Positions 1 to 64,000 are shown, counted from the stretch's first letter. The stretch is DNA of 64,000 nucleotides from Candidatus Bathyarchaeota archaeon (GCA_963782525.1 CAWAKC010000007.1:96001-160000), one strand, 5' to 3'. Numbers and translations: made by a program. Notes: generated by a model not told the origin, from the letters alone.

Positions 1-1
1 C

Positions 2-667
2 ATCAAACCTAAACGTCCCATCCCCTCAGGCGCCCTCAATCTGAAGCAGGTTGTGGCGATTACAGGCGTGCTATTTACTTTAGGCTTACTTCTTTCAGCA
101 TTAATAAATTGGTTAAGTTTCGCAATAATAGCCATTGATTCACTTTTGCTTTTGGTTTACTCGTACATGGTGAAACGAAAGTCCGGTTTCGCCGCTAACC
201 TGCTAATGGGTATTTTGACGGGTACAGCGTTCATATTTGGGCAAGCAACCGTTTCAGGCACTATAACATGGATTTCACTAAGCCTCTACCCAATCGCGTT
301 TGGAACAATAGGCGGCAACGTGCTACGCGACATCTTAAGCATGGAGGGCGACTCAAAAGTGGGATACCCAACGCTACCACAGAAAATCGGCGCTATCAGC
401 GCAGCTAAAGTCGGCGGCATATTCTTCCTCCTCACAGGATTGCTTGCTCCTCTGCCTGCTCTACCCCTGTTCAAAGACCACTTTACATTGTATTATTTGC
501 CGCTGATTCTGCTCTGGAGTGCACTGTTAATTTACTCCTCTATACGATTATTCGTGTCAAGTTCAACCATAGCAGATATACGCAAGTATGAAAGGTTGGT
601 AACGATGTCAATGATGCTGTTGCCGCTTGCACTCATTATTGAAGCTGTCCTTGGATGGTTAATATGA
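2..667 (+). CDS. UbiA-family prenyltransferase, probable digeranylgeranylglyceryl phosphate (DGGGP) synthase; 5'-truncated by the window edge
   Basis: The frame is open from position 2 (IKPKRPIPSG, the UbiA RPIPSG motif). Second Asp-rich motif RDILSMEGD..GYPTLP. Multiple TM segments. Stop overlaps the next gene. Confidence 0.85.
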   Translation: MKPKRPIPSGALNLKQVVAITGVLFTLGLLLSALINWLSFAIIAIDSLLLLVYSYMVKRKSGFAANLLMGILTGTAFIFGQATVSGTITWISLSLYPIAFGTIGGNVLRDILSMEGDSKVGYPTLPQKIGAISAAKVGGIFFLLTGLLAPLPALPLFKDHFTLYYLPLILLWSALLIYSSIRLFVSSSTIADIRKYERLVTMSMMLLPLALIIEAVLGWLI

Positions 668-2130
668 GCGAAACCAAAAGCATCTGCCCTGAATGCCAAA
701 AGAAAATCGACGCCCAATTAGCCCAGTCCCACGGCAAAATCCAAATAACCAAACAATGCCCCGAACACGGCGAATTTCACGCCACCCACTGGCAAAGTGT
801 ACCCGTCTACAATCACATGCAAAAGTACGACCAGTTCCAATACCTCGGCGACCTAAATGCACCCAAAAACCCCGAGGGCTGTCCCTACAAATGCGAAACC
901 TGCAACAAACACGCGTCGGGCACAGTCATCGGCGTAATCGACGTAACCAAACGTTGCAACTTCAAATGTGCTGTATGCTTTAGTACTTTTCCAAATCAAG
1001 AAGCAGATTATGAACCCACCAAAGAAGCCCTCATAAACATGCTTGAGTTCGCAGCTAACGCAAATCCTAAGCCTCCAGCAATTTTGTTCTCAGGTGGCGA
1101 ACCGCTCGAACGCGAGGATATGCCAGAAATTATTGCGGCGGCACACAGGCTAAAATTTATGACTATCTTGGCGACCAACGGAACCCATCTCGTTGATACC
1201 CCCGGGTTGGCTAAGAAGCTCAAAGACAGCGGCTTAAACATAGTTTACTTGTCCTTTGACAGTTTCCATGAAGAATTCAACCGAAAAGTTCGAGGACGAG
1301 AACTCTTAGAAATGAAACTGAAAGCCATTGACGTTTGCCGCACACAGGATATGGAAATCATCCTCGTGAACACCCTCATGAAGAGCCTCAACGACAAGGA
1401 GGTCGGTGACATGATACGTTTCGCTTCCAAAAACACTGACATCGTCCGAGGATTAATCTTCCAGCCTATCGCTTTCACGGGCAGAGCCACAGAGAACCCG
1501 TTCCGCGAAAATTTCCGCGAATGGAGCTTCGCCGAGGATGTTGAAAAGCAAACGAACGGGGAAGTGAAAGCTACTGATTTGTATCCGATGTCTGTTATGA
1601 CTTCGCCGATTAAAATCATGCGTAAATTCATGCAGAAACCCTGGCCGCTATTCAGCTGTAGCCCGCAATGCGGCATTGTTAACTGGGTTTACGTTTCCAA
1701 AAGCGGCAAAATGTTTCCCATAAACCGCTTCGTCAACTTTGACCGGTTCTTCAACAGTATCCGCAAAACCGCTGAAGAAGCCGAATCCAAGGGCAAATTC
1801 TCATTGCTTTCATCGCTGTTTATGGCTTCAATGCTATCTATGGACATGTTTTTGGTCACCAAAGAAGTGGGCATGCCAACTTTGATGAAATCCATCATGA
1901 AAATGCATCTCTCGCCATCTTATCAGTCGCTGGGCAAAATCCGACGCAGAATCTTCCTCTTAGGCTGCATGGCATTCATGGATTCCTACAACTTCGACGT
2001 CAACCGCGTCCGCCGATGCGTCGTCCACTACATCACGCCTGACCTGAAGATTATTCCGTTCTGCGCCTACAACAACGTCCACCGAGTAGCTATCGAGAAA
2101 GCGTATGCTGAAAGACAAAAGAAAGCTTAA
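664..2130 (+). CDS. tes: Tetraether lipid synthase (Tes / GDGT-MAS, MJ0619 family) radical SAM protein
   Basis: N-terminal rubredoxin-like CPEC...CPEHG. GCPYKCETCNKH auxiliary-cluster motif. CxxxCxxC (CNFKCAVC), GGEP and FQPIAFTGR. C-terminal CMAFMDSYNFDVNRVRRC..HY..PD..IIPFCAYN is colinear with MJ0619 as recalled. Confidence 0.85.
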   Translation: MSETKSICPECQKKIDAQLAQSHGKIQITKQCPEHGEFHATHWQSVPVYNHMQKYDQFQYLGDLNAPKNPEGCPYKCETCNKHASGTVIGVIDVTKRCNFKCAVCFSTFPNQEADYEPTKEALINMLEFAANANPKPPAILFSGGEPLEREDMPEIIAAAHRLKFMTILATNGTHLVDTPGLAKKLKDSGLNIVYLSFDSFHEEFNRKVRGRELLEMKLKAIDVCRTQDMEIILVNTLMKSLNDKEVGDMIRFASKNTDIVRGLIFQPIAFTGRATENPFRENFREWSFAEDVEKQTNGEVKATDLYPMSVMTSPIKIMRKFMQKPWPLFSCSPQCGIVNWVYVSKSGKMFPINRFVNFDRFFNSIRKTAEEAESKGKFSLLSSLFMASMLSMDMFLVTKEVGMPTLMKSIMKMHLSPSYQSLGKIRRRIFLLGCMAFMDSYNFDVNRVRRCVVHYITPDLKIIPFCAYNNVHRVAIEKAYAERQKKA

Positions 2131-2193
2131 CCTATTGGAATGGAATTTAGGGCTTTTTGGTGCTTTTTAGACTTTTTGAACTCTGAAAAAAAA

Positions 2194-2721
2194 TTACTTT
2201 TTTGCTGCTTCTGCAGTCATTTGCTTGACGAACGCTTTGATGCCTTCAGGTTGACCGTAAACTACTATGCGCCCATCCTTTTCGGGTTTGACCTGGAGAT
2301 TTTGTTCTTCAGCAATCCGTAGTATCCGTCCGGCTGGCAGGTCCTTGATTGGTTCCACTCTCACCCATTTTTGGTCTCTCGGAACACCCGTAACATACTT
2401 GTCCTCCGATGCGGGTTCCTCGCAAACTTCAGCGTTAGCTTCTTCTAGGCGCCTTAGCCATGCGTCAACTTTTTCGGCACCAAAAACCTTCTGCGCCTCC
2501 TCGGCGAGATAAGCTTCCACGTTTGCAGATAATTCCTCAGCTTTTTGGAGAGCATCGCCTGCGCCCCTGGCTTGGGTGCAATGAAGCTTTATCATGCTTT
2601 TTGCAGACCGCAAGTCCGCCAGAATATTTTCAGGGATTACTACTCCTTTTTTCTCCAAATCAATGAGCATGCTTTCGAGAACTTTCCATGATGCCATGTT
2701 GTGACCCATAACCGTCGCCAT
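2194..2721 (-). CDS. DUF2096-family archaeal protein
   Basis: W.VL..ML.DL.KKG..IP..I..DLRSAK.MI N-terminus and G.PR...WVRV C-terminal part. TATA-like TTTATAG about 25 nt upstream. Confidence 0.7.
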   Translation of the reverse strand: MATVMGHNMASWKVLESMLIDLEKKGVVIPENILADLRSAKSMIKLHCTQARGAGDALQKAEELSANVEAYLAEEAQKVFGAEKVDAWLRRLEEANAEVCEEPASEDKYVTGVPRDQKWVRVEPIKDLPAGRILRIAEEQNLQVKPEKDGRIVVYGQPEGIKAFVKQMTAEAAKK

Positions 2722-2871
2722 CTGAAATGTTAGGACTTTGCGCTATAAAGGGTTAATCATGGCGGGCAGGGTTTGGAAAGAAATAAATCATTTAACTGGT
2801 TGTAGATAATTGGAGAGTTCTCTTTCGGGAACCAAAGTTAATTTTCAATTAATTTTTTGGCGGTTAAAAAA

Positions 2872-4248
2872 ATGGAAATAAAAACCATCAAGTCTGAAGG
2901 TTTAGCCCACAACAGCTACTATCTATCCGACGAACATGAAGCCGTAGTTATTGACCCAAGGCGTGACTGCGAAATCTACACCCAACTTGCCAAAGAAGAC
3001 TGCGCAAAAATCAAATATATCCTAGAAACTCATCGCAACGAAGACTACGTCGTCGGCTCACTGGAGCTGCAGAGCCTCACAGGAGCAGAAATCGGTCACA
3101 GCAACGCTTTGCTTTTCAAGTATGGAGAAGACAAGTTGTCTGATGGCGACGTCTTGCATGTAGGCGGTGTAAAGATAAAATCTCTCTACACGCCCGGACA
3201 TACCAACGAATCCCTTTGTTACGTTATTTATCCCTCAGAGAGTAACGATGCTAAAGCTGTTTTCACGGGCGACACAATCTTTGCGGGTTCCGTTGGGCGA
3301 ACCGACCTCTATGGCAAAACCAACCATCCCACTCAAGCAGAAAAACTCTACATTAGCCTAAACGAAAAGTTGTTGCGGCTGGGTGACCATGTTTTGGTTT
3401 ACCCCGCCCATGGCGCAGGCAGCGTCTGTGGTCACGGCATAAATAACATGGAACCAACCACGCTTGGCTTCGAGAAAAAAACCAATCCCTACCTGCAATT
3501 TGGCAAGGATGAATTCATCAAAAAAGTAACTGCTGAAGAATTGGTGGTACCAAAGTACTTCAAAAAAATGGAGGAACTAAACCTGAACGGTCCACCGCTA
3601 CTCAGCAAAATGTCCAATCCAAAACCTTTCTCGCTGCTCGAGTTTGAAGTGGAAATGCAAGAGCAGAATATGATTGTTATAGACACTCGAATGCCCTACG
3701 CGTATGCAGGGTCACATATCCCCAATTCAGTCAGTTTGTGGCTTGGAGGAACTAGCGTTTACCCCGGATGGCTCTTTGATACCAATCAGTACATCATCTT
3801 CATGCTTGAGCGCCCAAGTGATATCGACATTGCGGCGCCACAGTTTAGGCGGCTGGGTTTTGACAACATGTGTGGTTACCTATGCGGCGGCATGAATCAG
3901 TGGCAGGATGCGGGGAAGCCTTTCCGTAGCTACAAAACCGTTTCAGCCCCAGAAACAAAAGAGCGGTTTGCTAAGGGCGAAGTTTTGTTGTTGGATGTTC
4001 GGGATCCGCCAGAATGGACCGAAGATGGTTACATTGAGGGTGCAACTCGGATTTTCTTTGGTGACTTACCCCAAAAAACCGCAGAATTGCCAAAAGACAA
4101 ACCGATTGTTGTTACTTGTTCGGTTGGGAACCGTTCAAGTATTGCATTAAGCATGTTGGAGCGGGCGGGCTTTGAAGATGTCAGTAACATGCTTGGCGGG
4201 TTGACTGCATGGAGAAACCGTGGGTATCCGATCAAAAAAGAGATCTAG
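2872..4248 (+). CDS. MBL-fold hydrolase fused to two rhodanese domains (persulfide dioxygenase/sulfurtransferase-like)
   Basis: ETHRNEDY variant of THxHxDH, plus TPGHT, FTGD, GRTDL and PAHGAGS.C. Two rhodanese domains, the second with active-loop CSVGNRS and GG..AW. Confidence 0.85.
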   Translation: MEIKTIKSEGLAHNSYYLSDEHEAVVIDPRRDCEIYTQLAKEDCAKIKYILETHRNEDYVVGSLELQSLTGAEIGHSNALLFKYGEDKLSDGDVLHVGGVKIKSLYTPGHTNESLCYVIYPSESNDAKAVFTGDTIFAGSVGRTDLYGKTNHPTQAEKLYISLNEKLLRLGDHVLVYPAHGAGSVCGHGINNMEPTTLGFEKKTNPYLQFGKDEFIKKVTAEELVVPKYFKKMEELNLNGPPLLSKMSNPKPFSLLEFEVEMQEQNMIVIDTRMPYAYAGSHIPNSVSLWLGGTSVYPGWLFDTNQYIIFMLERPSDIDIAAPQFRRLGFDNMCGYLCGGMNQWQDAGKPFRSYKTVSAPETKERFAKGEVLLLDVRDPPEWTEDGYIEGATRIFFGDLPQKTAELPKDKPIVVTCSVGNRSSIALSMLERAGFEDVSNMLGGLTAWRNRGYPIKKEI

Positions 4249-4250
4249 CC

Positions 4251-4970
4251 TTATTGTTCTGATGGCTTAAGTGCCTTCGCCATTCGTTTGGCGTTGTCTT
4301 TGGGTTCCAAGAGTTCCTTGACAAGGTTGTATTGGCGTTGGTAGATGTGACAGTTTTTCGAGTGGAAAATTAGTTTGCCTGTTTTCAATGAAAGGTTGCC
4401 TCGCTCGTTTATTTCGTTGACGAAAGCTTCATTGAAAAGCTGAAGTCCAGCGATGTTAGCCGGTAACCCGCCATACGCATCCCAGCTTCGAAAATAGGAG
4501 GTGAAATGCATTTGGTTGTCGAGAATTTCTGTGTCGATTAGGCTCAGGCAGGGGGGTTCACTTTTTTTGTTGTTTTTACCGTATTTTTTTATGTCTTCTG
4601 GGAACCTGATAACCATCGTAACTTGCCGATCCCTCTGCTCTTCAATGTATCTTTTTATGGCTTCCTCAACCTGGTTGATTGGATGATTTAGGCGGCTGCC
4701 GTAGGTGTAGGTTTCGTCTTCTTGTTTTTCGCCACACCACAAATACTCCAACGCGTAGCCTTGGACGTACTTGAAGTCGCATGGCGCTTTATCGCTGACC
4801 AGAGGCCGATTTTCAGGGTTTGTTATTTCGATTGTAAGATTCAGCTTCCTAGTTTCAGTCTCTTCTGAGCCAAAACCGACTTTGAAAACATCCCCTTCCC
4901 TCCAAATTGCGCTTAACGCTTTGAACCAAGCATCAGGGCAATCGAATGCTGAAATCTTCACATGTTTCAA
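4251..4970 (-). CDS. thyA: Archaeal-type thymidylate synthase
   Basis: YTYGSRL, catalytic PPCL, FRSWDAYGGLPANI and HIY motifs. Confidence 0.8.
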   Translation of the reverse strand: MKHVKISAFDCPDAWFKALSAIWREGDVFKVGFGSEETETRKLNLTIEITNPENRPLVSDKAPCDFKYVQGYALEYLWCGEKQEDETYTYGSRLNHPINQVEEAIKRYIEEQRDRQVTMVIRFPEDIKKYGKNNKKSEPPCLSLIDTEILDNQMHFTSYFRSWDAYGGLPANIAGLQLFNEAFVNEINERGNLSLKTGKLIFHSKNCHIYQRQYNLVKELLEPKDNAKRMAKALKPSEQ

Positions 4971-5178
4971 ACAGAGGTCTCCGAGTTACCGAATAATGTT
5001 TAGCCACTTAACATAATAACTTTACCAATCAAAAGTGGTTCTCTGAATTTTTAACATTCTAATTGCTTGAAAAAGTGCCAATTCGACCTGGCCCTAAGGA
5101 TTCAATCTAGGTTGGAATTAAAAGCAGAATACAAAACTTTTTTTAAAAAATAAAATAAAGAAAGAAAATTTGGGTCGC

Positions 5179-6867
5179 TTAGTAGGGCATTCCGCCCATA
5201 CCGCCCATTCCACCCATGCCGCCGCCCATACCACCCATTCCTGGTGGCATCTGAGGCATCTTGCTGCCGCCGCCTTTAATGCTGATTAAGTCGTCGATCT
5301 TCAGTATCATGTTGGTTGCTTCGGTAGCGGATTTTATGACTTGCTGCTTTACGCGGAGTGGCTCAATAACCATTTTCACGCGCATGTCAACAATTTTGCC
5401 TGTGGTTACGTCGATGCCGAAGGTTTGGCTGTTTGGTTTCTCGTGCTGTGCGCGTAGAGCTACCATGATGTCTATGGGGTCTAAGCCTGCGTTCTCGGCG
5501 AGCGTGAGGGGAATTTCTTCCACTGCGTCTGCGAAGGCTTCAACTGCAAGTTGTTCGCGTCCTCCAACTTTTACGGCGAAAGCGCGTAGGTTCTTTGCTA
5601 ATTCTGCTTCGGGTGCGCCGCCTCCTGCAACGATTTTGCCGTCTTCGATTGCGTTTCTTACTACGCATAAGCCGTCGTGTAAGCTGCGTTCTGCTTCGTC
5701 TATGACGTTTTTGGATGCGCCTCGGATAACGATTGTAACTGCTTTGGGGTTCTTGCAGTCGCGGATGTAGATTAGTTTGTCGTCGCCGATTTTGACTTCT
5801 TCAACGCGTTTTGCTTTGCCAAGTGCGTCAGGCGTCAAGTCTTTTACGCTTGCACCTATGCTAGCTCCTGTGGCTCTTGAGAGTTTTTCCATGTCGCTGC
5901 TACTTACGCTTTTAACTGCTAAAACGCCCGCTTTACTTAAGAAGTGCAGGACCATGTCGTCGATTCCTTTCTCGCAGAAGATAACGTTTGCACCGGATTT
6001 GGTAATTGTGGTCACCATTTCTTTTAGCATGCGTTCTTCTTCGTCAAGGAACATCTTCATTTGATTGGGGCTTTCGATGTTGATTTTTGCATCGAACTCA
6101 GTTTTCTCGATTTCGAGCTTAGCGTTTAGGAGGGCGATTTTTGCGCCGTCGATGAGTTTTGGCATTCCTGAGCTTGCAACTTCCTTGTCTAGGACCATGC
6201 CTTTGACTAGTTCTGTTTCATCGAGACTTTGGCCATGTTTCTTCACTACCTTTATGAGGTCTATGTCAGAAACGTATTTGTTGTCAACTTTTTCGGAAAC
6301 TTGCTTTACTGCTTCAACGATTATTTTTGCGAAATGGTCTTCTGCAACGTTGATGCTTTTGCTGGAAATTGATGTAATTGCTACTTCTCTTAGGGTTTTC
6401 TCGTCCTCAAAAGCTATAGGTATAGCTATTTTGTCGAGGATTTTCTGTGCTTCTTCACTTGCTTTCTTGTACCCTTCTATTATGACAGTTGGGTGAATGT
6501 TCTTGTCGAGTAAGCTTTCGGCTTTTGCAAGTAATTCTCCTGCTAAGATGACTGCGGTGGTTGTTCCGTCGCCAACTTCGTTATCTTGAGCTTTTGCTAC
6601 TTCAACAAGCATTTTTGCCGCTGGATGCTGAACATCAAGTTCTTTCATGATAGTTGCACCGTCGTTGGTTATTGCAACATCACCCATACTGCTGACAAGC
6701 ATCTTATCCATGCCACATGGACCGAGTGTGGATTTCACAGACTCAGCCACTATTTTTGCAGCCATGATGTTGTTTTTTTGTGCTTCGCGGCCACTTGAGC
6801 GGCCTGTGCCTTCTTTTAATACGAGAATTGGAATGTTTCCTCCGCCTTGAGACATATTTTTCACCAA
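5179..6867 (-). CDS. ths: Thermosome (group II chaperonin) subunit
   Basis: [25 protein letters not shown] and GGGAPE motifs, GGM-repeat tail. Start may be the ATG at 6855. Confidence 0.97.
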
Positions 6868-6916
6868 TATTTCCTTATTGAGTTATTAGATTCTAAACGG
6901 AACAATCAAACCTTGA

Positions 6917-6930
6917 GATATAAATTTTTC
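6917..6930 (-). promoter_or_regulatory. BRE/TATA promoter of the thermosome gene
   Basis: Minus strand reads GAAAAA-TTTATATC about 50-60 nt upstream of the start codon. Confidence 0.6.
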
Positions 6931-7038
6931 CCAGAGCTTACGCTCTAAACCCAAGAATATAGATAGATGAGATAGCGATGTTTAGTTTTTGTTGGGCGTT
7001 GGCCTGTTTTTATTCTATAGGCAATTGCAGAAACCCGT

Positions 7039-7806
7039 TTATCCGAAAAGATATTTTCTTTCGTCGTTTGCTTTGTCGAGACTTTTTCCGTTGCGAGTAC
7101 CAATCCACATCATGACCAAGCCTACACCCACGATAAAGATTAAGGCACCAATAAAGGGAAAATAAAAGGACAGAGAAACCGCCACGCCTCTTGGCCAATA
7201 TGGAAACAGGGAATCCATTGTAGCCTTCCAAGCAAACGGAACTAATGCTAGAGTTCCTGAAACAAGCAAAAATGTTCCCAGCCAGAAAACCCAGGTTTTT
7301 TTGCGCATAAGCCTCGCCTTTATTTGTCTGCGCTTAAAAAACAGCACCGAAGGAAGTATTGTTGCGGCACTGACGGTTATTATTGTAAAGGTTATCCAGG
7401 GGATTGAGTATTGTGTGTTGAAGTAAACGACGTTGGCAATCTGGTCTTTATACTCATAAGTTCTGTTGAGAAACTCGTAAGTTCTGTTAAAGTAATAGAT
7501 GTTGTAGGAGCAGTAGATTTTTAGGGTGTGCAAGCCAGACGGCAGATTGGTCAGGGTTGCGTTTCCGTTGGTTGCAATTAGCGACTGTTCGTCAAGGACA
7601 TATGTGAAAGAAGTAAAGTTTATGTCATCGCTATGAATGGGAATAAAACTAAGTTGAACGGTGCTTGAAGAGTAAATTTGGTCATTTTTGGGAGAACAAA
7701 CAGTTACCCATGTAGGCGGCAAAGGGTTGGCTTGAGCTACACCTACAACCATAACCGATAATAATACAGCAAATATGAAACCCGTTATCACTAATTTGTT
7801 TTTCAT
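7039..7806 (-). CDS. Hypothetical exported protein: signal peptide, small Ig-like domain, three C-terminal TM helices
   Basis: MKNK + hydrophobic stretch + AQA-NP cleavage site. SP.N..Y...V.L.F / Y.LD / LTNLPSGLHTLKIY beta-sandwich pattern. Many NxT/S sequons. Confidence 0.7.
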   Translation of the reverse strand: MKNKLVITGFIFAVLLSVMVVGVAQANPLPPTWVTVCSPKNDQIYSSSTVQLSFIPIHSDDINFTSFTYVLDEQSLIATNGNATLTNLPSGLHTLKIYCSYNIYYFNRTYEFLNRTYEYKDQIANVVYFNTQYSIPWITFTIITVSAATILPSVLFFKRRQIKARLMRKKTWVFWLGTFLLVSGTLALVPFAWKATMDSLFPYWPRGVAVSLSFYFPFIGALIFIVGVGLVMMWIGTRNGKSLDKANDERKYLFG

Positions 7807-7985
7807 TTGGGCACTTTGGATAATCTGGGAGATTGTCTGCAACCGCTTACTATCTTTGGGATTGACGAGATACGGCGTGCCTGAAAGAGCAAGTTTTTGT
7901 CCTACAGGTTAATTTTGGTTTTTAGAGAAATATTTAACATCCTACGCATCCAATTAACTACCGAGACCCGCTTGGAGAAACTACA

Positions 7986-9413
7986 ATGAGCATCCTTAGC
8001 CACGACAGTTTCTGGAACGCAGTCATAACTATGCCTATGACAAAAAAAATGCTCCAGTTGTCCTTAAAAAAATGCGGCAAATGCGGCAGAACTGTGCTTG
8101 AAGCGGCGCTCGACGATTATGCGGGCAAAACCGACGTCAAATGCGACAGGTGCAACAGTTTGTATTCGCAGGTTATCGGTTTCTGGGTTGAATTTCTGCG
8201 GAGAGGTCTTGGCTTTAAACGGGCAAAAGTTGAGAAACTCTTAACTGACCCCTATGCTAGAAGAGCGGTACTTAACCTGACGAAGTCTTTTGCTTACTTG
8301 GGCATAAAAAAACCCATGTCGCTCTATGCGCCGTTTCTAGTAGTTTGGGATTTCACTCATAAATGCAACCTGAGCTGTAAACACTGCTACTCCAACAGCG
8401 GCGCTGTCAAAGAAGATGAATTATCAACATCTCAAGCTTTGGCGGTTGTTGACCAACTTGCCGACGCAGGTGTTACAGCGTTGGCGTTTAGCGGCGGCGA
8501 ACCCTTAACCCGAAAAGACTTCTTTGAAGTTGCACGGCACGCAGCTGACCGTGGACTCTACGTGTCAGTAGCTTCAAATGGAACCCTGCTCACAAAAGAG
8601 AACGTGCAGAAACTCAAACAAGCTAAAGTTAACTACCTCGACGTCAGCATCGACGGAGCCACCGCCAAAACCCACGACGACTTCCGAGGCGTCCCAGGAA
8701 CGTTCGATAAAGCGGTTGCAGGCCTCAAAATCTGCGTTGAAGCCGACTTATGCGTCTGCATCGCCACAACCGTTGGCAAGAACAACATGGCAGAATTGCC
8801 CGCCATCATAGATTTGGCTGAGGAAATCCATGCTGAGCGGTTTACTTACTTCAATTTTATCCCCACTGGTCGGGGTAAAGCGCATTTTGATCAGGACCTC
8901 TCACCTCAAGAACGTGAAGAAGTCATGCAATACTTGCTTAACCGAATGTCGGCAGGCTGCAAAACCACAATCCTCGCAACTGCACCACAATTGGCGCGTG
9001 TAGCTTTGCAATGTCAAGGTCCCGCTGGTACAGGCGAAGTTATCATGTCCATGGCACACATGCAAACCGTAAGAGTAACCAAAAAAGCCGTGCCCTTGGC
9101 GGATTTTATTGGCGGCTGCGGTGCAGGAAGGCTTTACTGTTCGCTGTCTCCTCAAGGCGACGTTCACCCATGCGTCTTTTTGCCCGTAAACGTCGGGAAC
9201 CTAAAAACAGAAAAATTTCAGGACATCTGGCTAAACGCACCCCTCTTCAAATCGTTCCGCAACAGAGCCAACCTCAAAGGCGCATGCGGCAAATGCGATT
9301 ACAAGTTCATTTGCGGGGGCTGCAGGGCACGTTCAGCCGCATATCATAACGGCGACATGCTCAGCGGCGACCCAGGATGCCTTCAAGGAGTGAAGAATAC
9401 AAAAAATGCCTGA
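7986..9413 (+). CDS. Radical SAM/SPASM protein (NirJ/AhbC/AhbD/PqqE-like) with N-terminal CxxC...CxxC extension
   Basis: WDFTHKCNLSCKHCY and FSGGEPL. SPASM GCGAG..Y....G.V.PC...GNL...CGKCDYKFICGGCRAR...DPGC. Confidence 0.9.
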   Translation: MSILSHDSFWNAVITMPMTKKMLQLSLKKCGKCGRTVLEAALDDYAGKTDVKCDRCNSLYSQVIGFWVEFLRRGLGFKRAKVEKLLTDPYARRAVLNLTKSFAYLGIKKPMSLYAPFLVVWDFTHKCNLSCKHCYSNSGAVKEDELSTSQALAVVDQLADAGVTALAFSGGEPLTRKDFFEVARHAADRGLYVSVASNGTLLTKENVQKLKQAKVNYLDVSIDGATAKTHDDFRGVPGTFDKAVAGLKICVEADLCVCIATTVGKNNMAELPAIIDLAEEIHAERFTYFNFIPTGRGKAHFDQDLSPQEREEVMQYLLNRMSAGCKTTILATAPQLARVALQCQGPAGTGEVIMSMAHMQTVRVTKKAVPLADFIGGCGAGRLYCSLSPQGDVHPCVFLPVNVGNLKTEKFQDIWLNAPLFKSFRNRANLKGACGKCDYKFICGGCRARSAAYHNGDMLSGDPGCLQGVKNTKNA

Positions 9414-10368
9414 TTCCTCATCGAAGAGAGTTAAAATTTTTCGAGCCAAAGAGGACATAAGCGACATCATAAAAGAAGCCGTTGCAAACTCGGGATTGCG
9501 TGGCAAGAAAAAGATTTTTGTCAAACCAAACTTAAGCCACCCGGAATATCTGCCTGGAGTTGTAACCAGCCCCGAGTTGATGCGTCAGCTGGTTGGTTTG
9601 CTTCGGGACGGCAACAGTGAAGTCATCGTGGGCGAATCTAACGGCTTCAACTACCCGTGCTGGACAGCTTTCGACAAAACCGGCGCGGAGGCAGCTGTCA
9701 AAGCAGCAGGTGGCACAGTCATAAACCTCTCAGAAGACAAACTGATCGAAGTAAAATTTCCAGACGGTTGTCCGCTCAAGCGTCTTTTTCTGCCCAAAAC
9801 CATCCTCGATTCAGATGCCGTCGTGGATTTGCCGTTGATGAAAACTCACGAGTTCATGACTTACAGTGGCGCTATCAAAAACCTGTTCGGTTGTGTGCCC
9901 AGCAACAAACGCATTTACCTCCACCCCTACCTGCCAGAAGTCATGTACCGGCTTTACACGCTTTTTAAACCTCAGTTAACGATTATGGATGCCCGAACAG
10001 GCATAGAAGGCAACGGACCTACCAAAGGCAAACCCGTCAAGATGGGACTAATGCTGACTGGCAACGATGCGTTGGCTTTAGACATAACCGCCGCCAAAGT
10101 CATGATGCTCAATTGGAAAGAAACCTACCTCAACTACATCGCTAACAAAACAGGCATGGATGAAGAAGACATCCAAGTCGAAGGCTTACCGATAAGCCAA
10201 GTTGAGCATAGTTTTGAGCCACCCCGAATCGATTTACCAGTGAAGGCACAGATGATGATTTACCAGCACGAATACCTAACAAAAATGCTCTTCTGCTCAC
10301 TGGACATCGTCAGATTGTTCCAGAAGGTAACCATGGCGTATCGGGGCAAACCAATCGAAATAGGCTAA
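9406..10368 (+). CDS. DUF362 domain protein
   Basis: VKPNL, T.P, VIVGES, LPLMKTH, SGAIKNLFG and G.EGNGP motifs. Overlaps the upstream rSAM gene by 8 nt. Confidence 0.85.
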   Translation: MPDSSSKRVKIFRAKEDISDIIKEAVANSGLRGKKKIFVKPNLSHPEYLPGVVTSPELMRQLVGLLRDGNSEVIVGESNGFNYPCWTAFDKTGAEAAVKAAGGTVINLSEDKLIEVKFPDGCPLKRLFLPKTILDSDAVVDLPLMKTHEFMTYSGAIKNLFGCVPSNKRIYLHPYLPEVMYRLYTLFKPQLTIMDARTGIEGNGPTKGKPVKMGLMLTGNDALALDITAAKVMMLNWKETYLNYIANKTGMDEEDIQVEGLPISQVEHSFEPPRIDLPVKAQMMIYQHEYLTKMLFCSLDIVRLFQKVTMAYRGKPIEIG

Positions 10369-11561
10369 CTAATTGCTTCATCGTACACTTTCATGGCGTC
10401 TTTGACGACTATGCGCCAATCATAGTTTTCCACGATTGTTTTCCTAGCCAACGCACCCATTTCCGCTGCGAAGACGGGATGCTCGAGCAGATAGAGGATT
10501 TTTTCGCTGAACGCTTTGGAATTGAAAGGTTCCACCAGAAAGCCGTTTTTGCCGCTTTCGATGGTTTCTGGGATACCGCCCACTGTGGTTGTGACAACGG
10601 GCAAGCCTGTTGCAAGCGCTTCCAAAACGGCGAAGGGATGATGCTCATAGAAGGTGGAAAATGCAAAGACGTCGGCGGCTTGGTAGAGCAGAGGCAATTT
10701 CTTGTCGGGGTAGTAACCAGTGAAGATTATGTTGCCTTTTACGCCGAGTTTTTCTGCGTGAATGATAAGTTTGTGCATTTCGTCGCTTTGCCCCTTGCCT
10801 GAAATGATGAATTTGGCGGTTGGGAAGCGTTTAATGACGGCGGGCATACTTTCGATAAGGGTGAATAAGCCTTTGCGGGCATACAATCTGCCGACGGAGA
10901 CGATAGCTAATTCGTCAGGGTTAAAACCAAGCTCCGCCTTGATCTTGCGCTTATCTGCCGCTGGCTTAAACTTGGTTACGTCAACGCCGTTGTGGATAAC
11001 CCGTATCTTGCTTGGGGGAATCTTGTAATAGTTTGTGAGTTCCCACTTGGTGAAATGGCTGACAGCGATTATTCTTCGAGCCCTATGCAACATACCTTCC
11101 TCAAAAAACCGCAAAAACCAATTAAAACTTACCAAAAACTTCTCGTTTGCATTTAATCGGGTGTAAGGTTCTCCGCGGATGGCTTCGGCTTCGCCTTTCC
11201 ATGTGGAGTGGACGGTGCAAACAAGTGATTTACCAAAGTTGGGAGGCACTGCAAAGTTGGGTGTTAGGGGCAATTGGGGATGGGTTACATCAACGTTTGC
11301 TGTTTTTCTTACTCTTTGGAGTTTGCGGTTGCTGGCAGCGGCTAGCATGAAGGATTTTACAATGGGCATTTTGGGGATTTTTAGGAAGGACACGTCGAGT
11401 TGGGGGTTGACTTGTATATCCTGGGCTTGGTTGGAGCCTGTTACGACAAAGATTTTGTAGCCGTTTTTTAGCAATTCATTGCTGAGGTAGTAGACGTAGG
11501 CGCCTGTTCCCCCAGTCAGCGGCCAGTATTCGGGTGAGATAAAGCAGACTTTATGCGGCAT
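10365..11561 (-). CDS. Glycosyltransferase family 4 (GT-B)
   Basis: EYWPLTGG, IHNGVD, VGRL..RKG and E.HPFAVLEALATGLPVV..VGG.PE motifs. ATG at 11561 is coupled to the upstream stop. Confidence 0.92.
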   Translation of the reverse strand: MPHKVCFISPEYWPLTGGTGAYVYYLSNELLKNGYKIFVVTGSNQAQDIQVNPQLDVSFLKIPKMPIVKSFMLAAASNRKLQRVRKTANVDVTHPQLPLTPNFAVPPNFGKSLVCTVHSTWKGEAEAIRGEPYTRLNANEKFLVSFNWFLRFFEEGMLHRARRIIAVSHFTKWELTNYYKIPPSKIRVIHNGVDVTKFKPAADKRKIKAELGFNPDELAIVSVGRLYARKGLFTLIESMPAVIKRFPTAKFIISGKGQSDEMHKLIIHAEKLGVKGNIIFTGYYPDKKLPLLYQAADVFAFSTFYEHHPFAVLEALATGLPVVTTTVGGIPETIESGKNGFLVEPFNSKAFSEKILYLLEHPVFAAEMGALARKTIVENYDWRIVVKDAMKVYDEAIS

Positions 11562-12568
11562 TACTTGTCCTTCCCTGCAAGATACCTTGCCGTAGTTATT
11601 ATTGCGCCGTCGAACCATGCTCCTGCCCTCACAAAGTATAGCAGCACCAGCCGCAGGGCGGCGCGGTCATTGAATTTAACAGCTATTTTGATAGATGAAT
11701 AAACAAAGTAAACCATCATCGCCAAAAAGATTAAACCCGAAACAATCCACATTAACCTCAGCGGCGGCAAGATGCCCACAAAGAAAAACGCAACGACGCC
11801 CAAGAGTAGGATTGGTTGTACGTTCATTCCTACATCGGTGATCTCGTCACCCTTTGCCAAGTGTCCGTGTTTGAAGTAGAGTTTTAGCGTGTTTTTACCG
11901 TACTGCAGTTGCTGGCGATAATACGCTTTCAAGGTGGGACGATTAAAGTGGTAGCAGACTGCGCTGGACTCGTAGGCGATTTTGTAGCCTTTGGCAGCTA
12001 TGCGAAAGCCAAAGTCAGTGTCATATTGACTGGGTAGTTTCTCATCCCACCCGCCTGCCTCCTCGACGACAGATTTTTTGAGCAAAAGGTTCATGGTAGC
12101 GATTCGCCCAGTGTACTTACCTATGCGTTGGTAGCGGTTTTTGAGTTCGTACCCGATGCTTCTTGCCCATGGGTTGTTGCAGTTCCAGGTTTCGATGCTA
12201 CCGCTGACGCCCGCCACCTTTGGCTCAACGAGGTGCGGTGCAAGTTTGTTTAGCCATTCAACTTCCACCTTGGCATCTGCGTCAATGAATCCCAGAATAG
12301 GAAAAGAAGCAATTTTCAAGGCGTAATTGTAAGCGGCTGGAGCGTTAAGCCGTATAGAAACCACTTTGATTGGGAATTGCTCGGCAATTTCTACAGTGGC
12401 ATCTTTTGAGCCTCCATCCATTACTATAACCTCTACAAAACCTGCTGGATAATTTAGCGCCAAGATTGATTTGAGGCATTCTTCCAGTGTATCTTGGCTG
12501 TTATATGCTGCTACTATAATCGAAACCTTGGGATAAACAGTTTCAGCCACTTGCTTATGCCTTCGCAT
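11561..12568 (-). CDS. Glycosyltransferase family 2 with C-terminal TM helices
   Basis: VSIIVAAYN, DGGSKD, FIDAD, GGWDE and YRQQLQYG motifs. Hydrophobic C-terminus. Start may be the GTG at 12550. Confidence 0.9.
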   Translation of the reverse strand: MRRHKQVAETVYPKVSIIVAAYNSQDTLEECLKSILALNYPAGFVEVIVMDGGSKDATVEIAEQFPIKVVSIRLNAPAAYNYALKIASFPILGFIDADAKVEVEWLNKLAPHLVEPKVAGVSGSIETWNCNNPWARSIGYELKNRYQRIGKYTGRIATMNLLLKKSVVEEAGGWDEKLPSQYDTDFGFRIAAKGYKIAYESSAVCYHFNRPTLKAYYRQQLQYGKNTLKLYFKHGHLAKGDEITDVGMNVQPILLLGVVAFFFVGILPPLRLMWIVSGLIFLAMMVYFVYSSIKIAVKFNDRAALRLVLLYFVRAGAWFDGAIITTARYLAGKDK

Positions 12569-13253
12569 ACGCTAAAACAATCGACAACAGGATTTTAGAG
12601 CCATCTATCACAGGGTCGACACCAGAGTGACCATACGTGCGCTGCTCAAAACTAATAGGCACCTCCGCTACCCTAAAACCTTCTTTAGCTGTTTTAACAA
12701 GCATCTCCGACTCTATCTCGTAGCCGCCTGATTTTAGTTTTTGTTTGCTTAGGACTTCCCGCTTCATTGCGCGGTATCCAGATTGAGAATCAGTTATGGC
12801 AGTTCCCGTTAAGAGCTGAATTAAAAAGTTGAATATACGAACGCCGAAGGCATTTAGTTTTCTTGTTGCAACGTTTTTCTGGTTCAGGTACCTTGACCCA
12901 ATTACCAAGTCAGCTTGGTCTTTTAGGACCGGCGCAAGGACTCGAGGGAGTTCCTCGGGGCGGTGGGAGCCGTCGGAGTCGATAGTGATTATTATATCGC
13001 CCTTTGCCTTAGCGAACCCTGCTCGCAGACCGTAGCCTTTGCCCATGTGCTGTTTTAGGCTGTAGAGTTTGCTGTTATGTTCCCTGACCACTTCAACCGA
13101 GTGGTCGTGTGAGTGGTCGTCAACAACAATTATTTCATATTGCAAGCCAATATGCTGCAAGACAGCTTTTGTACGGTCAATAACGTTGCCTACAGTTAAT
13201 TCCTCGTTGAACACGGGAATTATGACGGAAAGCAGCATTTGGCGTCGACTCAT
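12555..13253 (-). CDS. Glycosyltransferase family 2, DPM1/polyprenol-phosphate glycosyltransferase-like
   Basis: SVIIPVFNEE, VVDDHSHD, GKGYGL, IDSDGSH.PEE, DLVIGSR and DSQSGYRA motifs. Confidence 0.92.
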   Translation of the reverse strand: MSRRQMLLSVIIPVFNEELTVGNVIDRTKAVLQHIGLQYEIIVVDDHSHDHSVEVVREHNSKLYSLKQHMGKGYGLRAGFAKAKGDIIITIDSDGSHRPEELPRVLAPVLKDQADLVIGSRYLNQKNVATRKLNAFGVRIFNFLIQLLTGTAITDSQSGYRAMKREVLSKQKLKSGGYEIESEMLVKTAKEGFRVAEVPISFEQRTYGHSGVDPVIDGSKILLSIVLAYAKA

Positions 13254-13337
13254 TTTATTTAAGAAGCCAAAGGAATAACTTATAAAGTTTGGCTACCCCA
13301 ACCTTGTTAGCAACCGAACAGAAAGTTTGATCAAAAA

Positions 13338-13892
13338 ATGGAAACCACCCTGAAAGTTAAAGTTGAAGGCGACCGCAAGGTTTGGTTTTCCATGTGGTTT
13401 CTGGGCGCAGTCGTCACTTTTGGCGTTGCGTTCTTTCCAATGTTTTACCGTTTGGTCGACGGCAGGAACAGGCATTTCCGGCGCGAAGCAGAGTTTGAAG
13501 AGAAGGTTGCAGCTTATTCGAAGAAACAGGGAAAAAAACTGCCGTCAGCAAGTGAGCGATTTAAAGCGATGAATGCGAAAGCTTGGGCAGCCAGCATTAT
13601 TCTAATCGTGCCAGTCTTCATCATAGTTTACTTGTTATCCAGAGATTTAGCGAATCATGAACAAAACCAAGATGCGTTTCTTGCGGCTGCTCTGCCAGAG
13701 CGAGTTTTCATGCCGCAGACGATACCCATAAAAACTTATGCCATAATAACTTTAATTACGTTGGGCGTTGGGGTTATTTACTGGCTCTACAAGGTTGTTA
13801 ACTTGTACAACGCTCACTATAAGGCGCATCTACAAGTGGAGAAAGAAATGGTTAGGCTGATGGAGGAGCAAAAACCTGTCGAGCAACTGTAA
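13338..13892 (+). CDS. Membrane protein, DUF4234-like (repeated helix-loop unit)
   Basis: Repeated 'VTFG/ITLG..(F/Y)..Y....N.H' units. Confidence 0.6.
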   Translation: METTLKVKVEGDRKVWFSMWFLGAVVTFGVAFFPMFYRLVDGRNRHFRREAEFEEKVAAYSKKQGKKLPSASERFKAMNAKAWAASIILIVPVFIIVYLLSRDLANHEQNQDAFLAAALPERVFMPQTIPIKTYAIITLITLGVGVIYWLYKVVNLYNAHYKAHLQVEKEMVRLMEEQKPVEQL

Positions 13893-14997
13893 AAAACGTA
13901 GGTTCGTTAGCCACGGCGGAGACATCTGGGGTTTTAGCAGAAAATACAACATACCTCTCGAAGACGTACTCGAATTCAGCGGACCCATAAACTTTCTTGG
14001 ACCTTCACCAAAAGCTGTCGAAGCTGTAAAGCAGAATGCCCGTTTAATCAAGTTCTATCCGGACCCAAACCCAGTCGAATTCAAAGAGGAAATCGCCAAG
14101 TACGTAGGCTGCGGCATAAAAGAAGAAAACATTCTCTTGGGAAACGGCTCCATCGAACTCATCTACTTGATAACTGAGATTCTGCCTCGTGGTCACAAAG
14201 CAGTAATTCCTGTGCCGTCTTTCTCAGAATATGAGAAAGCGACCCTGCGAGTGAGTGGTGAACCCATTTTTGTCCAGTTGCCGGAGGATTTTTCTTTGGA
14301 TTTGGACAAAATAAAGAAAGCAGTTACCGAGGACACAAAAATCATGTGCCTATGCAACCCCCACAGTCCCTCAGGTAAACTCTACAGCAAAAAAGGACTC
14401 TTAGACCTCGTGGAGTTCTGCAACAAAAAAGACATCATTTTTAGCGTTGACGAAAATTACATCGAATTTGCCGACCAAAGCTTAGATAACACGTTAGCGG
14501 GAATGGTCAAAGACTACGAGAACCTTTTTGTTATTCGTTCAGTCACCAAATTCTATGGCATGGCAGGCATCCGCTTCGGCTACGCCTTAACTGCGGGAAA
14601 TCTAATTGACAAGCTTGAAACCATGCGGCTCCCGTGGAGCATCAACGGATTAGCATGCCAAGTCACGATGGCAGCTATAAACGACACCCAATTCATACAG
14701 AACACCAAAGAAACAATCGCTAAAAACCGCCAAGAACTCGCTCAAAGCCTCAGCCAAATCCCAGGCTTACACGTCTACCCATCAGTAACAAACTTCCTAC
14801 TCGTAAAAATACAGAACAGCAAAATCACATCCACCATGCTAAAAGATCTTTTGGCGAAAGAACGAATCTTAATTCGCGACTGTTGTACTTTCATGGGATT
14901 AGACGATCACTACTTTAGAGTAACCATCAGGTCAGCCAAAGACAACCAAATACTCGCTGAAAAAATAAAACAAATCCTCAACAAAAATGGCGTTTGA
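13876..14997 (+). CDS. cobD: Threonine-phosphate decarboxylase (CobD) / class I-II PLP aminotransferase
   Basis: The frame extends upstream of the ORF-track call (14137) through SHGGDIW..FSGPINFLGPS..YPDP. Also GNGS.ELI, CNPHSPSG, DENY and PLP-lysine SVTKFYGMAGIRFGY. Start inferred as CTG at 13876. Confidence 0.75.
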   Translation: MSSNCKKRRFVSHGGDIWGFSRKYNIPLEDVLEFSGPINFLGPSPKAVEAVKQNARLIKFYPDPNPVEFKEEIAKYVGCGIKEENILLGNGSIELIYLITEILPRGHKAVIPVPSFSEYEKATLRVSGEPIFVQLPEDFSLDLDKIKKAVTEDTKIMCLCNPHSPSGKLYSKKGLLDLVEFCNKKDIIFSVDENYIEFADQSLDNTLAGMVKDYENLFVIRSVTKFYGMAGIRFGYALTAGNLIDKLETMRLPWSINGLACQVTMAAINDTQFIQNTKETIAKNRQELAQSLSQIPGLHVYPSVTNFLLVKIQNSKITSTMLKDLLAKERILIRDCCTFMGLDDHYFRVTIRSAKDNQILAEKIKQILNKNGV

Positions 14998-16091
14998 TGA
15001 CTGTTTTGCAGAAAAGAAGGCTGGGTAGAACAAATCTTCAGGTCTCAACAGTTGGGTTTGGCGGAACATGGATTTCTGAGTTAACAACGACTAATGCAGT
15101 ACAGGTTGTTAGGAGAGCCTTTGAACGTGGCATCACCTATTTTGACACCGCCAAACTAGACGGCGATAGCGAAGAAAAAATCGGCGCCGCCCTTCAAGAC
15201 GTCAGAGAAAAATGCGTCATCGCAACCAAGACGGGGTCCCGAACAAAAAAGGAGTCCCTTGAAGACTTCAAAGGCAGCTTAAAACGGCTTAGAACTGACC
15301 GATTAGACATCATTCAACTTCACGGAATCGACGACGAAAAAACCCTTGCCAGAGCTATGGGAGTGGATGGTTCGCTGCAAACTTGCAAAGAAGCACGCAA
15401 GCAGGGACTGGCGGATTTCATCGGCATTACTGGGCATAAGCCGCGGGTTTTAGTTAAAGCAGTGGAGTCTGGCGAGTTTGATTCGGTTTTGGTTCCGCTA
15501 AACGTTGTGACTAGGCAGGCTTTGGAGGAACTGTTGCCGGTAGCAAAAGCGCATGACGTAGGTGTCATAACGATGAAACCACTGTCAGCTAAAACCTCCA
15601 CTTTAATCACCTGCCTCTACAACCCTTCACTTTCCCTTCTTTCAGATGAGCCAGAACTCAAAGCCCTACTAGGAGAAAACGTCGATTATAGGGTTAACAG
15701 TGCGTTGAGGTATGTGCTGTCGCAGGATGTGGCAACTGTTATTCCAGGGTTAAAATCCATCTATGAAGTGGAAACCGCAGCTAAAGCTGCAGAACAATAC
15801 AGCAGACTAACCCCAGAAGAACAAGAAAAATTCAGCTTTAACCTTGGGAAAAGTTACTGCAGAGACTGCGGACAATGCCTAACCTGCCCACAGAACATCA
15901 ACATCGCAGCCATACTCCGATTCCACACGCTCTTTGAGGTTTATGGGTTAAAGGTTTGGGCTAAAAAACTCTACAGAGGATTAGATGTTGGGGTTGATAA
16001 TTGCACAATGTGCGGCGAGTGTGAGCTAAAATGTCCCTACCAATTACCTATTACAACCATGTTAAAGAAAGCAAAGTTGGATTTCCAATAA
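14997..16091 (+). CDS. Aldo/keto reductase with C-terminal 4Fe-4S dicluster domain
   Basis: RRLGRT, GFGG, FDTA, SE..IG, ATK, IGITGH and MKPL motifs. CRDCGQCLTCP and CTMCGECELKCPY. Confidence 0.9.
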   Translation: MTVLQKRRLGRTNLQVSTVGFGGTWISELTTTNAVQVVRRAFERGITYFDTAKLDGDSEEKIGAALQDVREKCVIATKTGSRTKKESLEDFKGSLKRLRTDRLDIIQLHGIDDEKTLARAMGVDGSLQTCKEARKQGLADFIGITGHKPRVLVKAVESGEFDSVLVPLNVVTRQALEELLPVAKAHDVGVITMKPLSAKTSTLITCLYNPSLSLLSDEPELKALLGENVDYRVNSALRYVLSQDVATVIPGLKSIYEVETAAKAAEQYSRLTPEEQEKFSFNLGKSYCRDCGQCLTCPQNINIAAILRFHTLFEVYGLKVWAKKLYRGLDVGVDNCTMCGECELKCPYQLPITTMLKKAKLDFQ

Positions 16092-16102
16092 CCTGAGCGC
16101 CA

Positions 16103-16915
16103 CTATTTTTTGGCTATCCAATAACTCATTTCTGGCTTGCAAGTAATTTTATAAAGGTAAAAAAGTGGGTTTCCTATCCAAGTTGCATGTTGGTAATAGT
16201 CTGCCCGTTTGGATTGTTCAAAGTTTTTTTTGAAAAATGCTCCTACAAGATTATGGTCTAGTGGATGTTCTTTTTTGTGCCAATAATCCGACAGAGTATA
16301 ATCAATTGAGGGAAGTTTTATCCCCGCCATCTGGAAATACAGGATATTTAGGATTGGGTTGGAGTGAAAATAGAAGAGTTTTACGATATTCGCTATTGGG
16401 TTTGGTTCGTCTTTCCAGTAAAATGGCGAAGCCTCGTGGTCGATGTATACCATGCCGCCTTTTTTTAAGAACCCTGAAAGCTTCTGAAGAGTGACTATGT
16501 AGTCGGGAAGATGGTGCAGGACTGAGTAACATGCAATTAAATCGAATTCGCCTGCTTTAAGGTCGACGGCTTCTATTGGCGAGTTGATAACGACTAATTT
16601 TTTATCTGCTATTTCTTTTTTAAACTTGTTTTTCAAAATGGCGCACATTTCAGCAGAAATATCGATGGCTGTAACAGTGTAGCCCATGCCAAGAAGTTTG
16701 CCAGTTAAGTTTCCTGTGCCTGCCCCAAAATCAAGAGCCCTCTTATGGTTATCCGTTATTAATTTGTCTGCGGTTTTTAGGGTGTAGACTATTCGTTTTT
16801 GTTCTTTTTTGCTGTATACTTCGGGGTGGATTGCTTCGTAGTATTTTGCTTCAAACCGGTGGACGGTTACGTTGGCTTGATGTATGCTTTCCTGTAGGTT
16901 TTCTGTGTTAGACAA
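16103..16915 (-). CDS. Class I SAM-dependent methyltransferase
   Basis: ALDFGAGTG (motif I), AIDIS..M, FDLI...SVLHHLPD and LKKGG. Confidence 0.9.
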   Translation of the reverse strand: MSNTENLQESIHQANVTVHRFEAKYYEAIHPEVYSKKEQKRIVYTLKTADKLITDNHKRALDFGAGTGNLTGKLLGMGYTVTAIDISAEMCAILKNKFKKEIADKKLVVINSPIEAVDLKAGEFDLIACYSVLHHLPDYIVTLQKLSGFLKKGGMVYIDHEASPFYWKDEPNPIANIVKLFYFHSNPILNILYFQMAGIKLPSIDYTLSDYWHKKEHPLDHNLVGAFFKKNFEQSKRADYYQHATWIGNPLFYLYKITCKPEMSYWIAKK

Positions 16916-17199
16916 GTCGTTTATGTCCTTTATTTTAAATTAAAACATTCATTCTGAAGCAAACATATGTAGCTTTCCGTTAAAGCCCAAAACGCAATTA
17001 AAATAATGCACAAGATACCAAGGGGGCTAACCAACTACCTGAACTATGGGCTGATTTCTCACTTTTTTCCTTTCTAAATTTTAAATCTGGAGAAATCAAC
17101 CTAAACATTCAACAAGCAAGGTTTCCGTAAACGCTTAATAAGTTCACATGTTTATCTAACATAAAACTTAGCGAACTGTACTTTGGATGTTGAATTTGA

Positions 17200-17946
17200 A
17201 TGAAAGTGGTTGTCCACTGGAGCGGAGGAAAAGACTGCTGCACCGCACTGCACAAAGTCGTCGAGCAAGGCCACGAAGTCGCATGCCTAGTCACATACAT
17301 TTACATGGAACCCTACGTTTTCCACAGCTTCAAAGTCATAGAACAACAAGTCAAAGCATTGGACATGCCCCACCAATTCGTGAAAATCACCGACAACCGC
17401 TATGACGACATAATGGGAACCCTTGAACGGCTCCACAAAGAAGAAGGCGTGCAAGCCATCGTTACAGGCGACATCGATAACGTCCACCACCGACGCGTCT
17501 GGAAAGATGCATGCAAAAAGTTGGGCGTTCAGCTTATGATGCCTCTTTGGGACCGCCCCCTTAACCTGATTCCGGGTAACCGACGCCGCAAACGCATCAT
17601 GGAAATGGAACAAAACGCAGGCGTAAAAGCCATCATGAGCTGCATTGACCAAAGATACTTTACCCCTGAGTGGCTGGGACGCCAAATCGACAGAAAATGC
17701 ATCGAAGACATGCAGCCACTTGTGGGTCCAGCCGGCAAAGGCATAGATGTTTCAGGCGAACCCGGAGAATATCACTCGACAACCCTTGATGCGCCGCTGT
17801 TTAAGCAACGCGTCGAATTAACCAAGTTTACCAAGAAAAGCAAGGTGGTTGATTTTGGCGGCTCACCGTTCCGAGAGGGCGATTTCCTCTACATGGATAT
17901 CGAAGAGGCAGTTCTCAAACCCAAAGAAGAAAAGGCAGTCACTTAG
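17200..17946 (+). CDS. Diphthine-ammonia ligase (Dph6/MJ0570)-like PP-loop ATP pyrophosphatase, paralog 1
   Basis: WSGGKDCC, IVTGDI, PLW, WLGR and D.SGE.GEYHS..LDAPLF motifs. Confidence 0.85.
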   Translation: MKVVVHWSGGKDCCTALHKVVEQGHEVACLVTYIYMEPYVFHSFKVIEQQVKALDMPHQFVKITDNRYDDIMGTLERLHKEEGVQAIVTGDIDNVHHRRVWKDACKKLGVQLMMPLWDRPLNLIPGNRRRKRIMEMEQNAGVKAIMSCIDQRYFTPEWLGRQIDRKCIEDMQPLVGPAGKGIDVSGEPGEYHSTTLDAPLFKQRVELTKFTKKSKVVDFGGSPFREGDFLYMDIEEAVLKPKEEKAVT

Positions 17947-18200
17947 AAAGCACAATGTAGAATTCAAATCAATATGCCGTTTGTTGGGCATTGACGAGAA
18001 GAAGAAAAACATCAATTCTCTGGGAAAAGTTTGTCCTTCTTCTTTCAACTCAGAGTTTTGTTGTTCTGCCAAATAATTCTTGTTCTGAAAAAGGAGTCTC
18101 ATTCCTCAGCGATTGTTGTCTCCAATTCTTAGCGCTCATAGATTAAACCAGAAGTCACGAGTCTGATGAGCAGACCGTTTTTTCAGAGCATGGGAAAGGT

Positions 18201-18386
18201 CTATTGATTCAAGCTATTGGTCTCTCGTAGTCGTCTATAAACAATCAGCGAAATAGCGACAAACACAAGATCACAACAGTGATAATGGTGATGTTTATTG
18301 GTGTAATCAAGGAACCCATGCAGAAGTAGCGTTATTGAAGGTGTCGGGTCGTGGACAAAGAATTGAACAGGAGCAGAGGAAGTGAC
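18201..18386 (-). pseudogene. Possible decayed C-terminal remnant of a membrane-anchored exported protein
   Basis: Minus-strand fragments SSAPVQFFVHDPTPS / LITPINITIITVVIL / FVAISLIVYRRLRE, with the middle one in a different frame. They resemble the linker-TM-basic tail of the adjacent gene (ISLVYFKRR). Confidence 0.35.
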
Positions 18387-18549
18387 TATGCCACAGAGAT
18401 GAGAAAGATAGGCTTACTTTCAGAGCGGATTGATTTTAATGGAAGGAAGAATAGGCATGAGCATATTTCTAATGCATTACTTCAAAGAAAATCCAAAGAT
18501 GTTGAGTGATAAAATTCTTGAGTTACTGCCTAACTTAGAGAAAACTTTG

Positions 18550-19272
18550 CTACTTTTTTAGCTTATCTTTTCTTCTCTTGAAGTAAACCAGTGAGATTGA
18601 AGCAACAGCCACTATTGCAATCACAATAGCCAGTGTGATATAGACTAGAGGTGGATTCAAAACAACTGGCAATGTGGCACCTGTGTTAATTGTAGGCATA
18701 CTTTGGCTTGGAGTTGGAGTTGGGTCAAGAGAGTTTGGAACCAGAGTAGGAGAAGGGACAGTTGGTTTTTGAGTTATGTTCTGAGTTAGGATTATTTGTG
18801 AGGTTGCTGAACCCAAGGAAATGTATTCGTCAATATACCTTCTGTTAACAAAGCCAGAGTTGTAATAGCCATAATTTACCTCAACTATGTGAGTCCCACT
18901 TGGTAAGTTTGGGAGATTTGATAGTTCCGTTGTTCCTTTGAGAATGTACTGGATGTAGGGGTCATATGCATAGTCATCCGATATGGTAGTATTGCTAACA
19001 AGGTCAAGGTTATTTACCTCAAAAGATTTTGAGTCTAAAACAACAAAGCAGTGGCTATCGGTGAGGTTAGAACCTGTTGCCCAATAATAGTTAGTTTTTA
19101 TGGTAAAGGAAAGTTGGGTGGAATAAGCTGGGCTGTCAATAGTGACTATTGCATACTTTGGCTTTTGCCCATACATTCCAACAGGATTAGCTATAGTCAA
19201 CTCAATCAGTTGAAACATTATGAGAAATGATATGAACAAGATAGTAGTAGAAACAACCATTATTTTTCTCAT
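18550..19272 (-). CDS. Hypothetical exported protein with Pro/Thr linker and C-terminal TM anchor
   Basis: Signal peptide ending IA-NP, L.NLPSG.H beta pattern, PTVPSPT linker, TM helix + KRRK. Confidence 0.7.
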   Translation of the reverse strand: MRKIMVVSTTILFISFLIMFQLIELTIANPVGMYGQKPKYAIVTIDSPAYSTQLSFTIKTNYYWATGSNLTDSHCFVVLDSKSFEVNNLDLVSNTTISDDYAYDPYIQYILKGTTELSNLPNLPSGTHIVEVNYGYYNSGFVNRRYIDEYISLGSATSQIILTQNITQKPTVPSPTLVPNSLDPTPTPSQSMPTINTGATLPVVLNPPLVYITLAIVIAIVAVASISLVYFKRRKDKLKK

Positions 19273-19656
19273 ATCTACCACATTCTAACAAGAATAGTAT
19301 ACGCTTAAGAACTTTTTTGTCAAACTTTCTTGTCTGAGAATAGTCAAAGTTTCTTGACCAGGTTATATTAAATTTACTCCAACTGTTGATTTTTGTCTTA
19401 AGGGCAGATATATAGCATCAGGCAAGTTCAAGCTTTTCTTGCGAGGATCTGCACAAGCACAACAAATAAGAAGCAAACCAGAACAAAGAATGCAACAGTT
19501 AATGGCGTACTTTGGAAATAGAGTCTTCCGCAACAACAATCAGACGAAAATAAAATGGCGTCGGAGCTATAGTGCATCGATTATCACTAAAGATCCAATT
19601 TGTGTTTTTATCGCAATGTTGATTAGGCAACTTTACGCCTAAACATACAAGCTGGA

Positions 19657-19971
19657 GTGAACCAAACGTCACAAGAAAAACAAACCGTGGGGAACCTAAC
19701 TCTCAACATTGTTTGGATTTGTGGGGGAACAACAGCCGACATAACTCCAGCGCCCCAAGTGAAGTTTAGCATGGAGCAAGCGTGTGAAAAAATAAAGAAA
19801 CAAAAAATAAAAATCCGTGTGAAAGCGCCCATGCTTGTGATTTTTGAGTTTATGAAGATGGAAGTTAGCCTTTTTGATGGGGGACGCATGCTCATAAAGA
19901 ATGTGACTGATGAGACGCAGGTGCCAAAAGCGTATGTGGAAATCCTCAAAGTGCTCGATGTGCCCATCTAA
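19657..19971 (+). CDS. Small protein resembling the stand-alone C-terminal domain of ThiF/MoeB-type adenylyltransferases
   Basis: ICGGTTADITP...SLFDGGRMLIKNVTD resembles the LCGRNxVQIxP...LFxDGRxxIxGTxD C-terminal module. Start uncertain. Confidence 0.5.
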   Translation: MNQTSQEKQTVGNLTLNIVWICGGTTADITPAPQVKFSMEQACEKIKKQKIKIRVKAPMLVIFEFMKMEVSLFDGGRMLIKNVTDETQVPKAYVEILKVLDVPI

Positions 19972-19980
19972 GTTCGAGCG

Positions 19981-21360
19981 TTAATGGAATATTAGTTTGG
20001 AGCCCTTCTTAACGGCAGAACCAATACCTTCCTGCTTAATCACCCGAATTAGGTTGGAAGCCGCAGACTTCCGAAAACTCCCCTGAAACTCTTTTTGGAT
20101 TTTAACAAGCATGTCATAGTCAAAGTCGGGGGTTTTAACACGGGCAAGGTAGTTGTTCATTTGGTCGTAGAGGTGTTGGCTTATTACTTCGTCGTAGAGT
20201 TTGCTACCGGGACAGGCGATGTAGATGTTGAACATGCAGACGTCAGCTTTCAGGGACTTGGCATACTTGAAGGTTGCTTGCATGTCCTCGACGGTTTCGC
20301 CTGGAATACCAAGCATAAACGATGTGGCTGTTCTAATTCCAATTTGGCGGGTCAGCTCGAAGGTGTTTTTAACTTCTTGAAGGTCGACGTTCTTGCCAAG
20401 TTTCTGCTGGATTCGCTCTGAGCCAGATTCGGTTCCGAAAAAGATAGTTTGGCAACCTGCTGACTTCATGTCAGAGAGCACTGCTCTATTCACTAGGTCA
20501 GCGCGTGTTTCGCAGGTCCATTTGAGGTCAAGCTTGTTTTCCTTGATTTTGCGGCAAAGCTCGATGGTGCGGTTTTTGTTTATGGTGAAATTGTCGCCGA
20601 CAAAGTAGATGCCATTTGTGCCGTAATTTTCTACCATGTTTTTGATTTCGTCAACAACGTGTTGGGTTGAAAAAGCTCGGCAGCTGGTTCCCCAGAGCGC
20701 GCGTGTTTCGCAGTAAGCGCATTGATAGGGGCAGCCGCGGAGTATGCTCATGGTGTCGACGGGTTTAGCGTCGATGTAGGGCAAGACGCGGTCATACATT
20801 TTCATGGGCAACAAATGGCGCGCAGGGATGGGGATTGTGTCTAAGTCACTGATAAACTGCTGCGGCGTCTGGACGGTTTCGCCGTTAATTTTGCATGCAA
20901 CTCCCGGGATGGCAGCGGAAACAGTTTTCGGTTCACCCTTTTGGATGCTGGCTGCAAGCTTAACCATCGCTGCTTCTCCTTCTCCGATAACAACAAAGTC
21001 AACTTCGCCGTGTTGCAGCAGGGTTTCAGGCATGTATGAAGCATGGGGACCGCCGACCACAACCATACAAGATGGACAAGCTTCTTTGACGGCTTTAGCC
21101 ATCTCGACACACCGCGAATAAGTCAAACTGCTACAGGTTATGCCCACAATTTCTGGTTGTCGTTTTTTAATTTCTGCTTTAACCGTTTCGATGGGTTGCC
21201 CCAAAAGATAATTATCGTAAATCTCAACTGAGAAACCGCTTTTTTCCAGTGCCGCCGCAACGTAGGCTAAGCCCAATGGAGCAAGTTTTCCCGCCATACC
21301 CCAAGGAGACCTCTCGGGCAGCATGGTGGTCATTAGAAGTATCAAGTGTGTTTTCTCCAT
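19981..21360 (-). CDS. Cobalamin-binding radical SAM protein (class B), 'LLMTT' subtype
   Basis: PLGLAYVAA, VGIT, GGPHAS, GEGE, RGCPYQCAYC, F.GTESGS and F.LG.PGET motifs. Confidence 0.92.
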   Translation of the reverse strand: MEKTHLILLMTTMLPERSPWGMAGKLAPLGLAYVAAALEKSGFSVEIYDNYLLGQPIETVKAEIKKRQPEIVGITCSSLTYSRCVEMAKAVKEACPSCMVVVGGPHASYMPETLLQHGEVDFVVIGEGEAAMVKLAASIQKGEPKTVSAAIPGVACKINGETVQTPQQFISDLDTIPIPARHLLPMKMYDRVLPYIDAKPVDTMSILRGCPYQCAYCETRALWGTSCRAFSTQHVVDEIKNMVENYGTNGIYFVGDNFTINKNRTIELCRKIKENKLDLKWTCETRADLVNRAVLSDMKSAGCQTIFFGTESGSERIQQKLGKNVDLQEVKNTFELTRQIGIRTATSFMLGIPGETVEDMQATFKYAKSLKADVCMFNIYIACPGSKLYDEVISQHLYDQMNNYLARVKTPDFDYDMLVKIQKEFQGSFRKSAASNLIRVIKQEGIGSAVKKGSKLIFH

Positions 21361-21366
21361 GGAGGG

Positions 21367-22779
21367 TTACTTGATGGGGCTGGTTAGTTTAGCCATAAGT
21401 GCTCTTCGGAAGTGTGCCATTATCAGTCGCGTCGCGCCCAAACCCCACATCTTGCCTTTTTTGAACATGCCGATTGCGCTGATGAAGTATCTTGGGCTGA
21501 GGTAGAAGCTTTGGAATGCCTGTTCACGTATCTGTACCAGTTCCTGCATGGTCATGTTTGGGATTTCGAAGGTTGGGGTGGCGGTGTCGTACCTGTCGAA
21601 GTCAGTTATTTTCAGTGACCCGTTGGCGTTAACTTCTTCGTACATGGGTGTTCCCGGATAAGGTGTGGCGATGTAGAAGCCAACGTCGTTAGGGTTAAGT
21701 TCCTTGACGAAGCGGATTGTTTCCCAAGCGCTCTCTTTGGTTTCGCCGGGGAAACCTAAGATGACGCCTGCAACGGTCATTAGTCCTGCTTCTTTTGCCC
21801 ATTTGAAGGCGCGTCTTGTTTGTGTAAGCGAGAAGCCTTTGCCCATGCTCGTTAACTGTTTCAAAGAGCCTGATTCCACTCCAAACCAAACCGCGATGCA
21901 TCCAGCTTCACGCATCTTGACGAGGAGTTCTTTGCTAACCATGTCAACGCGGGTTTCGCAGTCCCATTTGATTTTGAGTCCCCTGCGGTGGATTTCATCG
22001 CAGATTTCAGCGGTCCTCGCTTGGTCCACGGTGAAGGCGTCGTCGTAGAAAGTGAATTGGTTGGCTTTGTAGTTTTTGTGGAGGTATTCGAGTTCGTCGA
22101 CGACATTTTTGGGTGTACGCATACGATATTTTCTGCCGAACATTCGGACTGCAGTGCAGAAATTACACCAGAACACGCAGCCTCTGCTGGTCATAACTGG
22201 GTAGGGTATGGTTCCGTATTTTCGCAGTTCGCCCAGTTTTTCCCATAGGTGAAGGGCGGGGAATGGTAGGCTGTCGAGGTTTTCTAGGAAAGGTCGGTCG
22301 GCGTTTTTGACTATTTCATTACCTTTCCTGCATGTTGTGCCTGGAAGGTCAAAGAGAGGCTGGTTGTTTTCGACTCTTTGAGCGAGTTCCAACATGGTTT
22401 CTTCGCCCTCTCTTCTAATGATTACGTCTAAGGAAGGCGCTTCTTGCAATGCCTTGTCATCCCAGAACGTAACGTGTGGACCGCCAACAGCAGTTACGCA
22501 GTTGGGCAGGGCTTCTTTCGCTGATTTTACGATTTTTAGTGCAGATTTGTAGGTTAAGGTCGTGCATGTGACGCCAACGATGTCTGGTTTGTACTTGGCG
22601 ATTACTTCTTTGAACTGGTCATGACTGATTTTTTGTGCCTGACAGTCAATAACTTTAACTTCAAAATGATTCTTTTCTAACACCGCACCCAGGTATCCTA
22701 TGCCTAAGGGCATGAAGGGTGGATGCTGATGGGAACCGGCAGGGTAAGGTGGATTCACTAGGGTAATGTGAGTTTTCAT
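21367..22779 (-). CDS. Cobalamin-binding radical SAM protein (class B)
   Basis: LVNPP, PLGIGYL, GGPHVT, TSRGCVFWCNFC, FYDDAFT, FGVESGS and ATPYPGT motifs. Confidence 0.93.
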   Translation of the reverse strand: MKTHITLVNPPYPAGSHQHPPFMPLGIGYLGAVLEKNHFEVKVIDCQAQKISHDQFKEVIAKYKPDIVGVTCTTLTYKSALKIVKSAKEALPNCVTAVGGPHVTFWDDKALQEAPSLDVIIRREGEETMLELAQRVENNQPLFDLPGTTCRKGNEIVKNADRPFLENLDSLPFPALHLWEKLGELRKYGTIPYPVMTSRGCVFWCNFCTAVRMFGRKYRMRTPKNVVDELEYLHKNYKANQFTFYDDAFTVDQARTAEICDEIHRRGLKIKWDCETRVDMVSKELLVKMREAGCIAVWFGVESGSLKQLTSMGKGFSLTQTRRAFKWAKEAGLMTVAGVILGFPGETKESAWETIRFVKELNPNDVGFYIATPYPGTPMYEEVNANGSLKITDFDRYDTATPTFEIPNMTMQELVQIREQAFQSFYLSPRYFISAIGMFKKGKMWGLGATRLIMAHFRRALMAKLTSPIK

Positions 22780-22897
22780 GTTTTTCCCCGAAACACGTAG
22801 AGGTTATGCCTTGGGGTTCATTTACTTTATGCAAAACTGTTTATTTTTTATGCAACATCGTATTTTTCAGATTTGACACAAAAAAATAAATTGATAT

Positions 22898-23614
22898 TTA
22901 CTTTGTAGGATGTTTTGGCTTAAGATAACATTCTTTAATTTCCATGTAAAGCCATTTCCGCTTCCAATTCTTTGATTTTTCATCTTTCTTTTTGGCTTTG
23001 AACCTGCCAATTTCGATGGATTCTTTGAAAAGCGGCGCTTCCACTACTGTGCTGTGGTAGCCTTGCCCGTCTTCGCTGGATACGTCTATGCCTTTTGCGT
23101 CTGCTAACGCTTTGAGTTCTTTGATAGATTCTGGGTCGATTTTTCGTCCCAGCCATTCTTCACCAAAAAAGTTCGTGTTGATACAGTTTAGCATGGGTCT
23201 TAAGCCGCCATCGATGACTTCTTTGAGGACGCTATAGGTGTCGCCGTCGGCGCTTACATTAGGCATAAGAAATTCAAGGTCCAGCTGTTTTGCCATGCTC
23301 TCGTAGTAGCTTGAATGAACAAGGGCGCAGCCGGCTCCAGCTATGTCACCAGTAACGATGCCCTCGATGCCCTGCTCCTGCTTGAGTTTGGTTAGGGCGC
23401 CCAAGATGTCTTCGTAGGCTTTTTTGATTCGGACAACTTTGAGGGGAGTACCTAAGGTTTTGGATTGGAGCTGCATGACGTCGAAGCTGTGGAAAATGTA
23501 GGGTCTTTGATATTCGAAGCTAAGAAGACAAGCAACTTGATGACCCTGAGCGATGACTTTGTGGTAGGCTAAACAGCATTCTTTACCCCCGCTCCAATGA
23601 ACGACAAGTTTCAT
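22898..23614 (-). CDS. Diphthine-ammonia ligase (Dph6/MJ0570)-like PP-loop ATP pyrophosphatase, paralog 2
   Basis: WSGGKECC, IVTGDI, WLGR and GIDVSSEDGQGYHSTVVEAPLF motifs. Confidence 0.8.
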   Translation of the reverse strand: MKLVVHWSGGKECCLAYHKVIAQGHQVACLLSFEYQRPYIFHSFDVMQLQSKTLGTPLKVVRIKKAYEDILGALTKLKQEQGIEGIVTGDIAGAGCALVHSSYYESMAKQLDLEFLMPNVSADGDTYSVLKEVIDGGLRPMLNCINTNFFGEEWLGRKIDPESIKELKALADAKGIDVSSEDGQGYHSTVVEAPLFKESIEIGRFKAKKKDEKSKNWKRKWLYMEIKECYLKPKHPTK

Positions 23615-23707
23615 TCTAAACCCTCTCTTTGGAAAATAGGCAAATGAAGTTGCTATAAACCTTTTGTTAACTTGCCGATTTCACCAAAAAGGCCCTTGAC
23701 CAATTGT

Positions 23708-24199
23708 CTAAGCATAGTAAGTTCGTGCCGAAAACAATTTAAAGTTGTTAGAAAGTTGCCTTTTTCCTAAACCGCAAGGCTTCCAACAAAAAAGCGCCGC
23801 AGAAACAATCGTCACCAAAGCTAAAAACCAGAATGATTCCTGAATGGGTGCGCCAACCAACAGATGAGGAATCAATACAGCGATTTCCCCGATCAAGACA
23901 CTGACAAAGATGAAGCCGAACACTGCAAAGCTGGGAATCAGAGTTTTCCCAAACCAAACGTACCCTTTCACACCCATCTTTTCCTTGACAACGTAGTTAC
24001 CGTAGGAGTCTTTGACGACCAAGCCGAGATCAGTGAGTTTTTGGAGGTTCCGGTAGGCAACACTTGGGCTGCTCAGGTTTGCGCCGCGCATCACATCTCT
24101 GGGGCCAGCTGGTTTTCCAAGTTTGACTAGGTACAGATAAGTTTGAAATGTCGTTGCGTTGAGTTCTTCCTCAGGCTCCAAGCCAACACCCGACTGCAT
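23708..24199 (-). CDS. Membrane-tethered winged-helix transcription regulator; probable 1-nt frameshift near the 3' end
   Basis: YLYLVK.GKP.GPRDV.R..NLSSPSVAYRNL.KL..LGLV HTH followed by two TM helices. One extra T in the T6 run (about 23788-23793) restores ...AALFLLEALRFRKKATF* ending at 23748. Confidence 0.7.
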   Translation of the reverse strand: MQSGVGLEPEEELNATTFQTYLYLVKLGKPAGPRDVMRGANLSSPSVAYRNLQKLTDLGLVVKDSYGNYVVKEKMGVKGYVWFGKTLIPSFAVFGFIFVSVLIGEIAVLIPHLLVGAPIQESFWFLALVTIVSAALFCWKPCGLGKRQLSNNFKLFSARTYYA

Positions 24200-24384
24200 C
24201 TTAGCATGTTTGCCCTTAAAAACCAAACGCAACCTTTAGCAGTTAATAGGGTAAACATTAGGCGAGCAAAAATCATTAAAAATATGTAGATTGGACATCG
24301 ATCTTTTCCCAAGTTATTCAATCGTCATGTTTACCGTAATCGATATTAACTGTTTACCTAAATTATTTCGAAAGTGGGGTAACA

Positions 24385-25386
24385 TTGGAACTGAATCTCC
24401 TAACTATAGGAACCACTGTTGTAATGTTGGTTTTAGCTATCTTGTTAGATTTGGTGCTTGGCGACCCCTCACCCAACAACCCCGACAGATGGGTTTTCAA
24501 GCTGCATCCCACCGTGCTTATGGGCAATTTTACAAAAAAAATCGAACCCTACTTCAAAAATCCAGAAGCAAAAACCGAAAAGTTCTTGGGTGTTCTTTTG
24601 GGTTTAACGGTGATTGCTACGTTCACGGTACCCACTTTCTTGGGGCTTTGGGCAATCCTCATTTTCCTGCCCTTCTTCTTCAACGTCCTCTTCTACGCAG
24701 TCATAGGCATCATCCTGCTCAAAATGACGATATGCATTAAACTCGAAACTGATTGGGCAAAAGCCGCTGCCAAAGCCATAGACGAAGCCGACTTGCCTGA
24801 AGCAAAAAAATATAGCCATTTCTCAAGGCGAGAATCCAAAGACCTAAACGGCGCCCAAATGGGCAGCGCAGTCATCGAATCCATGTCTGAGAACCTGATC
24901 GACTTTAAACTCTCACCAATGATGTCTTTCGCATTGTTTGGGGTTACTGGTGCGATTGCTTTTCGAGCAATTAACACTCTTGACGGTATGGTAGGCTTCA
25001 AAACTAAAGAGCACATTAACACGGGGTGGTTTAGTGCTAACATCGACAACTTTGTAAACTATATTCCAACTCGATTGACGGCTTTGCTCATGATTGTTGC
25101 CGCAGCAATCTTACGAATGGATGCTGGAAACGCATGGAGAATGGCGCGGCGTGACCACAAAAAAACTCCTAGCCGCAATCACGGTTGGCCTATGGCAGCC
25201 GTCGCCGGGGCTTTGCGAATTCAGCTGGAAAAACCTGGGCAGTATATCCTTGGCGATGCTCAGGAACATTTGACGGGGGACAAGATTTTGGGAGCGCTTC
25301 GAATTAGGGATGTTACAATTGTTTTGTGGGGATTCTTGTGCGTGGCTGTCATTGTTGTTGTGAGGTTATTTTTCTTGCCCGTTTAG
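24385..25386 (+). CDS. cbiB: Adenosylcobinamide-phosphate synthase CbiB
   Basis: LDLVLGDP, HP..LMG, IESMSEN..D, FRAINTLDGMVG, NYIPTRL, PS.N.GWPMAA.AGAL...LEKPG.Y motifs. Confidence 0.92.
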   Translation: MELNLLTIGTTVVMLVLAILLDLVLGDPSPNNPDRWVFKLHPTVLMGNFTKKIEPYFKNPEAKTEKFLGVLLGLTVIATFTVPTFLGLWAILIFLPFFFNVLFYAVIGIILLKMTICIKLETDWAKAAAKAIDEADLPEAKKYSHFSRRESKDLNGAQMGSAVIESMSENLIDFKLSPMMSFALFGVTGAIAFRAINTLDGMVGFKTKEHINTGWFSANIDNFVNYIPTRLTALLMIVAAAILRMDAGNAWRMARRDHKKTPSRNHGWPMAAVAGALRIQLEKPGQYILGDAQEHLTGDKILGALRIRDVTIVLWGFLCVAVIVVVRLFFLPV

Positions 25387-25448
25387 TTTATAGATTAATT
25401 GGATTGGTTTAACAAGTTTATTATATTTCCGCTTCTACCTATTTAATC

Positions 25449-25709
25449 ATGAATTCTGCCTTTTACAAGTCTCTAATTATTGTTAAGGTATTTAGTCAAG
25501 TCTTGTTTTTGTTTGGATTGCTAGCGTGGCTTGACGGTGTAGTCATACAGCTCACTCATCCCGAGTGGCTGCCGTTGTCAGTGTCGCATCTTTTGCCCTG
25601 GATAAGAACCGACACCTTCACAATCTTAATGTTCATTGTAAGTGCGGTTGGGTTTTTTGTTTGGAGAGTAATCGCCGAACTAATCGAAGCGGACAAGAAA
25701 ACAACTTAA
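25449..25709 (+). CDS. Small two-TM membrane protein
   Basis: 86 aa with two hydrophobic helices. Own TATA (TTTATTATA) about 25 nt upstream, leaderless. Confidence 0.65.
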   Translation: MNSAFYKSLIIVKVFSQVLFLFGLLAWLDGVVIQLTHPEWLPLSVSHLLPWIRTDTFTILMFIVSAVGFFVWRVIAELIEADKKTT

Positions 25710-27256
25710 GGCTTAGAATAAACTACTTTTCCATCTACTATGGTCAGGTCCACGGGTATGTCTTTAATTTTTTCGGTTGGAACACCCAGTGGATCGGCTG
25801 CTAGAATGGTAAGGTCAACGAGTTTGCCCTCTTCAATTGAGCCCTTAATTTTTTCTTCGCCCGAACAGTAAGCGGCGTCGAGCGTGTACATGCGCAAAGC
25901 TTCCTCAACTGTTAAACGCTGCTCAGGATAACTTTCCCTCAATACGGCTTCTTGCATTCCCAGCAACGGGTTCAGGGGTTCCATGGGGCAATCGGAGCCG
26001 CCCGCAACATGGACACCTTCGTTTAGCAGGGTTTTGAGGGGATGCAGCCACTTTGCACGTTCAAAGCCTAAATGCTCAGTAGCTGACCATGTTGCGAATT
26101 CTGTGGGAACCATTTTAGGCTGGACTGAAACGACGATATCCTGCGCTCCAAGGCGCTTAACTAGACATCTGTTGAGGACTGCTGCCTGCTCGATGCGGAA
26201 CCTGACCTTTTTGGCAGAATGCTCAATTACGGTCAGTGCCGTATCAACTGCCTTATCGCCCATCGCGTGGATAACAGGCTGTAGACCCAATGCTACAACC
26301 TCTGCCACCCAAACAGCCAATTCATTCTGGTTGAGCAACATTTTGCCTTTGTTGTTTTGGTCGTCGCTGTAGGGATCTGTGAGTGCAGCAGTTTTGGAAT
26401 CTAAATAACCGTCAACAAAGATTATGACGCTTCCCAAACGCAGTCGCAGAGGATCATTCGACGTAAACCCGCTTGCATTTTTTAAGAATTCATATGGTAC
26501 TATCACGTTAACTCTGACTGGAAGCTTACCTTGTTTGTGGAGTGTCTGGATTAGGGAAAGCTCGTTTTCGGAGAGAATTATCCAGTCGATACTTGTAATT
26601 CCCGCTTGCACAACCTGTTGGCACGCCAACGCCGCTGCATCCGCAAGTTCCTCAGCGGTTGGCTCTACAACTGCCTGCCAAACCAAGTTGGTGGCACTGC
26701 CTCGAAAAATCCCCGTCAACTCACCCGTCTCAGATTCGTCGATGGATCCGCCTGATAAAACTAGTGTTTGCTTTGTTATGCGAGCGACTGCTAAGGCTTT
26801 GGTGTTTGCAGCACACGTGTACGCAGCTCCATGATAGAGGATTATGGGGTTTTCTGGTGCAGCCTCATCAAGGTCGCCGAGGGTTAGGAGGCGTTTTTCT
26901 TTAAAGTTTTTTTCGTTCCAGCCGCGTCCAACTATCCATTTCCCAGCAGGCGTCTGCTTCACCTTCTGCTTGAGGAGTGTTTGTACGTCCCCGATTGATT
27001 GAACACTGGAGAGGTCAAGCCACATTAAGCACCTGCCAAAATCAGCTACATGAATATGAGTGTCGATTAAACCTGGAACCACTGTTTTGCCCCCGAGGTT
27101 AACCACTTTGGTGCTCTTTCCAATCAGCTGATTTATTTCTTGATTTAAACCCACTTTGACGATCCTGTTTTTTTTGATAGCCACGGCTTGAGCAACAGGT
27201 TGGCGCAGATTCATGGTTCGAATGTTCCCGTTAAGTAGGACTAAATCAGCTGGCAA
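25706..27256 (-). CDS. Amidohydrolase family 3 (YtcJ-like)
   Basis: PGLIDTHIH, HAMGD, GSDCP, EALRMYT..AAY and GSIE.GK.VD motifs. Confidence 0.9.
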   Translation of the reverse strand: MPADLVLLNGNIRTMNLRQPVAQAVAIKKNRIVKVGLNQEINQLIGKSTKVVNLGGKTVVPGLIDTHIHVADFGRCLMWLDLSSVQSIGDVQTLLKQKVKQTPAGKWIVGRGWNEKNFKEKRLLTLGDLDEAAPENPIILYHGAAYTCAANTKALAVARITKQTLVLSGGSIDESETGELTGIFRGSATNLVWQAVVEPTAEELADAAALACQQVVQAGITSIDWIILSENELSLIQTLHKQGKLPVRVNVIVPYEFLKNASGFTSNDPLRLRLGSVIIFVDGYLDSKTAALTDPYSDDQNNKGKMLLNQNELAVWVAEVVALGLQPVIHAMGDKAVDTALTVIEHSAKKVRFRIEQAAVLNRCLVKRLGAQDIVVSVQPKMVPTEFATWSATEHLGFERAKWLHPLKTLLNEGVHVAGGSDCPMEPLNPLLGMQEAVLRESYPEQRLTVEEALRMYTLDAAYCSGEEKIKGSIEEGKLVDLTILAADPLGVPTEKIKDIPVDLTIVDGKVVYSKP

Positions 27257-27421
27257 TTTTCAGTTTCCCGAGATAATATTCGTAACAAATCGCTATTAAT
27301 GCTTACGTTAACCCCTGTATCCTAATGGAAAAAATTGACACCGCTGATTTTTACAAAATTTATAAATCCTGCATTCGGATAGAAACCTTCGTATCAACCA
27401 AAGTCCTGTGTGAAAGCAACC

Positions 27422-28873
27422 ATGCGTGTTTGTTTGATTAATCCCCCACGTATTCAACCCAGGTTATGGGGTAAGCCGAGTATACTTCAACCCCTAGATA
27501 TAGCGTATGTCGCGGCTGTCTTGGAAAAAGACCATGAAGTACACGTCATCGATGCTGCAAACGAAGGCTGGAAAACTCTTCAAGACGTGGATGGAAACAA
27601 GTATCGGCAGGGACTAAAGAACGAAGAGATAGCTGCAAGACTCAAACATTGGGCGCCTGATGTTGTGCAGATTACGATTCCTTTTTCGGGCTGGTGGAAA
27701 CCAGCTTACGAGATGGCGGAAATAGCTAAAAATACAGACAAAGACACCGTCACCGTTTTGAGTGGGTTGCATCCTTCTGCCCGACCCGTCGATTGTCTTT
27801 CGCATCCAAACATAGATTACGTTATAGTTGGTGAGCCAGAATACACTGCAAAAGAACTCGTAAGCGTGTTAGGACAGGAAAAAGAGATTAACCTCAAAAA
27901 GGTCTTGGGTATCGGTTACATGAAAGATGGGCAACCAGTAATCACTCCTCCAAGACCACCCATCGAAGACTTGGATACCCTGCCATTCCCGGCAAGGCAC
28001 CTGTTGCCCATGGAAGAATACTTCGCAGCCGTAAAAGAGAACCCGCTCAGGGGCGAAATTGGCCATCATTGGACAACAATGATTACGAGCAGAGGTTGCC
28101 CCTATAACTGTGTCTTCTGTTCAGTCCATACGCTCATGGGTAAACAGTGGAGAGGCAGAAGCCCAGAAAACGTAATCGCTGAAATAAAACATCTCGTCGA
28201 CACATATAGCATAAAGCAGATTGACTTCAGCGACGAAAACATCTGTTTAGACAGGAAAAGAATGGAATGCATCTGTGACTTAATCATCCAAAACAAGTTT
28301 GACATCGAATGGTTCACTCCAAACGGAGTGAGGGCAGACACATTAAGCGAGACACTCCTAGAGAAAATGAAAGCATCTGGCTGCAAAAAGATTCGTCTTG
28401 CACCTGAGTCGGGGGTTCAACGAGTTGTGGACACAATCATCAAAAAGAACCTCAACCTAAGCGATGTGGAGCAAGCTATTGTTTGGGCTAAGAAAGCAGG
28501 AATCAAAGTGGGCATCTTCTTCGTAATAGGACTCATAGGGGAAACCAAAGAAGAAATCGAACAAACCATAAAGTACGCTTACAAACTTCGCGGGTTGGGC
28601 GCAGAGGGCTTTCACTTCAGCATAGCCATGCCAGTGTATGGAACAGAACTCTATGAGCAAGCGGTAAAAGGCGGATATTTAAGGGAGTGTTTCAGCGACG
28701 AAGCTTTAGCTGCTTCTGAACCCTTAATTGAAACAGAAGACTTCAACGCCGAAGAATTAATCGATTTATGCAAAAAAGCAAATCAAATCAACTCAGCTTT
28801 GACGCTGAAAAAAATCTTGAACGCTGCCAAACACCCTAAAAAAGTAATACGATTTATACAAGGTACAATCTAA
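27422..28873 (+). CDS. Cobalamin-binding radical SAM protein (class B)
   Basis: LINPP, PLDIAYVAA, SGLHPS, GEPE, TSRGCPYNCVFC, FSDEN and APESG motifs. Confidence 0.92.
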   Translation: MRVCLINPPRIQPRLWGKPSILQPLDIAYVAAVLEKDHEVHVIDAANEGWKTLQDVDGNKYRQGLKNEEIAARLKHWAPDVVQITIPFSGWWKPAYEMAEIAKNTDKDTVTVLSGLHPSARPVDCLSHPNIDYVIVGEPEYTAKELVSVLGQEKEINLKKVLGIGYMKDGQPVITPPRPPIEDLDTLPFPARHLLPMEEYFAAVKENPLRGEIGHHWTTMITSRGCPYNCVFCSVHTLMGKQWRGRSPENVIAEIKHLVDTYSIKQIDFSDENICLDRKRMECICDLIIQNKFDIEWFTPNGVRADTLSETLLEKMKASGCKKIRLAPESGVQRVVDTIIKKNLNLSDVEQAIVWAKKAGIKVGIFFVIGLIGETKEEIEQTIKYAYKLRGLGAEGFHFSIAMPVYGTELYEQAVKGGYLRECFSDEALAASEPLIETEDFNAEELIDLCKKANQINSALTLKKILNAAKHPKKVIRFIQGTI

Positions 28874-28956
28874 TCGGGTAAACACGCTTTTGCTTTAGTC
28901 TCAAATCTATTATGAAAAAAGAAGACAAAAAAGGGAGAGATTTTGGATTAATCTCT

Positions 28957-31776
28957 TTAAGGTCGTTTTCTAATTAAGAGTAGCGCAAGTATTGCGCCAA
29001 CTATTGCGATGGCTACTATTATGCCTGCGATGGCTGGAACAAAGTATGTATCAGAGATAGATACTGGTAATGGTGCTGGTGTAGCGGTAGCTTGTGATGC
29101 ATCTTCTACTGTCAAGTACGTTGTTGCCGATGATGGGCCATATGCTTTGGTACCTGCGAAATTAGCGATTATCTGGTAGGTTCCAGGGACTTCTGGCTTG
29201 TATGAGATTGCATAGTTGCCGTTTATGTCACTTGTTGTTGTGCCGATTGGGACTGAATTGCCGTTAGGGTCGATAGCGCTTAAGCTAACGTCGACGCCCA
29301 TAGCGTTTGTTGGCTTTGCCTGTTGCATGAACATGTATTCCATCCAAGCCGTCATGTCTTGATCAGATATTGCTGGAGTGTCTTTGAGTGGAACTTGTAG
29401 GACATCATTGATGTTGCGTCTGCCAACTGGTGATTGGTCAGTAACTGTACCTTTTATCGTGACTTTGTTTCCTAGAGTTGATGCGTCATCTTGTGTTGTG
29501 ACTGTGGTGCCGCTTGGGCCTTTTCCGAATGCGTATAGTTGGTTGTCAAAGTAGTTAAGACCAACTAGAATACCGTCAGCCATGATGATGTTTGACGATG
29601 ATGGTGACATTCCGCCGAAGAATCCTAGTATCTTCCAGATTTCTTTGCCTGTAGAAGCATCTAAGCATCGTAGGTTGGGTCCACGGAATAGTGGTTGTGT
29701 TGGGGAGTGTTCGCCTGAAACTGTGTAGAGTTTGCCGTCATTAATCATTACGACAGCAGTCGGATAGACTCCGCCGTAAGCAGATTCTGTGCCGATGCTT
29801 TCAGGGTAGTATTGCCATAGTATGTTGCCAGTTTTTACATCGTATGCTGTAATGACTCCGCCGTAACCTGAGCTGTACAATGTGTGGTTGTAGTAGTTTT
29901 GGCTCATGCCGTAGTATTGGAATTGTACTTCAGGCTGGCTTGTCCAAACTAGTTGTCCTGTGTCCATGCTGTAGCCGAACCGTTCTGTCGTTCTTGCTTT
30001 TTGGAAGAGTATCATGCCATCGTCTGGATAGATTCCTGTGAGGCTTACTGTTTCACCGTCTGCCATTGATGGAGGAGTAAATTCTTTGCTTGCTAACAAT
30101 GTGCCTTCCTGGCCTGGTACTAAGCTGATTTTCATGTAGAAGCCTGGTGCAGTGTTTGTGCCGTTGTTAAATCCTAGGGCTGAAACAATCATGTATTCGT
30201 CTTGTTTAATCACTGAGATGCTGCCTGTTTGGTTAGATACCGCATTTCTTGTGCCTAGTATGCTGGGTAGTGAAGCATTTAACGAGTAGAAGTTGCGTCC
30301 GTCATGTACATAGTTGTAGGCGAGTGTGCCAAGGTATGCGTTTGCTCCACCGAAAGTTCCGCCTGCTGGTCTCCATTGCCATAAGCCTGTTCCAAGTTGA
30401 CTTGAGGGCATGGTTCCTGCTGAAGTGTTCCATACTTGCAAATAGTATTTAGGTGCTGTTGTCGATCCAAGGTTTACTATGTTGTAGCGAAGTATGCTTC
30501 CGTCTTTTCCGTAGACAGCTGTTCCTGTTGCGCCTGTTGTTATAGCGGTGGGTTGTCCCTGGGCATTAACTTGACCAGGTCTAGTCTCTGTTTGTGTTAC
30601 GTTAGCGATGTAGGTGATTGTCTCTCCTGTGAATCCGTCAAGCATTTCCCAAACTGTGCCGGCGCTTGTCGGTGTTGCTGTCCTATTTATGGTAACTGAG
30701 GCGCCCTGCTGGACTACTGATAGGTTGGTAAATTGTGTTGCACGTGGAACCTGAATTATCTCTGGCAATGCGACATTAGAGGTTCTCCAAAGGTATGCAA
30801 ATCCGCCGTGTTGGTTTGGTGATTCATAGTTGTAGATTTGTCCAAATGCGGGATTGGTTTGGTTGTAGTCTAAGAATAGTTGTTCGCCTGTATACAAGTC
30901 AAGTTGTTCCCATCCTTGCGTTCCGTGTGCAGTCATGCGTGGAGTAAAGTTGATTTTGCCGTTGAGAATAATTCCTGTCCAGCTGACTCCTTGGTAGTGT
31001 GCAGTTTGGTAGCCTATGGTACTATAGTTCTCATCCATCAAGCCACCAGTGTAGTATTGCTTTGTCCACAATATGTGGGGTGTTTCGGTTCCCGCGCCAT
31101 TAACATAGTTGCTGGTTTGACCTGCGGCGCCCTGAGGATAGTTTTGAGCTGCACCGCCTAGCCAGTTTCCGGCTAGTACATACCACTCATGGTTTGCACT
31201 GTTTAGGGGGCGGTTCCAGTAATCGGTTGTTAGTGGAGTTTCTGTCCAAATAGGTGTTGCTTCTTGCTGAACTGTCATGTTTGCTGTCGAGCTGTAATCA
31301 GGCTGATAATATCTTCTTGATATTACTGCACCCGAACTGTTAGTGGTGTCTTTCCATTCTCCAGGGAAATAGGCCTGCAAAACATAAGTGCCTACTGTTT
31401 CTGGTGTGTAATTTATCCATGTGGCACCTACTGGATCGGTACGTGGCATTGATAGAGTGTCGTTGGTTCCATCAGGCTTTGTGATTGTCACTATTGCTGG
31501 ATTGTTCCATGCGGCTCTGCCGTTTGGTGAAGCAACTGTGCCTGCTGTTTCTCCTACATCTGGAGGCATGTCTGCAGTCCAAGTAATTATAATTACTTGC
31601 TGACCAACGCCAACAGTAATAGGGGAAACACCAACGTAGATATAAGAACGCGTATTCGTTACGGGCACTGTTTGAGCTTCAGCGGGCAAAATAGCAAACA
31701 TCGAAATAGCGATTGTTAACATTAGAAATACTGTAGTAGTGGCAAGTTTTGTTTTATTTTTTCTTAATGTGTTCAT
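28957..31776 (-). CDS. Large secreted, C-terminally anchored PQQ-like beta-propeller surface protein (paralog 1, 939 aa)
   Basis: Signal peptide, N-terminal Ig-like domain, AYDxxTGxxLW blades, YESPNQHGG, EHSP, C-terminal Ig-like domain, PT linker, TM + RKRP. Confidence 0.88.
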   Translation of the reverse strand: MNTLRKNKTKLATTTVFLMLTIAISMFAILPAEAQTVPVTNTRSYIYVGVSPITVGVGQQVIIITWTADMPPDVGETAGTVASPNGRAAWNNPAIVTITKPDGTNDTLSMPRTDPVGATWINYTPETVGTYVLQAYFPGEWKDTTNSSGAVISRRYYQPDYSSTANMTVQQEATPIWTETPLTTDYWNRPLNSANHEWYVLAGNWLGGAAQNYPQGAAGQTSNYVNGAGTETPHILWTKQYYTGGLMDENYSTIGYQTAHYQGVSWTGIILNGKINFTPRMTAHGTQGWEQLDLYTGEQLFLDYNQTNPAFGQIYNYESPNQHGGFAYLWRTSNVALPEIIQVPRATQFTNLSVVQQGASVTINRTATPTSAGTVWEMLDGFTGETITYIANVTQTETRPGQVNAQGQPTAITTGATGTAVYGKDGSILRYNIVNLGSTTAPKYYLQVWNTSAGTMPSSQLGTGLWQWRPAGGTFGGANAYLGTLAYNYVHDGRNFYSLNASLPSILGTRNAVSNQTGSISVIKQDEYMIVSALGFNNGTNTAPGFYMKISLVPGQEGTLLASKEFTPPSMADGETVSLTGIYPDDGMILFQKARTTERFGYSMDTGQLVWTSQPEVQFQYYGMSQNYYNHTLYSSGYGGVITAYDVKTGNILWQYYPESIGTESAYGGVYPTAVVMINDGKLYTVSGEHSPTQPLFRGPNLRCLDASTGKEIWKILGFFGGMSPSSSNIIMADGILVGLNYFDNQLYAFGKGPSGTTVTTQDDASTLGNKVTIKGTVTDQSPVGRRNINDVLQVPLKDTPAISDQDMTAWMEYMFMQQAKPTNAMGVDVSLSAIDPNGNSVPIGTTTSDINGNYAISYKPEVPGTYQIIANFAGTKAYGPSSATTYLTVEDASQATATPAPLPVSISDTYFVPAIAGIIVAIAIVGAILALLLIRKRP

Positions 31777-31801
31777 TTTTTTCTTTCCTTTTGTTCATAA
31801 T

Positions 31802-31871
31802 TCTAGAAAGCACTTGCTTACTAGAGCTCCAGATTATCGGTGTATGGTATATATTAAATTAACCTGAAAAA
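31802..31871 (-). promoter_or_regulatory. Promoter plus leader inverted repeat shared with the 34825-34892 copy
   Basis: Two 23-nt blocks (31804-31826 and 31849-31871) each match the paralog-2 leader at 22/23 positions, with an identical 22-nt spacer. Confidence 0.75.
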
Positions 31872-32040
31872 CATCATTCGAATCAAATTTAATCTTAAAA
31901 CAATTGAGAATAAATGTTCAAGTTGTCGCATACTATTGAATAACAAATGAGCAAAAAAAGAGCACCTTACAATGCAATTGTCTCCAATATAACTCCAGTC
32001 TACTAAATAGCGAATAAAGAACATCATAATAGCCATGTTT

Positions 32041-32072
32041 TAAAAATAGTTAAAAAAAAATAAAAAGGGAAA
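32041..32072 (-). terminator. Oligo-T archaeal terminator of propeller paralog 2
   Basis: Minus strand TTTCCCTTTTTATTTTTTTTT just after the stop. Similar tracts follow paralogs 1 and 3-6. Confidence 0.6.
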
Positions 32073-32090
32073 TGGTTTATTTGATTCTGA

Positions 32091-34796
32091 TTATGGGCGT
32101 TTTCGGAGCATAAGAAGGTTTACTATTCCAACCGCTATGATAGCAATGATTATTCCTATTGTGGCAGGTATAAAGTATGTGTCAGCGACAGATTCTGGTT
32201 GTGGTGCCGGAGTTGGGGTTACGGTAGATTGTTCGTTGCCTACGTTAATGTAAGTTGTTGCGTATGATGGTCCGTATGCTTTGGATCCTGCGAATGACGC
32301 TATGATTTGGTAGGTTCCTGGAACTTCTGGGTTGTAAGGGATCGCATAAGTGCCTGTTGTGTCGCTGGTTGTTGTGCCGATTGGGATTGTGTTGCCGTTG
32401 GGATCGATGGCGGTTAAGGTTACTTTAACGCCAGTTGCGTTTGATGGCATTGCCTGCTGCATGAATTTGAATTCCATCCAAGCGGACATGCTTGCGTCGG
32501 AGATTGCTGGAGTGCCTTTAAGCGAGAAGTCCATAACGCCGTTGGTGTTGCGTCTACCCGAAGAAGATTGGTCAGTAACGGTGCCCGTTAGCATTACAGT
32601 GTTTCCGAAGGCTGCTGCTTCTGGTGATGCTGCAACTGTTGTTGCGCTTGGGCCTCTGCCGAAAGCGTAGATTTCGCCGTCGAAGTAGTTGAGACCAACT
32701 AGGATTCCGTCAGCCATGTAGATGTTTGATTCAGTGGGGGACATTCTTGCGCCCCAGAACAGAATACTCCATATGTCTTCTCCGGTGGTAGCGTTGATGC
32801 AGCGTAGGTTAGGACCACGGTAGAGTGGTTGGGTGGGTGAGTGTTCGCTTCCAACGGTGTATATTTTTCCATCTGCAACTATGTTTATACCTATGGGATA
32901 GTTGCCGCCATAGGGAGATTCATCACCAATGCTGGTTGCTGCGTATTGCCAAAGCATGTTGCCTGTTTCTAAGTCGTAAGCGTAGATGACACCGCCGTAG
33001 CCGAAGGTGTAGAAGATGCCGTTGTACATGTTTGAACCGGAACCGTAGTAGACGAATTGTGTCTGTGGAGGAGTTGTCCAGATTAGTTGTCCAGTTGAGA
33101 GGCTGTAGCCAAACCAATTAAGCGTGCTCTTGCAGTAGAAGACCATTCTGTCGTATTCGGGATATACGCCCATTAGGCTTACTGAAGCATTAGCTGCTGA
33201 GGAGGGTGGAGTAAAGGTTGTCTTCCAGAGTTGTGTTCCTTGTTGACCAGGTTGTAAGCTTAGCGCTATCATATATCCTTGCACGGTGCCTCGTTCGTCA
33301 ACAAATCCGGAGGTTCCGATGATGATGCTGTCATCTTGACGTACAGACACGATACTGGCAGTTTGGTTGTTAATTGCATTGCGTGGACCCCAAACACTGT
33401 CTAGCGGTAATGAAACATTCAAAGAGTAGCCGGTTGCTCCGTTGTGGACCATGTTATAGTTTAATGCTGGACCACCGCCGAAGCCGCCTCCTTGAGGTCG
33501 CCATTGCCAGTATAAGGTTCCTGAGGTGTCTGCGAGTTCTGTTGGAATTGCAGAGGAGTTCCATACTTGCAGATAATATTTTGGTGATGTGTTTGTTCCT
33601 GAGTTGTATAGGTTATATCGTAGTAAGCTTCCGTCTAACCCGTAAACCATTGTTCCTGCTGTGCTAACATTTGCAATGAACGCCACGTGGCTAAATGTGT
33701 AGCCATCGAGCATCTCGTAGACTGTGCCATTACCGCTACCCCATACTGTACCTACACCAGTGGTAACCGTTCTATAAAGATAAGGAATGCCTCCGTGTTG
33801 GTTAGGTGACTCGTAGTTGTATATTTGGCCGTATGTTGGAATGGTGTCGTTGCTGAAGTATAGTTGTTCGCCTGTGTAGAGATCAACTGCTTGCCATCCT
33901 CTTGGGGCATGTGCTGTGTCTTGATATTGGTAGATTAGTTTTCCTTGCAGAATTATTGGGTTACCAAAGTTGTACCCTTGGTAATGCGCTGTTTCATATC
34001 CCCAGTTTCCTTTGCCGCCGTCACTCTCGAACCTTGAATCCATTATGCCGCCAGCGTAGTAGGGTTTTGTCCAAAGAATGTGTGCACTTTCAGGTGCGGA
34101 ACCATATGCGAAGTTTTGGGTGTTGCTTGTTGTGCCGCCGCCGATTGCTCCAGTAGGACCTGGTGAACCTGGTGGATATGCTGCTGCAAAGGCACCAAAC
34201 CAGTTGCCGGTTAGGGTGTACCATTCTCTGTTTGCATCGTTGAGTGGTCTAGTCCAGTAATCAGTCGTAACTGGTGGTTCTGCCCAGTTTTGAACGGGTT
34301 CGTTTTGCACTGTTAGAGTGACTGGTTCACTCCAGTCTGATGTAAAGTATGCTTGGATGTCAGCGACTGTTGAATTTCTCCATTCTCCTGGATAGTAGAC
34401 TTGGAAGGTGTAGTTGCCTGCAACTTGCGGTACATAGGAGGCATATGTGGCGCCTACGGGGTCAGTGCGGGGCAATTCAATTTGCGTATCGTTGGATCCG
34501 TCCGGTTTGATTACATTGACAATCATGTGAGCTTCCCATGCTGCGCGTCCGTTTGGAGCTGGAACTTTGCCGACCGTTTCGCCGATGTCTGGCGGGATTG
34601 CTTGAGTCCATGCAACAACGAGGGCTGTCTGACCGACTCCGACAATGTTGGGTGAAACGCCAACGTAAACATATGATTGCGTTGAAGATACAGATGCGCT
34701 GGCTGTTGGTACGTTAGAAAGTATAGGAATAGCAATTGTTAGCATCAGAATTATAGTGGCTAAAGATACTACTTTTTTATTAAACGATATTTTCAT
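32091..34796 (-). CDS. Large secreted, anchored PQQ-like beta-propeller surface protein (paralog 2, 901 aa)
   Basis: Same architecture as paralog 1. GYETAHYQG, YESPNQHGG, EHSP and ADTYFIP-TM-RKRP. Confidence 0.88.
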   Translation of the reverse strand: MKISFNKKVVSLATIILMLTIAIPILSNVPTASASVSSTQSYVYVGVSPNIVGVGQTALVVAWTQAIPPDIGETVGKVPAPNGRAAWEAHMIVNVIKPDGSNDTQIELPRTDPVGATYASYVPQVAGNYTFQVYYPGEWRNSTVADIQAYFTSDWSEPVTLTVQNEPVQNWAEPPVTTDYWTRPLNDANREWYTLTGNWFGAFAAAYPPGSPGPTGAIGGGTTSNTQNFAYGSAPESAHILWTKPYYAGGIMDSRFESDGGKGNWGYETAHYQGYNFGNPIILQGKLIYQYQDTAHAPRGWQAVDLYTGEQLYFSNDTIPTYGQIYNYESPNQHGGIPYLYRTVTTGVGTVWGSGNGTVYEMLDGYTFSHVAFIANVSTAGTMVYGLDGSLLRYNLYNSGTNTSPKYYLQVWNSSAIPTELADTSGTLYWQWRPQGGGFGGGPALNYNMVHNGATGYSLNVSLPLDSVWGPRNAINNQTASIVSVRQDDSIIIGTSGFVDERGTVQGYMIALSLQPGQQGTQLWKTTFTPPSSAANASVSLMGVYPEYDRMVFYCKSTLNWFGYSLSTGQLIWTTPPQTQFVYYGSGSNMYNGIFYTFGYGGVIYAYDLETGNMLWQYAATSIGDESPYGGNYPIGINIVADGKIYTVGSEHSPTQPLYRGPNLRCINATTGEDIWSILFWGARMSPTESNIYMADGILVGLNYFDGEIYAFGRGPSATTVAASPEAAAFGNTVMLTGTVTDQSSSGRRNTNGVMDFSLKGTPAISDASMSAWMEFKFMQQAMPSNATGVKVTLTAIDPNGNTIPIGTTTSDTTGTYAIPYNPEVPGTYQIIASFAGSKAYGPSYATTYINVGNEQSTVTPTPAPQPESVADTYFIPATIGIIIAIIAVGIVNLLMLRKRP

Positions 34797-34824
34797 TTTG
34801 TTTCTTTCCTTTTGTTTTTGATTT

Positions 34825-34892
34825 TAGAAAGCACTTGCTTCCTAGAGTCCCAGGTTATTTTCTCAAGAAATATATTAATTTAACCTGAAAAA
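34825..34892 (-). promoter_or_regulatory. Promoter plus leader inverted repeat of propeller paralog 2
   Basis: Minus strand TTCAGGTTAAATTAATATAT (BRE/TATA) then CTCTAGGAAGCAAGTGCTTTCTA. Confidence 0.75.
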
Positions 34893-35076
34893 AGTTCATG
34901 TAAAAAAATAAATCAGAAAGTACTTTTTTAGAAGAAATGCTCAAGGTATTTATTTCATCTAAAACAACTGTAACTAAAGATCTAAATTGGCTAAAAATTT
35001 GTGCAACCATAAAGACAAATTTTGAACAGAAAACTAAGAGTTATTATTTTGCAACTGAAACTTAAAAGATATAATA

Positions 35077-37632
35077 CTAATGTCTTTTGCTTCTTCTCCA
35101 AAAAACATAGCCCATAGCTGCGATTGCAACGACAAGTATGCTTGCGCCACCAATAAGTACTGCAATGTTAGGAGCCAGCGCCAAGGAGCTTGCTGCGGTG
35201 GAAGCTGGAGATGTGGCTTGACTTGTGACGTTTTCTCTGAACGCATAGAGGTTCCAGTCATTACATCCGATGTATAGCATCTTGTTTGCTATGGCTGGTG
35301 AAGACCAGCTGCTTGAAGGCATATCCATAGTTTCAAGTTTTTCACCATTGTTAGCAGCGTCCAAAACGAATATGTGACGTTGGCTAGTTACGTCGTAGAC
35401 TTTGCCGTCTGCATAGGTTGGCGCAACATACAATTCATCGCCCGTGTAGAAGCTCCATACAACTTTTCCCGTGTTGGCGTCGAGGCATGCTATGTTAAAT
35501 TTGTCGATGAGGATAACGTGTCCGTTCACGTATATCGGGGCATTGTAGATGAATTCGCCAGCGTCTTTGTTGGTGAAATTCCACAAAACCTCGCCTGTTG
35601 CCGCACTAACAGCATAATAAGTGATAACGTTGGATGACGTAAATACCATGCCATCTGCCACTGATGTTGAACCTAACAGTTCCGTTCCACCGATAAAAAC
35701 AGGGACATAGGGAATTGGTCGAGTCCAAATTACAGCTCCGTTGGCAGCGTCAAGTTTGTAGAGCATACCAGTGGTCGGTTCGTGGGAAGTGAAGAATATA
35801 GCACCGTCTGAGACTGAAGGGGAATTTTCAATCGGGCCAAGAGTTGCTGTTTTCCAAACAACATTGCCGTTGTTCGCATCAAGAGCATACATGTTGCCAT
35901 CCATTGACCCAATGTAAACAATGCCATTTGACACTGCGGGTGAAGATTTCATAACTATAGTGGAAAATGTGTTTGGCATGTTGCCGTTGACAGGCGTTGT
36001 CCATATGAGGTTGCCGCTGAAAGCATCTAGACAGTAAACGTTGCCGTCATCGCCTCCAGTGTAAACCTTACCGTTCACAACCGCAACTGAAGATTCAACT
36101 GCAGCGTTGGTGGCAAAGCTCCAGATGAGATTGCCGTTATATGCGCCAACCGCATAGATGTTTTTGTCTTGAGAACCAAAATAGACGATTCCATCCACGA
36201 TTGTTGGTGAGGATAGAACTGAACCGTTTGTCGCGAATTTCCACGCTAAAGTAAGATTAGCTGGACCTTGAGGGGCACTTGATGAGTGTGTTGGGTCTGC
36301 TCCCCACATTGACCAGTTGCTAACTGGAGTCGAAGGTGTGCCCATGGCCCAAAGCTGATTAGCGGTAGAGTATTCGTTTCCTGAGATTGTATCTACGGCA
36401 GTCGTTACTTCACCTGGAATAAGATACAAAGTTCCGTACGCAACGATCGCAGATTCTTTGGGTGCAAGGGCTTCCATCTTAAGCTTCCAAATTATTTGTC
36501 CAGTGTAAGCATCTAAACATGCAAACTGTGAAGCGCCCACTTCGTTGTTATAATAGGCATTTTGCCCAGTTGTCGCGTAAACCTTCCCGTCTGCAACCGT
36601 GGGGGCACCTGGAAACATCAGTGGACCTGGCCCCGTATAGTTCCATGCAAGTCGGCCAGTTTCTACGTTGACGGCATAGAGGTTACCATCCTTATTGAGC
36701 GCATAAACCATACCGTAACCAACCGCTGTGCCTACGCAGAAGTAACCGTCAGTGTTAGGCGTATAAGTCCAAAGGATGTCGCCGTTTGTAGCGTTAAAAC
36801 AGTACAGTGTATTGTCGTCTGTACCTCCCCTAAGATACATTCCTTCATAGTAGGAACCGCTAAAAATCATCGGCCCCTTCGTAAGAGTATCCCAAACAAC
36901 CTTGCCAGTTCTTGCATCTAGCGCCATCTGATGATTCTCAAAAGACCCTGGAAACACCAATCCGCCGCCGTACGTAACCCCCGAACCCGTAGTGCCGCCG
37001 CCGGGAACATATGTTTGCCAAGCCAAAGTTGGAGGCGCTGAGGGATCAGAGAAATCCCAAGCGTTGATGTATGAACCGACTTTTGTGTAGAACATTTTTT
37101 CTTCGGAACTATACACGTTGGCGACGAATAGAACGCCTGTGTCAGCTGAGAATTGTGTGCTGGTCCAAATGATGTTGCCTGTTTGCGGGTCAAGGCATGT
37201 GCCTTCAACAACCATGTGTGTATTGTCAATCTTGTAGGCTACGGGCCATGTTCCATTCATGGGAATGTCTTTGTGCCAGACAACTTGTCCAGATTGGTCA
37301 ACTGCACTAACGCCTGTGGTTGTGCAAACAAAAATTTTCCCGTCGAAAGCCACAAGGTAGGGTTCTATTCCTGTTATGTTGGTTTTCCACAGTACATTTG
37401 ATGTTGCTGGGGCTGGTCCTGCTGAAGACCGCGAGAAGGATGAATCGCCTTGGAATTGGGGCCACTCATACTGGTTTAGATTGCTAGAAGTAGAAGCGGA
37501 ATTAGTGTTGACTTGAGCATTTACAGTGGTGGGTCCTGCCTGAATGTAAAGCGAAGCAAAGATTGACGTAATAAGCAACAGAAGTAAGAACGACGCAACT
37601 TTGAGATTTTTAATAATTTGGCAGTCCCCCAA
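35077..37632 (-). CDS. Secreted tandem double PQQ-like (BamB-type) beta-propeller protein with TM anchor
   Basis: Two WxxFxGD/WSMWGAD...GPA starts, many YALDAxxGxxxW and SSP.V..G.VY.G blades, TM + RRSKR. Lacks PNQHG, so it is a different family from paralogs 1-6. Confidence 0.85.
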   Translation of the reverse strand: MGDCQIIKNLKVASFLLLLLITSIFASLYIQAGPTTVNAQVNTNSASTSSNLNQYEWPQFQGDSSFSRSSAGPAPATSNVLWKTNITGIEPYLVAFDGKIFVCTTTGVSAVDQSGQVVWHKDIPMNGTWPVAYKIDNTHMVVEGTCLDPQTGNIIWTSTQFSADTGVLFVANVYSSEEKMFYTKVGSYINAWDFSDPSAPPTLAWQTYVPGGGTTGSGVTYGGGLVFPGSFENHQMALDARTGKVVWDTLTKGPMIFSGSYYEGMYLRGGTDDNTLYCFNATNGDILWTYTPNTDGYFCVGTAVGYGMVYALNKDGNLYAVNVETGRLAWNYTGPGPLMFPGAPTVADGKVYATTGQNAYYNNEVGASQFACLDAYTGQIIWKLKMEALAPKESAIVAYGTLYLIPGEVTTAVDTISGNEYSTANQLWAMGTPSTPVSNWSMWGADPTHSSSAPQGPANLTLAWKFATNGSVLSSPTIVDGIVYFGSQDKNIYAVGAYNGNLIWSFATNAAVESSVAVVNGKVYTGGDDGNVYCLDAFSGNLIWTTPVNGNMPNTFSTIVMKSSPAVSNGIVYIGSMDGNMYALDANNGNVVWKTATLGPIENSPSVSDGAIFFTSHEPTTGMLYKLDAANGAVIWTRPIPYVPVFIGGTELLGSTSVADGMVFTSSNVITYYAVSAATGEVLWNFTNKDAGEFIYNAPIYVNGHVILIDKFNIACLDANTGKVVWSFYTGDELYVAPTYADGKVYDVTSQRHIFVLDAANNGEKLETMDMPSSSWSSPAIANKMLYIGCNDWNLYAFRENVTSQATSPASTAASSLALAPNIAVLIGGASILVVAIAAMGYVFWRRSKRH

Positions 37633-37895
37633 GAGTTAATCGATCGCAAGTTAGGCTAATTTCTATTCCACAAAAACGTTTAAGATGAAATCACAGTATA
37701 AACTTTACGTTAAAGTGCCTTTCAGCTTTAATCCAACGAAGTTTGATGACTCAGAAATATCTGGTTGTTTCAGCTGGAAAGGTGCGAACCATAAATCAGC
37801 TGACAATACTGCTCAACCCTGAATTATAGTCAGTAAATGTCAAAGCACCAATAGTTTATTAAGATTCCAAAATAGGTTCCTATGGTGGATGCTAC

Positions 37896-39929
37896 ATGAA
37901 AAAAATGTGGCGAATAATACTCGTTACTTTTCTAGTTTTCGCCATTTCAACATCCATTTTTGCTTCTGAAGGCACCGCTAAAGCGGTAACCAGCGATAAA
38001 GTGTACGTTGGTGTAACTTTCGGCGGCACTACCGTCGATGAAGCGAAACAGTTGATTGACAAAGTTTACACATACACGAATCTATTCATTGTGGACTCCT
38101 GGACCATCAGCGGCAACTTCAATGATACTACACCCTTAACTGAAATTTGTGATTACGCAGTACAGCACAACTTAGCTATCATAGTTTATTTCAGCTTCAT
38201 CTATTACAACTACACCCGAACCGTAGGTAACCTCTACAACGCCTCAGTTTGGGACCTTTATGGAGTCTTACCTTGGCATGTTGATTGGCTAAACCAAGCT
38301 AAAGCAAGGTGGGGCGACATGTTCTTGGGCGCTTACCTCTATGATGAGCCAGGAGGAAAACAAATAGACACGGGATACTGGGGAGGAAGCACCATGACGA
38401 CGTTCACCGGATCAAAAATCACTACATTTGTCAATACAACCGATTATGCTGACGCGGCCAGCCGGTTTACAAGAAGTTTAAACGGTGGAAGCATGCAGCA
38501 TATCATCAACACCACAATTCCCAACTCTGTAACGAGTCCAGTGCCTGTATTCACAGCTGATTATGCTCTTTACTGGTTTGATTACAAAGCAGGATACAAC
38601 ACTGTCTTTGTGGAATTGGGGAACAACCTACCAACGAACAGCAAAATCCAACAGATCGCCCTTTGCAGAGGTGCAGCTACAGCGCAACAAAAGGATTGGG
38701 GAGCCATAGTCACTTTAGGTACAGATGTGCCAAATCCAACTCCTGAAAATGGAACAACCGTCCTTAGTGATATGACTATGGCTTATGAGGCTGGTGCCAA
38801 GTACATTTTGGTGTTTAACTATGAACTCAACGGTCAAGGTATCCTAACAGATGAACAATTTAACGCTATGAAACAGTTCTGGGACAACATTCACTCATCT
38901 TCCGCAGATTCATGGGATAAATCCCCCGGACAAGTTGCCTTGGTGCTTCCCAATGACTATGGCTGGGGTATGCGACGCTTAAATGATAGGATGTGGGGGA
39001 TATGGGATGCACCTGATAATGCTACCCAAATCTGGAATAACATCGGCAACCTAACCGAAAGATACGGATTAAACCTGGACATCGTTTATGACGACCCTTC
39101 TGTGAACATCTCGGGGCTGTATTCTCAAACGTACCTTTGGAACAGCACCCTTAACTTTGCATCAACACCAACTTTATCCAACGAAATCTACATTTTGATT
39201 TCTGTAGTGGGTTCGGTTGGAGCAGTTGCTTGTGTATCCACTTATTTGGTTACAAAACGCAGAAAGCCAAAACTACCAACTCAGTTGGCGCAGCAATTCA
39301 GCCCAAGCAAAGAAGTGCTTTTAGAATCACCAATAACAACCCCAAAGAAAGTTGAAGTTAACCCCGAATTAAACGACATTTTCAACGCTTACGCCAACAT
39401 CATAGATCCATTGCATGATTTGCTCATGGACCTCCATGGACATACAAGCTGGATGGACCTAGAAAACGACTTAACCCGATGCAAACTTGCAAAAGCGTTG
39501 GAAGGAAAAATTTCCTTAGAAAACCTGAACTTTAGAAAGCTCTCTATTCTAATAAAGAATAAGAAGGCAAAAGAAGCCGCAAACGAAATTGAAGCTTTAA
39601 TTGAAACATTACATAGAGAAGTATCAACCCTAAAGGGAAAAGACGTCTCAGAGGAAACCCAAATAGAGTATAGTTCGTTAAAATCGGTAATTCTAGCCTA
39701 TTTTACTCTGAACGATGTTTTACTGGGTCAAGCCCTTGGCGATGAAGAACTTGAGAAAGAAAAGAGCGAGCTTGCCAAAGTTTTAGATGGCTTTTCTGAA
39801 AAGAAAGGAAGTGGATTGTTTGTCGAATTCACAGATAGGCTTAAGCTTCAAAAAACTGGGAAGCTTTCAGTTGAAAAAAGCCGATTGTTAATCAGAAAAC
39901 AACTCAATGAGTTCCTCAGACAGAATTAA
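37896..39929 (+). CDS. Hypothetical single-pass membrane protein: extracellular glycoside-hydrolase-like barrel plus ~220-aa cytoplasmic helical domain
   Basis: Signal peptide, YLYDEPGG motif, Trp/Tyr-rich ectodomain with many sequons, TM + KRRK, then a charged Leu/Glu/Lys-rich tail. Confidence 0.65.
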   Translation: MKKMWRIILVTFLVFAISTSIFASEGTAKAVTSDKVYVGVTFGGTTVDEAKQLIDKVYTYTNLFIVDSWTISGNFNDTTPLTEICDYAVQHNLAIIVYFSFIYYNYTRTVGNLYNASVWDLYGVLPWHVDWLNQAKARWGDMFLGAYLYDEPGGKQIDTGYWGGSTMTTFTGSKITTFVNTTDYADAASRFTRSLNGGSMQHIINTTIPNSVTSPVPVFTADYALYWFDYKAGYNTVFVELGNNLPTNSKIQQIALCRGAATAQQKDWGAIVTLGTDVPNPTPENGTTVLSDMTMAYEAGAKYILVFNYELNGQGILTDEQFNAMKQFWDNIHSSSADSWDKSPGQVALVLPNDYGWGMRRLNDRMWGIWDAPDNATQIWNNIGNLTERYGLNLDIVYDDPSVNISGLYSQTYLWNSTLNFASTPTLSNEIYILISVVGSVGAVACVSTYLVTKRRKPKLPTQLAQQFSPSKEVLLESPITTPKKVEVNPELNDIFNAYANIIDPLHDLLMDLHGHTSWMDLENDLTRCKLAKALEGKISLENLNFRKLSILIKNKKAKEAANEIEALIETLHREVSTLKGKDVSEETQIEYSSLKSVILAYFTLNDVLLGQALGDEELEKEKSELAKVLDGFSEKKGSGLFVEFTDRLKLQKTGKLSVEKSRLLIRKQLNEFLRQN

Positions 39930-41398
39930 ATTTGCGCTGGTTTATTGCGTGCCCTAAGCTTCACCATGTTGGTGAACGCCCACCTCAGCGATTTTGATCG
40001 CCATATACGGTCGTTTAATGCGGTTCGTCCCATGTTTTTGCTGTAGAATGTTCCTTTTAAGTATTGCCGGGCAACATAGCGCCAAGAGTAGAAGTGGTCA
40101 TAGAATTCACGTCTGCTCTTGATTAAATCTACATCTTGGAGCAGAGGGTTTTCAAAAACAGGTTGCTGTAAATCGTATTTGCTCCAGTCGTCTGAGACCT
40201 CCCAGCCTAACTCTTGAAGGTAACTGCTAAGATGTGTACCCGGATACGGCGTTGCCATGCACAGGTAAACGTAGTCAGGGTCGGCTCTATGAATAAAATC
40301 GTAAGTTTGCTTAAGCGATTCTTTTGTTTCGCCTGGAAAACCAATGATTACTGACATAGCAACTGACAACCCCGCTTTTTTAGCCATCTTCACTGCTTTC
40401 TCATTCATTTCGACGGTGGTTTTTTTGTGGACTGAATCGAGGATTTTTTGGCAGCCGGATTCAGCGCCGAAACTTAGCAGTTGACAGTCTGCCGCTTTCA
40501 TAGCGTTGAGAACTTCCGGGGAGATGCGGTCGACTCTGGTTTGGGCATCCCAGGGGACATTGATTTTTCTTTTTCGCATTTCCTGACATATCTTGATTGC
40601 CCGCTCTTTATCGTAAGTGAATGCATCATCAAAGAAGCTGAACGCTCCAGCCCCAGCATCATGGTTGCTCTTTAACCATTCAAGTTCATCAACCACTTTC
40701 ATCGGGTCTCTGGCGCGAAACTCTTTTCCAGCCATCCGTGACGAGACACAGTAAGAACATTGGAATGGGCAGCCTCTGCTGGTTAAGATGGGCAGGATGG
40801 TTCTGCCGAAAAACCGGTATTGTTTAAGCGAAAAATACTGGTAGGCGGGGTATGGCAGTTCGTCGAGGTTTTCGATGAAGGGGCGTTCGGGTGTGCGGAT
40901 GACTTCGCCGTTTTTTCGGAAAGAAATTCCTAGAACGTTCGTGAGGTCGCCGTTACCGAATAATTTTGAAAGCAGTTCAGCCAGGGTGATTTCGCCTTCG
41001 CCTCGAACCACTATATCCACCGATGCCTCCTCGCTCAAAACATCCGTATCAAGGAAGGTTGCATGGGGACCACCCAAGATTACAACACAATTGGGCGCGT
41101 TTTGTTTAGCTACCTTTGCTGTTAGATAAGTGGATTTAATCGTGGGAGTAACGGAAGTGATGCCTACTACATCGGGTTGGTATGCGGCGAATTCTTTGCC
41201 GAGACTTTCGTGACTTAAGCCCAGGGCAAGGCAATCGAATACTTTGAGTTCATGCCCGTTTTTTTCGATAACAGCAGACAAATATGCCAGGCCAATGGGC
41301 AAATTGGGACACCAGAGCTTGCGTATGTCAAACGCAGGGGGAATAACCAGGGCTACCTTAAGTTTTCTGCTTGACTTAAAAACGGCAAGGTCACTCAA
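39926..41398 (-). CDS. Cobalamin-binding radical SAM protein (class B)
   Basis: LVIPP, PIGLAYL, GGPHAT, TSRGCPFQCSYC, FFDDAFT, FGAESG and ATPYPGT motifs. Confidence 0.93.
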   Translation of the reverse strand: MSDLAVFKSSRKLKVALVIPPAFDIRKLWCPNLPIGLAYLSAVIEKNGHELKVFDCLALGLSHESLGKEFAAYQPDVVGITSVTPTIKSTYLTAKVAKQNAPNCVVILGGPHATFLDTDVLSEEASVDIVVRGEGEITLAELLSKLFGNGDLTNVLGISFRKNGEVIRTPERPFIENLDELPYPAYQYFSLKQYRFFGRTILPILTSRGCPFQCSYCVSSRMAGKEFRARDPMKVVDELEWLKSNHDAGAGAFSFFDDAFTYDKERAIKICQEMRKRKINVPWDAQTRVDRISPEVLNAMKAADCQLLSFGAESGCQKILDSVHKKTTVEMNEKAVKMAKKAGLSVAMSVIIGFPGETKESLKQTYDFIHRADPDYVYLCMATPYPGTHLSSYLQELGWEVSDDWSKYDLQQPVFENPLLQDVDLIKSRREFYDHFYSWRYVARQYLKGTFYSKNMGRTALNDRIWRSKSLRWAFTNMVKLRARNKPAQI

Positions 41399-41402
41399 CA
41401 GT

Positions 41403-42779
41403 CTACAGCATCCTACTTACGCTTTTTAGGAAAGCAAGGAAACCATCGCGTCTTATTCTGCGAAGAAGCGTCTTTGGCGCTGTGTTGAAGCCTCGTTGAT
41501 ATCGTTTTTGGAGTGCAACGACTGATTCATAGTTGAATTCGTCAGTTTTAACGAAAGCCAAAAAATCTTCCATACGGTCATACTCATGCTTCTCCAAGAC
41601 TTCTTCGTAGAGGACGCTGTGTGGGCAAGCTATGAACACGTAGAAGGTTGCCCAGTCTGGACCGAGCTTCTTAGCAAACTTGAAGGTAGTTTCCATATCC
41701 GCAACTGTTTCGCCCGGGACACCAAGCATGAACGACGCTGCGATGTTTATGCCTGCTTTTCTGCATAGTTTAAACGCCGCCTCAATCTTTTCCGGGGTTG
41801 TGTGAGTGTTTAGTTTATCCAAAATGCGTTGGGAACCTGATTGTATGCCGAAGAATATGGTGCTGCAGCCTGCCGCTCGCATTTCGTTAAGCACATCAGC
41901 AGAAAGCAAGTCAACACGGGTGTCGCATGCCCACTCAAGGCCTAAATTGTTCGATCTCATCTGATGACATAACTCGATGGTGCTTTCCTTATTGATCGTA
42001 AAGTTATCATCTATGAAATAGATGCCCTTGGAACCAAACTTCTCCTTCATGTACTTGAGTTCGCCGATAACCCGTTCAGGACTGAAAGCACGACACTTCA
42101 TACCCCAAAGCTTCTTGGTTTCACAGTAGTTACAACTGTAAGGGCAGCCACGCATCACATGCATGACATCTACTGGTTTGGCTTTTAGGTAACCGATTTG
42201 TCGGTCATAGAAGTTCATGTCCAAGAGGTGACGTGCTGGGTAAGGAATTGTATCTATGTCTTCGATTAGTATGGGGGGAGTTTTGGAAATTTTTCCGTCT
42301 AATCTGCAAGCAACACCAGGAATTTTCGCTATGGTCTGTTGGTCGGCGCCTTTGGTAATTTGGGTGGCCAATTCCACCATCGCTCGCTCGCCCTCGCCCA
42401 TTATGGCATAATCTATCTCGGGGTTCTCAAGCGCTGAATCAGGCAAATAGGATGCATGCCATCCGCCGACTACCACTTTGCATGATGGGAGGACCTCTTT
42501 TGTGGCTTTAGCCATTTCAACAGCTCGGCGGTAAGTAACTGAACCGCAGGTTATGCCCACGATGTCGGGCTTGCGTTTCTGAACTTCCTGCTTGACAAAA
42601 TCAATCGTTGTCCGCATCTGATAGTTGTCGAGCATCTGCACCTCAAAACCCGCTTTCTCGAGTGCGCCAGCAACGTACGATAATCCTAACGGGGGCAGCT
42701 TGGCTGGGATACCCCAAGGCGAATTTTCAGGTGGTATGGTGGTCATTAACAGAATCAATGCAAATTTGCCCTCAGTCAT
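41403..42779 (-). CDS. Cobalamin-binding radical SAM protein (class B), 'LLMTT' subtype
   Basis: LLMTT..SPWG..KLPPLGL, GGWHAS, RGCPYSCNYC and FIDDNFT. Close paralog of 19981-21360. Confidence 0.92.
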   Translation of the reverse strand: MTEGKFALILLMTTIPPENSPWGIPAKLPPLGLSYVAGALEKAGFEVQMLDNYQMRTTIDFVKQEVQKRKPDIVGITCGSVTYRRAVEMAKATKEVLPSCKVVVGGWHASYLPDSALENPEIDYAIMGEGERAMVELATQITKGADQQTIAKIPGVACRLDGKISKTPPILIEDIDTIPYPARHLLDMNFYDRQIGYLKAKPVDVMHVMRGCPYSCNYCETKKLWGMKCRAFSPERVIGELKYMKEKFGSKGIYFIDDNFTINKESTIELCHQMRSNNLGLEWACDTRVDLLSADVLNEMRAAGCSTIFFGIQSGSQRILDKLNTHTTPEKIEAAFKLCRKAGINIAASFMLGVPGETVADMETTFKFAKKLGPDWATFYVFIACPHSVLYEEVLEKHEYDRMEDFLAFVKTDEFNYESVVALQKRYQRGFNTAPKTLLRRIRRDGFLAFLKSVSRML

Positions 42780-42991
42780 GTAGCTTGTACCAAATAGCAT
42801 AACTTTGTTTAATAATAAACTTAACTGTAAAGCCGCTTCAAAAGAATTTGAGTGTTTTTTTGCAGAATAAGCTCAGGGATAAATCGTTTAACATGTTATT
42901 AACTCTGGAAATCGCCAATAGGACCAACCTACCTTCTAAGGTTTCAACCGCATAGGTTGGTTATTGGATCCAAATAACCGAAAATCAGATG

Positions 42992-44111
42992 TTACATTCT
43001 TCTTTTGATAGCCAAAACCGCTCCAACTATTATGACTGTCACCGCTACAATCACTATAACGTATAGTGTTTCTTGGGGGACTTCTGGTTTATCGGGAAGA
43101 AGAGATGTAGCGTTAGGGGAATCAGAAATTACTGAGACCACGTTTGTTTCAGAATGTATAACAAAAACCTCGTCCCTGCCAGCATCGTAAGCTAAGTTTA
43201 AAGGCTGGATTTGCAGGGCAACCGTATCAATCACAGAATTATTGCTGTCGGAAATAACGGAGACGGAACTAAGAGTTATAGTTGGCAACAAAGATTTCTC
43301 TTTTATCTGCGGCATAATCTAAGCCAATCGGGTTCTTTCCCACGGGTATTGTTGCAACGACGGTTTTTTGGCTATCAGATATTACTGAAACAGAACTGGA
43401 ATTGTGGTTGGCTACAAAAATTTCGTTTTTAGCTGAATCGTAGGTTAAGCTTGCAGGCTGGCTACCAACTGTCACGTTTGCAACAACCGTGTTGGTGCTG
43501 TCCGATATCACCAAAACCTCATTGTCCAATGCATGACCCACGTAAATCTCTCCTGTCGCATTATCGTAAGCCAAAGCGCAAGGCTGATTTCCAACTGGTA
43601 TGGTTGCAACAATAGAATAATTGCTATCGGATATCACTGAAACCGAACTAGAATTAAAATTGGCAATAAACACCTCGTCTTTAGCGGAATCGTAGGCTAA
43701 GGCGGAAGGCTGGCGGCCCACGGCTATACTTGCGACCACAGTGTTGGTGCTGTCAGATATCACCGAGACAGAATTGTCGCCGTAGTTGGCAACATAGAGT
43801 TCGCCTTTCCCAGAATTATAAACTATACCATAGGGCAAGGTTCCCACAGATATGTTAGCAACTGCGACATGGGAACTATCGGAAATCACCGTTACCGAAT
43901 TAAAATCCACATTAGTGATGAACATCTCGCTCTTGCCATAATCATAAGCGATGCCGTAATGTCCACCATATTCTGTTCCTGAGGTTATGTATTCTGTTAC
44001 CCCTATAGCGCTGACCAGATTGATTGTTTGTAAAGCAATTATCACAATGAATATCACGCCTACAATCTTCCAAGCTTTAACTATCATAGACATGCCCAAC
44101 TTCTGTGCCAT
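42992..44111 (-). pseudogene. YncE/YVTN-type beta-propeller surface protein split by a 1-nt insertion
   Basis: Repeats (P..LAYD....EIFVAN..S.SVSVISDS.N.VVA.I.VG) continue across ORFs 43269-44111 and 42992-43315. Extra base at about 43271 (TCT-T-AGT versus TCT-AGT in a sister repeat). Confidence 0.8.
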
Positions 44112-44305
44112 GATGCTTTACCGTCTTTTTTCACTTGTGCTATTGGCATCGTTCAAAGTAAATACTTTAACGGTTCAAATGACAAAAGCGCAAAATTAAA
44201 TTGAGGCTGCAGAACCTGAAATTATCATTCTTACTTGATAACCCTGAGTAACTGGGATATGCTTATTTAATTCTGGTTTTTTAGTATAGGAAAGGTCATT
44301 TGCGT

Positions 44306-45742
44306 ATGCCTATTGCTGAAACTCGCCGATTGAAGGTTGCATTGATTAGTCCTCCGCCTGCTTCACAATGGGCTTTTGTTGATTATCAATACCCGCTTAT
44401 TGGGTTGGCTTATTTGGCGGCCGTTTTGGAAAAAGATGGGCATGCTGTTATGGTGATCGATTGTCCGCCGCAGCACCTGACTTATGGGCATATTGACCAT
44501 GAGTTAAGCCGTTTTCAGCCTGACATGGTCGGCATCACCTCCGTAACTGCCACCTTCAACTCAGCACTAAAAGTAGCACAAAACACAAAGCAGACATGCC
44601 CCAAAGCTCTGGTGGTTTTGGGTGGACCACACGTTACAATCGCCGACGACCAGTTCCTCCTGCAACACCCAGAAGTAGATGTGGTCGTGAAGGGGGAAGG
44701 CGAACAAACCCTCATCGAACTCGCTCGTTACGTGATTGGTACAAGGAGCCTAAATGATGTTGCTGGCATAGCTTTCAACAGCAAAGGACAAGTGATCCAC
44801 ACAGCCAACCGAGCTTGTATCCAAAACCTCGACGACCTACCCTACCCAGCTTATCACTATTTCCCATTAATCAAGTACCGTATCTTCAAAAAAATCGGCG
44901 TCCCCATCCTAACCAGCCGAGGATGCAGTTCTGGCTGCAGTTTCTGTTTGGTTCCTCAGATCGCTGGGAACAATTTTAGGGCAAGAAGCCCAGCAAGCGT
45001 CTTAAACGAATTGCAAGCGGTAAAAGAGAGATACCATGTCGACTTTGTTACCTTCAACGATGAAATATTCACCTACGACAAACAGCGGGTTTTGGATATT
45101 TGCTCGGGAATAAAGCAGCGCAAAATTAAGGTGCCTTGGGACTGCCAAACTCGAGTTGACCTTATATCAAAAGAACTGCTAAACGCTATGAAAGAAGCAA
45201 ATTGCCAATCCATTAACTTCGGCGTAGAATCAGCTAACCAAGGAATTCTAAACGCTATTGGAAAGGGCACGACGGTGCATCAGAACGCAGCTGCTATTCG
45301 GTTGGCTAAAGAAGCAGGATTATCGGTCACAGTCTCTTTGGTCCTTGGTTACCCAGGCGAAACGGACCAAACCATCCATCAAACCATCGACTTCATCAAA
45401 AGAACCGAACCCGACGACCTCTACCTTTTCCTGGCAACACCCTTCCCCAGCACCCAACTGCGTGATGCTGTTAGCGATTTAGGGTGGAAAATGTCGCAGG
45501 ACTGGAATAGCTATGAGATGCAGACAGCTAGTTTCGAAAACCAAGGTATTCCCTTTGACCGAATAAATAAGATGCGTGAAGTTTTCTATAATCAGTTGTA
45601 TTCGCCTACCTACATTTTGAAGCAGTCTGTGAAAGGAACCATTTACAGCAAAATTATGGTTGAGAATGCGTTGCATCAGCTTCTTTGGCGAATGAAGTTG
45701 ACTTGGCTTTCTTCGAACTTTAAGAGAATCGTGCGTTTATAG
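44306..45742 (+). CDS. Cobalamin-binding radical SAM protein (class B)
   Basis: LISPP, PLIGLAYL, GGPHVT, TSRGCSSGCSFC, FNDEIFT and FGVESA motifs. Closest to 39926-41398. Confidence 0.92.
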   Translation: MPIAETRRLKVALISPPPASQWAFVDYQYPLIGLAYLAAVLEKDGHAVMVIDCPPQHLTYGHIDHELSRFQPDMVGITSVTATFNSALKVAQNTKQTCPKALVVLGGPHVTIADDQFLLQHPEVDVVVKGEGEQTLIELARYVIGTRSLNDVAGIAFNSKGQVIHTANRACIQNLDDLPYPAYHYFPLIKYRIFKKIGVPILTSRGCSSGCSFCLVPQIAGNNFRARSPASVLNELQAVKERYHVDFVTFNDEIFTYDKQRVLDICSGIKQRKIKVPWDCQTRVDLISKELLNAMKEANCQSINFGVESANQGILNAIGKGTTVHQNAAAIRLAKEAGLSVTVSLVLGYPGETDQTIHQTIDFIKRTEPDDLYLFLATPFPSTQLRDAVSDLGWKMSQDWNSYEMQTASFENQGIPFDRINKMREVFYNQLYSPTYILKQSVKGTIYSKIMVENALHQLLWRMKLTWLSSNFKRIVRL

Positions 45743-45781
45743 ATTCAATTTTTTTTTGAAAACTTGCTTTCTTTGAGATTT

Positions 45782-45919
45782 AAACAAAAAAAGAAAAAGG
45801 GTTGTTGTTTTAGTTTTGATGGTTGTGGCTTATTTCTTTCTGAGCATCAATAGAGCCAAAACAATGGCCACTATGATGATGAGAACGAACAAACCTGCAA
45901 TCGCTGGAACAAAGTATTG
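45782..45919. repeat. 138-bp near-identical direct repeat, copy 1 (anchor-coding 3' end + terminator of paralog 3)
   Basis: Matches 50172-50309 at all but 2 adjacent positions (ga vs ag). Confidence 0.92.
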
Positions 45920-48694
45920 ATCTGCAACTGATGAGACTGGTGTTGCTGTTGGTGCGGGTGTTGCTGCTGCTGCGCCGATTGAGAAGCTTGACTCAGCCGT
46001 TGATGGCCAGTATGCGTGTGACCCTGCGAATGATGCTAGGACTGTGTACATACCTGGGCCTGCTGCGGTCATGGCTGGTGTAACTTCGAATGCGTAGTAT
46101 CCGTTTGCGTCGCTGTGGGTTGTGCCGACTGGGTTGCTGTTTCCGTTGGGGTCAATGATCGTTATTGATACATCGACACCTGCAACGTTGGTTGGCTTTG
46201 GATTCTGGTAGTAGACATATTCCATCCAGGAAGTTTGATCGTTGTCATTAACTGCTGCGACCCCATTGGGGAATCTTGCAGCTACGGTTGTTTGCTTTGT
46301 GCCTGCGGAAATGTCCATAACTGTACCTTGTACGGTTAAGCCGTTTCCTTGGATAACACCGCCTAAGGGTGTTTGGCAAGTTGTTTGTGTTGGACCCATA
46401 CCGAATGCGTAGATTTGGTTGTCGAATTCGTTGAGAGATACGAGGTATCCATCAGCTACTGCTAAGGTTCCGCCTTTGAAGAAGGTGATGTTCCAGATTT
46501 GTTGTCCTGTTAATGCGTCGATGTCTTGTAGGTATTCGGCTGCTTCAAGGTTTGGTCCGGGGCTGTGTTCTGCGCTGCTTGTGTAGACGTTGTTTGCTGA
46601 GAAGGCGCTGATTGATGCTGGTGCATATGCCCAGTAACCGTCATAGCCCATTTCAGCTGATTGGTAAGTGAACAGTAAGTTTCCAGTGGTTGCGTTGTAT
46701 GCGTATACCAGTCCGCCTGTGCCGCTTGCGTCACCGCTGTAGAGAACACCATTGTAGATTCCGCCGCTGACACCGTAGACGTGGTTAACAGTTTCTGGTT
46801 GACCAGTCCAAAGGAGTGCGCCAGTGGTTGTACTGTATGCTTTCCAGGCAGCTGTTTCTTTTTGGAGCATTGCAAACACGCCGTTGCCTAAGTTGTTTTG
46901 GTTGAACAGCATGGTGTAGTTGTCTGTGCGTGGACCTGAGACTGACCACAATACTTTGCCGATGGTATCTGGGGCAATGCTGATTGCGTATTGGACATAG
47001 GAAGTGGGTGATGGATAAGATGCTGTGCCGAGAATTGCTGGCAGTGTGCTGAATATTAGTTCTTGGTCGTTTTGGTCAACAGCGAAGAGTAATGCGCTGC
47101 CGGTACTGCTTGAAGTTGTGGGTATACCGCCTTGTGGACCTGCGGTAATGTTATAAACGGTTGTTCCTGACAGGGCAGCGTCTATTTGCGCGCCAAGTGC
47201 TGGTCTGTAGAACCAGTAGCTGTTTGAGGAAGATCCATAGACAACTGTATTATTTCTTAAGGATGGATAGGTTTCATAAACGTTTGTGATTGCTGCAGTG
47301 CTGTTCCATACGGATAGTGTATTAGCGGCATTGTCAACAGTGTAGATTATAATGTTGCCGTTTTGGTCAGTAGTCATGCTTGGAGAAGCAAAGCGCTGTG
47401 CTGAGTTTGGTACGTTCCAAAGGTTAGTTATCCAGTTGCCAGTCATTGGGTCGAATGCTGACCAGACGTTAGATCCATTGTAAGCTGTCCAAACTGCCCA
47501 GAGAGTATCGATGGTTCCGTGTTGGTTTGGTGATTCAAAGTCCATTTCTTGTCCAAAGCTTAGTTGCGGATAGCTGTTCTTGTTGAAGTTTGAGACGCCT
47601 ACACCATTTGGATTAGGACTGTTTGTTCCGGCCCATGCGTTTGTACCGTTCTGGTACCAAACTGTCTGTCCAGTGTGTAAGTCAACATCGACAAAGCCGT
47701 ATTCTGGTGGGTTAGGTGTGTTGTAGTAGAGTTGTCCGTTCATGATAATACAGTTTGAGAACATTGTTTCGTATGATTGATAACCATAGTAGTTGTCTCC
47801 GCCAGTGTTAAGTTGCTGTGGGTTACCTGCAACTCCGCCAAAGTTTATTGGTTTAGACCAGGCAATGTGGGCAGTTGTTGGTGGAGTTGTATAGTCGTTG
47901 ATGCTTCCGCCTATGTTGTTCTCTGGAATTTGAGTGCCTTGATAGTTCGGTGCGATTGATTGACCTAGCCAGTCGCCAGTGACATAAGACCATGTTGCAT
48001 GGCCTGCTTGACTGACGGGTTCGCTCCAGTATTCGGTCGGCATTGGGTAGACTATTTCGGTTGGAATTGGGGTTGATTGTACGTTGACTGAGACTGATCC
48101 TGACATGCTGTCGAGGTAGTATTTGTGCCAGTTTGCGCCTGCAATAACATATTCTTCGCCAACATAAAGTGATACGCCGTTAGCTGTTGCATAGTCTTGG
48201 GCCTTAGCAAGGTTAGCTGGGCTTAGGTTTGCAATTGCTTGGGGATCGATTCCGTTCGGTGTTTCGTCGATGAGTTTTGCAGGTGTGAATCCTTGGAATG
48301 AGTAGTTGCCTTCCATGGTTGGTGTGAATGTCAAGAATATTGTGCCGACTGGGTCAGATGTTACTGGTCCGAGTGTTGAGTTTGTGCCGTCTGGTGCTGT
48401 TACGGTTACGTACATTCCTGTCCATCGGTCACCGTAGGCTCCGCTTCCGGTAGGTGGCAGGTTTGCAGTCCATAGGAAAACGCTGATTTGCTGGCCGACA
48501 CCGACTGTTGGTGGAAATGCGTTAATGTATGACCACTGTGGAATGATCAATGATGGTGTGACCGCTTGTGCGTTAGTTCGCGGTACTGCTACTGCGAATG
48601 CGCTAACTGCCATCAATAGAATCATTACTATTGCGCCTATAGTTGCTTTGTTTCGTAGGAGTTCCATTTTGTTTGTTGCTAAAATATTTGACAT
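45830..48694 (-). CDS. Large secreted, anchored PQQ-like beta-propeller surface protein (paralog 3, 954 aa)
   Basis: Signal peptide, TSDPVG, YYGYQSYE, FESPNQHG, EHSP, WMEY and ADQYFVP-TM-RKK. Confidence 0.88.
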   Translation of the reverse strand: MSNILATNKMELLRNKATIGAIVMILLMAVSAFAVAVPRTNAQAVTPSLIIPQWSYINAFPPTVGVGQQISVFLWTANLPPTGSGAYGDRWTGMYVTVTAPDGTNSTLGPVTSDPVGTIFLTFTPTMEGNYSFQGFTPAKLIDETPNGIDPQAIANLSPANLAKAQDYATANGVSLYVGEEYVIAGANWHKYYLDSMSGSVSVNVQSTPIPTEIVYPMPTEYWSEPVSQAGHATWSYVTGDWLGQSIAPNYQGTQIPENNIGGSINDYTTPPTTAHIAWSKPINFGGVAGNPQQLNTGGDNYYGYQSYETMFSNCIIMNGQLYYNTPNPPEYGFVDVDLHTGQTVWYQNGTNAWAGTNSPNPNGVGVSNFNKNSYPQLSFGQEMDFESPNQHGTIDTLWAVWTAYNGSNVWSAFDPMTGNWITNLWNVPNSAQRFASPSMTTDQNGNIIIYTVDNAANTLSVWNSTAAITNVYETYPSLRNNTVVYGSSSNSYWFYRPALGAQIDAALSGTTVYNITAGPQGGIPTTSSSTGSALLFAVDQNDQELIFSTLPAILGTASYPSPTSYVQYAISIAPDTIGKVLWSVSGPRTDNYTMLFNQNNLGNGVFAMLQKETAAWKAYSTTTGALLWTGQPETVNHVYGVSGGIYNGVLYSGDASGTGGLVYAYNATTGNLLFTYQSAEMGYDGYWAYAPASISAFSANNVYTSSAEHSPGPNLEAAEYLQDIDALTGQQIWNITFFKGGTLAVADGYLVSLNEFDNQIYAFGMGPTQTTCQTPLGGVIQGNGLTVQGTVMDISAGTKQTTVAARFPNGVAAVNDNDQTSWMEYVYYQNPKPTNVAGVDVSITIIDPNGNSNPVGTTHSDANGYYAFEVTPAMTAAGPGMYTVLASFAGSHAYWPSTAESSFSIGAAAATPAPTATPVSSVADQYFVPAIAGLFVLIIIVAIVLALLMLRKK

Positions 48695-49002
48695 TTTTTC
48701 TTTTCTCCTAAAATTTTATACATATTTTTGATATGCATATCCATATGTCTGGGTTTCTGGGCTTAAAAACCCTTTGTTAGTGCTTGGATTGCTCTGTGAG
48801 CCAAGCGATAAACAAAATGGGAAATTCTATATGAAAACTATGTCATAAAAGACAAAAAAATAATAAATCATAGCAGCAGAAGAGATGATTCTGCAGTTAT
48901 GTTGGAAAACGCAGTGGTTTTGAATACCGCAAAATCTTTTTTAGTGTGAAAAATATAGGGTAGAGCAAGATGGAAATCTGGTAGGCAATTGGAGGTTTTG
49001 GT

Positions 49003-50079
49003 TTGGAAGAGAAAAAAGGTCCTTTACTTATGACTTCTTGGAGGGCAACAGGTGCCTGTAATGCACGTTGCGCCTACTGTAATGTTGACGCTAAATGCGA
49101 ACATGCAGACAGAGAATTAACTACAAAAGAAGCCTTTGCCTTGGTTGATGAAGTTCACAGTTTCGGCGTCAGATGGTTTGGTATAAAGGGTGGGGAACCC
49201 TTGATGCGAAAAGACATCTTTGAGATAGTTAAGTACGCTAAGAGCAAAGGCCTCAACGTTTGCCTATTAACGAACGGATGCTTTGTTGACGGAGAAATCT
49301 ACGATAATTTGGTAAAAAACCAGGTTTGGACGTCTGTTAGCATCGATGGACCAGAAGAAATAAACGATCAACTTCGTGGAAAAGGGTCATACAAAAAGGC
49401 ATTGGCAGCAATCGAAAAATTGTCTAAGGGCAAAATTCTCAACGGCTTAGCCTGTGCCATAACAACCATAAATTACAAGTATCTTGACCATGTGGCAGAG
49501 CTAGCTGACAAATACCACGCCAACTTTGTCTGGTACAATCATTTGGTTCCAAGTGGAAGGGCAAAATCGATGATGGATTTAACTCCGTCGCCGGAACAGT
49601 ACGAGTGGACTTTAAATCACATTTGGGATTTAACGCAAAAATACGAGGGCAAATTCGAGATTCACGTCCACTGCCCACATTATGCACGGGTGGTTAAACA
49701 AAGAAACATACCAAACTTTGACGAGTGGTATGAACACAAATTCCATGGAAAATGCACATACTTCGCATTCGGCGGATATCTAAGCGTAACTGAAAACGGA
49801 AACTTGATACCTTGCTTCTATACTGATCTTCGACCTTCTGAACCAATGATGTTAGGAAATATACGAGACAAAGCACTCACCAAAGCATGGAAAGAAGTTC
49901 AAGAATCAAAATATTACAATAGCTTCAAAGACAGAAACGTCCTGAAGGGGAAATGCGGAGTCTGCGAATACAGGGAACTATGCGGCGGCTGCAGAAATAG
50001 AGCATACACGCTAACAGGAGACATCTACGAGTCTGATGCTGCCTGTGCCTATGTGCCTGAGAGCTTGCGCAAAAAATAG
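49003..50079 (+). CDS. Radical SAM/SPASM protein (NirJ/AhbD/PqqE-like)
   Basis: CNARCAYC and GGEPL. SPASM KC...YLSV..NG..IPC...GNI...KGKCGVCEYRELCGGCR.RAY...D.AC. GGAGG Shine-Dalgarno upstream of the TTG. Confidence 0.9.
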   Translation: MEEKKGPLLMTSWRATGACNARCAYCNVDAKCEHADRELTTKEAFALVDEVHSFGVRWFGIKGGEPLMRKDIFEIVKYAKSKGLNVCLLTNGCFVDGEIYDNLVKNQVWTSVSIDGPEEINDQLRGKGSYKKALAAIEKLSKGKILNGLACAITTINYKYLDHVAELADKYHANFVWYNHLVPSGRAKSMMDLTPSPEQYEWTLNHIWDLTQKYEGKFEIHVHCPHYARVVKQRNIPNFDEWYEHKFHGKCTYFAFGGYLSVTENGNLIPCFYTDLRPSEPMMLGNIRDKALTKAWKEVQESKYYNSFKDRNVLKGKCGVCEYRELCGGCRNRAYTLTGDIYESDAACAYVPESLRKK

Positions 50080-50171
50080 AACCGAATTCTTTCTTTTTTA
50101 TCTGTTTTTTTTGGCTAAATTTTAATATATCTAAAAAGCCGTCTCTGAGCTTTATTTTCTTTGAGAAGATG

Positions 50172-50309
50172 AAACAAAAAAAGAAAAAGGGTTGTTGTTT
50201 TAGTTTTAGTGGTTGTGGCTTATTTCTTTCTGAGCATCAATAGAGCCAAAACAATGGCCACTATGATGATGAGAACGAACAAACCTGCAATCGCTGGAAC
50301 AAAGTATTG
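50172..50309. repeat. 138-bp near-identical direct repeat, copy 2 (3' end + terminator of paralog 4)
   Basis: Matches 45782-45919, offset 4390 bp. Confidence 0.92.
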
Positions 50310-53036
50310 GTCAGCTGTGGATTCTGCGATTGGTGTTGCTGCTGGTGTGGATGCTGGAGCATCATTGACCGCTAAGTAGGTTGATGCACTTGATGGACCG
50401 TATGCTGCTGAGCCTGCGAAGTTTGCGATGATTTGGTATGTGCCTGGAACTTGTGGTGTGTATTTCAAACCAAAGTTACCGTTGCTGTCGCTGGTGACTG
50501 TGCCTATGTCGATGATGTTTCCGTTGGGGTCGATTGTTGTTAGGCTGACTGGGACACCGGTTGCGTTTGTTGGCTTTGGTCGGTCATGGAACATGTATTC
50601 CATCCAAGCATCCATCGAAGCATCGCCTATGGCTGGAGTGCCCTTGAGTGAAAAGTCAAGGTTTCCGGTTATAGTGCGGCGTCCTGAGGCTGTTTGGTCT
50701 GTTACTGTTCCAGTGATCATAACGCTGTTTCCTAAGGTTGGGACTGTTTGTGGTGTTAAGACTGTGGTTCCGCTTGGACCTTTACCGAAGCAGTAGATTT
50801 GGTTGTCGTGTGAATCTACACCGACAAGTCGTCCGTCTGCTAGGATTGGGGCTACACTTGGCCAGTTGGTCAGCATCCAGACTAGTTTGCCGCTAGTTAC
50901 GTTGACGTCCCAAAGCTGTGCGTCACGTCGGATTGGGTTGTTGACTGAGTGCTCGGTAGAGTAGAGGTATAGTTGCCCGTCACCTGATAGTGCTGCTAGG
51001 TAGGTTGGTGTGTATTGGTAGGATGTTTCGTCTAAGCCTACTGATGGAGCTGTCCAGTTCCACAGGAACGTTCCAGTCCGTGCATCGAACGCTCGGACGA
51101 CACCGGCATATCCACCACAGTCAATAAATTGACCGTTGTAGAATACGACTGCGCCCATTCCGTAGAATGCGAATTGTTCTGCTTGGGGTGCTGTCCACAG
51201 TAGGTTTCCTGTTGCAAGGTCATAGATGTAGTATTCTCTGTTCATTGGGTCCTGGTAGTAGAAGACATCTGCTTGTATGTTGACACCGCCGAATGATACG
51301 TCTTTGCCACTGAATTGTTCGCTTTGACCGTATGCGTCACCGACACCTTGTGGAGCTGTAAAGTTGTAGCTGTACAAGATATTTCCAATACTACCTTGTT
51401 TAAGGCTAATGTCTACAACCATGCCTGGAGTGCTTAGTGTGCCGTTGTTATAGCCTGCATAGATTATGACCATTTGGTCGTCAGGGATGATTTGGCGGAT
51501 TGCGTTGATGGATGTGCCTGTCATTGTAAGGCCTGATAGGCTTTGGTTTACCGATAGACCGTAGGTTCCGTCGTATGTCTGGTTGAAGTTGGGTCTCCAT
51601 AGCCAGTTGGTGTTGGTGCCTGAGCCGGAGTTAGTGATGACGTAGAATGGGTACATGATTGCCTGTGTTGTGTTCCAGCATTGTAGGTACCATGAAGGTG
51701 ATGTAGATGAACCTAAGTTAACTATGTTATATCTTAGTATGCTTCCATCTACGCCTACTGCTGAAGTACCAGTTGCACCTTGGGTTACGGTTCTACCGTC
51801 AGTTGCTTTTGAGGTCCATGTTACGTTGTCGATTGCGCAGATGCGTTGGTTGGTGAAGTCATCATACATTTCCCACTTGTTGCTTGTGTAAGATGCTGTT
51901 AGACCAGTGCTGTATGTTCCTCCTGGAGTGCTTGTGACCCAGTAGTAACCGATTTCACCGTGTTGGTTAGGAGAGTCAAAGGTAAGAACTTGACCGAATG
52001 CTGGTGCACCGACCGGTACGTTACCGGTACTTGTCTGTCCGGAGCCTACACCGACGACTGGACCTGTTGTGTTTGCCCAGTAGAGTGTTTCTCCAGTGTA
52101 TAGGTCAGTTTCGTAAAAGCCTTCGCGTGGGTTAGTCTGTGAGCTGTAGTAGATTTTGCCGTTTAGGACGAATTGTGGTCCACCGAAGTTTTCGTATGAT
52201 TGGCCGCTGTAGTAGGATTCATCTGGGCTTGATGCGTTGATTGTTGAGACACCGCCTGCGAGTCCACCGTCAAACCATGGTTTTGTCCATAGAATGTGTG
52301 AACTTGCTGGTCCTTGCGTGTATGGGTTGTATCTGCCGTTGTTGCCGTATTGTGCGAGTTCATTAGCTCCTAGCCATTGACCCATCAATACCTGAGCCAT
52401 GCCTCTGTTAGTATCGTAAACAGGACGTGTCCAGTAGTCAGTAGTGACTGGAGTTTCAATGTAGTGTGGTACTGGATCGTTGGTCACTGTCAATACTTGG
52501 TATTGGCTGTAAGCTTCTTCGAAGACTACGCCGACTGCTTTCCATCCTGCAGGGGTGGCAGTTGTGGCGGGAGGTTGACCTGATGGCCACCAACCTGCTC
52601 CTCTTGTAGAGAAGAAGGGCGGAAGTGCACCTCTGCTTGCGCCGCCGTCAATTACGTGTCTTTGCATATAGACTTGGACTACGTATGTGCCGGTTGTTTC
52701 GGGTGTGTAGTAGGTGTATGCTGCGCCGACTGGGTCGGATTGGATGTTTGTAATTGTGTCGTTGGTTCCGTCTGGTTTAATGATGTTAACATCAAAGGTC
52801 CAGCGGTCACCGTATTCTCCTAAGGCTGTTGGGGGTAATTTGTCGCACCAGAAAGTAAAGATTGATGATTGTCCTACGCCGATTGTGTTTGGTGACAGCG
52901 AAAGGTAAACCATGTCTTTATAGAAGTTCATATAAGCTGTTGTAGCCTGTGTTGTTTGAGCGATAGAGCAAACAATTGCTAACATTAGAACTATTGCAAA
53001 TATCGAGGCTATTTTTTTCTTTTGAAGTATTTTCAT
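50220..53036 (-). CDS. Large secreted, anchored PQQ-like beta-propeller surface protein (paralog 4)
   Basis: Start MKILQKKK at 53036. YYSGQSYE, FDSPNQHG, EHSV, WMEYMFH and ADQYFVP-TM-RKK. Confidence 0.88.
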   Translation of the reverse strand: MKILQKKKIASIFAIVLMLAIVCSIAQTTQATTAYMNFYKDMVYLSLSPNTIGVGQSSIFTFWCDKLPPTALGEYGDRWTFDVNIIKPDGTNDTITNIQSDPVGAAYTYYTPETTGTYVVQVYMQRHVIDGGASRGALPPFFSTRGAGWWPSGQPPATTATPAGWKAVGVVFEEAYSQYQVLTVTNDPVPHYIETPVTTDYWTRPVYDTNRGMAQVLMGQWLGANELAQYGNNGRYNPYTQGPASSHILWTKPWFDGGLAGGVSTINASSPDESYYSGQSYENFGGPQFVLNGKIYYSSQTNPREGFYETDLYTGETLYWANTTGPVVGVGSGQTSTGNVPVGAPAFGQVLTFDSPNQHGEIGYYWVTSTPGGTYSTGLTASYTSNKWEMYDDFTNQRICAIDNVTWTSKATDGRTVTQGATGTSAVGVDGSILRYNIVNLGSSTSPSWYLQCWNTTQAIMYPFYVITNSGSGTNTNWLWRPNFNQTYDGTYGLSVNQSLSGLTMTGTSINAIRQIIPDDQMVIIYAGYNNGTLSTPGMVVDISLKQGSIGNILYSYNFTAPQGVGDAYGQSEQFSGKDVSFGGVNIQADVFYYQDPMNREYYIYDLATGNLLWTAPQAEQFAFYGMGAVVFYNGQFIDCGGYAGVVRAFDARTGTFLWNWTAPSVGLDETSYQYTPTYLAALSGDGQLYLYSTEHSVNNPIRRDAQLWDVNVTSGKLVWMLTNWPSVAPILADGRLVGVDSHDNQIYCFGKGPSGTTVLTPQTVPTLGNSVMITGTVTDQTASGRRTITGNLDFSLKGTPAIGDASMDAWMEYMFHDRPKPTNATGVPVSLTTIDPNGNIIDIGTVTSDSNGNFGLKYTPQVPGTYQIIANFAGSAAYGPSSASTYLAVNDAPASTPAATPIAESTADQYFVPAIAGLFVLIIIVAIVLALLMLRKK

Positions 53037-53075
53037 ATTTTTTCTTTCCTTTAAATTTTTTCTTTCCTTTTTTCT

Positions 53076-53141
53076 GAGCAAGAAGCTATTAAGGGATAGC
53101 CCCTACTCGGAGGTAGCTCCTATTCTCGGAATGCTTATAAA
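53076..53141 (-). promoter_or_regulatory. TATA box plus 5'-leader stem-loop of paralog 4
   Basis: TTTATAAG at 53141-53134. GAGUAGGGGCUAU-loop-AUAGCUUCUUGCUC hairpin at 53108-53076. Confidence 0.7.
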
Positions 53142-53363
53142 TTTTATGGGAGTTACACATGGTATTTGAAGCATAAATAAGGTAGTTTTTTTAGATAGCT
53201 ACCTAATTTTTCGCCGAATTAAATTCTAATAAAAGCAATAATACACGATATATTTCTTATGATACATTAGTTAAACTCTGAGAACAATTCAGGGTGATAA
53301 TAGTTCATTATCCAAAAAAAATTAAAAAAAATAAAAAGAAAATTTGTTTTGTTTGTGCTTTGT

Positions 53364-56111
53364 TTATGCTCGTTTTCTTAGAAGCAGTATGTTTGCAACG
53401 CCGACTAAGACTATCACAATGATGATAGCGATTATGCCAGGCACGATGTATGTGTCAGCTACAGATTGTGCGAGTGACGTTGGAGCGGGGGTTGATGATG
53501 GTCCATTCGCAACTGTTAGGTAGGTTGTTGAAGATGATGGCCCGTATGAGGCAGAGCCTGCGAAAGTAGCGATGATTTGGTATTTGCCAGGAACTTCTGG
53601 AGTGTAAGATAAGCCATAATTTCCATATTTGTCGCTTGTTGTATTGCCTACGTTGACTAGGTTACCATTGGGGTCAACTGCTGTTAGGGTAACTGGTACA
53701 CCGGTTGCGTTTGCTGGCATTGGTCTGTCGTGGAACATGTATTCCATCCAAGCATCCATCGAAGCATCTGAAATTGCAGGGGTGCCTTTGAGGGCTGTGT
53801 CTAAGTCGCCGTTGATGTTGTGTTTGCCTGATGGTGATTGGTCGGTAACTGTGCCTGTGATTGTTACTTGTGCTCCTAGTACTGGTGCAAGTTGTGGTGC
53901 TGAAACTGTAGTTGCGCTTGGTCCTCTACCGAGGCAGTAGATTTGGTTGTCGTGGTTATCGAGGTAAAGTATACGGCTGTCAGACATCACAACTTTTGAA
54001 AGCCCGTTGTTTGCTGTGTTTGGATAAGCCATTAATCTCCAGACGAGTTCGCCTGTGTCTCCATCAATGCAGAAGATAGCTCCGTCGCGTCTAATCGGAG
54101 TGGTTTCTCCTGCCCATCCTGTTGATCCATGTAGGTAGATGAGGTCGCGTCCAGTTGCGTTGTTGTCGACGTAGAAGCATAAGCTGAGAGGTGTGTATGT
54201 TAGTCCTTGTCCTTCTAGGTTACCTAGTAGTGGTGCTGACCAGTTCCATAGGGATTCGCCTGTGAGTGCATCAAAGCAATGCATTTGTCCCATTGAGCCA
54301 ATAGTAAAGACTTTTCCGTTGTGAGCTGTGAGTGAGAATCCTTGGAATGCAAATTGGTTAGGTTCATTGTAAGTCCATAGTTGATTTCCTGTTGAGAGGC
54401 TGTAAACCCAGACATTGCCAGTTACTCTTTCAATGTACCAGAAGATGTTATTTTGTACGGATATTCCGAAGGATAATCCGCCGCCGTTTGTTGTGTTTGC
54501 ACCGACAGGGTCAGCTGCATATGGTGCGTTGAAAGTTACGCTCCAAGTTATGTTGCCCCATGTGCCGTCTTTTAAGCTGTAAGCCCATATAGAGCCAGGT
54601 GCATTTCCTCTCACGTCGTTTCGACCTGCTGTGCCAACTACTATTTCGTCACCAGGGAAAATATCGCGGACCAAAGCTGTTTCGTTGAAGACGGAGTTAC
54701 GTGGACCATATAAGCTTGCAACTGATATGTTCATTGTGTATCCGTTGTAGCCGTTGTAGATTGCGCCGGCAGTTGTTGTTGACATGCCTGGAACCAGGTT
54801 TCCGGGTGTGCCGGGTCTCCAGAACCAGTATGCGTTGTCGCCTGTGTCAATGTTTGGTACGTTTGATTTTCCATTAATGAGTGTTGCTGGGTAAGCTACT
54901 CCATATTGGCTTCTCCACCATACAGCTTGAGTTGAGTTCCAGATTTGCAAGTAATAGTTGGGTGTTTGCCCTGCTGGAGCTAAGTTGGCTATGTTGGCGT
55001 AGCAGATGCTACCGATTGAGTCTCTGAATTGTGTGCCGGTTGTGGATACGTTAGCGATTTTGCATATGGATTTTCCACTGTAAGCGTCAAACATTTCCCA
55101 AGCGGATAAGCCTGCGGCGTTAGTATTTCCTGCTGGTAATGTAACACCTGATGTTGCGTATAGGTAAGCGAAGCCTCCGTGTTGGTTGGGTGAGTCATAA
55201 TTTAGAACTTGGCCTAATGAGGGGATAGCCTGGGTACCGTCGGTATTGTTTACGTAGAAGAGCTGGTTGCCGGTGTATAGGTCGATGCAGTACCAACCGT
55301 ATCTTGGTGGGTGCTGGTCTGAATAGTAAGCTTTGCCTTCAAGGACGATCAATGGACTTGAGAAGCCTTCGTAAGCGATACCGTTGTAGTAGCCTGTGTC
55401 ATCGTATCCACCCATGATGCCTCCAACCCAGCTAGATGTGCTCCAGAGCACGTGGCTGCTTTCTGGACCTTCCTGGTTGGGGATGCCTCTTGACCTAAGT
55501 TGTGTTTCATAATAGGTTCCACCTAACCATTGACCCATGGCAACGTTGCCCCAACCTCTGTTAACGTCGTAGACTGGGCGTGTCCAGTAGTCTGTTGGAA
55601 GAGGTGTTTCTTGGTATGTTGGTATTGGATCTTGTTGTACGATGAAGGTGTTTGGTCTGCTTATGCTGGCGTTGTAGACGTTCCCGACGTTAGCGTTGCC
55701 AGTGTTGCCTGGGGCACCTGTTAAGGTGTCTCCTGGGAAACTGGCTTGGATTGTGTACGTTCCGACTTCGGTAGGCACGTATGTTATGAATGCGCCTCCA
55801 ACAGGGTCAGATGTGATTGGTCCTTTTGTTTCGTTGACTCCACTAGGCGATGTGATGGTTAGATAAAAGTCCCATCTGTCACCCATGGATCCACTTGCAG
55901 TCGGCGGATAAACGTTGAGGTACATCTCTATGAGTATGGTTTGGCCAACGCCTACGACGGGCTGACCTGGAAATACGTAGGTGTATGTGCTGTAGACTGT
56001 GTTTGGGTATGCTTTGGCAGGTTGCATTGTAAGCATCATTGCGAGAGAAGTCATCAATATTACGATTAAGGCAATTGAAATTGCCTTATTTTTATTTAAT
56101 ATATTTTGCAT
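53364..56111 (-). CDS. Large secreted, anchored PQQ-like beta-propeller surface protein (paralog 5)
   Basis: Start MQNILNK at 56111. YYNGIAYE, YDSPNQHGG, WMEYMFH and ADTYIVP-TM-RKRA. EHS replaced by GWAGET. Confidence 0.88.
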   Translation of the reverse strand: MQNILNKNKAISIALIVILMTSLAMMLTMQPAKAYPNTVYSTYTYVFPGQPVVGVGQTILIEMYLNVYPPTASGSMGDRWDFYLTITSPSGVNETKGPITSDPVGGAFITYVPTEVGTYTIQASFPGDTLTGAPGNTGNANVGNVYNASISRPNTFIVQQDPIPTYQETPLPTDYWTRPVYDVNRGWGNVAMGQWLGGTYYETQLRSRGIPNQEGPESSHVLWSTSSWVGGIMGGYDDTGYYNGIAYEGFSSPLIVLEGKAYYSDQHPPRYGWYCIDLYTGNQLFYVNNTDGTQAIPSLGQVLNYDSPNQHGGFAYLYATSGVTLPAGNTNAAGLSAWEMFDAYSGKSICKIANVSTTGTQFRDSIGSICYANIANLAPAGQTPNYYLQIWNSTQAVWWRSQYGVAYPATLINGKSNVPNIDTGDNAYWFWRPGTPGNLVPGMSTTTAGAIYNGYNGYTMNISVASLYGPRNSVFNETALVRDIFPGDEIVVGTAGRNDVRGNAPGSIWAYSLKDGTWGNITWSVTFNAPYAADPVGANTTNGGGLSFGISVQNNIFWYIERVTGNVWVYSLSTGNQLWTYNEPNQFAFQGFSLTAHNGKVFTIGSMGQMHCFDALTGESLWNWSAPLLGNLEGQGLTYTPLSLCFYVDNNATGRDLIYLHGSTGWAGETTPIRRDGAIFCIDGDTGELVWRLMAYPNTANNGLSKVVMSDSRILYLDNHDNQIYCLGRGPSATTVSAPQLAPVLGAQVTITGTVTDQSPSGKHNINGDLDTALKGTPAISDASMDAWMEYMFHDRPMPANATGVPVTLTAVDPNGNLVNVGNTTSDKYGNYGLSYTPEVPGKYQIIATFAGSASYGPSSSTTYLTVANGPSSTPAPTSLAQSVADTYIVPGIIAIIIVIVLVGVANILLLRKRA

Positions 56112-56138
56112 TTTTCTTTCCTCTTTTTTTGTTTTTGC

Positions 56139-56208
56139 GTTTGACAAAGATAGTGTTATTATGTATCCTGTCAAACCGTTAAGTAGGGTGCTTCGTTTAA
56201 TTTAAATA
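56139..56208 (-). promoter_or_regulatory. TATA box plus 5'-leader stem-loop of paralog 5
   Basis: TATTTAAATT at 56208-56199. GUUUGACAGGAUA-11 nt loop-UAUCUUUGUCAAAC at 56176-56139. Confidence 0.7.
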
Positions 56209-56303
56209 ACTTTGGTAAAATAAGACAAAAAATAAAAAAATCCCAAAAAAATTGACTATAGACCCATATTTATTAATTAAAAAAAAATAAAAAGGGAATT
56301 TTA

Positions 56304-59017
56304 TTAGGGTTTCTTTCTTAGAGCTAAGACTATTACGACTGCTGCGATTGCGATTGCTACGATTATTGCGACAGATACTGGGATTAGATATGTGTCAGCT
56401 ACAGATTGTGCTTGCACTATTGCTGTAGGTGCTGGTGTGGTTGGTTCTGAACCTATAGTTAGGTAGGTTGTTCCAAACGATGAGCCATAAGAGTTAGAGC
56501 CTTCGAAGGTAGCGATTATTTGGTATGTGCCTGGAACGTCTGGTTTGAAGGCTATGCCGTAGTTGCCTGCAGCGTCGCTTGTAGTGTCCCCGATGTGGAC
56601 GAGGTTGCCGTTGGGGTCGATTGTATCTAATCTAACTGGAACGCCTGTTGCGTTTGTGGGCATTGGTCTTTGATGGTACATATATTCCATCCAAGCATCC
56701 ATCGAAGCATCTGAGATTGCTGGAGTGCCTTTTAGTGCACGGTCTATGTCGCCGTTGATGTTTCTGCGTCCATACTGAGATTGGTCTGTCACTGTACCAG
56801 TAAGTTCAACAGTTGAGCCTAGAGGTGGAACTATTTGTGGTGCGGAAACTGTGGTAGCACTTGGGCCTTGACCAAAGCAGTAGATCATCTCGTCGTGGCT
56901 ATCTACCACTAAGAGTCGTCCGTCTGCTATGATTGGGGCTGAACTTGGCCAGTCAGTTAACATCCAAATCATCTTACCGTCGGTAACGTTTACGTCCCAA
57001 ATCTGTGCGTCACGTCGGATGGGGTTGTTGTTTGAGTGCTCGCTTGAGTAGAGGTATAGCTGTCCGTCGCCTGTAAGGAAGCCAAATGATGTTGGTGTGT
57101 ATTGGTATGGTGTTTCGTCTACGCCTACTGGTGGAGCGGTCCAGTTCCAAAGTGAGGTGCCTGTCTTTGCATCGAATGCTCTGACTACTCCTGCGTATCC
57201 ACCGCAATCGATGAATTCTCCCTTGTAACAGACTGCTGTTGCTCCGCCATAGAATTGGAATTGCTCTGCTGGTGGCGCTTTCCACGCTAAACTTCCGTCT
57301 GCGAGGTTGTAGATGAAGTAGGTTCTTGTCATTGCGTCATAGTACCAGAAAATGCCTTCCTGTATGCAAACGCTGCTGAAAGCTGTGTTTTTATTGCTGA
57401 ATTGCTCGGCTTGACCATATGCGTCGCCTACGTTTGCTGGAGCCGTGAAGTTGTAGTTGTAGAGCACTTGTCCTACGAACCCTGGCTTCAAGTTAAGTCC
57501 AACTACGCTGCCTGGAATACTGAGGGAGCCGTTGTTAGAGCCTGCGTAGATTATGACCATTTGGTCGTCTGGGATAACTTGGCGAACATTGATAGTGCTG
57601 AGAGATAGGGAGGGTATGCTTACGTTTGCTGAGTAGCCGTTTCTACCATCATACGTGTAGTTTAAATTGGGTCGCCACATCCAGTTTGAGTTGGTACCCG
57701 AAGTATCTTCGTGTGCAACGTATGATGCATACATGATTACTTGCGAAGTGTTCCAAACTTGGAGATACCATTGAGGTGCTGCGTTTGCCGGAGCCAAATT
57801 GACCAAGTTGTACCTTAGAATGCTGCCGTCTGGTCCGACTGCCGATGTTCCAGTGCCTCCTCTTACCGTACTGCGTCCGCCTATTGTATCAGTTGTTGTA
57901 ACGTTCGCTATGCTACATATATAATTGCCAGAGAAGTCATCGTACATTTCCCAAGTATTCGTCTTGCCAATTGGACTGGTTACCCAGTAGTAGCCTATGG
58001 TTCCGTGCTGGTTAGGATTGTCCTCTACTAGGACTTGCCCGAATGCTGGTGCACCAGAAGGTATGCTGCCTGTGCTTGAGAAGGATCCACCTGCGCCCGA
58101 AACTGCACTCGATGTATTGTTTCTGTAGTAGATTGTTTCTCCACTGTAAAGATCGCAACAGTACCAGCCCTCCTTCGGGTTAGTTCCTACAGCGTAGTAG
58201 AATTGGCCGTTAAGAATAATTGATGGACCGCCGTAGCTTTCGTATGATTGGCCACTGTAGTACGAGTTGTCGGGGCTTGAAGAATTAACAGTTGAGTAGC
58301 CGCCTGCGATTCCGCCGTTGAAGAAGGGTCTTGTCCACAGAACGTGTGAGCTTGATGGACCTTCAGTGTAGGGGTTGTATCTGCTGCTGCCGAACGTTGA
58401 AAGTTCATTTGCTGCTAAGTATTGACCCATTACGACTGGACCCCAGCCTCTGTTCGTGTCGTATACTGGTCGACTCCAGTAGTCTGTTGGAAGCGGAGTT
58501 TCTGTATATCTCGCCATTTGTTCCGTCGTCACTGTCAAAGTTTGTGTTTCGCTTAAGGCAGATTCAAAGACAACGCCGATTGGAGTCCATCCTTTGGGTA
58601 CATTGTTAGGATTAGGTGGTGAACCTGAAGGCCACCAACCAGCACCCTGAGGAGCAACTAAGCCTCTGCTTGCGCCGCCGTCGATAATACATTGTCGCAT
58701 AATAGCTTGAACGACGTATGTGCCAGTCTCTGTTGGAACATAGTTTGTATAGCCAGCGCCTACTGGGTCAGATACTACGCCTTTAATAGTATCGTTGGTT
58801 CCATCTGGTCTGATGATGTTGACGTCGAATGTGAAGCGGTCGCCGTATTCGCCTAGAGCTGTTGGCGGAAGTTTATCGCAGAAGAAACAAAAAAGACTGG
58901 TTTGACCAAGACCTATGGTGTTGGGAGCAATGGATAGGTACACCATGTCTTTGTAGAATCGTGCATATGCTGCATTGGCAGGTTGTGTGAAGTTTTTTTA
59001 TTATAGAATTTTTGCAT
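56304..59017 (-). pseudogene. PQQ-like beta-propeller surface protein paralog 6; signal-peptide core missing and frameshifted
   Basis: ATG at 59017 in the family start context gives MQKFYNKKT, out of frame with TQPANAAYARFYKDMVYLS (paralog 4: TTQATTAYMNFYKDMVYLS). No hydrophobic h-region between them. Body 56304-58946 is intact. Confidence 0.75.
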
Positions 59018-59043
59018 TTTTTTCTCTTTCCTTTTGTTTAATT

Positions 59044-59116
59044 CTGAGCAAGAATACTAACAAGTTATATACCCCTGCCCAGCAAAGATGGATATGACAG
59101 CAAGTTGCTTATTAAA
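59044..59116 (-). promoter_or_regulatory. TATA box plus 5'-leader stem-loop of paralog 6
   Basis: TTTAATAAG at 59116-59108. CUGGGCAGGGGUAU...GUAUUCUUGCUCAG hairpin at 59082-59044. Confidence 0.72.
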
Positions 59117-59397
59117 TTTTGGTGAAAACAATGATTTCAGTTTCATATTAAACATTTTTTGGTGGTTTAAGTGTCAAACCAACTATCAGTGCAACTGTTT
59201 GTAGGACTACCCTGAGAAGTGAGTAATTAGAAGGCAATTATTTCAATTTCAAACTGAGTGACAAACCAAAATTTGACCACTCCTCTTTAATTGCAAATTT
59301 ATCACCGTATGCGATTTTTCTCAATTATAACATATTTACGGAAACTTTATTACGTAATCGAGCAATTTTTACCAATACATTCAAGGAGAGACCGTCA

Positions 59398-60702
59398 ATG
59401 ACAAAAGCATCAGCCCAACAGAAAAGCAGATCAGACGTTTATGAATCACGGGAAAATTGGCCTCCATACACTTACCGGGATTACCCAAACATCAAACCTG
59501 AAACCTACAAGGCCTTCCAAGAATTTCTGAACACCGAGAATACTTCAGGAAGACTCATGGAGTTGCAGCCGTGGATATCTGTTTGCGACTCAAAATGTGC
59601 TTTTTGTTACTTCCCAACTTCGCCAACAAACAAAGTGGAGATAGAAAAATATCTTTTCTTGCTCAAAAAAGAACTTGAAATGTATGCAAAAACCAAGTAT
59701 GTAAAGACAAGTTGGTTTGACGAGATAGTTCTGGGCGGTGGAACTCCCAGCGTTTTAACTGCCGAGCAGATGATCGACCTGATCGATTTTTGCAAGGAAC
59801 GATTCAACATAAACAAAGAATATTTCATCAAAGTAACCGGGTCCTCAAAGACTCTGGCGCTACCAAAAATCGACCAACTCGCCGCCTACGGCGTCTACCA
59901 AATGGACATGGGCGCCCAAACCTTCGACGACAAAATCCGAAAGATGCTCTGTTTACCCGACGGCGCTGCAGACGTCGAAAAAGCAATTCGCCATGCTCGG
60001 AAACTGGGTCTATGTGTCTGTGTGGATCTAATGTATAATCTTCCGGGGCAAACGATGGAGAGCTGGATAAACACACTCAAAAAAGCCATCGAGTTAGACG
60101 TGGAAATCGACGCATATTCACTACACGTTGACCCTGGCACGATGCTGGAAAAAATGATTAAAACAGGGAAATCTCCGCCTGTTGGAGACGGCGAATACGA
60201 GAAGCAAATGTACCTAACAGCCTACAACATGTTGACACAAGCAGGCTACAGCGCAGTCGGTCACGACCGCTACAGCCGCAATGAATGGCACATGAGAGAA
60301 AACTGCCTTAACGGTTGGCCATGGGGAGGCATACTCACCACCGGCGCAGGCTGCTTTATGGGTTATCTGCAGCGGTTCAGCTACAGCAACATCGAAAGCA
60401 TCGATGAATACATGAAGACAGTCAAATCGGGGAAACTGCCTATCCAAAGACTTTCAGAGTCCTCGGACGACGAAATGATGCGTCGAGAGATGAGTAGGCT
60501 GTATTTGCGTTTGCCCGTAAGCAAGAAAGAGTTTATGGAGAAATTCGGCAAACTACCAGAAGATGTATTTCCCAAGCAACTCAAAAGCCTCAAGGAGAAG
60601 GGGCTAATCGAGATAGATGACAAGGAAGTTAGAATTACCAAGCAGGGCGAAGTCTGGAAGGGCAACATTGCTTGGGAATTTGCAGCAAAACAGCCTTGTT
60701 AA
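59398..60702 (+). CDS. HemN-like (class C) radical SAM protein
   Basis: CDSKCAFCYF, LGGGTPS, GAQTFD, DLMYNLPGQT and G.GA motifs, HemN_C-type C-terminal helical domain. Confidence 0.88.
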   Translation: MTKASAQQKSRSDVYESRENWPPYTYRDYPNIKPETYKAFQEFLNTENTSGRLMELQPWISVCDSKCAFCYFPTSPTNKVEIEKYLFLLKKELEMYAKTKYVKTSWFDEIVLGGGTPSVLTAEQMIDLIDFCKERFNINKEYFIKVTGSSKTLALPKIDQLAAYGVYQMDMGAQTFDDKIRKMLCLPDGAADVEKAIRHARKLGLCVCVDLMYNLPGQTMESWINTLKKAIELDVEIDAYSLHVDPGTMLEKMIKTGKSPPVGDGEYEKQMYLTAYNMLTQAGYSAVGHDRYSRNEWHMRENCLNGWPWGGILTTGAGCFMGYLQRFSYSNIESIDEYMKTVKSGKLPIQRLSESSDDEMMRREMSRLYLRLPVSKKEFMEKFGKLPEDVFPKQLKSLKEKGLIEIDDKEVRITKQGEVWKGNIAWEFAAKQPC

Positions 60703-60704
60703 AT

Positions 60705-60805
60705 TCTTTTTTGTTTTTTTAATTTTATTTTTTTTAAAAATAAATAAAAGACCACTATCTAAGAGTCGATAGTTTAAAAAAATTAAAAAAGGAAAAAGGG
60801 AAAAT
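60705..60805. terminator. Convergent oligo-T terminators between the HemN-like gene and the membrane protein gene
   Basis: T-runs at 60705-60735 and A-runs at 60736-60803 between convergent stops. Confidence 0.55.
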
Positions 60806-60812
60806 TATATTT

Positions 60813-61478
60813 TTAGTGCCTTACGGGCTGAAGCCCATACCAAGTCATTACTTTAGCAATGATGGGTGCAATTATGCCGAGAATAATCATCGGAAGCATT
60901 GCAAGGAACAGTGCGTTTGGTGGGTCTGATTGTGACATGAATGCAGCGTAAGCAATAGTCATGTTGAAGACGAAGGTCAATACTCCCACAGTTAATGCGG
61001 CAGTTAGACCGGCACCGAGCATACGTTTAAAGTTCATTGAGCCATTGTTTAAGCCGCCTGCGATGTAGCCGATTAGTATTCCGCCAATTATGTAGTTTCC
61101 AATGAAGCTTGGGTCAGCAAAGAGGTTGGGAGATGAGCCAAAATTAACGACAGAGTATTGAATGTTGTAGCCTGCTTCGCCAAGGTACAAAAGAGTGCCT
61201 AACATGAAGCCTGCAGCGCCACCAGCCCATTTATTCCAGATTAAGCCTAAAATTAATGGAACAGCGAACATTACCATCAATGCAAAGCCATGAGTGAAAA
61301 TTGGTGTCAGGAACGAATATGGCGAGCCTGCTGCGCCTGTAGCCATGTTTGGACCTGGGAAGTAGTGGTCAAGTCCTGGGCGAATTACTGCTGGAAAAGC
61401 AACGATAAGAAGACCGACGAGTATTGGTATGACTAAGCCGTAAAGAATGTCTGCTAGTTTAAATTTTTCTGTTTCCAA
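60813..61478 (-). CDS. Hypothetical polytopic membrane protein (about 6 TM; ECF S-component-like size and Gly pattern)
   Basis: Highly hydrophobic, with GL.W.KWAGG.AGF..G and G.LIGYIAG patterns. Own TATA upstream. Confidence 0.65.
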   Translation of the reverse strand: METEKFKLADILYGLVIPILVGLLIVAFPAVIRPGLDHYFPGPNMATGAAGSPYSFLTPIFTHGFALMVMFAVPLILGLIWNKWAGGAAGFMLGTLLYLGEAGYNIQYSVVNFGSSPNLFADPSFIGNYIIGGILIGYIAGGLNNGSMNFKRMLGAGLTAALTVGVLTFVFNMTIAYAAFMSQSDPPNALFLAMLPMIILGIIAPIIAKVMTWYGLQPVRH

Positions 61479-61679
61479 TTTTATATCCCTTGATGGACTA
61501 TTTACGTTGCGGCGTGTTAATAAATTTAATGCTTACAAGCTTGTTAGCCAAGAAGTTTGGACGTCAAAAAATTATCTTTGCAATAAATAGACCATGGGGA
61601 AAACACTGCGACAAGCTTAGTTGAAACAAAAAATAAAAGAAAAGATTAGGGATTTAGTTATTTACTTAGAGTCTTGGTT

Positions 61680-62978
61680 TCAGTGGCGTGATGCACAGAT
61701 TATGCCGCTTAGGGGTAGTTTCGATGGGCAGACGTATGAGCAGGTTCCACATGCAATGCAGTCTTTAACCCATAGTTTCTCAGCTTTTGCAAAGTCACCT
61801 TTCATGATTGCATTGTAGATCATTATCGGGTGCAGACGTACTGGACATGATTGGATGCAGTTAGAGCAGTGGATACATGCGGTTGTTGGTTGATCTGGCT
61901 TGTATTTGCTTTTGGAGAAGACGATAATGCTTGATGTCCTCTTAGTTACTGGAGCTTCGATTGTTGGAAGAGCGTTTCCCATCATGACTCCCCCGATTAC
62001 TACTTGTCGGATGTCGCTTGTATCAACTTTGTTTTGAGTTAGGATTTCGCTGATAGGGGTGCCTATTTTGACTTGCAGATTCTTTGGTTCTGCGATGTCT
62101 CCGTTGAGGGTTGTGACTCTGGAGATCAGGGGTTCACCTTCGAAGACTGCGTTTGCTATGGCGTTTATGGTTGCGACATTCTGGACTATGGTGCCCATTT
62201 CGTATGAGCGTTTGCCTGATGGAGTTTCGTATTTGAGGATTGCTTTTTGTAGTACGCTTGCATCGCCTTGTTGATATGTTAGGTGTTTTGCGATGACTTC
62301 TGTATCGGGTTCTTTGCCGAAAGCTGCTTGTAGTTTTGGTACCGCTTCGACTTTGCTGATTTTGGTTGCGACGATAACTTTGGGGTTTCCCAAAAGTTTG
62401 CGTATAACTCTAACTCCCCGCACTAAGTTTTCGGTTCTCTCTATCATTAAGCGTTCGTCTGCTGTGTCGTAGGGTTCGCCTTCTGCAGCGTTTACAATAA
62501 GGGTTTTTATTGGTTTATCTGCGGGAACAGCAAGTTTTATGCTGGTTGGGAATCCTGCACCACCTAAACCGATAATGCCTGCGTCTCGGATTCGTTTGAG
62601 GAGGACGTCGTTGGCTGTATTTTTGAGTTCAGATTCAGAGATAGGAGTTAGGGTTTTGTCTTTGGTTTTTTTGCTGTCGTTTTCGATCCAGATGGCTTCA
62701 GAGCATTCTGAGTAGCAGCTATTGTATATGTCGCCGATTTTTACGACCTTGCCAGAGATTGGGCTATGGACGGGTGCGCTTACCCGTTCTTTAGAGTCAG
62801 CTATTTTTTGTCCCATGGCTACGATGTCGCCAACAGAGACCAAGGGCTTGTTTACTGCCCCGGTGTGTTGGTAAGTTAAGACTATGGCGGTTTTTGGGTC
62901 AGGGAAAATTTCGATGGGTTTAGTTCTAGCTATGTCTTTGTGTTCTTTAATTTCAACGAGATTTGCCATTATATTCAT
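61680..62978 (-). CDS. rnfC: RnfC-like electron transport subunit
   Basis: QHTGA..PLV.VGD.V..GQKIA, PVHSPISGKV, AGIIGLGGAGFPT..K, NAAEGEPY.TAD, GG.MMG, CIHCSNCIQSCP and CIACGTCSYVCPS. Confidence 0.9.
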   Translation of the reverse strand: MNIMANLVEIKEHKDIARTKPIEIFPDPKTAIVLTYQHTGAVNKPLVSVGDIVAMGQKIADSKERVSAPVHSPISGKVVKIGDIYNSCYSECSEAIWIENDSKKTKDKTLTPISESELKNTANDVLLKRIRDAGIIGLGGAGFPTSIKLAVPADKPIKTLIVNAAEGEPYDTADERLMIERTENLVRGVRVIRKLLGNPKVIVATKISKVEAVPKLQAAFGKEPDTEVIAKHLTYQQGDASVLQKAILKYETPSGKRSYEMGTIVQNVATINAIANAVFEGEPLISRVTTLNGDIAEPKNLQVKIGTPISEILTQNKVDTSDIRQVVIGGVMMGNALPTIEAPVTKRTSSIIVFSKSKYKPDQPTTACIHCSNCIQSCPVRLHPIMIYNAIMKGDFAKAEKLWVKDCIACGTCSYVCPSKLPLSGIICASRH

Positions 62979-64000
62979 CTCCCAAAGGGTTTGTGGATAC
63001 CTACACGATCAAGGAGTGGTACCGTCAAGTTCATGATTAGCAATGCTAGCAGAGAGCCGCCAAAGAAGTTCATATAGGTTTGTATAACTACGGTCAAGAT
63101 GCCTAAACCGACGCCGAAGATGATTTGTCCTGCGCCTGTGAAAGGAGTTGTCGCGGGGTCCGTTGCCATGAAGAAACCCAAAAAGATTGAGCTGCCGATG
63201 AAAACTTCGAAGAGCAACCTTGTTATAAGATCTGAGTCTGCGTAAGCCATTGACATTACAATAGACATCACAGCGATTGAAGCGAAATATGCGAGGGTAA
63301 CTCTCCATTTCATGTATTTGCGTGCGAGGACGAATAACGCGATGCCGACAATGATGACTAAGATGCTTGATGCACCACCGGGCCAACCGTGGAATTTCTC
63401 AAGAATCATAAGCGAGTTTAAGTCTGGAAGAGCAGTAATAGAGGGGTTAGCATAGCATGACTGAAGGTAGCTGCTGAAAGATGCTACGCCGTTGGTTCCA
63501 ATTGCTGCGGTTCCTCCGCCTATTGGACCTGCTAGTAGAGGTATGCCGATGCCGCCTACAGAGGTTGAAGCAAAGTGTTCTTTAGGTAACAGAAGGGTGG
63601 CAACGAAGGGAAGCAGCAGGAGGAATTTTGCGGCTGCAGCGGGGTTAACGATTTTTCGTCCAGCTACGCCTCCAACTACTTTTTTGAAGAGAACTTGGCC
63701 GACTAGCGATATAATTGCAATGAAAACAAAAGCGTTAGGTGCTGTTAAGGTGGCAACAGGCATGACGTCTCCAGTACCCATAGCCATAGCAGGGACACCA
63801 AGTGAAAATGAAAGCGTGACGATTAAGCCGAAAACAGCTGAGGACCAATAGTTCTTTTCGCTGTCTGAGACGATTTTGTGGAACAAAGCATCTATTCCTA
63901 AGGCTACTCCGATAGCAATGAGGGCGTTGATAAGCAGTTCAACGCCAAGCGACATTTGCCAGACGCCCTTGAGCGAGCTGTAAGTGGTTAATTGTGCGTT
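62975..64000 (-). CDS. rnfD: RnfD/NqrB-family membrane subunit (5'-truncated by the window edge)
   Basis: Frame open to 64000. K...GG..G...VNPAAA, FFMATDPATTP and ALLIMN..VPLLDR motifs. Confidence 0.85.
   Translation of the reverse strand, partial: NAQLTTYSSLKGVWQMSLGVELLINALIAIGVALGIDALFHKIVSDSEKNYWSSAVFGLIVTLSFSLGVPAMAMGTGDVMPVATLTAPNAFVFIAIISLVGQVLFKKVVGGVAGRKIVNPAAAAKFLLLLPFVATLLLPKEHFASTSVGGIGIPLLAGPIGGGTAAIGTNGVASFSSYLQSCYANPSITALPDLNSLMILEKFHGWPGGASSILVIIVGIALFVLARKYMKWRVTLAYFASIAVMSIVMSMAYADSDLITRLLFEVFIGSSIFLGFFMATDPATTPFTGAGQIIFGVGLGILTVVIQTYMNFFGGSLLALLIMNLTVPLLDRVGIHKPFGR

Follow-up and report, generated by a model that had tools for sequence, protein, structure and literature searches.

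The closest described relatives of the locus reported here are the gms-gmm(-grs) clusters for GDGTs, together with Tes (PMC11214058; PMC11186832). Gms is described, in the accessible part of PMC11186832, with an N-terminal six-helix domain, an RS core, bridging helices with a β-hairpin and a SPASM domain. Multi-copy 'Gmm2' genes were reported in Bathyarchaeota and their clade was described only as potentially noncanonical (PMC11214058). BDGTs are named as a Bathyarchaeia biomarker in the accessible part of a review. According to the available portion of PMC11697101, Bathy-6 genomes contain expanded PQQ-domain surface proteins (tens of genes) and 7-20 B12-binding radical SAM (B12-rSAM) genes each. 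These are very likely the same two expansions as the ones found here; that portion treats them as lignin-attacking and describes no co-location or island.

The stretch of 64,000 nt analysed here (the window) belongs to Candidatus Bathyarchaeota archaeon GCA_963782525.1 (CAWAKC010000007.1:96001-160000; genome G000, contig C7). It is the middle part of an island of ~90 kb (C7:93-184 kb) which is conserved, with an overall size of ~60-100 kb, in two Bathyarchaeia families. The sequence-only reading had placed the island at 7986-60702; the content was confirmed, but the island runs past both of these ends. The window contains the following features:

1..667, plus strand: UbiA2, second UbiA/DGGGPS-like prenyltransferase, 3' part (PF01040; whole gene C7:95756-96667)
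655..2130, plus: Tes2, second Tes-family rSAM (NF045702)
7986..9413, plus: rSAM/SPASM enzyme with six-helix N-terminal domain, putatively Gms-like (domains, predicted structure, distribution)
9406..10368, plus: DUF362 protein, overlapping the Gms-like gene (Pfam)
10365..13253, minus: operon of GT4, GT2 and GT2 (Dol-P-Man-synthase-like) (Pfam/NCBIfam)
13338..13892, plus: small membrane protein, DUF4234-like, overlapping CobD2 (Atlas lead)
13876..14997, plus: CobD2, second threonine-phosphate decarboxylase-like protein, probable CTG start (36% identity with canonical CobD, C4:75835)
14994..16091, plus: aldo/keto reductase with Fe-S domain (Pfam)
16103..16915, minus: class I SAM methyltransferase (Pfam)
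17200..17946, plus: DUF71 protein, B12-associated type, not Dph6
19981..21360, minus: B12-rSAM, orthogroup alpha (Pfam, tree)
21367..22779, minus: B12-rSAM, orthogroup gamma (Pfam, tree)
22898..23614, minus: second DUF71 protein, B12-associated type
23708..24232, minus: membrane-anchored TrmB-like regulator, divergent from CbiB2 (weak PF01978; position kept in G001 and G003)
24385..25386, plus: CbiB2, second amide-forming CbiB, island marker (TIGR00380 232.1 > 165.9)
25706..27256, minus: Amidohydro_3 protein (Pfam)
27410..28873, plus: B12-rSAM, orthogroup delta (Pfam, tree)
28957..34796, minus: two PNQHG-family surface proteins (signal peptide, Ig, β-propeller, Ig, C-terminal membrane helix)
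35077..37632, minus: double-PQQ-propeller surface protein, recurring in the island (Pfam)
37896..39929, plus: secreted hypothetical protein, relatives recurring in the island
39926..41398, minus: B12-rSAM, orthogroup beta (tree)
41403..42800, minus: B12-rSAM, orthogroup alpha, second copy (tree)
44300..45742, plus: B12-rSAM, orthogroup beta, second copy (tree)
45830..48694, minus: PNQHG-family propeller 3
49003..50079, plus: AhbD/NirJ-like SPASM rSAM, conserved in the island (56-96% identical in G002, G003, G087 and G327)
50220..58946, minus: PNQHG-family propellers 4-6 in tandem (4 and 6 are 65% identical)
59398..60702, plus: HemN/HutW-like class C rSAM, conserved in the island (below every NCBIfam cut-off)
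60813..61478, minus: membrane protein with a weak ECF S component lead, recurring in the island (Atlas)
61680..64000, minus: RnfC and RnfD-like membrane protein (Pfam/NCBIfam)

Nine rSAM genes had been claimed within ~53 kb (six B12-binding, two SPASM, one HemN/HutW-like), and all of them were recovered by Pfam/NCBIfam and a motif scan with CxxxCxxC kept in 9/9. Chance clustering was ruled out by their density, since the genome's total of 48 would predict 0.88 here instead of nine (P 4e-7), and 0.24 B12-rSAMs instead of six (P 2e-7). A mobile island was rejected on composition, GC ranging from 39-49% without a clear step; no tRNA was found. In the list of the 25 top-scoring families for each, all nine fell short of every curated NCBIfam cut-off. 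Identities as AhbD/NirJ (best score 308 vs cut-off 500), HemN/HutW (186 vs 400), BchE (269 vs 481), BzaD (139 vs 450) and HpnJ (below its cut-off) were rejected. The CobD-like, CbiB, GT2/GT2/GT4, SAM methyltransferase, Fe-S aldo/keto reductase, DUF362 and Amidohydro_3 proteins were confirmed by Pfam/NCBIfam, Amidohydro_3 with a single gene copy in G000.

That these genes form a single conserved biosynthetic unit was borne out by their recurrence in other genomes. The best 80 of 166 loci of the second CobS copy (CobS2) were surveyed and genes within 10 kb were counted. GT4, GT2 and GT2 were found in 50/80, 48/80 and 47/80 of them, DUF362 in 50/80 and the DUF4234-like gene in 42/80, the family of the latter being a lead on 16-31% of members. 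The Fe-S aldo/keto reductase is present in the islands of G001, G087 and G327, and an RnfD-ferredoxin fusion takes the RnfC/RnfD-like position in other genomes. The ECF S component lead for 60813 is weak (Atlas 0.85, lead only). PDB sequence searches returned no close solved relative for 60813, the F5 family or GTC2, and a weak STT3 match (E 1e-5) for GTC1.

The same survey ties CobS2 to duplicated lipid-core genes: it lies back to back, within 10 kb, with an epimerase in 80/80, with Tes2 in 78/80 and with UbiA2 in 78/80 of these loci. Tes2 scores 464.9 on NF045702 (cut-off 450), compared to 673.7 for the housekeeping Tes (C1:597345), to which it is 38% identical. UbiA2 is 30% identical to the other UbiA (C9:101252), and its orthologues, reaching 154-168 bits on the two top-scoring models, stay below the DGGGP synthase equivalog cut-offs (269-353; about 165 bits against 269/296).

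The 7986 enzyme has a CX3CX2C rSAM core together with a SPASM domain at its C-terminus, as in Gms. Its AlphaFold model (pLDDT 75) consists of six N-terminal helices, the RS core, bridging helices with a β-hairpin, and SPASM. By the published description this is a GMGT-synthase architecture, and the enzyme a candidate Gms. Relatives at E<=1e-75 occur in 90/201 Thermoproteota genomes, with whole families devoid of them; outside the island lineages they are mostly single copy and 35-47% identical. At 5/20 of such loci, the direct neighbour is a B12-rSAM of ~470 aa, like the published gms-gmm pairs. No close solved relative was found by PDB sequence search (best PqqE). None of six orthologue accessions occurs in the papers' supplements, an uninformative result with no MCW40 accession listed there at all.

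The six B12-rSAMs combine a B12-binding with an rSAM domain and exceed 400 aa each, as in Gmm/Gmm2; their best, still distant, match in the PDB sequence search was AprD4. They fall into four orthogroups, all present with one gene each in G327. In a FastTree analysis with gms-adjacent neighbours that took in delta orthologues, most of which an earlier quick tree had left out, alpha, beta and gamma (five of the six window genes) grouped with five gms-adjacent B12-rSAMs (support 0.82, 34-42% identity). Delta fell outside this group, which together with the modest tree support counts against a lipid product. Nevertheless, tailoring of tetraether lipids is likelier than peptide maturation, given the second Tes/prenyltransferase and loop set, the CobS2 Asn described below, the 7986 architecture and the B12-rSAM grouping. 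Among the products first listed (cofactor, tetrapyrrole-like molecule, lipid or glycan), lipid fits best; that first reading had overlooked the second copies of Tes, UbiA, CobS and CobY as well as the resemblance to Gms/Gmm.

The island of G000 holds second copies of CobD, CbiB, CobY, CobS and CbiZ, which are 32-41% identical to the canonical set (CbiB2 39-41% to CbiB at C4:75k). CobS2 scores above the TIGR00317 cut-off (118 > 110) and has the GxxGDxxG loop-6 motif; of the clusters built at 50% identity, 4 full-length ones exceed 240 bits. The full-length CobD2 orthologue of G008 reached 283.5 against a TIGR01140 cut-off of 290.55, the canonical CobD 306.9. Outside Bathyarchaeia, CobS2 did not appear in the best 80 of 166 loci; two of these 80 bear other labels, yet are 70-72% identical and syntenic.

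The two proteins first taken for Dph6-like amide ligases (17200, 22898) both have His at position 188 (EGGE/DxE motif), where Dph6 has Glu. This Glu separates Dph6 from the B12-associated DUF71 type, as stated in the available part of PMC3541065. The complete second set with CbiZ2, a CbiB2 above the CbiB cut-off and the DUF71 type would all suit a variant cobamide or modified tetrapyrrole as cofactor of island enzymes or propellers, with the lipid genes as a neighbouring module. So would BtuFCD, CobT and CobS1 within the G327 island, a CbiA-like amidase in that of G087, and corrinoid salvage, on which G000 appears to live because CbiD is absent from its genome. Salvaged cobinamide would be trimmed by CbiZ2/DUF71, altered by AhbD-/HemN-like enzymes and some B12-rSAMs, and re-looped by CobD2/CbiB2/CobY2/CobS2. 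CbiZ2, DUF71, the G087 amidase and the AhbD-/HemN-like enzymes also point to a corrinoid substrate and count against the lipid reading. However, G000 has one CobT and no second, and the loop-2 motif HxDxxxDxxD of CobS2 is broken, with the last Asp changed to Asn in 80/80 loci (best 80 of 166). CobS1 keeps Asp at the Asp89 position in 38/38, and the D89A exchange in CobS of Salmonella abolished growth. With CobS2 thus lacking an Asp essential for cobamide synthase and accompanied by the epimerase, UbiA2 and Tes2 in 78-80/80 loci, a variant cobamide is considered unlikely.

For the preferred lipid pathway, UbiA2 and Tes2 would provide an isoprenoid (tetra)ether core, the chains of which the Gms-like enzyme may bridge and the four conserved kinds of B12-rSAM may methylate or otherwise tailor. 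The epimerase and the GT4/GT2 enzymes would add sugars. In the spare loop set, CobD2 would form an aminoalcohol phosphate and CbiB2 an amide, NDP activation would fall to CobY2 and the phosphodiester to CobS2, so that the head group would be capped with some acyl-aminoalcohol-phosphate. Two STT3-like GT-C proteins may act at the outer face. Cofactors and electrons would come from B12 uptake/salvage, SAM synthetase, the Fe-S reductase and RnfC/D, and the surface propellers would use or bind the product on the outside rather than being rSAM substrates. A bolder version is still a little less probable than the variant cobamide: a membrane-tethered cofactor or GPI-like anchor of a kind not described so far. 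In it, a carboxylic acid, perhaps a corrinoid after remodelling, would be linked through amide, aminopropanol and phosphate to a tetraether that is glycosylated, bridged and methylated several times. Displayed outside by GT-C proteins, it would serve as prosthetic group or dock of tens of propellers, while RnfD/ferredoxin would carry electrons through the membrane.

PNQHG propellers are encoded at 34 loci in G000, 6 inside the island and 28 outside, and 5/34 lie <=10 kb from a B12-rSAM. The propellers are extracellular, the rSAMs cytoplasmic. The former have a PQQ-type β-propeller fold with BamB and tetrathionate hydrolase as best matches; fold searches matched nothing more specific than Ig and propeller folds in general. 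His239, Trp242 and Tyr272 are invariant, the His of the PNQHG motif is not, and no common sorting signal was evident in the C-termini. The protein at 35077-37632 belongs to a second, different family.

In the right half of the island, rSAM genes directly flank propeller genes as claimed. Together with the invariant residues and the SPASM enzyme at 49003, which has no assigned function, this arrangement would agree with rSAMs modifying the propellers before export (methylation, cross-links or a protein-derived cofactor). Yet such direct modification is improbable. Neighbouring propellers are non-orthologous between genera (~30% identity vs 48-90% for the rSAMs), without a constant pairing across genomes, and most propellers sit outside the island. 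No PqqD was found in G000, and neither a PqqD/RRE domain nor a fixed substrate gene was detected in a search that excluded short precursor ORFs. In addition, lipid enzymes are what 7986 and five of the B12-rSAMs look like.

An adjacent Cys pair is a feature of PQQ-dependent dehydrogenases; no conserved one was found in the PNQHG propellers. This absence, the best fold matches, the missing PqqD and the biosynthetic island content make PQQ-type oxidoreductases attacking lignin together with rSAMs, as proposed in PMC11697101, the least probable reading, in spite of the propeller fold, RnfC/D that could carry electrons across the membrane, and the abundance in lignocellulose habitats given in the accessible part of that paper.

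Island and propellers are gained and lost together, although kinship inflates the counts, the carriers being kin from two families with few independent events. Among 251 genomes, 110 have both CbiB2 and propellers, 130 neither and 11 are discordant; among 121 class genomes, the same 14 (and one fragmented bin) carry propellers and island. The split into carriers and non-carriers is repeated within f1 and within f9. G277 lacks propellers, CbiB2, CobS2, Tes2 and island-clade B12-rSAMs. G327, the sole carrier among 7 genomes of its genus, has 3/3 propellers inside the island (P 6e-5). In G209, the only f6 propeller carrier, a propeller adjoins island genes. Because of this co-occurrence, the joint absence in G277 and the joint location in G327, an independent distribution of rSAM and propeller genes, named beforehand as refuting the idea, does not apply.

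The island could still tailor ordinary lipids, with B12 supply genes nearby for the methylases, and the propellers could have expanded independently, inserting anywhere and sharing only ancestry or lifestyle. The 28/34 loci elsewhere, the non-orthologous island propellers and an expansion through duplication already published (accessible part of PMC11697101) favour this, as does a propeller within 10 kb of CobS2 in only 7/80 loci (best 80 of 166). Enrichment in the island was not significant in G003 (2/16, P 0.08) and G087 (1/15, P 0.35) and is inflated by tandem copies in G000. Four of five Tes2-positive g72/g93 genomes were examined; they have a diverged island without PNQHG propeller in the stretch read, where two contigs end early, and two of the four show double-PQQ propellers of ~1000 aa instead. 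G172 has CbiB2 and only partial propeller matches. But the dispersed copies are all gone in G277 and, but for one fragment, in G233, where the island looks eroded. With the G327 location and the split in f1 and f9, independence is given the same low chance as the variant cobamide.

We see about an even chance that the island is a dedicated second membrane lipid pathway with the propellers as likely outside users or binders of its product. The Bathyarchaeia in question abound in anoxic soils, sediments and digesters. Two of their largest expansions, the PQQ-like surface propellers and the B12-rSAMs, would be tied to one definable pathway, for which G327 offers a minimal gene set and G277 a natural negative. 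The island provides candidate enzymes for archaeal lipid chemistry that is still unassigned; should its B12 loop paralogues make a tether or a head group for a lipid, cobamide enzymes would have a new use. For two of the island rSAM orthologues, cluster members have been deposited under the name Ca. Bathyarchaeum tardum (WGM89998.1, WGM90012.1), a species enriched in culture, so that lipid and corrinoid analysis may be feasible now.

GPI anchors and archaetidylethanolamine anchoring by archaeosortase follow an amide-aminoalcohol-phosphate-sugar-lipid logic with Dol-P-sugar synthase-like and GT-C enzymes. The likeness of the island is by analogy only, and its propellers, in contrast, keep their C-terminal membrane helix. 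The new element is the island-propeller link, which was not found in the literature searched, though Tables S3/S4 and Fig. S10 of PMC11697101 and PNAS SI Figs S7 and S16 may show parts or place proteins in Gmm2; cobS/cbiB terms are absent from Table S1 of PMC11697101. All families of cobamide nucleotide-loop assembly and salvage (CobD, CbiB, CobY, CobS, CbiZ, DUF71-B12) are present in the island, but as a diverged second set that is locked to lipid genes. With the gms-gmm(-grs) clusters it shares Tes-family, Gms-like rSAM/SPASM and B12-rSAM genes lying together. It differs from them in combining, within one unit of 60-100 kb, a second Tes/UbiA, four B12-rSAM orthogroups, glycosyltransferases, GT-C proteins, the spare B12 loop set, RnfC/D and the propellers.

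The island, which the sequence-only reading had placed at 7986-60702 of the window, extends beyond this span on both sides. It contains the following further genes (C7 is the contig of the window's own genome, G000; suffix 2 marks island copies and suffix 1 canonical copies; 7986 and similar numbers are gene starts in the window):

C7:93325-98130: CobY2 and CobS2, back to back with an epimerase, UbiA2 and Tes2

Right of 60702: RnfC/D, a third SPASM protein, SAM synthetase, AsnB/nitrilase, CbiZ2 and two Cys-rich proteins
Also right of 60702: a seventh B12-binding radical SAM protein (B12-rSAM), and the conserved block C7:177407-183595, in which an MtrH-like methyltransferase and a stand-alone 141-aa corrinoid protein stand with two divergent STT3-like membrane proteins

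The same gene set was found in reshuffled order within the genus and beyond it, both in further genera and in another family (f9). Window 2194-7842, between Tes2 and 7986, holds DUF2096, MBL-rhodanese, ThyA, a thermosome gene and one hypothetical gene; these reflect a local rearrangement, since CobY2 directly precedes the 7986 orthologue in most relatives. Within 10 kb of CobS2 (best 80 of 166 loci; 28 loci with short flanks), the epimerase was present at all 80 loci, Tes2 and UbiA2 at 78 each and CobY2 at 71, followed by the 7986 orthologue (58), DUF362 and GT4 (50 each), the GT2s (48 and 47), CobD2 (41), a B12-rSAM (22) and a propeller of the PNQHG surface family (7). The island is a real, conserved unit. 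The gene families themselves are already known. As one unit the island is undescribed in the freely readable literature searched, excerpts of PMC12694404 included, where no account was found of the second loop set, of the island itself or of a connection between it and the propellers.

ORF calling and family scans bore out every gene listed earlier for 7986-60702. This 52.7-kb part of the window (C7:96001-160000; genome of 2.87 Mb, 96% complete; homologues carry the name Bathyarchaeota) holds 9 of the 48 PF04055 matches in G000 (expected 0.88, P 4e-7) and 6 of its 13 B12-rSAMs (expected 0.24, P 2e-7). Among the family matches listed per gene, none of the nine window rSAMs, the SPASM enzyme 49003 and the HemN-like 59398 included, reached an equivalog cut-off. 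The two PF01902 proteins, previously taken for Dph6-like amide ligases, both have a His where Dph6 carries Glu and are reassigned to the B12-associated DUF71 subgroup, of which this His is the signature according to excerpts of PMC3541065. The Glu-type copy of G000 is located at C12:34532. On the minus strand, window 42992-44111 encodes a YVTN/YncE-type propeller in two overlapping ORFs (280 and 107 aa), which is not a conserved island member; its counterpart in G008 is a single 326-aa ORF. Further right, at a distance of 70-80 kb from the window, C7:227173 carries a recent duplicate of the HemN-like gene (85%) and C7:239531 one of the double-PQQ propeller (86%); a second SAM synthetase separates the two. 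In G327, a stretch of genes to the left of the island (C3:50-63 kb, with ORFs of 1361 and 705 aa among them) has no match in G000 and is possibly a mobile element.

CobD, CbiB, CobY, CobS and CbiZ are each present twice in G000, with 32-41% identity between copies, as are Tes and UbiA genes; CobT is present once. The last Asp of HxDxxxDxxD is replaced by Asn in CobS2 (80/80 of the best 80 of 166 loci), while CobS1 keeps it (38/38); it is essential in Salmonella CobS, as stated in part of PMC8092220. The canonical CbiB at C4:74856-75825 is broken into two frames (234 and 98 aa). This may be a true frameshift or a fault of the assembly; in the first case CbiB2 would be the sole intact CbiB of G000. 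CobY copies are apparently swapped at some loci: a CobY2-type gene follows CobS1 in G007, G005 and G263, and in G263 CobS2 is followed by a CobY1-type gene (L017, L032 and L192-L193). Two or three copies of a ~300-aa family with a conserved Cys/His pattern (CxCxxC) and weak glycoside-hydrolase-like hints flank CbiZ2 in most islands examined (G000 C7:171278-174472, also C1:417863 and C4:160789).

The PNQHG propeller was modelled with a signal peptide, Ig domain, beta-propeller, second Ig domain and membrane anchor (pLDDT 77), and the fold search gave generic matches and nothing more specific. G000 has 34 PNQHG loci, six of them in the island, and island propellers share ~30% identity across genera; expansions of both propellers and B12-rSAMs are published for Bathy-6 (PMC11697101). 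RnfC and RnfD occupy window 61680-64000 with no further Rnf subunit adjoining. An RnfD-ferredoxin fusion, the form in the G087, G288 and G327 islands, lies at C11:18909-20210 in G000, 1.2 kb from a PNQHG propeller.

In the class survey (121 genomes), the same 14 genomes carry a CbiB2-clade gene and a second CobS, G049 adding a CobS fragment, and propellers occur in those 14 and in one 550-contig bin. The phylogenetic profiling proposed by the sequence-only reading showed co-occurrence across the order (251 genomes): 110 carried CbiB2 and propeller and 130 neither, against 11 discordant genomes (5 with CbiB2 only and 6 with propeller only; scoring was limited to three propeller candidates in each genome and has probably missed some), although few independent events underlie the association. 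Tes2 (123/251) tracks this pattern. G277, of the window's genus (one 3.1-Mb contig, 88% complete), has no propeller among 33 candidates and lacks CbiB2, CobS2, Tes2 and island-clade B12-rSAMs. G327 is the sole carrier among seven genomes of its genus, with its three propellers all within a compact 71-kb island. In G233 the island is scattered and its beta gene split; this genome gave no match for CbiB2, and of propellers it has a single fragment. In G209 (contamination 5%) a propeller adjoins island genes on a 10-kb contig. Enrichment of propellers inside the island was significant in G000 (6/34), G001 (3/20) and G327 (3/3) and non-significant in G003 (2/16) and G087 (1/15), counts in which tandem copies are non-independent and G001, G003 and G087 were merged by hand. 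In the four genomes examined of the genera g72/g93 the island is diverged (CbiB2 of 48-49% identity, below the cut and tallied as 'neither') and PNQHG is absent, and two have large double-PQQ propellers within it; the island therefore tracks secreted PQQ-type propellers generally, not strictly PNQHG.

The chemistry of each enzyme family is established, and its application to the island is our inference. We give roughly even chances to a dedicated ether lipid, which UbiA2 and Tes2 would build, Gms- and Gmm-like enzymes would bridge and tailor, and which would then be glycosylated, capped by repurposed B12 loop chemistry and put to use by the surface propellers. Among the alternatives, a variant cobamide and lipid tailoring with the propellers as fellow travellers are each unlikely, and direct protein maturation and an attack on lignin are both very improbable.

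The six window B12-rSAMs belong to four orthogroups (alpha and beta twice each, gamma, delta), of which G327 has one each. Relatives of 7986 occur in 90/201 Thermoproteota genomes, mostly in one copy, and entire families are without them. A ~470-aa B12-rSAM adjoins the relative in 5/20 such loci; these five cluster with alpha, beta and gamma (support 0.82), away from G000's other B12-rSAMs, and delta falls outside this group. Using uncharacterised sequences for comparison, we infer that 7986 is Gms-like and the alpha, beta and gamma enzymes Gmm-like. At C7:234345 and C7:333844 lie two rSAM/SPASM proteins of ~692 aa whose N-termini are much extended and which share 31-40% identity with the Gms-like family. 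Ted of another Bathyarchaeon shows that such enzymes are not necessarily methylases (bioRxiv 2025.10.20.683597), and multi-copy Gmm2 genes are noted for Bathyarchaeota in sections of PMC11214058. The predicted 7986 structure, with six N-terminal helices, an RS core, bridging helices with a beta-hairpin, and SPASM, matches the layout of Gms as far as described in extracts of PMC11186832, and the pairs of 7986 relative and B12-rSAM have the same arrangement as gms-gmm in those sections of PMC11214058.
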